From Burkholderiaceae bacterium (GTDB lineage: Bacteria; Pseudomonadota; Gammaproteobacteria; Burkholderiales; Burkholderiaceae_D), in the NCBI GenBank assembly GCA_034933385.1, contig JAYFNP010000095.1, positions 1 to 28,946 on the forward strand: a DNA stretch of 28,946 nucleotides, given 5' to 3'. Below, one piece after another: positions 1 through 28,946 of this stretch. The notes beneath the pieces were generated by a model, which worked only from the letters and a program-made list of their open reading frames with translations, did no database searches and had not been told where the DNA came from. How positions within the stretch are numbered: the first letter of the stretch is position 1; each line of letters opens with the position of its first letter. The position numbers and the translations under genes were made by a program.

Positions 1-175
1 CCAGCGCCTGTTCCGTGGTCGTTACTGGCGGGCGAAGATTCGGCATAATGATTGCGCGAGAAAACTGGCGCGCGGAATGTGGCAGGACACTGAACAGTCC
101 GGCGCCGTCGCGCAAGTGAAGATGAAAATCGTCTGGACGAGTAATGGTAATTGTTTGTGGAGCGTAAGCTGACAT
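1..175 (-). CDS. pyrC: Dihydroorotase, 5' part (runs off the left edge)
   Basis: Manual translation from ATG at 175: [58 protein letters not shown], which has the DDxHLHLRDG and MPNLxPP motifs of type II DHOase. AAGGA lies upstream. Not in the ORF track because it is truncated. Confidence 0.93.
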
Positions 176-271
176 GAGCATTCCTTGTTTGAACATGCGA
201 CAATTTTACTTTAGCCCGTCAAACGTCAAGGCAGGCAAGTGCCCTATGACGCAGAATCTTTGAATATAGTA

Positions 272-348
272 GGGGTATGTATGAAAACTCATAAATTTAT
301 ACAATACGATTTTATATATTTATACTATACACATACCTAGTATATTTT
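272..348 (+). repeat. Conserved ~75-bp intergenic element, copy D (degenerate)
   Basis: GGGGTATG-N4-AAAA ... ACTATAC-N9-GTATATTTT. The right arm is at offset +67 (others +64/+65) and the central GCCAGAT/GCGG blocks are replaced by AT-rich sequence. Confidence 0.6.
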
Positions 349-431
349 TAATTAAACCACCGGCAATAACGCTGTTAGGATCATTTCAGTCATGTTTGAT
401 GTATTTCTTGATGAAAAAATTACACTAAAAA

Positions 432-992
432 ATGGCTAACAGGCTTTCGAAAATCGTTACACGTACCGGTGATGACGGCACGACTGGTATCTGCGATAAC
501 CAAAGAATTGGCAAGGACGGTTTGCGCATACACACCATCGGAGAGGTGGACGAATTGAATTCGATGATAGGTTTGCTTTGCAGCGAACCATTACCGGAAC
601 TGTTGCATAAGGAAATGCAGGCCATACAGCATGATTTGTTTGATCTTGGGGGGGAATTGTCTATGCCAAACCAGACGGTACTGGATGACCGTCATGTTGC
701 AAGGCTGGACGAACTACTACAGAAATACAATGCAGACCTGCCAGCGTTAAAGGAATTCATTTTGCCTGGTGGTTCGCGCCCTGCTTCGCTAGCGCATGTC
801 TGTCGCGCAGTCTGCCGCCGGGCGGAACGTGCCGTGGTCAAACTAGCGCAAGCAGAACCGGTCAATCCGCGTGCAGTGCAATACCTGAACCGCTTGTCGG
901 ATCTGTTTTTCGTGGTGGCGCGTGAACTGAACCGGCAAGCAGAAAAAGAAGAGAAATACTGGGAAAAGTTGCGGCAACAACTGTACAGTTAA
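432..992 (+). CDS. pduO: PduO-type ATP:cob(I)alamin adenosyltransferase
   Basis: N-terminal KIVTRTGDDGTTG ATP-binding motif, GEVDELNS, FILPGG, RAVCRRAER and YLNRLSDLFFV are all typical of the PduO/MMAB family. Confidence 0.92.
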   Translation: MANRLSKIVTRTGDDGTTGICDNQRIGKDGLRIHTIGEVDELNSMIGLLCSEPLPELLHKEMQAIQHDLFDLGGELSMPNQTVLDDRHVARLDELLQKYNADLPALKEFILPGGSRPASLAHVCRAVCRRAERAVVKLAQAEPVNPRAVQYLNRLSDLFFVVARELNRQAEKEEKYWEKLRQQLYS

Positions 993-1019
993 AAAATGGC
1001 GCCATCGGCGCCATTTTTT
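991..1019. terminator. Bidirectional intrinsic terminator between pduO and folE2
   Basis: Perfect hairpin AAAAAATGGCGCC-ATC-GGCGCCATTTTTT giving U-tracts on both strands, between convergent stop codons. Confidence 0.88.
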
Positions 1020-1033
1020 ATCCTGGTCGAGCA

Positions 1034-1927
1034 TCAGCTCCGTTTGTCATTTTCAATCATCGCATACGCTGAATGATTGTGAATCGATTCGAAATTCTCG
1101 GCTTCCAGCGTGTATGCCAACACCCGATCATCGGCGTTTAACATGCCGGCAACATCACGTACCAGGTCTTCGACGAATTTTGGATTGTCGTATGCGCGTT
1201 CAGTGACGAATTTTTCGTCCGGTCGTTTTAAAAGGCCAAACAATTCGCACGATGCCTGCGCTTCAATCTTGGCGATCAGTTCATCGAATGGGAAACTGCC
1301 GGCCAGCACGGTATCAACCTTGATGTGCGAACGCTGGTTATGTGCGCCATAAGCAGCGATTTCCTTCGAACACGGGCACAGGCTGGTTACCGGCACCAGC
1401 ACTTGCTGGGCGATCTCCAGCGAACCATCGTCGCGAATTTCTGCGGTCAGGCCGACTTCATAATCCATCAGGCTTTGAACGCCAGATACCGGCGCAAATT
1501 TTTTAATGAAATAGGGAAAGGAAACTTCTATCCGTCCGCTTTTTACCTCAAGCATTTGAACCATGCTGCGCAGCATCTCGTCAATAACGCTGACATCCAG
1601 CGGCGTCGAATCAGGTTCGACCAGATCTTCCAGCAACGCAATGAAACGCGACATATGCGTGCCCTTCTTGTTTTCAGGCAATTGCACGGTCATGTTCCAG
1701 GTGCCAATAGTGGCTTGCACACCACTTGGCGTTTTCAGGCGGACAGGATAACGCACGCCTTTGACGCCAACACGCTGGATGGCTATATGGCGGGAGTCCG
1801 ATGTATTTTGCACGTCCGGAATACTGGGTTTGGCAGATGTCACGATAGTTTTTGCCTTAATCGGGTCTCGCTGGGCTTTTGCCGTGCTGTCATCATAGTC
1901 GGTAATGGTACGGTCGCGGGAGTTCAT
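1034..1927 (-). CDS. folE2: GTP cyclohydrolase IB (FolE2)
   Basis: [43 protein letters not shown] and [10 protein letters not shown] motifs. The start is uncertain: ATG at 1927 was chosen over the TTG at 1978 in the track. Confidence 0.92.
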
Positions 1928-1974
1928 GTGCCTGTCAGTATGGTCGCAAATCCTGTCATGCGGTTTTTCAGGAT

Positions 1975-3840
1975 TCAATTATTGACGACCAGTTTTGGTC
2001 CGTCATTCAAAAAACGCTGCCGGATGGCTGTCGCAATGCCGCTGGCGTCCAGTCCGCACATAGCCAGCAGTTGTGTCACATCGCCATGGTCAATGAACCG
2101 GTCAGGCAATCCAAGCTGCAAAAGGGGTTTCTCAATGCCCGCCTCCGCCAGCACTTCCGCCACTGCCGAACCGGCACCACCCATGATGCAACCCTCCTCG
2201 ACGGTTACCAGAGCGTCATGGCTCAATGCCAGTTGGAGTACAAGCTCTTTATCCAGCGGCTTGACGAAGCGCATGTTGGCCACGGTTGCATCCAGCGTTT
2301 CCGCCGCACCAAGCGCAGGAGCGACCATCGTTCCAAAGGCAAAAATCACGACTCCACGGCCAGTGCGGCGAATTTCGCCCTTGCCAATCGGAATGGTATC
2401 CAGATCGCGCTCGACCGCAGCACCGATGCCGGCGCCACGCGGATAACGCACCGAAGCGGGCCCATTATAGTGGAATGCGGTCGAAAGCATCCGGCGACAC
2501 TCGTTTTCATCCGAGGCCGCCATGACGACCATATTGGGTATGCAACGCATGAACGCCATATCGTAGCTGCCGGCATGCGTTGCGCCGTCGGCGCCAACCA
2601 GACCGGAGCGATCGAGCGCAAAGGTGACATCCAGGTTTTGCAATGCAACGTCGTGGATCAATTGGTCATAGGCGCGTTGCAGGAACGTCGAATAAATAGC
2701 CACCACCGGTTTCATGCCTTCGCAGGCGAGACCGGCAGCAAAGGTGACTGCATGCTGTTCGGCAATGCCGACATCGTAATAACGGTCCGGATACTGCTGT
2801 TCGAATTCAACCAGGCCGGAACCTTCACGCATTGCCGGCGTAATGCCTATCAGGCGTTCATCCTGAGCGGCCATGTCGCAAAGCCAGTCGCCAAACACAC
2901 GGGTATAGGTCAATTTTTTGCTGACGGACGGCAGGATGCCCTCGGCCGGACTGAACTTGCCGAGGCCGTGATACAGGATCGGGTCGGCTTCGGCCAATTT
3001 GTAGCCCTGCCCTTTCTTGGTGACCACGTGCAGGAATACCGGCCCCTTGATTTTGCGGATGTTCTGCATGATCGGGATCAGCGCGTTCAAATCGTGACCA
3101 TCGATCGGGCCAAAATACTTGAAACCGAATTCCTCAAATACCGTTGCCGGTGCAATCACCATTTTCGCCTGAGTTTCCAGACGTTTGGCGATGTCGGCCA
3201 CCGGCTTCGGCAGCACGGTTTTGGCGACATTTTTGGCAGCAGCGTAAAACTTGCCGGACATCAGGCGTGAGAAATAGCGGTTGAGCGCACCGACCGGCGG
3301 TGAAATCGACATGTCGTTATCGTTCAGTACCACCAGCAAGTTGATGTCGTCATAAACGCCGGCGTTGTTCAATGCTTCGAAAGCCATGCCGCCGGTAATC
3401 GCACCGTCGCCAATGACTGCGATCGAATGGCGATCTTCGCCTTTGCTCCTGGCAGCCAGCGCCATGCCGAGCGCGGCCGATATCGATGTCGATGAATGGG
3501 CGGTGCCGAATGCGTCGTATTCGCTTTCATCGCGCTTGGGAAAGCCGGACATGCCGCCGATCTGGCGCAAGGTGCGCATCTTCTCGCGACGACCAGTCAG
3601 AATCTTGTGCGGATAGGTTTGATGCCCGACATCCCACAGCAGCCGATCCTCAGGGGTATTGAACACATAATGCAGTGCCACCGTCAGCTCGATCACCCCG
3701 AGGTTGGACGACAAATGTCCACCAGTGCGGGATACCGAGTTCAGCACAAAATCGCGCAATTCATCGGTCAACTGCGCCAACTCGAGTCGCGTCAATTGAC
3801 GCAGATCGGCCGGGCTGTCGATGTCATTCAGCAAACTCAT
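1975..3840 (-). CDS. dxs: 1-deoxy-D-xylulose-5-phosphate synthase
   Basis: From ATG at 3840 ([14 protein letters not shown]): [57 protein letters not shown]. Confidence 0.96.
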
Positions 3841-3844
3841 ATAT

Positions 3845-4738
3845 TCATGCCTTACGGCGTACCACCAGATCGGCAATCTGATGCAAGCGCTCCGCCTTGC
3901 TGCCGAATGAAACCAGTGCGGCATGCGCGTATGCGCACAATTTGTCCACCAGCTGGCGGGAGGGTTCCAGACCGAGGATTGACACATAGGTTGGCTTGCC
4001 ATCGGTCGCATCCTTGCCAGCCGTCTTGCCGAGTGTTGTCGAATCTGCGGTCGCATCCAGAATGTCGTCGATTATCTGGAAAGCCAAACCAATTGCGTTT
4101 GCATACGTTTCCAGCGCGGCGTCTTCGTCTGCACTGAGTGTTTTGCCGCACAATGCGCCCAAAAAAACTGCTGCACGCAACAACGCGCCGGTTTTCAGCC
4201 GGTGCATCTGTTCCAGTTCCGCCAGCGACAGCGATTTGCCGACACTGGCCAGATCAATTGCCTGACCGCCGCACATGCCCGCGGAACCGGCTGCTTTCGC
4301 CAATAGCCGCACCATCGCCAGCGTACGGGTTGCATCGCCATTGCCTTCTGACAAGACCGAAAAGGCCTGCGTCTGCAGCGCATCCCCGACCAGCAGTGCG
4401 GTAGCTTCGTCATACTGCACGTGGACCGTCGGTTTGCCGCGCCGCAGCACGTCATCGTCCATGCACGGCATGTCATCATGCACCAGTGAATAGACGTGAA
4501 TCATTTCAACCGCAGTGGCGGCACGCGCCAGTAATTCCGGATCGGCTTCTGACAAGGCACCAGCAGCAAATACCAGCAACGGGCGCACCCGCTTGCCGCC
4601 CCCCAGTGCGGTATAGCGCATCGCCTGATGCAATCTGGTCGGCCTTTGCTCTGCCGGCGGCAAAAAAACCGACAGCGCGTCTTCGACAGCACGCTGGTTC
4701 GACTGCATCCAATGATCGAAGCTTGGTGTCATAGTCAC
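3845..4738 (-). CDS. ispA: Farnesyl diphosphate synthase / geranyltranstransferase
   Basis: [27 protein letters not shown] (FARM), [14 protein letters not shown] (SARM), TLGKTAGKD. The GTG start overlaps the xseB TGA. Confidence 0.95.
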
Positions 4739-4986
4739 TCTTCAGCCTCGGCGGCGTTGGCCATGAACGGCATGAGTATTTCGCCTTCCAGCACCTTGAC
4801 CTGATTTTCTATTTGATCCAGTTGCCCGGAGCAGAATTTGACCAGTTCCGCGCCACGCTGGTACGCCGCAAGTGATGCATCCAGCGGCAAATCACCTGCT
4901 TCCATTTTGGAGACAAGTTGCTTCAATTCGGCTATCGCTTCTTCAAACGATGCCGGCAATCCTGCGACAGAGGATTTTTTTGACAT
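4735..4986 (-). CDS. xseB: Exodeoxyribonuclease VII small subunit
   Basis: SFEEAIAELKQLVSKMEAGDLPLDASLAAYQRGAELVKFC; canonical xseB-ispA-dxs order. Confidence 0.93.
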   Translation of the reverse strand: MSKKSSVAGLPASFEEAIAELKQLVSKMEAGDLPLDASLAAYQRGAELVKFCSGQLDQIENQVKVLEGEILMPFMANAAEAEE

Positions 4987-5290
4987 AATCGGCTGGAAAT
5001 TGTGCTCAGGCGGCCATTGTAAAGCAAACAGCTTGTTGGTTTTGGCCGGACGTCAGGCGCAATTAATAGACCCGATGATCCTGCCTCTTGTGGCAAAGCC
5101 ATTTGCACAGCAAGACAAGGGCTGATTTGATGCGGTTGTTCATGATTCAGGTAATTCGTAAAATCCGATATTATAGCGGGCTTTAGTTGGCTATCAGCAA
5201 TAACTAAGGAGTATTATCACCGGTTCCAGCGTTGTCGAGTACTTTTTCCCGACGCCCGTTTTGATTCTACTCTTCTGAACGACACCCTGC

Positions 5291-6244
5291 ATGCACTCAC
5301 TCTGGATGCTTTTTGCCACGTTCCTGTTCTCGCTGATGGGCGTGTGCGTAAAATTCGTGTCCGAAGGGTATTCCACCGTCGAGATTGTGATGTATCGCAG
5401 CTTGATCGGTGTCGTGGTGATTGGCGTGCTCATGACCGTGCGCGGCGCCGCCTTCAAGACGCGCTTTCCGCTTGCCCATCTATGGCGTGGCGTGGTTGGC
5501 GCGACGGCGTTCGGCTTGTGGTTTTTTTCGATGGCGAAATTGCCATTGGCGACGGCGATGACGCTGAACTACATGTCGCCGATCTGGATCGCTGCGATCC
5601 TGTTCGGCATCGGCTGGTGGCGCGGCAAGACCCATTTTGAGTGGCGGCTGGTGGCGGCAGTACTGGCCAGTTTTGTCGGCGTCGCGCTGCTATTGAGACC
5701 GTCGATCCATGCAGATCAACTGCTCTGGGGGCTGATTGGCCTGATTTCCGGCATGCTGGCCTCGTTGGCCTATCTACAGGTGCGCCAGCTCGGCATTCTC
5801 GGCGAACCGGAAGACCGGGTGGTGTTTTACTTTTGCATTACCGGCACGATCGGCGGCGCCATAGCCTGCTGGATCGGCGCGTTGCTGCCTGGTAGCGATG
5901 GCGTGGTCTGGCATGCGCACGACTTCAAGGGCTTCGCGTTGCTGACGGCAATCGGCGTCTTTGCTGCGGTCGGGCAGATGGCCATGACGCGCGCCTATCA
6001 TCTTGGGAAAACGCTGGTGACCGCCAATCTGCAATACACCGGTATCGTGTTTTCCAGCATTTGGGGCATTCTGATCTGGGATGACCGCCTCGGCTGGCTT
6101 GGCTGGCTCGGCATGGCGATCATTATCTTGAGCGGCGTCGCGGCGACCTTTTTTGACGTGCGTCACAAGCCGGCGGCCGCATTTTCGGCCGCAAAAGACC
6201 TGCTGGCGGACGCCAAGGCAGACAAAGACGTCGCCGGCGTTTGA
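5291..6244 (+). CDS. DMT/EamA family transporter
   Basis: 317 aa with about 10 hydrophobic segments, two EamA-like repeats and PLATAMTLNYMSPIW / MTRAY..G motifs. Confidence 0.85.
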   Translation: MHSLWMLFATFLFSLMGVCVKFVSEGYSTVEIVMYRSLIGVVVIGVLMTVRGAAFKTRFPLAHLWRGVVGATAFGLWFFSMAKLPLATAMTLNYMSPIWIAAILFGIGWWRGKTHFEWRLVAAVLASFVGVALLLRPSIHADQLLWGLIGLISGMLASLAYLQVRQLGILGEPEDRVVFYFCITGTIGGAIACWIGALLPGSDGVVWHAHDFKGFALLTAIGVFAAVGQMAMTRAYHLGKTLVTANLQYTGIVFSSIWGILIWDDRLGWLGWLGMAIIILSGVAATFFDVRHKPAAAFSAAKDLLADAKADKDVAGV

Positions 6245-6291
6245 TTTCACGCCATTCGGCAAGGGCGGCGTGCGAATAGAAACGCCAATAA

Positions 6292-6300
6292 TGGTATGAT
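6292..6300 (+). promoter_or_regulatory. Extended -10 promoter for the SAH riboswitch/ahcY leader
   Basis: TGgTATGAT immediately before the riboswitch, predicting a start site near 6307. Confidence 0.55.
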
Positions 6301-6308
6301 CTCGGGAT

Positions 6309-6382
6309 TCCGAGGAGCGTTGCGACACGTCATCGATGACGTTGCCAGGCTCGGATTTGTTTTTTTATGCAACGGCGCTCAC
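6309..6382 (+). ncRNA. SAH riboswitch aptamer
   Basis: tccGAGGAGCGTTGCGAC...P2 palindrome ACGTCATCGATGACGT...CCAGGCTCGGA...CAACGGCGCTCAC matches the SAH riboswitch consensus (P1 plus GAGCG/CGCTC pseudoknot), directly upstream of ahcY. Confidence 0.92.
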
Positions 6383-6420
6383 GTAACTTTTTTCAGATTG
6401 ACAACGAAAGGAGAAGCGTG

Positions 6421-7827
6421 ATGACAACTGCACGCAAAGACGACTACCAGATTGCCGACATCGCCCTGGCCGAATGGGGCGACAAAGAAATCCGCATTGC
6501 CGAAACCGAAATGCCCGGCCTGATGGCGATTCGCGAAGAATTCGCCGCCAGCCAGCCGCTGAAGGGCGCGCGCATCACCGGTTCGCTGCACATGACCATC
6601 CAGACCGCGGTACTGATCCAGACGCTCGAAGCACTGGGTGCGCAGGTGCGCTGGGCGTCGTGCAACATTTTCTCGACCCAGGATCATGCCGCCGCTGCGG
6701 TGGCCGCCTGTGGCACGCCAGTGTTTGCCATCAAAGGCGAATCGCTGGACGATTACTGGGAATACACGCACCGCATTTTCGAATGGCCGGACGGTGGCTA
6801 CTCGAACATGATCCTCGATGACGGCGGCGATGCGACGCTGTTGCTGCACCTCGGCCAGCGCGCCGAGAAAGACAAATCGGTACTCGACAAGCCGAGTTGC
6901 GAAGAGGAAATTTGCCTGTTTAACGCGATCAAGCGTTACCTGGCGAAAGACGGCAGCTGGTATTCGAAACGGATCGGCGAGATCAAGGGCGTCACCGAAG
7001 AAACCACCACCGGCGTCCATCGCCTGTACCAGATGCACAAGGAAGGCAAGCTGGCATTCCCGGCGATTAACGTTAACGATTCAGTAACGAAATCGAAATT
7101 CGACAACCTGTACGGCTGCCGCGAATCGCTGGTTGACGGCATCAAGCGCGCGACCGACGTGATGATCGCCGGCAAGGTGGCGGTCGTCTGCGGTTACGGC
7201 GATGTCGGCAAGGGCTGTGCGCAAGCTTTGCGCGCGCTGTCCGCCCAGGTCTGGGTGACCGAAGTCGATCCGATTTGCGCGCTGCAAGCCGCAATGGAAG
7301 GTTACCGCGTGGTGACCATGGAATATGCTGCCGAACAGGCGGACATTTTCGTCACGGCGACCGGCAACTTCCATGTGATCGCGCACGATCATATGGTGAA
7401 GATGAAAGATCAGGCAATCGTCTGCAACATCGGCCACTTCGACAGCGAAATCGACGTTGCGTCAATGAAGCAGTACAAATGGGAAAACATCAAGCCGCAG
7501 GTTGACCACATCATCCTGCCGTCGGGCAACCGCATCATCCTGCTGGCCGAAGGCCGGCTGGTAAACCTTGGCTGCGGCACGGGTCATCCGTCGTACGTGA
7601 TGAGTTCGTCGTTCGCGAACCAGACGATTGCGCAGATCGAGCTGTACACCAACACCAAGTCCTATCCGGTTGGCGTGTACACGCTGCCCAAACATCTGGA
7701 CGAAAAGGTCGCGCGCCTGCAGCTGAAGAAACTGAATGCGCAGCTGACGACGCTGACGGCGGCACAGGCAGCGTACATCGGTGTGTCGGTCAATGGGCCG
7801 TACAAGCCGAACCATTACCGCTACTGA
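6421..7827 (+). CDS. ahcY: Adenosylhomocysteinase
   Basis: [78 protein letters not shown] at 6409-6413 supports ATG 6421. Confidence 0.97.
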
Positions 7828-7882
7828 TGCACCTGGCCCCTGCCGTTTTGGCGGGGGCGCTTCGTCCCAACGGAAAGGCACC

Positions 7883-8224
7883 ATGCGACTGCTCATACTC
7901 TGGGTTATCAACGCCGCTGCGCTGCTGGCGCTTCCCTACCTGATGGATTCCATTCAGCTCGGCGGCATCGGCTCGGCACTGATCGCTGCGGCGATTCTCG
8001 GACTGGTGAATACGCTGGTTCGGCCGGTCCTGCTGGTGTTGACCTTGCCGGTGACGTTCCTGACGCTGGGGCTGTTCATTTTCGTGGTCAATGGCCTGAC
8101 TTTCTGGCTGGTGGCGCAAATGGTCAGCGGTTTTCATGTGGCCAGCTTCTGGTCGGCGGTCGGCGGCGCACTGCTTTACAGTATTATTTCGTGGGCTCTG
8201 TCCACGCTGATTTTGAGAGAATAA
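7883..8224 (+). CDS. 4-TM 'phage holin family' (YvlD/DUF360-like) membrane protein
   Basis: MRLLILWVINAAALL...LGLVNTLVRPVL..LTLPVTFLTLGLFIFVVNG; commonly found between ahcY and metF in Burkholderiales. Confidence 0.85.
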   Translation: MRLLILWVINAAALLALPYLMDSIQLGGIGSALIAAAILGLVNTLVRPVLLVLTLPVTFLTLGLFIFVVNGLTFWLVAQMVSGFHVASFWSAVGGALLYSIISWALSTLILRE

Positions 8225-9070
8225 ATGGCTCAACCTTACTTCAGCATTGAATTTTTTCCGCCCAAGACGCTTGAGGGCGTGGCAAGCCTGCGGGCCGAAC
8301 GCAACTTGCTGGCGGCGCAAGGGGCAAAATATTATTCGGTCACGCTGGGTGCGGGCGGCTCTGCTCGCTATGGCAACAGCGATACCGTCACGGAAATCCA
8401 CAACGAGGGCCGCGAAGCCGCACCGCACTTGCTGTGCATCGGTTCGCAACGCGAAGCCATTCTGACGCGACTCAAGGAATATCAGGCGCAGGGCATTCGG
8501 CATCTGGTCGCGCTGCGTGGTGATTTGCCGGCGGGCGAGGAACGTGCGCGCGGCGAGTTCCATTACGCGAACGAGCTGGTCGAATTCATCCGCAAGGAAA
8601 CTGGCGACTGGTTCAAGATCGACATTGCCGCCTATCCGGAAATGCATCCGCAGGCGCCCTCGCCGCAAGTCGACCTGAAAAATTTCGTGCGCAAGGCCAA
8701 GGCTGGCGCCGATACCGCGATCACGCAATATTTTTACAACGCGGATGCATATTTCCGCTTCGTCGACAATGCGCGCAAAGCCGGCGTGACCATTCCGATC
8801 GTGCCCGGCATCATGCCAATCACGAATTACATACAGCTGGCCGGCTTTTCCGAGAAGGTCGGTGCGGAAATTCCGCGCTGGTTGCGCCTGAAGCTGGAAA
8901 GTTATGGCGACGATCTCGACTCGATCCGGGATTTTGGGCTGGATGTGGTCACCGAATTATGCGAGCGTTTGCAGGCCGGTGGCGCGCCCGGCTTCCATTT
9001 TTACAGCCTGAACCGCGCCAGTTCGGTTGTTGCAATATGGCAACGTCTTTCCCAGAGGGCGCCGAAATAA
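8225..9070 (+). CDS. metF: 5,10-methylenetetrahydrofolate reductase
   Basis: FSIEFFPPKT, ALRGD, AAYPEMHPQA, AITQYFYN, PGIMPITN and PGFHFYSLN motifs. Confidence 0.93.
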   Translation: MAQPYFSIEFFPPKTLEGVASLRAERNLLAAQGAKYYSVTLGAGGSARYGNSDTVTEIHNEGREAAPHLLCIGSQREAILTRLKEYQAQGIRHLVALRGDLPAGEERARGEFHYANELVEFIRKETGDWFKIDIAAYPEMHPQAPSPQVDLKNFVRKAKAGADTAITQYFYNADAYFRFVDNARKAGVTIPIVPGIMPITNYIQLAGFSEKVGAEIPRWLRLKLESYGDDLDSIRDFGLDVVTELCERLQAGGAPGFHFYSLNRASSVVAIWQRLSQRAPK

Positions 9071-9075
9071 TTCTA

Positions 9076-9149
9076 GGGTATAAGGAAAAATCAGCAAGTA
9101 TGGCCAGATAAAAAGCGGTGTGTAAAATATACTGCCTATAGTATATTTT
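9076..9149 (+). repeat. Conserved ~75-bp intergenic element, copy A
   Basis: GGGTATA at 9076, GCCAGAT at 9103 (+27), GCGG at 9115 (+39), perfect AAAATATAC-TGCCTATA-GTATATTTT at 9124-9149 (right arm +65). Confidence 0.88.
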
Positions 9150-9287
9150 GGCGGTGTCCGGCGCCGTCATCGGAACCGAGCCGCTTTGACGCGCTCCAGA
9201 CACAAAGCAGGGCTTTTCTGCCAGAATGCAGACGCAGATGTCGAATCGTCAATTTCACGGCAAAAAAATTTCTAGAACGGGTTTGAC

Positions 9288-11771
9288 ATGCACCGCCATT
9301 CCAGCCATGACTGGTTAAACCAACAGATTAACCCGACTCGCATCATGCTGGCGTATGCGGTTTTTGCTGCGTTGTGGATTATCGCGTCCGGCGCTTTTCT
9401 GACGTTTACCATCCAGGATCAATATCTTCAGGCCTGGATTGAAATCGGCAAGGGGCTGTTGTTTGTCGTGGTCACCAGCGTGCTGCTGAATCGGGTACTG
9501 ACCTGGCATCAGACACGCATCAAGCGCCTGACGCATCTGTATGCCGCATTAAGCCAGTGCAACCAGGCGATTGTGCATTGCGTCAGCGAACAAGAGCTTT
9601 TCCCCAAAATATGTCAAGCGGCCGTTTCCCACGATGGCATAAGAATGGCGTGGATTGGGATGGTCGATCAGGCCAGCGGCCAGGTTCGCCCAGCCGCTTC
9701 GTGTGGCCAGGGAGAGGAATACCTGCGCGAAGTCCGGATCACCACCAATCTGGCTGAACCCTGGGGCCGCGGGCCGGTTGGCACGGCGGTCAATGAAAAC
9801 CGGCCGGTATGGTGCCAGGATTTCAAAAGCGAACCGATGCTGACGCCGTGGCACGAGCAAGGACGGCAGTATGGTTTTGGCGCGAGTGCGGTTTTGCCGC
9901 TGCACAGGGGCGGCCTGCCGGTCGGCGTATTCTGTCTCTATGCCGGCAGGACGCATGCATTCGATTCGACGGCGCATCATTTGCTGACGGAAATGGCGCA
10001 AGACATCAGCTTTGCGCTGGACCGGTTTGAACAGGAAGAAGCGCACAAACGGATCGAACAGCAGGCGCGCGGCACACAATTACTGATGCAGCATTTTCTG
10101 GACAACATGCCGGGCGCGGTTTACATCAAAGACAGCGGATTGCGCGTGCTGCTGGCAAATCGCGGCTTTCAGACTTTGTTCGGCCTCGACCCGGCGGAGA
10201 TGATCGGCAAAACCAACCGCGAAATTTTTTCGGACGACCTTGGCGCGAAAATCAGCCAGGATGACATGCGCGTGCTGGCTTCCGGCAAGGCGGAAACCGT
10301 GTTCGAGGAATATCAGGGCAGGCGGTTCGAATCGACCAAGTTCGTGATCGAAGACGAGGCTGGCGGCCAGCTGCTGGGCGGCATCACGCTCGACGTCACC
10401 CAGCGCCACTTGCTGATGGCGCGTCAGCAAGCGCTACTCGAGCTGAATGAACTGGGCGCCCAGTTTCCGGAAAAGGATTTTCTGAACCATGGGCTGGGGA
10501 TCGCCCAGAAATTGACAGTCAGCGGGGTTTCTTTTTTACGTTTCATCAGTGATGAACCGAAAACCGATGAACTGGTTACCTGGTCGCAGAATGCCGGCGA
10601 AATTTGCGGCCTGGCTGATTATCCGATAACCGAGACAGGTGCTTGGGCGGAGTGTCTGCGGGAAAAAAGGACGGTCGTCATCAATAATTCTGGCGAGCAC
10701 CTGCAAACAAACGGATTGCCGGACAGCGGTACCTTGCCGGCGCGGCTGGTGCTGGTGCCAGTGATCGAAGAAGGTTCGGTGCGGATGATTCTGGGTGCCG
10801 GCCACAAGGAATTTGACTATGACGAGGCCGACGTCATCACTTTGCAATTGATCGGCAACGATTTGTGGCGGGTCGCGCGCCGCAACCGGGTCGAGGCGGC
10901 GATGCAGCAGCAATTGGCCGAGTTGAAAGGGCTGAACCAGCAGCTGGAAGAAACGCACAACCAGCTGGTGCAATCGGAAAAAATGGCGGCCATCGGGCAA
11001 CTGTCTGCCGGTATCGCGCATGAAATCAATAATCCGATCAGTTTCATCCAGTCCAATTTCAGCTCGCTGTCCGGCTACCTGGATGACTTGCTGGCGATCG
11101 ATGCCGCGTATTCGGAAATCGAGCGCAAACATGGCGCCCAGTTGCCGCAAGCATTCGAACAGGTGCAGCAGATAAAAAATTCGGTCGGACACGATTTCAT
11201 CGTTGGCGATTTGCGCCAGCTGATTGAGGAATCGCGCGAAGGAATGGAGCGGGTCAGAAAGATCGTTCAGGATCTGCGGAATTTCTCGCGGGTAGGCGAA
11301 ACCGGCTGGCAGTGGGCCGATTTGCATCAGGGCATCAACAGTACGATGAATATCGTGCGCAGTGTGATTCGGGAAGAGGTCGAGCTGGTGTGCGAGTTTG
11401 GCGAACTGCCGCTGGTGCGCTGTCTGCCGGCACAACTGAATCAGGTATTCCTGAACCTGCTGGTGAATGGCGCGCAAGCGATCGCCGGAGCGGGACGGGT
11501 GATGGTGCGCACCGGTTGCGAGGGCGACCGGGTCTGGGTCGAAATCGTTGACAGCGGCAGTGGCATTGCGCCGGAAAACATGAAACGCCTGTTCGAACCG
11601 TTTTTCACCACCAAGCCGGTCGGTCAGGGGACCGGACTCGGGCTATCGCTATCCTGGAGTATCGTCCAACGCCACGGCGGAAAAATCGAAGTTGATTCCA
11701 ATTCTGGCCAGGGAACGGTTTTCCGGGTTATCCTTCCGGTCGATTCGCAAACCGTTCCTGAAATTAACTAA
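9288..11771 (+). CDS. Sensor histidine kinase (2 TM - GAF - PAS - GAF-like - HisKA - HATPase_c)
   Basis: Two N-terminal TM helices; GAF (CQAAV..RMAWIG); PAS (FLDNMPGAVYIKD..ANRGF); H-box LVQSEKMAAIGQLSAGIAHEINNP; N box QVFLNLLVNGAQA; G1 DSGSGI; F box LFEPFFTTK; G2 GTGLGLS. Confidence 0.9.
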   Translation: MHRHSSHDWLNQQINPTRIMLAYAVFAALWIIASGAFLTFTIQDQYLQAWIEIGKGLLFVVVTSVLLNRVLTWHQTRIKRLTHLYAALSQCNQAIVHCVSEQELFPKICQAAVSHDGIRMAWIGMVDQASGQVRPAASCGQGEEYLREVRITTNLAEPWGRGPVGTAVNENRPVWCQDFKSEPMLTPWHEQGRQYGFGASAVLPLHRGGLPVGVFCLYAGRTHAFDSTAHHLLTEMAQDISFALDRFEQEEAHKRIEQQARGTQLLMQHFLDNMPGAVYIKDSGLRVLLANRGFQTLFGLDPAEMIGKTNREIFSDDLGAKISQDDMRVLASGKAETVFEEYQGRRFESTKFVIEDEAGGQLLGGITLDVTQRHLLMARQQALLELNELGAQFPEKDFLNHGLGIAQKLTVSGVSFLRFISDEPKTDELVTWSQNAGEICGLADYPITETGAWAECLREKRTVVINNSGEHLQTNGLPDSGTLPARLVLVPVIEEGSVRMILGAGHKEFDYDEADVITLQLIGNDLWRVARRNRVEAAMQQQLAELKGLNQQLEETHNQLVQSEKMAAIGQLSAGIAHEINNPISFIQSNFSSLSGYLDDLLAIDAAYSEIERKHGAQLPQAFEQVQQIKNSVGHDFIVGDLRQLIEESREGMERVRKIVQDLRNFSRVGETGWQWADLHQGINSTMNIVRSVIREEVELVCEFGELPLVRCLPAQLNQVFLNLLVNGAQAIAGAGRVMVRTGCEGDRVWVEIVDSGSGIAPENMKRLFEPFFTTKPVGQGTGLGLSLSWSIVQRHGGKIEVDSNSGQGTVFRVILPVDSQTVPEIN

Positions 11772-11792
11772 GCCAGTACATCAGCGACCCAG

Positions 11793-14267
11793 ATGAAGAC
11801 CCCCCACGACCGTTTCTCCATTCTCGACAAACGGGCTTTTGTGCTGCTGTCGCTCGACCTGGAATTCAAGATTTGCGCGATCAGTTTCGCCGGACTGCAC
11901 TGCCTCGGTTATGAAACGCAGCAACAGCTGCTTGGCCAGCCGCTGCAGGCGCTGGTTCCGAACGACCACTGGGACAAGGCCAGACTGGAAACGGCGGTTG
12001 AGCGTCTGAAACGGGATCGCGAACCGGCGTTGCTGGAATTCGATCTGTTGCATCGCAATGGCCAGCGCTTGCCGATGAGCTGGTGCCTCGACAGTCCTGC
12101 CGATCAAGATGATCCGTCATCGCCGTTGTTGCTGTTCGGCTTCGATACCACGACGCTCCGGCATAGCCAGCAAGCAGTCGCGCTGTTTCAAAGCGTGGCC
12201 GAGAATTACAGCGGCAGCATCCTGATTACCGACGCGCAGTCGCGCATTTTGTATGCGAATCCGGCGGCGCAGCGCATCATGGGCTATTCATACGAAGAAT
12301 TGTTTGGCCAGAAGTCGTCGCAGTTCCGGTCGGGCGAGACGCCGGATACGGGTTACCGGCAACTGACGGAAGCGATCAAGAACCGCGAAATATGGAAAGG
12401 TGAATTCATCAACCGCCGCAAGGATGGCGAACTGTACGTCGAGAGCAAGACAATTGCACCCATCAACGGGCCGAGCGGCGAAGTGGAATACTATTTTTCG
12501 ATTGGCGAAGACATTTCGCAGCGGCAGGAATACGAACAAAAGATCGAACGGCTGCTGATGTACGATCAACAGACTGGCTTGCCGAACCGCACTGCGTTCA
12601 TGCGCGAACTGGCGGCTGCGATGGAATCGGCCAGTTTGGCCGGTCAAGGATTGGCCGTGCTGCATGTGGACTTCGACGACTTCAAAAAAACCAATACCGC
12701 TTTTGGCAATGACGCGTCCGATCAGGTGCTGGCGGAAACGGCGGTGCGCATCAAGGAAATCCTGCGGGAAACCGATGTGGCGGCGCGCATCGCCGGCGAT
12801 GAATTTGCGGTGCTGCTCGGTTCGCGCCAGACTGGTGTCGAGGCCGACAGCTTGAACATTGCGGCGCGCCTGCTGGCGGCCATCCGCAGGCCCTATACCT
12901 TCACCGACCATAGCATTTCAATCACCGCTTCGATCGGGATCGCTTCCTTCCCGGAGTGTGGCGACAGCGCCCAGGATTTGATGACCAACGCGATGAGCGC
13001 GACGCTGCGGGCAAAACGCGGCGGCGGCAACGATTTGCGTCAGTTCGAGACAACGATGGCTGAGGATGAAAACGGGCGGCGCGAATTGCTGCAAGCCATC
13101 GAGCACGGCGAAATGGTGTTGCATTTCCAGCCGCAAGTCAGCCTGTTTTCTGGCAGCATCATTGGGGCCGAGGCGTTGATTCGCTGGAACCATCCGGTGC
13201 GCGGCCTGGTGTTTCCGGGCGAATTCATCCATATCGCTGAAGAAAGCAATTTCATCGTCGTGCTGGGCGAATGGGTGATCAACGAGGCGTGCCGCCAAAT
13301 ACGTGCCTGGCTGGATGCCGGTCTGCCGCCGGTCAAGGTGGCGGTCAATCTGGCTGCGCGCCACTTCCGCAAGACCAGCTTGCCGGCCTGCGTCGCTCAG
13401 GCGCTGGCGGCCTGGAAACTGGAGCCGCGTTTCCTCGAAATCGAGATCACCGAATACGCGCTGATGCAGGATATCGCCGCGACCATCCGCAATCTGGCGC
13501 AATTGAAGGAACTGGGGGTACGCATTTCGCTCGACGATTTCGGTACCGGCTATTCGTCGATGGCGTATCTGTCGCGTTTCCCGATCGATGTGGTCAAGAT
13601 CGACCAGTCGTTCATCAGCGACATTACCACCAATCCGGCCAATGCGGCGATCGCCCAGGCGACCATCGCGATGTCACACAAGCTTGGCAAGCTGGTGCTG
13701 GCGGAAGGCCTTGAAACGCTGGAACAGCTGACTTACCTGCGGCGTTCCGAGTGCGACGAAATGCAAGGCTATTATTTTTCCAAACCGGTGCCGGCCGACG
13801 AAATGGCCGCGATGCTGCAGCAGGACCGTCGCGCTTCGCTGGCGCTGCAAAGCGATCAACGGGTACGCGATACCATCTTGCTGGTCGACGATGAAGCCAG
13901 CATCCTGTCGGCGCTGAAGCGGACGTTGCGGCGTGAAGGCTACACCATCCTGACGGCGGAAAACGCCGCCGAGGGCTTCGCGCTGCTGGCCAAGCATCCG
14001 GTAAAGCTGATCATCAGCGACCAGCACATAAACGAAATGACCGGCACGCAATTTCTGTCGCAAGCCAGGATCATGTATCCGGAAACGGTGCGCATTGTGC
14101 TGTCCGGCTTTTCCGAAATTGCGACCGTGACCGATGCGATCAACAAGGGCGCGGCCTACCGCTTCCTGACCAAGCCGTGGAACGACGAGCAACTCAAGGA
14201 CGAAATCCGCGGCGCGTTGCGCCATTGGCGCGAGCTGTATGCCAGAGATGGTGACAACGCCCAGTAA
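11793..14267 (+). CDS. PAS-PAS-GGDEF(AGDEF)-EAL-REC c-di-GMP phosphodiesterase-type protein
   Basis: Two PAS domains (second ending in WKGEFINRRKDGELY); RETD I-site then AGDEF; EAL, EITE, DDFGTGYSS, KID, EGLE, QGY; C-terminal receiver (LVDDE, IISD, LSG, KPW). Confidence 0.9.
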   Translation: MKTPHDRFSILDKRAFVLLSLDLEFKICAISFAGLHCLGYETQQQLLGQPLQALVPNDHWDKARLETAVERLKRDREPALLEFDLLHRNGQRLPMSWCLDSPADQDDPSSPLLLFGFDTTTLRHSQQAVALFQSVAENYSGSILITDAQSRILYANPAAQRIMGYSYEELFGQKSSQFRSGETPDTGYRQLTEAIKNREIWKGEFINRRKDGELYVESKTIAPINGPSGEVEYYFSIGEDISQRQEYEQKIERLLMYDQQTGLPNRTAFMRELAAAMESASLAGQGLAVLHVDFDDFKKTNTAFGNDASDQVLAETAVRIKEILRETDVAARIAGDEFAVLLGSRQTGVEADSLNIAARLLAAIRRPYTFTDHSISITASIGIASFPECGDSAQDLMTNAMSATLRAKRGGGNDLRQFETTMAEDENGRRELLQAIEHGEMVLHFQPQVSLFSGSIIGAEALIRWNHPVRGLVFPGEFIHIAEESNFIVVLGEWVINEACRQIRAWLDAGLPPVKVAVNLAARHFRKTSLPACVAQALAAWKLEPRFLEIEITEYALMQDIAATIRNLAQLKELGVRISLDDFGTGYSSMAYLSRFPIDVVKIDQSFISDITTNPANAAIAQATIAMSHKLGKLVLAEGLETLEQLTYLRRSECDEMQGYYFSKPVPADEMAAMLQQDRRASLALQSDQRVRDTILLVDDEASILSALKRTLRREGYTILTAENAAEGFALLAKHPVKLIISDQHINEMTGTQFLSQARIMYPETVRIVLSGFSEIATVTDAINKGAAYRFLTKPWNDEQLKDEIRGALRHWRELYARDGDNAQ

Positions 14268-14281
14268 TGACGGATTTCTCC

Positions 14282-14355
14282 GGGGTATAGTTCAAAATAT
14301 ACCTTTACCGCCAGATGTTCTGCGGCAGTTTCAATATACATCCACCAGTATATTT
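14282..14355 (+). repeat. Conserved ~75-bp intergenic element, copy B
   Basis: GGGTATA at 14283, GCCAGAT at 14310 (+27), GCGG at 14322 (+39), AATATAC-ATCCACCA-GTATATT with right arm at 14348 (+65). Has an extra exact AAAATATAC half-site at 14294-14302. Confidence 0.88.
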
Positions 14356-14371
14356 CCCAGTGCGAAAACGG

Positions 14372-14929
14372 TCACAGCCGTTCGGTGACGATGTGATCGA
14401 GCGCGATGTCGCGCGGGCCGGGTGTGAATTCGATTGCCTGACAGGAGTATGCGATACCCAGCGTCAGCGGTCGCGGCGATACCGCCAGCGTGCGGTCGTA
14501 AAATCCGCCGCCATAGCCGAGGCGGAAATTCCCGGCATTGAACCCGACGCACGGCACTAGCAGCGCTTGCGGCAAGGCAACCAATCGTTTTTCGGCTGGC
14601 GTCGGCACGCCGAACGCATCGTTGATCATCGAATCGCCTGGTTTCCAGGCAGCGAATTCCAGCGGGCGGGCCTTGCCGGCGACCACCGGCAGTGCCAGCG
14701 CGATGCCAGCCGCTGCCAGACGTTCGTACAGAGCCAGCAAATCCGGCTCGCCGCGGATCGGCCAGAATACGCCGAGCGTTTCGACCGGCTGCGCCTGCAA
14801 GCGCTGCTCGAGTTGTGCTGCAATCGCGGCATCCCATTCGCTTTTCTGCGACGGGCCAATCGCATGCCGCGCGTTCAGCAGCATCCGCCGCAACGCGCTC
14901 TTTTCAATCATGCTTGGTGGTAAACTCAT
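14372..14929 (-). CDS. ygfA: 5-formyltetrahydrofolate cyclo-ligase
   Basis: KSALRR, FWPIRGEPDL, LVPCVGF, RLGYGGGFYDRTL and D..LDHIVTE motifs. Confidence 0.92.
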   Translation of the reverse strand: MSLPPSMIEKSALRRMLLNARHAIGPSQKSEWDAAIAAQLEQRLQAQPVETLGVFWPIRGEPDLLALYERLAAAGIALALPVVAGKARPLEFAAWKPGDSMINDAFGVPTPAEKRLVALPQALLVPCVGFNAGNFRLGYGGGFYDRTLAVSPRPLTLGIAYSCQAIEFTPGPRDIALDHIVTERL

Positions 14930-14948
14930 AGCTCAACTCTATTCCATT

Positions 14949-16883
14949 ATGAGAAGTACGTTGTTACATTGGCCGAAAACTGTCGGGCTGGCGCTGTGTG
15001 CCGCCGCCATCGTGGCCCTTCCTCAGGTTCAGCTCGCGCAGGCGTCTGAACTGAGTGGCGCCGATCAAACCTTCATTGCGTTGCGCGAGGCGGCGCGCCG
15101 GGATCGGGCAGACAAGGCGGCCGAACTGGCCGACCGCCTGCGCGATTATCCCATACCGTCGTATGTCGAATATTACCGCTTGAAGACGCGCGTCAAGGAT
15201 TTGCCCGAGGCAGACATCCGCTCGTTCCTGACGCGTCATGCCGGCAGCGCGATTGCTGACCGGTTGCGCAACGACTGGCTGCTGGAACTGGGGCGGCAGC
15301 GTGAGTGGGCGACGTTCGACCAGCAATATCCGCAATTCGTGCTGCAAGACGACGTGCAGGTCAAATGCTATGCGCTGCTGTCGGGCGCAGCGAAAGGCAA
15401 AAATGTTGCCGGCGAAGCGCGGGCTTCGCTGACCCAGCCGAAAAAATACGGCGAGGCTTGCATCGCGCTGATCACCACGCTGGCGCAAAACGGGCAATTC
15501 AGCGCCGACGATGTCTGGGCACAAATCCGGCTGGCCGGCGAGGCTGGCACTGGCAGCGTTGCCGAGAAACTGGCGCCGGCGGCCGATGCCGATAAAAAAC
15601 AGGTGGCGCGCGCGGTCGATCTGCCGCTGCTGACGCTGGCGCGCGGGCCGCAAACCAGCCGTGCCGCCCATGAAACCTTTGTTATCGCGCTCGGCCGGCT
15701 GGCGCGCAAAGATCACGAACAGGCGGCCGCTTACGTGCTGAAGCATGAGGCCGGCAAATTGACACCGCAGGAACAGGCACAGGCCTGGGCGCAGATCGCG
15801 CAGCGGGCAACTTTCAGCCTGGCGCCGGAAGCGATCACTTACTGGCAAAAGGCGGGCAATGCGCCGTTGTCCGAAGAGGGAGCGCAATGGAAAGTGCGCG
15901 CCGCGTTGCGTGTCGGCGACTGGAAGATGGTCAAAGACGCCATCAACGCGATGCCGCCATCGCTGCAACGCGATCCGGCCTGGGTTTACTGGAAGGCGCG
16001 AGCGCTGCAAGCCGAAGGCCAGCGCGAACCGGCGCAGCAACTGTTCCAGTCGATTGCCGCCGTGCCGGAATTCTATGGCCAGCTGGCGCTGGAAGAACTG
16101 GGGCAGAAAATAAGCATTCCGCCACGGGCGCCGGCCGCGACCAGCGCAGAAATCGCGTCGATGGCGGCGAATGCCGGCTTCCAGCGCGCCCGCAAGATGT
16201 ACGACCTGGGCTTGCGCTTCGAAGGCGGGCGCGAATGGAACTGGGAATTGCGCAAGATGAACGACCGCCAGTTGCTGGCGGCGGCCGAGTATGCGCGGCA
16301 AATCGGCTTGCTCGACCGGATGGTGAACACTTCCAGTCGCACCAGGCGTGAAGCCGACTACACCCAGCGTTTCCCGACGCCGTATCGCGAGCTGATGCAG
16401 GCCGAGGCGAACCAGCAAGGCATCGATCTGGCCTGGGCGTACGGCTTGATCCGTCAGGAGTCGCGCTTCGTGATGAATGCCCGTTCGCATGTCGGCGCCG
16501 CTGGCCTGATGCAATTGATGCCGGCGACCGCCAGGCACGTCGCGAAGAAGATCGGCCTGGCCGGCTTTAGCCAGGAACAGGTGAACGATCCGGCGACCAA
16601 CATCAAGCTTGGCACCAGTTACCTGAAGATGGTGCTCGACCAGCTCGACGGTTCGCAGGCGATGGCTTCGGCGGCTTATAACGCCGGCCCGAAGCGGCCG
16701 CGTGCCTGGCGCAAGACGCTGGCCCAGCCGGTTGAAGGCGCGATTTTCGCGGAAACGATTCCGTTTGCCGAGACGCGCGGCTACGTGAAGAACGTGCTGT
16801 CGAACGCCACCTATTACGCCGCGCTGTTCGAAGGCCGGCCGCAGTCGCTGAAGGCGCGGTTGGGCACGGTCACGGCCAACTAG
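14949..16883 (+). CDS. slt: Soluble lytic murein transglycosylase (Slt70-like)
   Basis: Signal peptide from ATG 14949 (MRSTLL...AQA), long helical region, and C-terminal SLT domain with LIRQESRF, GAAGLMQLMP, AAYNAGP and ETRGYVKNV. Confidence 0.92.
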   Translation: MRSTLLHWPKTVGLALCAAAIVALPQVQLAQASELSGADQTFIALREAARRDRADKAAELADRLRDYPIPSYVEYYRLKTRVKDLPEADIRSFLTRHAGSAIADRLRNDWLLELGRQREWATFDQQYPQFVLQDDVQVKCYALLSGAAKGKNVAGEARASLTQPKKYGEACIALITTLAQNGQFSADDVWAQIRLAGEAGTGSVAEKLAPAADADKKQVARAVDLPLLTLARGPQTSRAAHETFVIALGRLARKDHEQAAAYVLKHEAGKLTPQEQAQAWAQIAQRATFSLAPEAITYWQKAGNAPLSEEGAQWKVRAALRVGDWKMVKDAINAMPPSLQRDPAWVYWKARALQAEGQREPAQQLFQSIAAVPEFYGQLALEELGQKISIPPRAPAATSAEIASMAANAGFQRARKMYDLGLRFEGGREWNWELRKMNDRQLLAAAEYARQIGLLDRMVNTSSRTRREADYTQRFPTPYRELMQAEANQQGIDLAWAYGLIRQESRFVMNARSHVGAAGLMQLMPATARHVAKKIGLAGFSQEQVNDPATNIKLGTSYLKMVLDQLDGSQAMASAAYNAGPKRPRAWRKTLAQPVEGAIFAETIPFAETRGYVKNVLSNATYYAALFEGRPQSLKARLGTVTAN

Positions 16884-16899
16884 GCAGCAGCCTCGGTGC

Positions 16900-16974
16900 C
16901 AGAAATACACTGCACAGTATTTTTGCATGGCCGCAGAATGCGTGGCCAGGCAGCATATTTTCAGCATATACTCC
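16900..16974 (-). repeat. Conserved ~75-bp intergenic element, copy E
   Basis: Minus strand: GAGTATA from 16973, AAAA +12, GCCA +27, GCGG +39, AAAAATAC-TGTGCAGT-GTATTTCT with right arm at +65. Spacing is identical to copies A, B and C. Confidence 0.82.
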
Positions 16975-17005
16975 GTCAAATCTCCGAAAAACAGGAAGCT
17001 TGATC

Positions 17006-17266
17006 ATGAAATACAACATGATTGAAGTCGAAGTGAACGAAGAAACTGCGGCAGCACTGGCCGAGCTGGTCAACCGCTGCAACGATTGCAGCGCGATTTG
17101 CGACGGCTTTGCCAGCCACGGCGCGGCTTTCGATGTGGCGACATTGCTGGCGCTGCTGGCCGAAGATGCCGGCAAGATCATCAGCGAGCCGGAATCGTGG
17201 CAAAGCGCGAACATGCGGCAGGTGCTGGCCGGACACGGTTACCTGCTTGGCCGGCTGGTGCAATGA
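17006..17266 (+). CDS. Hypothetical small acidic protein (86 aa)
   Basis: Open frame with a CAGGAAG RBS-like sequence upstream; the stop overlaps the cca start (ATGA). No family recognised. Confidence 0.7.
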   Translation: MKYNMIEVEVNEETAAALAELVNRCNDCSAICDGFASHGAAFDVATLLALLAEDAGKIISEPESWQSANMRQVLAGHGYLLGRLVQ

Positions 17267-18498
17267 AAACCTACGTCGTCGGCGGTGCGGTGCGCGACCG
17301 GCTGCTCGGCTTGCCGGTGCAGGACCGCGATCACGTGGTGGTCGGCGCGACCCCGGAACGACTGGTGGCGCTCGGCTTCACGCCGGTCGGCAAGGATTTC
17401 CCGGTGTTCCTGCATCCGCAAACGCACGAGGAATATGCGCTGGCGCGCACCGAGCGCAGCACTGGCCCGGGTTACAAGGGATTCACCTTCCACACTGCTC
17501 CGGACGTGACGCTGGAAGAGGACTTGATCCGCCGCGACTTGACCATCAATGCAATCGCGCAGGACGAAGACGGCACGCTGGTCGATCCATTTGGCGGGCA
17601 GCGCGATTTGCAGGCCAAACTGTTTCGTCACGTGTCGCCGGCCTTCGCAGAAGACCCGGTGCGGATTTTGCGCGTCGCACGCTTCGCGGCGCGGTTTGCT
17701 GATTTTGCCATCGCGCCGGAAACGCTGGTGTTAATGCGGCAGATGGTCGCCAACGGCGAAGTCGATCATCTGGTGCCGGAACGCGTCTGGCAGGAACTGG
17801 CGCGCGGGCTGATGGAAGCGACGCCGTCGCGGATGTTCGCGGTGCTGCGCGATTGCGGCGCGCTCAAACATATCTTGCCGGAGCTGGATATATTATGGGG
17901 CGTGCCGCAGCCGGAAATCCATCATCCGGAAATCGATACCGGGGTGCATGTGATGCGGGTGCTCGACCTGGCGGCGCAATGCCGGCATCCGCTGCCGGTG
18001 CGTTTCGCCGCGCTGCTGCATGATCTCGGCAAGGGTCAGACACCGCAACAGGAATGGCCGCACCACCACGGCCACGAAGCGCGCGGCGTCCCGCTGGTGG
18101 GCGCGATCTGCGAACGGCTGCGCGTGCCGAACGATTGCCGCGATCTGGCGCTGATGACCGCGCGCGAACATGGCAACATCGGCCGCGGACTGGAAATGCG
18201 CGCCGAAACGATGGTCGCGTTGTTCGAGCGCTGCGACGCGATCCGCCGGCCGGAACGTTTTCTCGACCTGCTGAAAGCCGCCGAATGCGATTTCCGCGGG
18301 CGCAGCAGCCAGGAACGCAGCTTTGCCGACCAGCCCTACCCGCAAGCGGCGCACTGGCAAGCGGCGCTGGCTGCCGCGCGCGGCGTCGATGCCGGTGCGC
18401 TTGCCCAACAGTTTGCCGAGGAACCAAAACGCATCCCGCCGGCGATTCATGCGGCGCGGATTGCCGCAGTCGATGCTGTCCTGTCGCGCGTGAATTGA
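17263..18498 (+). CDS. cca: Multifunctional CCA-adding enzyme / 2',3'-cyclic phosphodiesterase (HD)
   Basis: MKTYVVGGAVRD, DRD, RRDLTIN, EDPVRILR, HHPEIDTGVH, LLHDLGK, HHGHE. Confidence 0.96.
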   Translation: MKTYVVGGAVRDRLLGLPVQDRDHVVVGATPERLVALGFTPVGKDFPVFLHPQTHEEYALARTERSTGPGYKGFTFHTAPDVTLEEDLIRRDLTINAIAQDEDGTLVDPFGGQRDLQAKLFRHVSPAFAEDPVRILRVARFAARFADFAIAPETLVLMRQMVANGEVDHLVPERVWQELARGLMEATPSRMFAVLRDCGALKHILPELDILWGVPQPEIHHPEIDTGVHVMRVLDLAAQCRHPLPVRFAALLHDLGKGQTPQQEWPHHHGHEARGVPLVGAICERLRVPNDCRDLALMTAREHGNIGRGLEMRAETMVALFERCDAIRRPERFLDLLKAAECDFRGRSSQERSFADQPYPQAAHWQAALAAARGVDAGALAQQFAEEPKRIPPAIHAARIAAVDAVLSRVN

Positions 18499-18501
18499 AC
18501 G
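18485..18501 (+). repeat. 17-bp direct repeat, left copy (cca 3' end)
   Basis: CGCGCGTGAATTGAACG, identical to 19186-19202; contains the cca stop codon. Confidence 0.9.
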
Positions 18502-18551
18502 CCCGCTGACAGGTCACTTTGTTGTCATTATTCAAGGATGAAGGAGATGTG

Positions 18552-19199
18552 ATGACCTGGAAAGACGCCGTCATTCGAGCATTAACCAGAATGTCACTGC
18601 GGCATCACAAGAATTTTTTTCGCCGAACGGATATTCTTCGAGAGGAACTTGAAAATATCAAACAGGATACCGGCTCAGTTGGGGCGACACCGGAACAAAC
18701 ATTAAGCAGAGTACTTCAGAATTTGCGCGATGAAGGGTATCTGGATTTTGATGGAAACGGCGGTTATACATTATTGGATAGCGTTTTTACCCCAACATCT
18801 TCAGATATAGCTGAACAGTATCCCGTTCCCGAACGGTCACCAACGACGATTCACAGAATTATCCGGGATTCTAAAATTGTTTCAGAACTAAAAAGGTTGT
18901 ACTCCTTCAGGTGCCAGATTTGCGAAGTCAGGCTCGAACTGCCATCCGGATTTTACTGTGAAGCCCATCATTTGAAGCCTTTGGGCGCTGCGCATAATGG
19001 GCCCGATGTCAAAAGCAACCTTATCATCGTGTGTCCGAACCACCATGTGATGCTGGATTATGGGTCGATAGAATTGAACGAATCCATTCTGAAGCTGGAT
19101 AAGCACTTGATCGATCAAGAGTTTTACGATTATCACAATAAGAACATCTTTCGGGCTGAGCACATGACAGACATCGCCTTGCCGCCGCGCGTGAATTGA
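18552..19199 (+). CDS. Winged-helix (DpnI-C-like) - HNH endonuclease, putative type IV modification-dependent restriction enzyme
   Basis: AAGGAG RBS at 18541-18546. C-terminal HNH: RD...LY..RCQIC...EAHH..P...NLIIVCPNHH. N-terminal TWKDAV...TLSRVLQNLRDEGYLDFDGNGGYTL resembles the DpnI winged-helix C-terminus. Visibly AT-rich. Confidence 0.8.
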   Translation: MTWKDAVIRALTRMSLRHHKNFFRRTDILREELENIKQDTGSVGATPEQTLSRVLQNLRDEGYLDFDGNGGYTLLDSVFTPTSSDIAEQYPVPERSPTTIHRIIRDSKIVSELKRLYSFRCQICEVRLELPSGFYCEAHHLKPLGAAHNGPDVKSNLIIVCPNHHVMLDYGSIELNESILKLDKHLIDQEFYDYHNKNIFRAEHMTDIALPPRVN

Positions 19200-19202
19200 A
19201 CG
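19186..19202 (+). repeat. 17-bp direct repeat, right copy
   Basis: CGCGCGTGAATTGAACG; supplies the RVN-stop end of the HNH gene. Confidence 0.9.
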
Positions 19203-19299
19203 TTCGCGCCAGCCGATTTTCCGGGAAAGTTGACCTCCGACAAGGGTAATTCCCCGGTTCGGGGCATAATCTAGCTGAAGCTTTCTTAACCCATTCGAA

Positions 19300-19980
19300 A
19301 TGACACGCATGGACGACAAGCCCAGACCGGACGACAAGCCCATCGTTTTCATCAAGGAATTGACCGAGCGCGACCGGCCGTACCTGCTGAACCACTTCAA
19401 GACGCTGGATGCGAACGACCGTTTCCTGCGTTTCGGCAGCGTAGTCACCGACGAGGCGATCGCGCGTTACGTCGATGGCATCGATTTCACCCAGGACACG
19501 ATGTTCGGCGTCTATGAAAGCACCAACAACATGGTCGGCGTCGGCCATCTGTCGATTGCCCGACCGGAATCGCTGCCGGTGCTGGAAGGCTGCGCCCGGC
19601 GGGAAAGCATCGCCGAGTTCGGCGTGTCGGTGCTGGCGGCGGCGCGGCGGATGAATGTCGGCACCCGGTTATTCGAGCGGGCGGTGGTGCATTGCCGCAA
19701 CAAGAATGTCGATACGATGTACATCCATTGTCTGGCGTCGAACAAGCCGATGCTGTGCATTGCGCACAAGGCCGGCATGGAAATCCACCGTGATCACGGC
19801 GAGGTGGATGGCTACCTGAAACTGCCCGATCCGAACCGCGCAACGCTGCTGCACGAGGCGGTCGAGGAACGGGCGGCAACGCTGAACTACGCATTGAATG
19901 GCAAGTTCAAGGTGTCGATCGACTGGTTCCGCAACCTGTTCCACGCGAAATTGAACAGCCATCCGGAAAATAAGGACTAA
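19300..19980 (+). CDS. GNAT family N-acetyltransferase
   Basis: DRFLRFG, AEFGVSVLAAARRMNVGTRL (acetyl-CoA motif A-like), and C...NKPM..IAHKAGM. Confidence 0.85.
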   Translation: MTRMDDKPRPDDKPIVFIKELTERDRPYLLNHFKTLDANDRFLRFGSVVTDEAIARYVDGIDFTQDTMFGVYESTNNMVGVGHLSIARPESLPVLEGCARRESIAEFGVSVLAAARRMNVGTRLFERAVVHCRNKNVDTMYIHCLASNKPMLCIAHKAGMEIHRDHGEVDGYLKLPDPNRATLLHEAVEERAATLNYALNGKFKVSIDWFRNLFHAKLNSHPENKD

Positions 19981-20052
19981 TAAATACCTCTAGGAGTATT
20001 TATGGCGGGCCAGGAAAAACGCGGCCCAATCCCGGTTTTCCCGCTATACCCC
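19980..20052 (-). repeat. Conserved ~75-bp intergenic element, copy F
   Basis: Minus strand: GGGGTATA from 20052, AAAA +12, GGCC +25..28, TAAATAC-TCCTAGAG-GTATTTA with right arm at +64 (one base shorter than the consensus). Confidence 0.75.
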
Positions 20053-20529
20053 GGCAATAATGCGGTGCGGCAATTGCAGGATCGCTTCGGCGTTGGACGA
20101 CGAAAAGCAGCGGTCAGCCGCTTCGCGGTACGGCAGCCAGACATGGTGCAGGTGTTCGCGCGGCGCCAGCACCACCGGCACCGTGCGCGGCACCAGCAGG
20201 CCGAACACATGTTCGGTATTGCGCACCACGCCCGGCGCGTAGCGGTGGCGCCAGGTCGGGTAGATTTCGTAACTGTTGGTCAGTTGCCAGTCGTGCAGGT
20301 TGGCCAGCGGAACTTCGCTGCCGGTCGACGCACCGCGGGCGACAATGCGGATGCCGGTTTCTTCCTGCACTTCACGCTTGGCCGTTTCCGGCAGCGGTTC
20401 ATCCAGGCTGTTTCTTGAGCCGGTGACCGATTGCCAGAAGCCGGGCTTGTCGGCACGCTCAATCAGCAGCACCTCCAGCTCGACGGTGTGGATCACTACC
20501 AGGACCGATTCGGGGATTTTGTAGGCCAT
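20044..20529 (-). CDS. nudB: Dihydroneopterin triphosphate diphosphatase (Nudix)
   Basis: YKIPESVLVVIHT, WQSVTGS, Nudix box AKREVQEETGI, YAPGV..NTEHVF, SSSNAEAI; follows aspS as usual. Confidence 0.93.
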   Translation of the reverse strand: MAYKIPESVLVVIHTVELEVLLIERADKPGFWQSVTGSRNSLDEPLPETAKREVQEETGIRIVARGASTGSEVPLANLHDWQLTNSYEIYPTWRHRYAPGVVRNTEHVFGLLVPRTVPVVLAPREHLHHVWLPYREAADRCFSSSNAEAILQLPHRIIAGV

Positions 20530-20543
20530 CGCCAGTTCGCAAC

Positions 20544-20571
20544 AAAAAAGAGCGGGGTGTCCGCTCTTTTT
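20544..20571. terminator. Intrinsic terminator between aspS and nudB
   Basis: AAAAAAGAGCGG-GGTGT-CCGCTCTTTTT hairpin with U-tracts on both strands. Confidence 0.8.
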
Positions 20572-20591
20572 ATTTTACCGCTGAAACCCGC

Positions 20592-22412
20592 TCAAGACTT
20601 GACGGCAGGTTCCACATTGCGCAACCGGATATGCAGTTCGCGCAACTGCTTTTCGTCGACTGGCGTCGGTGCCTGGGTCAGCAGGCATTGCGCGCGCTGG
20701 GTTTTCGGGAACGCGATCACGTCGCGGATCGATTCGGCGCCGGTCATCATCGTGACGATCCGATCCAGGCCGAATGCCAGCCCGCCGTGCGGCGGCGCAC
20801 CGTACTGCAGTGCATCCAGCAGGAAGCCGAATTTCAGTTGCGCTTCTTCGGCATCGATCTTCAGTGCACGGAATACCTTGCTCTGCACCGCTTCCTTGTG
20901 AATCCGGATCGAGCCGCCGCCGAGTTCCCAGCCGTTCAATACCATGTCGTACGCCTTGGCCAGACAGTGGCCCGGATCGGATTCGAGCAAATCCTCGTGG
21001 CCGTCTTTCGGCGACGTGAACGGATGATGGCAGGCATTCCAGCGATTGCCTTCTTCGTCATATTCGAACATCGGGAAATCGACTACCCACAACGGTTTCC
21101 AGCCTTCTTCCAGCAAGCCGTTTTTCTTGCCATATTCGGAATGGCCGATCTTGACGCGCAACGCGCCCATCGCGTCATTAACCACCCGCGTCTTGTCGGC
21201 GCCAAAGAAAATCAGGTCGCCGTTCTGTGCGCCGGTGCGTTCCAGGATGGCGCTCAGCGCTGCTTCGTGCAGGTTTTTCACGATCGGCGATTGCAAGCCG
21301 GCGGCGCCTTTATCCTTGTCATTGACCTGGATGTAGGCCAGCCCCTTCGCGCCATAAATCGCGACAAACTGGGTGTAACCATCGATTTCGGAACGCGGCA
21401 TGCCGCCTTCCCCTTTCCTGGCGGCGCCGGGCACGCGCAATGCGACCACGCGGCCGTTGTCCATGTTGGCGGCATTGCTGAATACCTTGAACGGCACGTC
21501 CTTCATCACGTCTGTCAGCTCGGTGAATTCGAGCTTGACGCGCATGTCCGGCTTGTCGGAACCGTACTTGCCCATCGCGGTGGCGTAATCCATCACCGGG
21601 AACGGGTTCGGCAGATCGACGTCGATCGCATTCTTGAACACCGTGCGCAGCATGCCTTCGAACAGGTCGCGGATTTCCTGCTCATCCATGAACGAAGTTT
21701 CGCAGTCGATCTGCGTGAATTCCGGCTGGCGATCGGCGCGCAAGTCTTCGTCGCGGAAACATTTGGTGATCTGGTAATAGCGGTCGAAGTTCGCCACCAT
21801 CAGCAATTGCTTGAACAACTGCGGCGACTGCGGCAGCGCGAAGAAACAGCCGTCATTGACGCGCGACGGCACCAGATAATCGCGCGCCCCTTCCGGCGTC
21901 GATTTGGTCAGCATCGGCGTTTCGATGTCGATGAAGCCGTTGGCATCGAGGAATTTGCGCACTTCCATCGTCACCTTGTAGCGCAGCCGCAGGTTGTTTT
22001 GCATCTGCGGGCGGCGCAGGTCGAGCACGCGGTGCGTCAGGCGCGTGGTTTCGGACAGGTTGTCGTCATCGAGCTGGAACGGCGGCGTGACCGACGGGTT
22101 CAATACTTCGAGCTGTTCGCAAAAGACTTCAATCTGGCCCGAAGTCAGATTGGTATTGACGGTGCCTTCCGGTCGCGCACGTACGGTGCCGGTGACGCGC
22201 AGGCAGAATTCGTTGCGCACCGTCTCGGCATTCTTGAACACTTCCGGCCGGTCCGGATCGCACACCACCTGCACCAGACCTTCGCGGTCGCGCAGGTCGA
22301 TGAAGATGATGCCGCCGTGGTCGCGGCGGCGGTGTACCCAGCCGCACAGGCTGACGGTTTGGCCGAGAAGCGCCTCGGTGGTGAGGCCGCAATAGTTGGT
22401 TCGCATGGACAT
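20592..22412 (-). CDS. aspS: Aspartyl-tRNA synthetase, probably non-discriminating (Asp/Asn)
   Basis: MRTNYCG, RRRDHGG (His/Gly signature of the ND type, plus RPEG), [38 protein letters not shown]. Start is 22412 or 22406. Confidence 0.97.
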
Positions 22413-22488
22413 GGTTGTTACCTGTATGGATTCAAGCAGTGAGTCTGGTATGGCTTGCGTGGATAAAAGGGTGAAAATGCAGCGTACG

Positions 22489-23076
22489 TTATGTCGGCGC
22501 TACGACACCCATCGAAATAATGTATTTCAGCGCGTCATCGACCGACATGTTCAGTTCAATTACATCGGAACGGCGCAGCATCAGGAAAAAGCCGGAAGTC
22601 GGGTTCGGCGTGGTCGGCACATAGATGCTGACATAATCGCCGGGCAAATGGTTGCGCACGTCGCCACCGGGCGCGCCGGTGATGAAGGCGATGGTCCACA
22701 GGCTGTCACGCGGATACTGCACCAGCACCGCCGTCCGAAACGCATTGCCGGAAGACGAAAACAGCGTGTCGGATACCTGCTTGACACCAAAATACAGCGT
22801 ATTTACGATCGGAATTCGCCGCAGCAGGCTTTCCCACATCTGATGCACGTAATTGCCGACGAAATTGCGTACCAACAGGCCGGTGACGAAAATCACGACT
22901 ACCGTCAGCAGGGCGCCGGAACCGGGGATATGGAAACCGACCAGCGCATCCGGCCGCCAACTGGCCGGTAGCAGCAGCAGCGATTGGTCCATCGTGACAA
23001 TCACCAGATGCAATACCCAGGCGGTGATCGCCAGCGGGATCAGTACCAGCAGTCCGGTGATGAAGTATTTACGCAT
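22489..23076 (-). CDS. DUF502 domain membrane protein
   Basis: [18 protein letters not shown]...RIPIV..LY..VKQ...[13 protein letters not shown]-type motif (here [14 protein letters not shown]). Confidence 0.9.
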
Positions 23077-23106
23077 GGGGTCGGTGGATGTGAGTCGTGA
23101 ACGCTG

Positions 23107-23331
23107 TCAGCCGCACGGGCCGCCCATGCAGCTGCCGCCGAACGCACAGGGCGGCAATCCTTGCGACGCGCTGCCGCTCGCGCCTTCGCTGGCGATGGAT
23201 GGGGCCGACAATTGTTTCTTCAACGCGGGTTTGCCGCAGGACGGGCAATCGGTCAGCAGCGGATCGGAAAGCTTTTGCAGCACCTCTTGCGCAAAACCGC
23301 ATTCTTCACAGCGATAGGAATAAATGGGCAT
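23107..23331 (-). CDS. FmdB family zinc-ribbon protein
   Basis: MPIYSYRCEECG...CPSCG; start moved to ATG 23331. Confidence 0.85.
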   Translation of the reverse strand: MPIYSYRCEECGFAQEVLQKLSDPLLTDCPSCGKPALKKQLSAPSIASEGASGSASQGLPPCAFGGSCMGGPCG

Positions 23332-23439
23332 GGTAATTTCCGGAAAAACGTGCAAAACATTGGATTATAAAGGTTTTCCGAGCATTATTGCGCATATCGC
23401 GGGGCATGGAAAGCTTGCCCGTCCTGCCGGCACCGGACG

Positions 23440-24870
23440 CTAGGCCGCACTGGGTTCAGCTTGGGGCGGGCTGCCCGGCAACAGCGAGAAGACCAGCATG
23501 CCGGCCAGGCTGAGCAGCACGCCAACCAGTTGCGGCGGCCAGAAGCCTTCCGGCGCGAGAAATTCCAGCAGTATCCACGAGGTCAGCCCGAGAACCATCG
23601 ACGCCATCGCGCCGCGGCTGTTGGCGCGCTTCCAGTACATGCCGAAGGTCAGTGGCACGAATGCGGCGACCAGCGTCACCTTGTACGCGTTCTCAACCAT
23701 CTGGAAAATGCTGGAACCGGAATTCAGCGCAAACAGCGTGACAATCGCAGTAAATACCAGCACCACCACCCGCATCATCAACAGGAATTGCTTGTCGCTC
23801 TGGTTTGGCAGCCATTCGCGCAGGATGTTTTCCGAGAAGGTAACCGACGGCGCCAGCAAGGTCGCGCTGGCGCAGCTCTTGATCGCGGACAGCAACGCGC
23901 CAAAGAACATCACTTGCGCAAATACCGGCACCTTGGTCATGATCAGGGTCGGCAGGATCAGTTGCGAATCCTTGTCGATCAGGTTCTCGACCATCGCCGG
24001 ATCGATCAGCGTCGCCGAGTAAGCCAAAAACATCGGCACGAACGCGAAGATGAAATACAGCACGCCGCCGAGCACCGACGCATTGCGCGCCACGGTTTCG
24101 CTCTCGGACGAGGCGACCCGCTGGAATACGTCCTGTTGCGGAATCGAGCCGAGCATCATCGTGATCCAGGCGGCGAAGAACCACAGCACTTCACGCGGCG
24201 ACGGCTGCGGCCAGAAATTCAGCTTGCCAGAGACGGCCGCATGTTCGATCACCGCGTGCGCGCCGCCGACCATGCCGGAAATTTCCCAGCCGATGTACAG
24301 CATGCCGACCACGATGATGATCATCTGCAGGAAATCGGTGATCGCCACCGACCACATGCCACCCATCAGCGTGTACACCAGGATGCTGGCCGCGCCGATC
24401 AGCATGCCGATTTCCGGCGAGATGTAACCGCCGGACACCACGTTGAATACCAGACCCAGCGCCTTGATCTGCGCCGCGACCCAGCCGAGATAGGAGACCA
24501 CGATGCACAGCGTGACCAGTACTTCTACCTTGCGGCCGAAACGGTCGCGGTAATAGTCGCCGATCGTCAGCAAGTTCATCCGGTACAGTTTTTTGGCAAA
24601 AAACAGGCCGACGAACACCAGACACAGCGACGAACCGAATGGGTCGGACACCACGCCGCGCAAGCCTTCTTTCAGAAATGCCGACGGGATGCCCAGTACG
24701 GTTTCGGAACCGAACCAGGTCGCGAATACAGTCGCGGTCACGACCGACATCGGCAGCGCGCGGCCGGCAATGGCAAAGTCTTTCGAATTGTTCACGTAAC
24801 GGGCAGCGTAGATGCCGATGCCGACCGAAATGACCCAGTAGAGGATGACGAACCAGATTAGCGCATTCAT
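23440..24870 (-). CDS. Sodium:solute symporter family protein
   Basis: About 13 TM segments, FAIAGRALP, TVFATWFGSETVLG, YTLMGGMWSVAITDFLQ and QDVFQR motifs. Confidence 0.9.
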   Translation of the reverse strand: MNALIWFVILYWVISVGIGIYAARYVNNSKDFAIAGRALPMSVVTATVFATWFGSETVLGIPSAFLKEGLRGVVSDPFGSSLCLVFVGLFFAKKLYRMNLLTIGDYYRDRFGRKVEVLVTLCIVVSYLGWVAAQIKALGLVFNVVSGGYISPEIGMLIGAASILVYTLMGGMWSVAITDFLQMIIIVVGMLYIGWEISGMVGGAHAVIEHAAVSGKLNFWPQPSPREVLWFFAAWITMMLGSIPQQDVFQRVASSESETVARNASVLGGVLYFIFAFVPMFLAYSATLIDPAMVENLIDKDSQLILPTLIMTKVPVFAQVMFFGALLSAIKSCASATLLAPSVTFSENILREWLPNQSDKQFLLMMRVVVLVFTAIVTLFALNSGSSIFQMVENAYKVTLVAAFVPLTFGMYWKRANSRGAMASMVLGLTSWILLEFLAPEGFWPPQLVGVLLSLAGMLVFSLLPGSPPQAEPSAA

Positions 24871-25024
24871 TTATGTCGGGTGGCGTGAACAAATGCTGGT
24901 TGGGAAAAGATGGCGCATTATAACGACACCGGCAGGCATTTCAAGAAAATTCCGCAAGTGTATGAAAATACGCACATTTGCCCCATTTTGGCGCAAGCAG
25001 ATGGAGCCTTCGCGTCAGTTCGAA

Positions 25025-26590
25025 TCAGAACAAATGACGCAGGCTGGCTAACAACCGGATAATCAGAATGCCTGCCAGCAGGCCACCGCCGAAATAGATG
25101 ATTGCGCCGAGCCGGCGGTTGATACGCCGTTGTTCGTCCAGCATAGTTTGCAACTGGCCGTTGTCTGGCACTGGCGGTGTTGCGTGATGGTTCAGCGCCT
25201 GATGAATCAGGCGCGGCAGTTGCGGCAGCAATTGGCTGTAACGCGGTGCTTCCGCTCTCAGCCGTTCGAGTAGTCCGCGCCAGCCGATTTGCTGCTTCAT
25301 CCAGTTTTCCAGAAAAGGCTTGGCAGTTGTCCACAGGTCGAGATTCGGATCGAGCTGCCGCCCCAGGCCTTCAATATTGAACAGGGTTTTTTGCAGCAGT
25401 ACCAGTTGCGGCTGGATTTCGATGTTGAAGCGACGCGAAGTCTGGAACAGCCGCAATAGCACCTGTGCAAATGAAATATCTTTCAGCGGCCGGTCGAACA
25501 CCGGTTCGCAGCAGGCGCGCACTGCGCCTTCCAGTTCGTCGACGCGGGTATTCTTTGGCGCCCAGCCGGATTCGATATGTATTTCGGCAACGCGCTTGTA
25601 GTCGCGGCGGAAAAAAGCAATCAGGTTTTGCGCCAAGTAATTTTTGTCTAAATCGCTCAGCATGCCGACGATGCCGAAATCGAGTGCGATGTAGCGGCCG
25701 AAAGTCGCTGGCTCGGCCGACACCATGATATTGCCGGGATGCATGTCGGCATGGAAGAAACCGTCGCGAAAGACTTGCGTCAGGAAAATTTCGACGCCAT
25801 GGCGCGACAATTGGCACACATCGACGCCGGCAGCAATCAGCTGGTCGCGTTGCGAGATTGGAATGCCGCGCATCCGCTCCATCACGATCACGCTGGTCGT
25901 GCAGAATTCCCAGATCATTTCCGGCACCAGCAGCAGTTCGGAACCGGCAAAATTGCGGCGCAACTGGCTGCCGTTGGCCGCTTCGCGCAGCAAGTCGAGT
26001 TCGTCGTGCAGGATATGGTCGAATTCGGCAATGACTTGTTTCGGCTTCAGCCGCCGACCATCGATCCACAGCCGTTCGACCCAGCCGGCAGCCAGATGCA
26101 TCAATGCCAGATCGTTGTCGATCAACCGCTCGACGCCAGGGCGCAAGACCTTGACCGCGACTTCGCGGCCATCCTTGAGTACTGCGAAATGTACTTGCGC
26201 GATCGAGGCGGACGCCACCGGTTCACGTTCGAAGTGTGCAAACAACTGCTCCGGCGGCGCCCCCAGCGCCTGAGTAATTTGCATGATGGCCAGACGGGAA
26301 TCGAATGGTGGCACCTGATCCTGCAGCTTGGCCAGTTCGTCGGCGATGTCGGTCGGCAGCAAGTCGCGCCGGGTGGACAGCACTTGCCCGAATTTGACGA
26401 AGATCGGCCCGAGGTTTTCCAGCGCACGCCGCAGTCGTTCGCCGCGTGGTGCTAGTGGCCGGTGCCAGACGAACAATGCTTTGGCCAGTCCGATAAAGCC
26501 GGCAGCGACCGGCCCCGGCGAGGCGAATTCATCCAGTCCGTAGCGCAACGCGATGCGCGCGATTTTCAGCAAGCGGAACAGTTTACGCAT
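25025..26590 (-). CDS. ubiB: Ubiquinone biosynthesis kinase-like protein UbiB
   Basis: [51 protein letters not shown]; start at ATG 26590 (MRKLFRL). Confidence 0.95.
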
Positions 26591-26625
26591 GGTGAGTTCA
26601 GGTGTCGGAGCGGATGGGTAAAACA

Positions 26626-26655
26626 AAACCGCCCGCAATTTCTCGCGGGCGGTTT
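26626..26655 (-). terminator. Intrinsic terminator after the Tim44-domain gene
   Basis: AAACCGCCCGC-N8-GCGGGCGGTTT followed on the minus strand by TGTTTT. Confidence 0.8.
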
Positions 26656-26693
26656 CAAGTGTAACAGTTTGTCGGCGATTCGCCGATGCCTGG

Positions 26694-27635
26694 CTAGTTC
26701 ACCTGCTGAATGCCGGCCAGCACCCAGCCGCCCTTGCCGGTCAGCGGCCGGGTCAGGTTCCAGACTTCGTAAAACTCGGTCGCTGGCGCATCCGGTGATT
26801 CCTTGATCGTGCCGGAAAACTGGACACTGGCCATTTGTTCGCTGCCGATGTTTTCGATGCCGAGCAGCGCAGCATCCAGGGTGATCACATCGGTTACGTT
26901 TTGCGAGGCGCCGCGCTCCTGCATCTGCATTTTCAGTTCGGCATACATTTCCGGCGTGGTGTATTCGCGAATGTCGTAGATATCGGCCTTGTCCCATGAC
27001 GCTTGCAGGCGGATGAAATAGGTTTTCGCGCTGCGCAGGAAGGCCGGCACGTCGAAATCGGACGGTACGCCATACGGCATATAGGTTGCGGATGAAGCAG
27101 CCGCATCGGCCTGATAGGCGGCCGGCTGGGCTGCCTGTGACCCCAGGCCGGAACCGATTTCCGGTGTACTGCTACCGACCGATGGTGATGAATAGCCTGT
27201 CTGATAGCCGCTGGCATAAGCGTCTTGCCGGCCAGGTTCATCCTTTTTGCGCGTCAGCAGACGGAACACGAACATCAGCGCAAAACCGATCAGTGCCACC
27301 ATCAGAATCGTGCTGATGATGCTGGCAGCCGCGCCGCCCAGGCCGAAGTGCGACAGCAGCGCACCCAGGCCGAGGCCGAGCAAGGCACCGCCGAGGATGC
27401 CGCGCCACGGGCTAGGCGGTTTTACTGCAGGTGCGGCTGGAGCCGGTGTCTGCCCGGCGGTGGGTTGGGCTTGCTGGGCCGGCGCCGCCTGCTTTTGCAT
27501 CGGCGCCTGACGGGTTACGGTGGGCGATTGTTTGCCGAAAGAGCGGCCGCCGCCGAGTCGGGCAGCCTGTGCGTCGGTGGCAATCACCGACAGGCTGCTG
27601 GCGATCAACATCATGGCGATCAAGAATTTTTTCAT
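26694..27635 (-). CDS. Tim44 domain-containing protein
   Basis: Signal peptide, [10 protein letters not shown], Gly/Ala/Pro/Gln-rich linker, TM region, and C-terminal [15 protein letters not shown]...[24 protein letters not shown] supports ATG 27635. Confidence 0.9.
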
Positions 27636-27661
27636 GGTCACTCCCAATAGACTTGCGGGGT

Positions 27662-28396
27662 TTATGGTTTGATTCCGGTGTGAAGCGCTGCCACACCGGC
27701 GGTCAGATTGAAGTACTGGACGTACTCGAAGCCGGCATTATGCATCATTTCCTTCAGCGTCTCCTGATCCGGGTGCATGCGGATCGATTCAGCCAGATAA
27801 CGGTAACTGTCGGCATCGCCGGCAATCTGTTGTCCCAGCCAGGGTAAAACCGAAAACGAATAGTCGTCGTACATTTTTTGCAGCGGTTGCCAGACTTTCG
27901 AGAATTCCAGCACCAGAAGCTTGCCGCCGTGTTTCAGCACGCGCTGCATTTCGGCCAAAGCAATCTCTTTGTGCGTCATGTTGCGCAAGCCAAAGGCGAC
28001 GGTGACGCGGTCGAAGTAATTGTCGGCAAACGGCAGTTTCTCGGCGTCGCAAACCGAGATGGGGACGATCCGGCCGGCGTTCAACAGCCGGTCGCGCCCG
28101 ACCTTCAGCATCGATTCGTTGATGTCGGTCAGCCAGACCTGTCCGTTCGGGCCGGCCTGTTTGGCAAACGCTTTTGCCAGATCGCCGGTGCCGCCGGCAA
28201 TGTCCAGCACCCGGAATCCGGGGCGCACGCCGGCTTGCGAAATCGTGAATGCTTTCCAGATGCGGTGCAGGCCGGCCGACATCAGGTCGTTCATCAGGTC
28301 GTAATTGCCGGCGACCGAATCGAATACGCCAGCGACACGGCGGACTTTATCTTCTTCCGCTACGGTTTCGAAACCGAAATGGGTGGTGTTGCTCAT
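27662..28396 (-). CDS. ubiE: Ubiquinone/menaquinone C-methyltransferase
   Basis: [54 protein letters not shown]. Confidence 0.96.
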
Positions 28397-28827
28397 CGTT
28401 GGTCCAACTGTCTGATTATCGCGGCGCGCAGTGCCGGCAGCAGGCCGCGCCGCGCGCTCAAAGTGTCTGGTGGCGTGGTGCGTTGCGCCGCCGCCCAGAC
28501 CGGCGCCGGAAATTGCGCGTCGTCGGCAAAGCGCGGAATCACATGCCAGTGCAGGTGCGGCACGACATTGCCGAGCGTCGCCAGGTTGATCTTGTCCGGT
28601 TGCAGTGCCGCGCGCACCGCAGCTTCGACCTGCCAGACTGCCTCCATCAGTTCAGCGCGATCTGCCGGTGGCAGGTCGGTCATTTCCTGCACATGGGCTT
28701 TCCAGATCACGCGGCAAAAGCCGGGATGGGCCGGATCGTCGACCAGCACGACGCGCCAGCGGATGCTGTCGAACAGCAGTTCGCCCCCGGCCTGCCGGCA
28801 CAGTTCACACTCGTTTTGTTCCATCAT
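28393..28827 (-). CDS. HIT family protein
   Basis: [37 protein letters not shown] (HxHxH triad). Confidence 0.9.
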
Positions 28828-28853
28828 CGACCCTTGAAACTTCGTAAAATCAT

Positions 28854-28928
28854 GGGGTATATACTAAAAAATGTATCCATGGCCAGATATTCCGCGGCGA
28901 TTTTAAAATACATCCGCCAGTATATTTT
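28854..28928 (+). repeat. Conserved ~75-bp intergenic element, copy C
   Basis: GGGTATA at 28855, GCCAGAT at 28882 (+27), GCGG at 28894 (+39), AAAATAC-ATCCGCCA-GTATATTTT with right arm at 28920 (+65). Matches copy B at 41 of 49 positions over offsets 27-75, ungapped. Confidence 0.88.
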
Positions 28929-28946
28929 CCGGCCGGTAGGCCGTTG

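Follow-up and report, generated by a model that had tools for sequence, protein, structure and literature searches.

A dispersed 75-bp extragenic repeat of Oxalobacteraceae as a candidate set of protein-docking sites at gene 3' ends

Repeat copies in the window

The window, a stretch of 28,946 nucleotides (GCA_034933385.1, JAYFNP010000095.1:1-28946), belongs to a 1.9-Mb Oxalobacteraceae MAG of a small groundwater bacterium (G000). A preliminary description of this DNA had claimed a family of six intergenic elements with shared blocks, a fixed internal spacing and an inverted repeat spaced by eight variable bases (N8). The six copies are as follows.

Copy A, 264..349, + strand: degenerate relic; 7.7 bits, E 0.11
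Copy B, 9075..9149, + strand: full 75-bp element; 55.5 bits
Copy C, 14282..14356, + strand: full 75-bp element; 64.5 bits
Copy D, 16902..16974, - strand: 73-bp copy with a 2-bp deletion in the N8 spacer; 56.3 bits
Copy E, 19979..20052, - strand: 74-bp copy with a flipped middle-block variant (GGCCGCG...CTGG type); 41 bits
Copy F, 28854..28928, + strand: best-scoring copy of the genome; 75.5 bits

Copies B to F are true members of one family, scoring 41-75.5 bits (E 4.5e-12 to 7.8e-23) and aligning without gaps, or almost so, through the shared blocks and the N8-spaced inverted repeat. Copy A keeps GGGGTAT, the A run and a TATAC-N8-GTATATTTT repeat but no longer has the GGCCAG/GCGGC block; the refined profile of G000 misses it, and its orthologous place in the sister species G006 holds a right-half remnant only. 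Judged from its sequence, copy A is a decaying relic and a poor family member, and the claim of six copies stands for five. The reported identity of copies B and C at 57 of 77 positions was also too high: the two agree at 45 of 75 positions, and at 11 of 32 variable positions, as copies across the genome do on average. The pair with an identity of 74% is C and F.

The gene contexts had been partly mislabelled. Copy B lies 5 bp after the metF stop codon and upstream of a GAF-PAS histidine kinase gene, in a tandem and not a convergent spacer, and has an ortholog in the same orientation in G006 and G004. Copy C fills most of a 104-bp convergent spacer between a PAS-GGDEF-EAL-REC gene (stop at 14267) and the 5-FTHF cyclo-ligase gene (14372-14929, minus strand); the same locus in G006 carries two tandem copies. 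Copy D, described as standing between divergent genes, is found 19 bp after the stop of an SLT transglycosylase gene in a tandem arrangement, antisense to both flanking genes, and it too has orthologs in G006 and G004. At loci B and D, where G000, G004 and G006 are occupied, G001 and G003 have empty sites. Copy E, described as tandem, spans a whole convergent spacer and overlaps both gene ends (GNAT, 19300-19980; NUDIX, 20044-20529), and copy F stands at the contig end, on the 5' side of a HIT-domain gene (28393-28827, minus strand).

A genome-wide family of fixed length

At E<1e-4 a profile built from the six copies gave about 200 matches in G000, and no match once the genome had been block-shuffled. 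With the refined profile the count is 212, again against zero in shuffled sequence, and 193 of the 212 copies project to exactly 75 bp; the expectation of many copies genome-wide and of a fixed spacing was thus borne out. The consensus consists of the blocks GGGGTAT, AAA, GGCCAG, TT, GcGGC, TTT and AAATAC-N8-CAGTAT-TTTT, and its information content of about 72 bits is held in these discrete blocks, the filler between them being near-random. In copy F the blocks are grouped into modules at the following places.

28854..28869, + strand: module I, with GGGGTAT at positions 1-7 and AAA at positions 14-16
28881..28898, + strand: module II, a pseudo-palindrome GCC-N11-GGC at positions 28-45 (GGCCAG..TT..GcGGC)
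28901..28928, + strand: module III, TTTaAAATAC-N8-CAGTATaTTTT at positions 48-75

The core thus comprises three fixed modules, GGGGTAT..AAA, GCC-N11-GGC and TTTAAAATAC-N8-CAGTATATTTT, at invariant distances. Per-position conservation, taken from 181 ungapped copies, reaches 98-100% at positions 2 and 4-7 of module I and 90-95% in its AAA, and the core as a whole is made of asymmetric blocks that are 99-100% invariant, with divergence being all-or-none by position along the element. Module I is preceded by an A/T patch at -8..-3. Module II occurs in two correlated, flipped variants, a pattern at odds with base pairing, and in module III the 8-bp spacer between the AT-rich inverted arms is variable and GC-rich. 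The distance between the two direct GTAT words is 63 bp, or six helical turns.

Within G000 the copies are solitary, the nearest pair being 564 bp apart and the 10th-90th percentile of distances 1.5-9 kb; evidence that this spacing is even is weak (CV 0.66 against 0.85, P 0.04, in one species). The consensus contains no integron attC boxes (RYYYAAC...GTTRRRY), and the copies stand singly among housekeeping genes, unlike attC cassette arrays. A plasmid search with the element gave no match.

Placement and the surrounding DNA

The family is strongly associated with the 3' ends of genes. Intergenic copies number 197 of 212 in G000, the median distance to a stop codon is 24 bp (95 bp to gene 5' ends), and the proportion of spacers that are occupied falls from 49% of convergent spacers (55/112) to 21% of tandem (91/425) and 9% of divergent ones (12/139; chi-square p 1e-13). 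Such a preference can also arise from tolerance of insertions at gene 3' ends. In tandem spacers the orientation relative to the upstream gene is 53:38 (p 0.14), which argues for an action independent of the direction of transcription.

The DNA around the copies has its AT and GC content phased at about 10.5-10.8 bp over some 190 bp, from roughly -50 to +146, and the amplitude of the AT periodicity in the flanks exceeds the mean of a phase-randomised null by 8-14 SD. Coding DNA at the 3' ends of adjacent genes has the same phasing, and the sister species G006 has an identical AT phase. Part of the 3' phasing overlaps a sequence-conserved 3' extension of a G006 subfamily, and that part could be inherited instead of selected. 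An analysis of the AT profile for two-fold symmetry was uninformative, with many equivalent centres and no unique one. The phased DNA of the element may well be bent or wrapped on a protein complex.

Distribution, retention and selection

Carriers make up three of the seven genomes of the genus, and the element is found in eight of 64 genera and in 14 of 151 sampled genomes of the family. Carriers include G000, G004, G006, G032-G034, G041 and G047; G001, G003 and G005, of the same genus as G000, lack it. Among the sites of G006 that could be mapped, 27 of 31 (87%) are held in common with G000, 26 of them in the same orientation. In 21 orthologous pairs from these two species the block positions are 91% identical, while the variable positions between the blocks (37%, against 29% in random pairs) and the flanks (27-33%) are saturated, a difference which, as a reading of aligned sequence, indicates purifying selection on the resident copies in place. 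Young copies are lacking in G000, where the highest identity at variable positions is 69%, and the conservation of the blocks is therefore not a product of recent copying.

The sister species has a different history. G006 possesses a young and longer subfamily, with up to 91% identity at variable positions and a common 3' extension, to which two G006-only sites belong and some of whose members are second copies beside older ones; one G006 ORF now terminates in the TAA of the element's GGGGTATAA. A young subfamily with new insertions in one species argues that the family has spread by mobility. In five carriers from other genera, the element is absent from loci B and D.

Mobility, recombination and transcript-level readings

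These observations, together with the patchy distribution in the genus and the family and the insertions seen against empty sites in G001 and G003, are what would be expected of a selfish, non-autonomous mobile element of the REP or MITE kind, whose blocks would be recognition sites for a mobilising enzyme and whose copies would land harmlessly and be refreshed by homing or gene conversion. That this is the whole account seems unlikely, although it retains a real share of plausibility. In G000, which lacks recent copying, the blocks are kept at about 90% next to saturated neutral positions, and this argues for selection on each resident copy; moreover, most sites are stable between species. 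The consensus has no terminal inverted repeats, and no target-site duplication was found at the four species-specific sites where it was looked for. Nor do the ends of the element occur by themselves. Solo left halves are absent, and solo right halves come to a single weak match in G000 and another in 384 kb of G006, which leaves no visible parent element sharing these ends. The suggestion of a 'mobile end' is contradicted on these grounds, and a MITE with a parent IS was rejected with it. Mobility explains the origin of the family, not its maintenance.

The HNH nuclease islet in the window is present in G000 only and was rejected as a mobiliser. Every one of the seven genomes of the genus, the three complete element-free ones among them, has a single gene with the RAYT-like PF01797 (Y1_Tnp) domain. 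The sequence on either side of this gene is not repeated, and the closest copy of the element lies about 800 bp off, on only one of its sides. A RAYT/REP system was rejected since the sole Y1 gene is found in element-free genomes as well and its flanks are unique.

An improbable alternative is that the copies are sites for site-specific recombination serving island exchange, with the arms of module III as the core of a tyrosine-recombinase site and the upstream modules as accessory arms. The geometry of module III (9-10-bp arms and an 8-bp spacer) resembles lox/FRT-type cores; in lox, FRT, dif/cer and lambda attP, too, an 8-bp spacer is flanked by AT-rich inverted arms some 10 bp long, with extra sites at fixed helical distances, and tyrosine-recombinase sites with accessory arms likewise wrap their DNA over about 200 bp. 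An intasome-like wrap would suit the phased footprint of roughly 190 bp. The direct copies B and C bracket a 5.2-kb kinase and GGDEF-EAL island (9288-14267) that is missing between metF and ygfA/SLT in G001, G003 and G005, and more copies than expected lie within 50 bp of a contig end (14 against 4.3, p 2e-4). However, half of the eligible spacers are occupied, and the bracketing of an island is therefore expected by chance. B and C are no closer to each other than random copies, which led to rejection of the idea that the island's arrival had duplicated the element, and of 778 contig ends no more than 36 have a copy nearby. Hundreds of copies with differing spacers at stable, mostly syntenic places are not what tyrosine-recombinase sites look like, and no partner recombinase was found: a limited search for a carrier-specific integrase showed that integrases do not track the element, and the one candidate, G000 C275, belongs to the common island integrases and shows no correlation with it.

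Slightly more doubtful again is an action at the RNA level, as a 3'-UTR element, a bidirectional terminator or an mRNA stabiliser. Such an action has already been proposed for REP sequences. The copies lie directly after stop codons, module III approximates an A-tract, a short hairpin and a T-tract that read alike on both strands, and the folding energy is slightly lower than that of shuffled sequence (-21.9 against -17.8 kcal/mol). Yet alifold on 175 copies returned no structure, mutual information showed adjacent-column effects and nothing long-range, and positions beside the inverted repeat show Watson-Crick pairs at the frequency expected by chance and no covariation by which the stem could be lengthened. 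The stem of module III amounts to four conserved AT-rich pairs, the commonest helix appears in 35% of single folds, and the tandem spacers show no orientation preference. A role as terminator substitute was rejected, as canonical terminator-like hairpins (at -12 kcal/mol) occur in 19% of cases with the element and 19% without it. Rfam yielded no match at gathering scores or at E<=1. The preliminary reading of conserved spacing with variable filler as a property of DNA agrees with this lack of covariation, consensus fold and Rfam match.

That a large regulon uses the element as an ordinary promoter or operator, as TATACT-like and TGGCCA-like hexamers on the reverse strand might hint, is very improbable given that copies follow stop codons more closely than they precede gene starts, are depleted from divergent spacers and face either direction relative to the downstream gene.

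Proposed role and relation to known systems

The reading preferred here, at a probability of roughly one half, is that the element provides sequence-specific protein-docking sites on double-stranded DNA, similar to REP/BIME sequences in placement and probably in role. The multi-site protein-DNA complex suggested in the preliminary description is still the best reading because of the pattern of DNA blocks, the placement unlike that of operators, the selection seen among orthologs and the helical AT phasing of the flanks. The three modules at their fixed distances would be read by a predicted protein complex, on which about 190 bp of DNA may be bent or wrapped. The copies would have spread in the past by trans-acting mobility or homing, a process that may recently still have been active in the sister species, and in G000 the copies, all of them old, would be kept by purifying selection at gene 3' ends, chiefly between convergent genes. 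Protein binding, wrapping and a topological role all follow from this reading as suppositions; the likely role would be architectural, the complex marking or insulating the ends of transcription units, for example as a place favoured by gyrase or a nucleoid protein at points where transcription builds up positive supercoils. An extra HU/IHF paralogue was considered as the binder and rejected, three such genes being present in every genome of the genus, carriers and non-carriers.

The gyrase example has precedents. The BIME-2 repeats of E. coli are strong gyrase sites, and the gyrase motif has arms phased at 10.75 bp (PMC6379681); the motif is two-fold symmetric, with a 130-bp footprint. The comparison with strong gyrase sites covered the phased AT/GC pattern. 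Like the strong gyrase sites of Mu (SGS), pSC101 (par) and BIME-2, the element has a long degenerate footprint, phasing at about 10.5-10.75 bp and a position downstream of transcription units. In contrast to the weakly specific gyrase motif, it has a core of invariant asymmetric blocks and no unique centre of symmetry, its phased region exceeds the gyrase footprint, and the GTAT/ATAC words common to both are arranged differently in the E. coli gyrase consensus. Blocks that are 99-100% invariant, and the patchy distribution, would be left unexplained by a protein as universal as gyrase.

Among dispersed repeats, the REP/BIME sequences of Enterobacteria and the REPINs of Pseudomonas likewise occur in hundreds of short extragenic copies after stop codons, especially those of convergent genes, and in either orientation; REP/BIME sequences are also lineage-specific, vertically inherited for long periods and, as a REP feature, bound by architectural proteins. 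Their units are imperfect palindromes of 20-40 nt with a GTAG-type head, which are usually clustered or paired in inverted orientation and are accompanied by a RAYT gene that has REPs on its flanks. The present family shares the high copy number and the extragenic placement at gene 3' ends, whereas its 75-bp element is non-palindromic overall, solitary and built of fixed blocks with random filler. It lacks the short-palindrome unit with a 5' tetranucleotide head, having only the inverted repeat of module III, and the Y1 gene neither tracks it nor is flanked by repeats. The Correia elements (CREE) of Neisseria are likewise small, abundant, intergenic repeats in a betaproteobacterium that can overlap gene ends and contain protein-binding sites, and evidence of past insertion and of subfamilies is common to the element, CREE and MITEs. 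The terminal inverted repeats, target-site duplications and evenly spread divergence of MITEs are all missing from the element. A literature search found no published description of the family; as repeats of its general kind, such as REP/BIME, are known, the element does not form an entirely undescribed class.

Bacteria commonly carry dispersed extragenic repeats, and whether these are functional is rarely clear. Here the comparative signal is unusually clean, with blocks fixed at their loci while neighbouring neutral bases have turned over, and the helical phase is kept even in coding DNA, so that the family is a tractable model for sequence-encoded chromosome architecture and supercoil management, for the domestication of mobile repeats and for finding a reader protein. 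A bolder and rather speculative extension of the docking-site reading would be a dedicated chromosome-organising system in some Oxalobacteraceae, in which a putative protein docks on 200-400 selected 75-bp sites, wraps about 190 bp at each and sets fixed supercoil boundaries or sinks; if true, this would be a sequence-encoded insulator system in bacteria derived from a domesticated mobile element. For this clade of Oxalobacteraceae the profile of the element is also of practical help in annotating intergenic DNA and the ends of genes. Among sequencing runs, the element sequence appears in DNA runs only, these being groundwater, wastewater and retting metagenomes.

The element and its copies

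The family of ~75-bp intergenic elements was originally described from six copies in the window, and this holds for B, C, D, E and F, which align almost without gaps, but not for A (264-349, +), where the middle block is missing and the score is only 7.7 bits (E 0.11). At the orthologous place the sister species G006 retains only a right-half remnant, and copy A is therefore a decaying relic. The expectation of many copies genome-wide was borne out, as a profile of the six copies gave ~200 genome matches at E<1e-4 and 0 in a block-shuffled genome. With a refined profile the source genome (G000) holds 212 copies, about 1 per 9 kb, and the projected length is exactly 75 bp in 193 of them. The preliminary description had B and C identical at 57 of 77 positions; the actual figures are 45/75 overall and 11/32 for the variable positions, matching the average over the genome, and the pair at 74% identity is C and F.

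Among 181 ungapped copies, counting the first G as position 1, information is concentrated in separate blocks:

Blocks of the element
-8 to -3: A/T patch
1-7: GGGGTAT (98-100% at positions 2 and 4-7)
14-16: AAA
28-33: GGCCAG
37-38: TT
41-45: GcGGC
48-50: TTT
53-58: AAATAC
65-70: CAGTAT
72-75: TTTT

The core carries ~72 bits, and the inter-block bases are near random. GCC-N11-GGC, the middle block, is pseudo-palindromic and comes in two correlated variants whose outer positions mirror each other; base pairing does not account for this correlation. The final block is an AT-rich inverted repeat flanking a variable GC-rich 8-bp spacer, and the word GTAT recurs as a direct repeat, at positions 4 and 67, over a distance of 63 bp. 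An RNA family fails on structure, covariation and Rfam: alifold found no structure on either strand, the most frequent helix appears in just 35% of single-sequence folds, mutual information across copies revealed no long-range signal, pairing at positions that could lengthen the inverted repeat does not exceed chance, and Rfam returned zero matches to the element even at E<=1. The element is a real and abundant family, non-palindromic, block-built and intergenic, that acts at the DNA level.

Placement relative to genes

With genes called by a simple codon-usage caller trained on the source genome, which makes some errors (the ygfA gene of the window was missed), 197 of the 212 copies are intergenic, at a median distance of 24 bp from gene 3' ends versus 95 bp from gene 5' ends. 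Among spacers of >=60 bp, copies occupy 55/112 convergent, 91/425 tandem and 12/139 divergent ones (p 1e-13), and in tandem spacers both orientations occur (53:38, p 0.14). This placement and either-way orientation imply that the action of the element, if any, is independent of the direction of transcription, and they rule out a promoter or operator. Nor does the element replace terminators, canonical terminator-like hairpins being equally frequent behind genes with and without it. Copies are solitary, the closest two being 564 bp apart. Two further hints are weaker: G006 copies are spaced somewhat more evenly than if they had been assigned at random to eligible spacers (CV 0.66 vs 0.85, P 0.04), and in G000 there is an enrichment of copies lying 50 bp or less from the end of a contig (14 vs 4.3 expected). 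Five G000 copies are cut by a contig end, and strain-level variation at the element may be what breaks the assembly there.

Distribution and persistence

The window corresponds to contig C95 in a groundwater metagenome bin of 1.91 Mb (389 contigs, completeness 84%). The bin falls within Burkholderiales, on the Oxalobacteraceae branch, with an AspRS that shares 87% identity with that of a Noviherbaspirillum-like MAG; genomes of the genus measure 2.2-2.4 Mb. In a survey with a sequence-only covariance model (R1), the element was found in three genomes of the genus (G000, G004 and G006) and was absent from G001, G003 (both single-contig) and G005 (20 contigs), while G002 gave two weak, relic-like matches. 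Across the family, 14/151 sampled genomes and 8/64 genera were positive; in other genera the element occurs in variant versions, with the outer modules retained around a GCC..TTC..GGC centre. Loci B and D are short empty spacers in the element-free species, and both sites are unoccupied in five carriers of other genera.

Comparison with 384 kb of G006 sequence, which holds 51 copies, shows how long individual copies persist. For 31 G006 copies both flanks map to a single G000 contig; in 27 of these cases the corresponding G000 spacer also contains a copy, 26 times with the same orientation. In 21 orthologous pairs identity is 91% at the blocks, 37% at variable positions (29% for random pairs) and 27-33% in the flanks; neutral DNA between the two species is saturated, and the blocks have nonetheless been kept at each locus. 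Identity at variable positions reaches at most 69% among 16,290 pairs in G000, which has no recently copied members, so that copying cannot explain the conservation of the blocks and selection on resident copies is required.

In G006, about 11 of 46 copies form a young subfamily with a common 3' extension, AGCCTTACTGACC-N12-GGTCAGTTATTT, giving a unit of ~125 bp:

Examples of the young subfamily in G006
C19:3732
C25:48604
C35:19028
C7:1432

The subfamily includes two G006-only insertions, several members are second copies adjoining older ones, and at some of its loci the resident G000 copy is old and looks unrelated, pointing to replacement of, or homing onto, existing sites. At one G006 copy (C1:56725-56799) the upstream ORF takes its stop codon, TAA, from GGGGTATAA of the element, and at the orthologous G000 locus there is no element and the C-terminus differs; the element is thus able to reshape the ends of genes. 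On these comparisons the family is mobile in the long term and, over shorter periods, fixed and under selection.

Phased flanks and the nature of the element

Between roughly -50 and +146, AT content rises and falls in register with the element every 10.3-10.9 bp, an oscillation whose amplitude exceeds the mean of a phase-randomised null by 8-14 SD. The phasing is equally strong at positions that lie within the coding 3' ends of neighbouring genes, has identical period and phase in G006, and has no unique two-fold centre. Part of the 3' phasing overlaps the extension of the young subfamily and may be inherited with it, which does not account for the 5' phasing or that in coding DNA. Such phasing is a signature of intrinsically curved or protein-wrapped DNA. 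The best-supported reading is a selectively maintained, putative multi-site complex of protein with bent or wrapped DNA at the ends of genes.

The gyrase motif of E. coli, which spans 130 bp and has arms phased at 10.75 bp, is likewise described by helical phasing, and BIME-2 repeats are strong gyrase sites (PMC6379681). A topological or gyrase version of the putative complex is plausible. The element resembles REP/BIME sequences in placement and probably in role, but fails their defining tests, a palindromic unit and RAYT association. It also fails the tests for MITEs and for attC sites.

A search for a protein that binds or moves the element gave no candidate that tracks it. A Y1_Tnp (IS200/RAYT-like) ORF of 269 aa (L143, G000:C210:9300-10110, -) is single-copy, conserved in 7/7 genus genomes and has unique, repeat-free flanks, and every genus genome has three HU/IHF genes. 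A limited search of integrases yielded no carrier-specific member, no half-elements, TIRs or TSDs indicate a parent transposon, and plasmids gave no match to the element.

Other features of the window

The gene content is ordinary housekeeping (folE2, dxs, ispA, ahcY, metF, an SLT lytic transglycosylase, cca, aspS, ubiE/ubiB), with the following features:

6306-6387, +: SAH riboswitch (RF01057), 58.7 bits, directly 5' of the S-adenosylhomocysteine hydrolase gene (ahcY)
6367-7827: S-adenosylhomocysteine hydrolase gene; next come a gene for a holin-family membrane protein and metF
18519-19199, +: HNH_2 endonuclease gene; it lies in an islet of lower GC, with cca on one side and a GNAT gene on the other

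No homologue of the HNH_2 gene turned up in G001, G003, G006 or two carriers elsewhere in the Oxalobacteraceae (G033, G047), and the islet, found only in G000, is thereby rejected as a mobiliser of the element; rejection of the gene by the codon-usage gene caller is consistent with recent acquisition. At 14538-14963, the ORF running from 14538 to 16883 is too long for the SLT gene, homology beginning near residue 133, and on the opposite strand 14372-14929 encodes 5-FTHF cyclo-ligase (ygfA).

Between metF and ygfA/SLT, direct copies B (9075-9149) and C (14282-14356) flank a 5-kb gene pair (9288-14267) encoding a GAF-PAS histidine kinase and a PAS-GGDEF-EAL-REC protein. In G001, G003 and G005 SLT lies ~0.7 kb past metF, with space for ygfA only, and G006 has an insert of like size at this locus. 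As B and C are not specially similar, their bracketing of the island may be chance.

Follow-up and report, generated by a model that had tools for sequence, protein, structure and literature searches.

Repeat copies flanking a signalling operon between metF and ygfA are very probably ordinary members of a dispersed intergenic family in a Burkholderiaceae bacterium

Short extragenic repeats have been characterized in several bacterial groups. The REP/BIME sequences of Enterobacteria and Pseudomonas have been reviewed (PMC3184786), and both their link to RAYT (PMC2817692) and a role in the 3'-UTR (bioRxiv 10.64898/2026.03.23.713779) have been described. The roles proposed for them are binding by protein or an action at the 3' ends of mRNAs (PMC3184786; bioRxiv 10.64898/2026.03.23.713779). 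Modular small repeats or MITEs include pneumococcal BOX, enterobacterial ERIC/IRU and the Correia elements of Neisseria (reviewed in PMC3184786). In this study, we focused on two directly repeated elements, copies A and B, that enclose a signalling operon in a 28,946-nt stretch (the window; contig C95) of a Burkholderiaceae metagenome-assembled genome (G000), a fragmented assembly of 1.9 Mb with an N50 of 5.8 kb.

The element resembles REP/BIME in that hundreds of short extragenic copies occur in either orientation, keep their positions among relatives, concentrate at gene 3' ends and convergent junctions and are rare in divergent promoter regions. Unlike REP/BIME, it has no G+C-rich palindrome kept by compensatory changes, no GTAG/CTAC head and no RAYT gene flanked by copies, and it is built from AT-rich blocks at fixed spacing over 86 nt. 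With BOX, ERIC/IRU and Correia elements, for which we used what we take to be the consensus sequences, it shares a length in the range of ~80-150 nt, an intergenic position near stop codons, copies that in some cases supply gene 3' ends, a modular build with a variable middle and a taxonomically patchy distribution. However, it lacks the terminal inverted repeats of MITEs, its ends (AAAT..GGGGTATAT and CAGTATATTTT) sharing only an inverted TATA core, and no target-site duplication is recognisable in filled-versus-empty alignments of G000 and the relative G006, in which the flanks align poorly. The copies are also far more diverged (58% mean identity) than those of typical MITE bursts.

Integron attC cassettes and the pdif modules of Acinetobacter likewise present a short imperfect palindrome after a gene and direct repeats around recombinase-free cargo. 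Integron arrays, however, are contiguous and lie beside intI/attI, whereas most copies here flank no cargo and the five or six in the window are on both strands, separated by core genes. A pdif site is a 28-bp XerC-6-XerD site with two 11-bp arms, usually found in alternating orientation on plasmids. The arms of the present element are 7 bp around an 8-nt spacer and imperfectly complementary in most copies, no partner recombinase accompanies them, and the core is unlike what we take to be the dif consensus.

Layout of the locus and build of the repeat family

The features of the window are collected in Table 1; genes were called with an in-house procedure that combined ORFs with a codon score and BLAST.

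Table 1. Repeat copies and genes of the metF-ygfA region and of the rest of the window
Feature	Position	Strand	Evidence	Remark
Degenerate AT-rich sixth copy	272-348	+	sequence	under the nhmmer threshold used
metF	8225-9070	+	Pfam MTHFR 3.9e-81	left core flank
Repeat copy A	9066/9068-9152	+	nhmmer E 2.4e-11 and sequence	directly 3' of metF
Sensor histidine kinase, GAF-PAS-HisKA-HATPase	9288-11771	+	Pfam	first gene of the inserted operon
PAS-GGDEF-EAL-REC protein	11793-14267	+	Pfam and translation	starts 21 nt after the kinase stop
Repeat copy B	14274-14356	+	nhmmer E 2.9e-16 and sequence	flanked by the stop of the EAL gene and that of the convergent ygfA
ygfA (5-formyltetrahydrofolate cyclo-ligase)	14372-14929	-	Pfam 5-FTHF_cyc-lig 7.6e-26	right core flank, convergent with the island
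Further family copy	16900-16981	-		between slt and a small gene upstream of cca; also in G006, absent in G003 and G005
Further family copy	19978-20059	-		in the GNAT/NUDIX junction; overlaps the 3' end of NUDIX
Further family copy	28846-28933	+	nhmmer E 4.9e-19 and sequence	top scorer of the window

The motif GGGTATA begins in copy A at 9076, 5 nt past the metF stop (9068-9070), and in copy B at 14283, 15 nt past the EAL-gene stop (14265-14267), or 14 nt counting an extra G. Copy B ends at 14355/6, 16 nt short of the end of the ygfA stop (14372). The two starts are 5207 bp apart, and exactly the kinase gene and the PAS-GGDEF-EAL-REC gene are enclosed. The first-pass annotation had given these copy positions, the plus strand, the spacing and the two enclosed genes, all of which were confirmed from the sequence and by nhmmer. 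The element is slightly longer than had been given, at ~86 nt, since it includes a conserved AAAT block situated ~10 nt upstream of GGGGTATA. In copy A the stop codon of metF falls within reach of this 5' block, so that the two overlap, and the 3' palindrome gives a 12-bp stem with TTTT directly after it. Copies A and B are more similar than expected by chance for random DNA, and the core AATATAC-N8-GTATATT has 3 matches in the window versus 0 in 100 shuffles.

Orthologs of the kinase occupy the same place in three relatives, with 65-67% identity in G004 and G006 and 47-57% in G002. Since the translated GGDEF motif of the second protein is degenerate (AGDEF) and its EAL motif is intact, this protein is likely to be a c-di-GMP phosphodiesterase controlled via its C-terminal receiver domain. 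On the left, metF is the last gene of a SAH-riboswitch-ahcY-metF unit, with the SAH riboswitch at 6306-6387.

The family comprises ~212 copies in G000 by nhmmer (105 on the plus and 107 on the minus strand), 1 per 9 kb, of which 5 are in the window, and it makes up about 1% of the genome; a search with a strict pattern recovered 40. The element consists of blocks at fixed spacing, AAAT-N4-GGGGTATAT ... AAAAAT ... GGCCAGATATTCTGCGGC ... TTTAAAAATAC-N8-GTATATTTT. In its core, AA[AT]ATAC-N8-GTATAT[T], arms of 7 nt surround a spacer of 8 nt; the palindrome is imperfect in most copies (AAAATAC vs GTATATT). The family is distributed patchily across species and genera, and its subfamilies have conserved ends and different centres. 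It is present in G000, G002, G004, G006, G033 and G043, with at least one copy also in Herminiimonas sp. CN, and absent from G001, G003 and G005 among others. Identity between A and B is 0.59 versus a random-pair mean of 0.583 +/- 0.058 for the family, which indicates no special kinship.

In the synteny comparison of G000 with its relative G003, elements occupy 92 of 905 conserved junctions; the occupied share is 36% where genes converge, 8-9% where they run in tandem and 4.5% where they diverge. They lie within ~30 nt of stop codons, and no fixed register between stop codon and element was found. There are 45 adjacent pairs on the same contig, of which 26 have like orientation; co-oriented pairs at most 6 kb apart number 18 in the G000 assembly. 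RNA or single-stranded DNA structure was rejected as the basis of the element, since no Watson-Crick covariation was found across 202 aligned copies (top mutual information 0.25) and fold z-scores were weak (mean MFE z of about -1.4 on either strand). A sigma-70-like match in copy A (TGGCCA-16-TAAAAT) might suggest an outward promoter. This reading was also rejected, because it is at odds with the placement of the family: among genes downstream of elements, convergent ones (106) outnumber co-oriented ones (72).

The metF-ygfA junction and the inheritance of the elements

The kinase/EAL operon is a genuine, old insertion between metF and ygfA. The two flanking genes adjoin directly (12-137 bp apart) in 8 relatives, namely the congeners G001, G003 and G005 and members of five other genera (G009, G010, G012, G013 and G018). 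The earlier view that metF and ygfA are near neighbours and the signalling pair accessory was thus borne out: the genes for the kinase and the GGDEF-EAL protein were inserted in a lineage-specific manner. At the empty site of the three congeners (96-137 bp), nhmmer detected no element at E<=10, and zero family matches were obtained in the whole 2.25-Mb genome of G003. G004 and G006 carry the island plus both elements, as in G000. In G002, the island is larger, with 5 genes; one divergent element follows metF in inverted (opposite-strand) orientation, and nothing lies between the EAL gene and ygfA, so that there is no right-hand element. When the weak match of G002 was used as a BLAST query, this genome proved to contain a divergent subfamily with at least 40 copies. 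The operon has been passed on vertically, together with both elements, from the ancestor that G000, G004 and G006 share.

These results bear on the proposal of the first-pass annotation that the locus is an att-flanked, excisable cassette. Two findings had been named beforehand as refuting it: relatives without the island that have no element at the junction, and relatives with the island that lack the flanking elements. Both were made, the first in G001, G003 and G005 and the second in G002, where the right element is missing and the left one is inverted, and an empty site with a single element was not seen.

The comparison with G006 covered 440 kb, or 18% of that genome. Of the junctions occupied in G000, 20/23 (87%) are occupied in G006 too, the orientation of shared elements is the same in 16/17, and presence/absence differences number three each way. 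Neutral sites are saturated between the species that retain these positions. The identity of orthologous elements was 0.62 vs 0.57, with 0.37 vs 0.28 in low-information columns and 0.88 vs 0.85 in block columns. The elements pass vertically, and their conservation is limited to the sequence blocks.

Alternative readings of the bracketed operon

We consider it highly probable that A and B are ordinary members of a dispersed intergenic REP/MITE-like family that lie at the two ends of an operon inserted long ago, and that they are not recombination sites. Copy A lies at the end of the ahcY-metF unit and copy B at the end of the kinase/EAL operon, and it is because one copy ends each unit that the operon seems bracketed. 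The resemblance to a cassette would be coincidental, because the ~212 copies sit behind many genes of G000; with a family so abundant and 18 co-oriented pairs within 6 kb, such bracketing is within chance.

However, elements were present at 8/17 of the indel junctions between G000 and G006 vs 12% of stable junctions, and at ~24-30% of the boundaries of G000-specific inserts vs 10%. Given this ~3-4x enrichment at indel junctions, there is some link between the elements and variable DNA. The elements, or permissive 3'-end regions that they mark, might promote or tolerate insertion of foreign DNA through illegitimate or homology-facilitated recombination or through IS targeting; they would not be dedicated att sites, and the position of the island would not be wholly accidental. 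Variability of the cca/NUDIX junction in four species is in line with such a hot spot, but the same junction also varies in the element-free G005 (2.5 kb extra), the island of G002 stands without the bracket, and an element is absent at 9/17 indels and 19/34 insertions. Furthermore, the enrichment, computed at island boundaries over all junction classes together, may reflect that islands and elements are both tolerated mainly at convergent 3' ends. On balance, we regard a hot spot as unlikely.

It is quite unlikely that the repeat is the recognition site of a protein, encoded by the host or by a mobile element, through which foreign genes would enter preferentially at the occupied 3'-end junctions. 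Cargo between two elements would then survive in the metF island, in an insert on C250 and at the adhesin gene of G006, and single-sided cases would be decayed. This reading is compatible with the chimeric-looking copies at the GNAT/NUDIX junction of G006 and with elements being 3-4 times more frequent than elsewhere at indel junctions. The 138 genes of G000 that are absent from G003 are candidate partners of the family.

We judge it very unlikely that A and B are att-like or pdif-like crossover sites, such that a circular cassette brought in the kinase and EAL genes by site-specific recombination at an element and recombination between A and B can excise them. The direct orientation of A and B around exactly one operon, the accessory nature of the island and the enrichment of elements at indel junctions all favour such a system. 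At the GNAT/NUDIX junction of G006, moreover, a 5.7-kb adhesin gene lies between two co-oriented elements where G000 has one, and there is a hint of chimerism, the centre of the single G000 copy being like the NUDIX-side and its 3' block like the GNAT-side copy of G006. Taken alone, the adhesin case is the pattern predicted by a cassette model. Bracketed cases, however, amount to only 3/51, the chance rate: 2/34 insertions relative to G003, where independence of the two boundaries predicts ~1.9, and 1/17 indels relative to G006. An 8.5-kb insert of G006 adjoins a single element at C111. At least 92 elements lie at core-core junctions without cargo, where the element is the only difference from G003. 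The relatives with an empty site are element-free, G002 has the island without the bracket, and the bracket is intact in three species even though the flanking copies have diverged to random level.

The mechanics of recombination also argue against a cassette. The first-pass annotation had pointed out that the N8 spacers of A and B differ (TGCCTATA vs ATCCACCA), which would hinder a homology-sensing recombinase; this holds more widely, since the spacers are essentially random throughout the family, and together with the imperfect palindromes they do not permit copies to exchange strands in a homology-dependent way. The family is not accompanied by a dedicated recombinase. The recombinase/integrase domain PF00589 has no match on C95 and matches six other contigs of G000, and counts of integrases and tyrosine recombinases are similar in the element-free G003 and so do not track the family. 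In the contigs of four groundwater metagenomes, among which rare variants would be missed, no circle or empty-site joint was found, and contigs of X1 and X2 span both island junctions.

A selfish, currently mobile MITE without host function, whose recent transposition products landed on both sides of the operon, is extremely unlikely: the patchy occurrence across species and genera, the subfamilies with conserved ends and different centres and the few presence/absence differences between G000 and G006 would suit it, but the copies are alike only in blocks, with variable columns at random level, they lack terminal inverted repeats and an evident target duplication, 87% of occupied junctions are common to G000 and G006 with orientation kept although neutral sites are saturated, and neither an associated transposase nor a replication-strand bias is seen. 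Strand-specific insertion of the IS200/IS605 type was rejected on the unbiased leading/lagging distribution (103 vs 107), and a RAYT/Y1 association on the absence of any Y1 gene flanked by copies. Within 1.5 kb of the strong Y1 transposase genes of G032, G033 and G043 there is no element. Copies do not flank the weak Y1_Tnp gene on C210 either, and this gene occurs in all congeners, element-free ones included; IS110 is absent.

Origin and possible role of the repeats

If A and B are ordinary family members, the elements would first have spread as a non-autonomous mobile repeat, as suggested by the patchy distribution across genera and species and by subfamilies with different central modules. 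By analogy with REP/BIME, they are now most likely kept because their blocks are used, as a putative protein-bound DNA site or as a motif of the 3'-UTR or termination region. No family resembling the element was found in Rfam scans at gathering-threshold and permissive settings, and our literature search found no described Oxalobacteraceae repeat.

A cassette system, if true, would be a new integrase-less mechanism of gene capture, and the evidence is against it. The locus illustrates how little can be read from direct repeats around a cargo before the genome-wide repeat density is known. The arrival of a two-component c-di-GMP module in a folate/methionine gene neighbourhood can also be dated as old. 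The repeat family itself is undescribed and abundant in groundwater and soil Burkholderiaceae/Oxalobacteraceae MAGs. Its profile is unusual in that conservation extends to blocks at fixed spacing but not to stems, 87% of positions are kept between species and close congeners are without the family; this profile hints at a putative binding factor.

The metF-ygfA junction and its island

BLAST of the metF-through-ygfA region against 30 relatives, followed by inspection of the loci, showed metF and ygfA adjacent to each other (12-137 bp) in three congeners (G001, G003 and G005) and in five other genera (G009, G010, G012, G013 and G018). Hence the island is real and accessory, as the first-pass annotation had supposed from gene order. 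Its flanking repeats, copies A and B, are indeed both on the + strand with a separation of 5207 bp, as seen in the sequence. The first-pass annotation had also likened them to att- or pdif-type direct repeats, recombination between which would excise a circle of about 5.2 kb. This cassette mechanism is not supported. No element was present at the empty site of any of the three congeners, and the island at the same site in G002, another relative, is not bracketed: the weak match behind metF is a minus-strand copy of a divergent element subfamily, and the gap from the EAL gene to ygfA contains no element. In G004 and G006, the same two island genes (65-69% protein identity) are flanked by + strand elements, the right-hand flank in G006 carrying two tandem copies. 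Four groundwater metagenomes, all of a single study, carry the stretch, and contigs from two runs cross both island junctions. No skipping or circular joint was found among the metagenome contigs, which, being contigs rather than reads, would let rare variants escape.

Coordinates of features at the metF-ygfA junction and of two inserts in relatives
Feature	Location	Strand	Basis	Description
Copy A	Window, GGGTATA at 9076; palindrome at 9126-9147	+	Sequence	AATATAC-TGCCTATA-GTATATT
Copy B	Window, GGGTATA at 14283; palindrome at 14333-14354	+	Sequence	AATATAC-ATCCACCA-GTATATT
metF	Window 8225-9070		Pfam	
Histidine kinase	Window 9288-11771		Pfam	GAF-PAS-HisKA-HATPase
EAL gene	Window 11793-14267		Pfam	PAS-GGDEF-EAL-REC protein
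ygfA	Window 14372-14929	minus	Pfam	5-formyl-THF cyclo-ligase; convergent with metF, kinase and EAL gene
G002 island	L042:1989-12591			GAF-PAS kinase, CheR, 4HB_MCP-HAMP-GAF hybrid kinase, REC-kinase, PAS-GGDEF-EAL-REC
G006 insert with an element on each side	C35:31445-37372 (L041/L171; stitched 26445-32372)			5.7 kb, GNAT-NUDIX

The G002 island is a five-gene signalling operon. The C-terminal half of the kinase in G000, the genome of the window, matches the first and fourth genes of this operon alike, and the two-gene island may thus be a deletion product between homologous kinase cores. The flanking-gene tree is (G001,((G000,(G004,G006)),(G002,(G003,G005)))). On this tree, either a single gain of the island was followed by its loss in the lineage of G003 and G005, or the island was transferred between lineages; under both histories the empty site is left without an element. 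Beyond the right-hand element of G004 come an unknown ORF of 230 aa and a DDE transposase of IS5 type (C99; L288:1111-2421), and the contig stops short of any ygfA or slt.

The PAS-GGDEF-EAL-REC protein has AGDEF in place of GGDEF and keeps an intact EAL motif; it is probably a phosphodiesterase under the control of its receiver domain. An SAH riboswitch (RF01057, 58.7 bits) lies immediately 5' of ahcY at window 6306-6387, and the order ahcY - small ORF - metF is kept across all relatives examined. In copy A (window 9101-9149), the 3' palindrome is extended into a stem of 12 bp with TTTT behind it, which may be a terminator for metF; the copy also contains a sigma-70-like match (TGGCCA-16-TAAAAT) directed at the kinase gene.

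A repeat family at gene and operon ends

Besides A and B, the window contains one more match to the palindrome pattern, and G000, a metagenome-assembled genome (MAG) with 389 contigs totalling 1.91 Mb and a completeness of 84%, has 40 matches to the strict pattern GGGTATA-N44-A[AT]ATAC-N8-GTATAT. An iterated nhmmer profile recovered 212 copies (105 on the + and 107 on the - strand; one per 9 kb), five of them in the window. By information content, the element runs from 5' AAAT-N4-GGGGTATAT to 3' CAGTATATTTT, about 86 nt in total, with conserved blocks at fixed spacing separated by random segments. The palindrome is imperfect in the majority of copies (AAAATAC vs GTATATT), no Watson-Crick covariation was detected across 202 aligned copies, fold z-scores are weak on either strand (about -1.4), and no Rfam family matches the element. 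Identity between A and B in model columns is 59%; the mean for random pairs of the family is 58.3 +/- 5.8%.

Placement was assessed against G003, a complete, element-free congener (2.25 Mb; 0 nhmmer matches at E<=1 in the whole genome), synteny with which defined 951 gene junctions in G000. Of the 905 junctions whose size is unchanged, 92 contained an element; the share was 36% at convergent junctions, 8-9% at tandem and 4.5% at divergent ones. The elements are a few tens of nucleotides at most from stop codons, in variable register. Their orientation shows no relation to the direction of replication (103 leading, 107 lagging) and only a weak one to transcription in tandem contexts (52 vs 35). 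Forty-five adjacent element pairs share a contig in the fragmented G000 assembly; 26 are co-oriented, and co-oriented pairs no more than 6 kb apart number 18. Given these occupancies at the metF (tandem) and EAL-gene (convergent) junctions and a coin-flip orientation, the A/B bracket is unremarkable. A and B are two typical copies of a REP/MITE-like family, hitherto undescribed, that marks the ends of genes and operons. Elsewhere, an element covers the last codons and stop of the NUDIX gene in the window (20044-20059) and likewise in G006 (C35, stitched 32361-32376), so that the repeat supplies the NUDIX 3' end.

Elements at insertion boundaries

Thirty-four inserts of at least 700 bp are specific to G000 relative to G003. 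Neither boundary carries an element in 19 of them and a single boundary does in 14; both do in one by the boundary rule, or in two (C250 and the metF island) after correction of the ygfA boundary, where roughly 1.9 would be expected if boundaries were independent. The comparison with G006 covered 440 kb, with 215 scored junctions and 17 indels, of which nine were element-free and one was an insert with an element on each side. This GNAT-NUDIX insert holds a single 1802-aa RTX/He_PIG adhesin-like gene (DUF4347, He_PIG, cadherin, RTX and DUF4214 domains) between two minus-strand elements, whereas G000 has one element, with a centre like the NUDIX-side copy and a 3' block like the GNAT-side copy. 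Taken alone, this locus fits the prediction of the cassette model. However, the copy on its GNAT side scores 23 bits and is degenerate, the same cca-NUDIX junction varies also in the family-free G005 (2.5 kb extra), and at C111, a neighbouring example, an 8.5-kb insert adjoins one conserved element.

It is possible that the elements mark insertion hot spots, since 8 of the 17 indel junctions carry one, against 12% of stable junctions, an enrichment of about 3-4 times in which the orientation class of island boundaries is uncontrolled. The enrichment could also come from a common preference for permissive 3' ends. At one further locus, G000 has one element and a 1.7-kb insert (C358:566-2259) and G006 has two tandem elements (C16:25991-26378).

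Distribution, age and constraint

G000, G004 and G006 carry the family, G002 has a variant of it, and no copy was detected in G001, G003 or G005. The G002 subfamily, GAGTATAGGCC..AAAT..GCGCCGGA..AAAATGC-N8-GAGTAT, has at least 40 copies (L042:1700-1800 and other contigs) and is picked up neither by the strict pattern nor by the profile trained on G000. Elements with a different central module were found in 4 of 30 other genera searched within the same bacterial family, with 146 strict copies in G043, 37 in G033, 5 in G032 and 1 in G037. In G033 and G043, the common framework GGGTATAT..AAAA..TTTAAAAATAC-N8-AGTATAT holds the central block CCCGCACGTATTCATTGGC instead; relative to G000, the centre is swapped and the ends are conserved. 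The named hosts are soil and water Burkholderiaceae/Oxalobacteraceae MAGs, and a single further match falls in Herminiimonas sp. CN. This patchy distribution suggests that the family spread horizontally in the past.

No element lies within 1.5 kb of the strong Y1 transposase genes of G032, G033 and G043, and a weak Y1-like gene occurs in every congener, family-free ones included. IS110 is absent. Tyrosine recombinases are equally frequent in the element-free G003, and none is encoded on the window contig.

Among unchanged junctions occupied in G000, 20 of 23 are also occupied in G006, the reverse comparison giving a like result, and orientation is equal in 16 of 17 single-copy pairs. Orthologous copies resemble each other slightly more than non-orthologous ones do (0.62 vs 0.57, p = 2e-4), both in low-information columns (0.37 vs 0.28) and in block columns (0.88 vs 0.85). 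These results indicate that the copies, including those flanking the island, came from the clade ancestor. Outside the blocks their divergence is close to saturation, which implies that the blocks are under constraint, as opposed to recent transposition or homogenisation between A and B. Our best guess is that the family would once have been mobile and that its repeats are now retained as a putative protein-bound DNA site or 3'-end motif.

Follow-up and report, generated by a model that had tools for sequence, protein, structure and literature searches.

A single nuclease gene inserted behind cca between short direct repeats in a groundwater Burkholderiales bacterium

The cca-GNAT locus and the inserted gene

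The window, i.e. the whole stretch of 28,946 nucleotides that was analysed, belongs to a Burkholderiaceae bacterium whose DNA was obtained from groundwater metagenomes. It contains an intact cca gene, with homologues named from Burkholderiaceae, Noviherbaspirillum, Herbaspirillum and Undibacterium, followed by a nuclease gene (referred to here as the HNH gene) and by a gene coding for a GNAT acetyltransferase (Table 1). The HNH gene is the single ORF of a 684-bp segment bracketed by two exact copies of the 17-mer CGCGCGTGAATTGAACG, which lie 701 bp apart. The cca ORF ends in ...LSRVN-TGA within the left copy and the HNH ORF in ...LPPRVN-TGA within the right copy, and both proteins terminate in RVN. 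In these respects the first-pass annotation, made from the sequence alone, proved accurate: the positions and spacing of the repeats, the cca stop codon in the left copy, the in-frame reading of the right copy by the HNH gene and the AT-rich gene with its own AAGGAG ribosome-binding site were all recovered.

Table 1. Coordinates of the features of the locus (positions are those of the window)
Feature	Position	Strand	Basis or remark
cca, multifunctional CCA-adding enzyme, intact target	17266..18498	+	Pfam PolyA_pol, PolyA_pol_RNAbd and HD; last 14 bases, including the stop codon, in the left repeat
Left 17-bp repeat copy	18485..18501	.	Contains the cca stop codon TGA, 18496-18498
Foreign inserted segment	18502..19185	+	684 bp, 45.3% GC; missing from the empty sites of L068, G006 and G004
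AAGGAG ribosome-binding site	18541..18546	+	5 nt ahead of the ATG at 18552; Methyloprofundus DNA homology begins here
wH-HNH nuclease gene, 215 aa; candidate modification-dependent (type IV) restriction endonuclease	18552..19199	+	Pfam HNH_2, AF2 model, Foldseek, profile
N-terminal winged-helix (wH) domain, residues 1-76, DpnI-C-like	18552..18779	+	Secondary structure H-E-H-H-E-E; sub-threshold Pfam matches; superposition on DpnI
HNH domain, CxxC...CPNHH zinc and catalytic motif	18870..19151	+	Every family-invariant residue kept
GC-rich insert end encoding the extra tail TDIALPP	19162..19185	+	Resembles an inverted copy of cca 18463-18484
Right 17-bp repeat copy	19186..19202	.	Gives RVN-stop to the HNH ORF
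Hairpin, presumably of the native site	19189..19208	+	GCGTGAAT / loop TGAAC / GTTCGCGC; right repeat and its right flank; ViennaRNA on attR and on the reconstructed empty site
Native cca-GNAT spacer	19207..19299	+	L068 homology restarts at CGCCAGCCGATTTTCC; score 36, 0/2000 shuffles
GNAT acetyltransferase gene, native downstream neighbour of cca	19300..19980	+	Pfam Acetyltransf_1; adjoins cca in relatives

The insert is set apart from its surroundings by composition. Its GC content is 0.453 against 0.654 for cca, 0.593 for the GNAT gene and about 62% for the flanks, and its GC3 is 0.495 against 0.759 for cca and 0.811 for the GNAT gene. Since neither a sigma-70-like promoter nor a terminator was found between cca and the HNH gene, the latter would be co-transcribed with cca, probably by read-through. 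Rfam and tRNA scans of the region gave no match. Neither insert end recurs in the genome: no other cassette with the same ends and no other AT-rich islet bracketed by repeats was found in it, and no conserved element ends were detected.

An assembly artefact, a possibility that had been raised when the repeat was first noticed, is dismissed by independent contigs that span junctions in three groundwater samples. A Logan contig of the source run covers positions 17000-20500 with zero differences. In a second sample, Logan contigs cross both the left (17000-18618) and the right (18891-20500) junction, and in a third sample one Logan contig crosses the left junction. A joint skipping the insert, as expected after excision, was absent from the Logan contigs of four runs, these being contigs that drop rare variants.

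Repeats, junctions and empty sites

The 17-mer occurs just twice in the assembly (1.91 Mb, 389 contigs). In the search that placed the two copies at their positions, 0.07 matches with up to two mismatches were expected. Identity between the two sites extends to 20 of 22 bases at most, and no longer, diverged duplication surrounds the 17-mer: the 15-30 nt on each side are no more alike than shuffled sequence (p 0.2-0.6). To find some exact 17-mer repeat in 29 kb is by itself not unusual (31 of 300 Markov shuffles contained one), and the weight of the pair comes from its position, not from its mere occurrence. It coincides with both compositional boundaries of the insert. When all exact direct repeats of at least 14 bp with a spacing of 200-8000 bp were collected from the whole assembly (n=200 pairs), the DNA enclosed by the 17-mer pair was the most AT-shifted, with a GC difference of -0.169 relative to its flanks; the runner-up reached -0.068 and the standard deviation over the 200 pairs was 0.031. 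A third copy of GAATTGAACG lies inside the HNH gene at 19071-19080. Considered as a trace of a junction, it fits no junction model and was taken as a coincidence of the coding sequence.

The three closest relatives, the metagenomic L068 and the same-genus genomes G006 and G004 (80-84% nucleotide identity), carry cca genes that are 87%, 84% and 83% identical to the present one. In all three, cca is followed directly by the GNAT gene after a spacer of 100-150 nt, with no HNH gene. The HNH segment is thus a real foreign single-gene insertion that spares cca, and the contrary expectation, that relatives would carry the HNH gene here without the repeat, is not what was found. Homology to L068 restarts 5 nt to the right of the right repeat. 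The 17-mer is present in no relative, and even at 87% cca identity neither the end of cca nor the beginning of the spacer can be aligned; the C-terminal tails of cca past AARVAAV are hypervariable in relatives. Before a target duplication, the empty site would read as one 17-mer joined to TTCGCGCCAGCC. Because no relative is close enough to show the single-copy 17-mer, the term 'target duplication' is used here on the strength of the geometry, not of a target seen in single copy. The alignment of relatives proposed in the first-pass annotation therefore delivered the empty cca-GNAT sites, and neither the single 17-mer nor any defence cargo. In other genera, extra DNA between cca and GNAT contains the gene for a periplasmic binding protein or, in three of them, for a DAHL-GGDEF diguanylate cyclase. 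Since these are ordinary genes, and the remaining sampled relatives hold nothing there, the suggestion that the cca 3' end is a defence hotspot is unsupported among the genomes sampled.

The right end of the HNH gene bears marks of the junction. The protein reaches 19 residues past the conserved YHN, whereas its homologues end 4-16 residues after it. The DNA homology to the best homologue, from Methyloprofundus sedimenti, stops at about 19159, and residues 201-215 have a pLDDT of about 60 in an AF2 model whose overall value is 91. The earlier proposal that this tail derives from the junction agrees with all three observations. The last four codons are derived from the repeat and the preceding eight lie in a 61%-GC stretch (19158-19185) without homology to the Methyloprofundus gene and with none clear to the native spacer. 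An origin of the tail from the native spacer behind cca was considered and dropped, the comparison with L068 being marginal (3.4% of shuffles). The GC-rich insert end matches the inverted sequence of the 22 nt directly to the left of the left repeat at 19 of 22 positions with two 1-nt gaps (p about 0.004 by shuffling and about 0.013 with random genomic 41-mers, uncorrected for 12 comparisons). This likeness to an inverted copy of the cca end is suggestive only; such a copy could be templated filler.

Two hairpins were predicted at the junctions with ViennaRNA. The one at the right repeat is presumably native to the site, and by its geometry the duplicated 17 bp would therefore span from 3 nt before the stem to the first base of the 3' arm. 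At the left junction, the first 12 nt of the insert pair with the cca end and form a hairpin around the cca stop codon.

The encoded nuclease and its homologues

The HNH protein was shown to combine a winged-helix domain with an HNH domain of the McrA/TagI type. The AF2 model was built from 59 homologues. In a Foldseek search of the PDB, the HNH domain retrieved TagI, EcoKMcrA and ScoMcrA on top (PDB 6ghs, 6ghc and 5zmm), with 32% identity to TagI over 109 aligned positions at an rmsd of 1.6 Å. The family profile matched TagI (E=3e-26), McrA (4e-6), ScoMcrA (5e-5) and VcaM4I (5e-3), all of them modification-dependent nucleases. The domain that would read the DNA is a winged helix here and not an SRA, McrA-NTD or sulfur-binding domain as in TagI, EcoKMcrA and ScoMcrA. 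The N-terminal 95 residues gave sub-threshold winged-helix matches in Pfam (DpnI_C, E=0.01; HTH_Crp_2, E=3e-4), and the wH domain superposes on the DpnI chains 4kyw and 4esj over 54 residues at an rmsd of 1.5-1.6 Å with 25-26% identity.

Fusions of a DpnI-like wH domain to an HNH domain are presented as 6mA-dependent type IV restriction enzymes in Helbrecht et al. (2024; PMC11037411). According to that study, the enzymes measure 224-283 residues, only about 10% of them have the 6mA/GATC motif and the specificity of those without the DpnI motif is uncertain. The present protein resembles this class by its N-terminal wH domain superposing on that of DpnI, by its C-terminal McrA-type HNH domain and by being encoded by a stand-alone gene: no methyltransferase gene neighbours it here, where its neighbours are cca and GNAT, or in nine homologue contexts. 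It differs by its 215 residues, below the published range, and by a weak similarity to DpnI_C that stays below the Pfam cut-off. The DNA modification recognised by the wH domain would most likely be N6-methyladenine. No match to a Dam-family gene (PF02086) was found in the genome, which is 84% complete, and this fits a host that tolerates a 6mA-dependent enzyme. The islet would offer a small candidate for a methyladenine-dependent restriction enzyme.

The nuclease gene was shown to be of foreign origin and was probably acquired horizontally. With this query, it was not found in 149 of the 150 sampled genomes of the family or in any of the 400 sampled genomes of the phylum. Its best homologue is found in the gammaproteobacterial methanotroph Methyloprofundus sedimenti (74% amino acid and about 76% nucleotide identity), and the alignment of the two DNAs is limited to the ribosome-binding site and the ORF. 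Other homologues occur in Oceanithermus, in Chthoniobacteraceae and in many metagenomic contigs. No homologue was found in phages, and plasmids and one viral contig gave just distant matches to the HNH domain. In the nine homologue contexts, the gene either has toxin-antitoxin genes, transposases or IS, a second HNH gene or defence-type genes around it, or forms a solitary islet flanked by housekeeping genes.

A distant homologue in Oceanithermus profundus, about 50% identical at the amino acid level, lies in a layout that reads as the same as that of the cca islet. It occupies a 771-bp segment with a GC content of 0.42 in a context of 0.715, between a PHO4 phosphate transporter gene and an asparaginase gene that are adjacent in relatives whose PHO4 is 95% and 90% identical. 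The segment is bracketed by the 11-bp repeat GAGGCCAAAGC (L027, positions 2902 and 3684), the left copy of which overlaps the PHO4 stop codon. A comparable 11-mer arose in 18% of control window pairs, and taken by itself the repeat lacks statistical significance; its weight comes solely from its position at the two boundaries of the homology. The Oceanithermus islet has no inverted-copy feature, and none of six other homologue loci is bracketed by repeats.

Probable insertion with target duplication and its alternatives

We consider it probable that a candidate type IV nuclease gene was acquired here horizontally by a recombinase-free insertion with target duplication, a judgement that covers the identity of the cargo as well. 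A promoterless fragment of 684 bp, holding little beyond a ribosome-binding site and one gene, would have landed directly after cca in a groundwater bacterium of the Burkholderiales with a small genome. In the process, 17 bp of the target would have been duplicated, i.e. the last cca codons, the stop codon and the 5' arm and loop of the small hairpin. The end of cca would thereby have stayed intact, and the ORF that came in, deprived of its stop codon, would terminate in the second copy of the repeat. In the resulting protein, cleavage by the McrA/TagI-type HNH domain would take place near the modification read by the wH domain, so that the enzyme would restrict modified phage or plasmid DNA and spare a host lacking that modification. 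The insertion chemistry, which we infer, would most likely involve no dedicated recombinase and be of the break-repair type termed 'insertion with target duplication'. Read in this way, the islet is a compact and clean record of a defence gene entering a reduced genome without mobility machinery; the insertion would spare the essential cca gene, borrow its transcription and take a stop codon from the duplicated target. Restriction and restriction-modification genes inserted with target duplication and without a mobility gene were reportedly described by Nobusato et al. in 2000.

Restriction genes flanked by repeats were divided into three classes, attributed respectively to site-specific recombination, to a long target duplication without mobility gene and to chance (Furuta, Abe and Kobayashi 2010; PMC2853133). 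The same study reports ORFs fused through target duplication at restriction genes and, in Burkholderia sp. 383, a short, solitary mcrA/HNH type IV gene that had inserted by itself. The cca islet is an unusually small example of this known pattern of restriction-gene insertion, with an unusually short repeat. It shares with the second class a lone restriction-type nuclease gene (HNH_2, with matches to TagI, McrA and ScoMcrA) in an insert far below 20 kb, no integrase or transposase, direct repeats that would be made from the target, a betaproteobacterial host, a foreign composition and the possible fusion of the ORF to the duplicated target. It differs by the very small unit and by a single-copy target deduced from geometry. 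The repeat differs too, being perfect and 17 bp long (20/22 at most) where the published ones measure 65 to about 420 bp and are usually slightly diverged. The long-duplication class was set at more than 30 bp and shorter repeats were assigned to site-specific recombination (Furuta, Abe and Kobayashi 2010; PMC2853133), and the repeat length counts against a place in that class. Since the second class is matched in cargo, in ORF fusion and in the absence of mobility genes, recombinase-free insertion is favoured. With the Oceanithermus case, the islet would extend 'insertion with target duplication' towards short repeats.

The first-pass annotation had described the islet as an attL/attR-like insertion, or as the remnant of a larger element. 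The single-gene insertion sparing cca is real; the recombination-site part of that description found no counterpart in a recombinase, an attP/attB or an excision joint. An element of a tyrosine or serine recombinase targeting the cca 3' end, either decayed or persisting as a CIME-like unit movable by an integrase encoded elsewhere in the genome, is a possible but rather unlikely origin of the 17-mers. Seventeen base pairs is a typical length for an att core, the 3' end of a conserved gene is a common integrase target, the core then rebuilding the end of the gene, repeats of this length fall in the published site-specific class and six tyrosine-recombinase genes are located on other contigs. 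Yet the insert contains no recombinase and has no room for one, and the contig carries no tyrosine recombinase (PF00589), as had been noted of the integrase at the outset. A remnant would require deletions that spared exactly one intact ORF and both cores. An attP-type junction of the insert ends would read ...TTGCCGC-17-mer-CCCGCTGACAGG..., and the search for empty attB/attP patterns (22-mer with YY; 17-mer) in metagenome, genome and viral contigs returned 14 + 2 + 4 matches, which represent one conserved unrelated coding motif (...ARELNVRF...) and scattered chance matches. The genome-wide and viral search that had been advised thus yielded neither a further genomic copy nor an attP/attB with the same core. 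Half-site similarity, direct (B/P) or dyad, would be expected at such sites and is missing from the flanks of the cores, no other cargo occupies the site in relatives, and the Logan contigs of the four runs, which drop rare variants, hold no excision joint. With CIMEs, the islet has in common short direct repeats around a cargo at the 3' end of an intact housekeeping gene; in contrast to them, neither a parent element nor an attP was found, and the site gave no sign of excision or of alternative cargo. A single crossover of the Campbell type would yield exactly the observed topology. In it, some 700 bp of foreign DNA, circularised and by chance carrying the same 17-mer, would have recombined with the chromosome at that identity, with an HNH ORF that ran through the 17-mer before integration. 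From k-mer space, the chance that a fragment of 700 bp and a 2-Mb genome share an exact 17-mer is estimated at about 10%. Efficient RecA recombination, however, usually needs an identity longer than 17 bp, the 17-mer would have to sit exactly between the end and the start of the ORF on the circle and at a harmless site of the chromosome, and the Oceanithermus parallel would be left unexplained; such a crossover appears quite improbable. An ancestral HNH gene lost from the relatives, with a repeat that matches by chance, or else a duplication produced by misassembly, is effectively refuted as an explanation. Exact 17-mer repeats do occur in about 10% of shuffled windows, but the GC3 of 0.50 against 0.76-0.81, the failure to find the gene across the family and phylum samples, the extreme position of the pair among the 200 repeat pairs and the junction-crossing contigs of three samples all speak against it.

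Two further candidates were considered. An IS or transposon with target-site duplication is at odds with the single ORF and with the insert ends, at which no terminal inverted repeats are formed (score 14, p=0.07). A free-standing homing endonuclease gene does not agree with the empty sites of the relatives and the lack of phage homologues.

Recombinase-free insertion with target duplication could also be an activity of the gene itself. It is conceivable, though unlikely, that the wH-HNH gene is a minimal one-gene mobile element inserting itself at hairpins. An expressed gene would then be cut with staggered ends at its stop-codon or terminator hairpin, either by the element's own nuclease or through a host break at a hairpin, and the promoterless ORF would be captured there in the sense orientation, leaving a short target duplication of variable length. 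The duplication would amount to 17 bp behind cca and to 11 bp over the PHO4 stop codon in Oceanithermus, and the right edge of the insert, with its inverted copy of the end of cca, would represent templated repair filler.

Sequence features at the edges of the insert

The 684-bp insert that carries the wH-HNH nuclease gene downstream of cca lies between the two copies of a 17-bp direct repeat, and both of its edges bear further sequence features. At the left edge, the end of cca (CCTGTCGCG) pairs with the first bases of the insert (CGC-T-GACAGG) in a hairpin of about 12 bp at 18480-18513, which encloses the cca stop and exists in the occupied state only. At the right edge, the 24 nt preceding the right repeat are an inverted copy of the 22 nt preceding the left repeat (19/22 matches with two gaps; p about 0.004-0.013, uncorrected). 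This inverted copy may be templated filler left by the insertion event.

Two other short recurrences were observed in the window. The HNH gene contains a third exact copy of the repeat's final 10 nt (GAATTGAACG) at 19071-19080, read there in another frame (codons ELNE); no junction model accommodates this copy. The 15-mer CGCGCCAGCCGATTT, located directly right of the right repeat (19205-19219), is found again 6 kb downstream within a coding region (25276-25290), a recurrence at the chance level for 15-mers of this window.

Repeats beside homologues in other genomes

The wH-HNH islet of Oceanithermus profundus (L027; 42% GC) separates PHO4 from asparaginase, and the PHO4 stop is overlapped by the left copy of the islet's direct repeat. 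The relatives L072 and L075 present empty sites at this position. In L072, from an Oceanithermus sp., a Fic-domain gene follows asparaginase (4210-5298). This gene is absent from O. profundus, so the PHO4-asparaginase neighbourhood is variable at more than one place.

In L029, the duplication of the transketolase 3' end encloses a ParE/antitoxin pair, and a low-GC wH-HNH homologue begins 83 nt beyond it. The ParE/antitoxin islet is a clear 'long target duplication' islet adjoining a member of the wH-HNH family. The MITE-like repeats of Methyloprofundus sedimenti (L023) enclose a two-gene module, composed of an uncharacterised 198-aa protein and the closest HNH homologue, which adjoins an IS1595 transposase.

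Coordinates of repeats flanking wH-HNH homologues or adjacent islets, and of the inverted copies in the window
Feature	Locus	Positions	Remarks
11-bp direct repeat	L027 (O. profundus CP002361)	2902-2912 and 3684-3694	flanks wH-HNH islet
143-nt direct repeat, 86% identity	L029	1784-1926 and 2516-2658	duplicated transketolase 3' end
100-nt MITE-like repeats, 97% identity	L023 (M. sedimenti)	2988-3087 and 5137-5236	inverted termini
Inverted copy, left partner	window	18463-18484	cca codons AAVDAVL
Inverted copy, right partner	window	19162-19185	HNH tail TDIALPP

Gene content around cca

A DAHL-GGDEF diguanylate cyclase gene separates cca from the GNAT gene in G022, G019 and G010 (L033, L034 and L035), which represent three genera of the same family with larger genomes than the window's genus; this small-genome genus does not carry it. 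Upstream, the cca start is overlapped by a conserved 86-aa ORF. The GC content drops to 0.475 at 16900-17100, which corresponds to the spacer between this ORF and a lytic transglycosylase gene.
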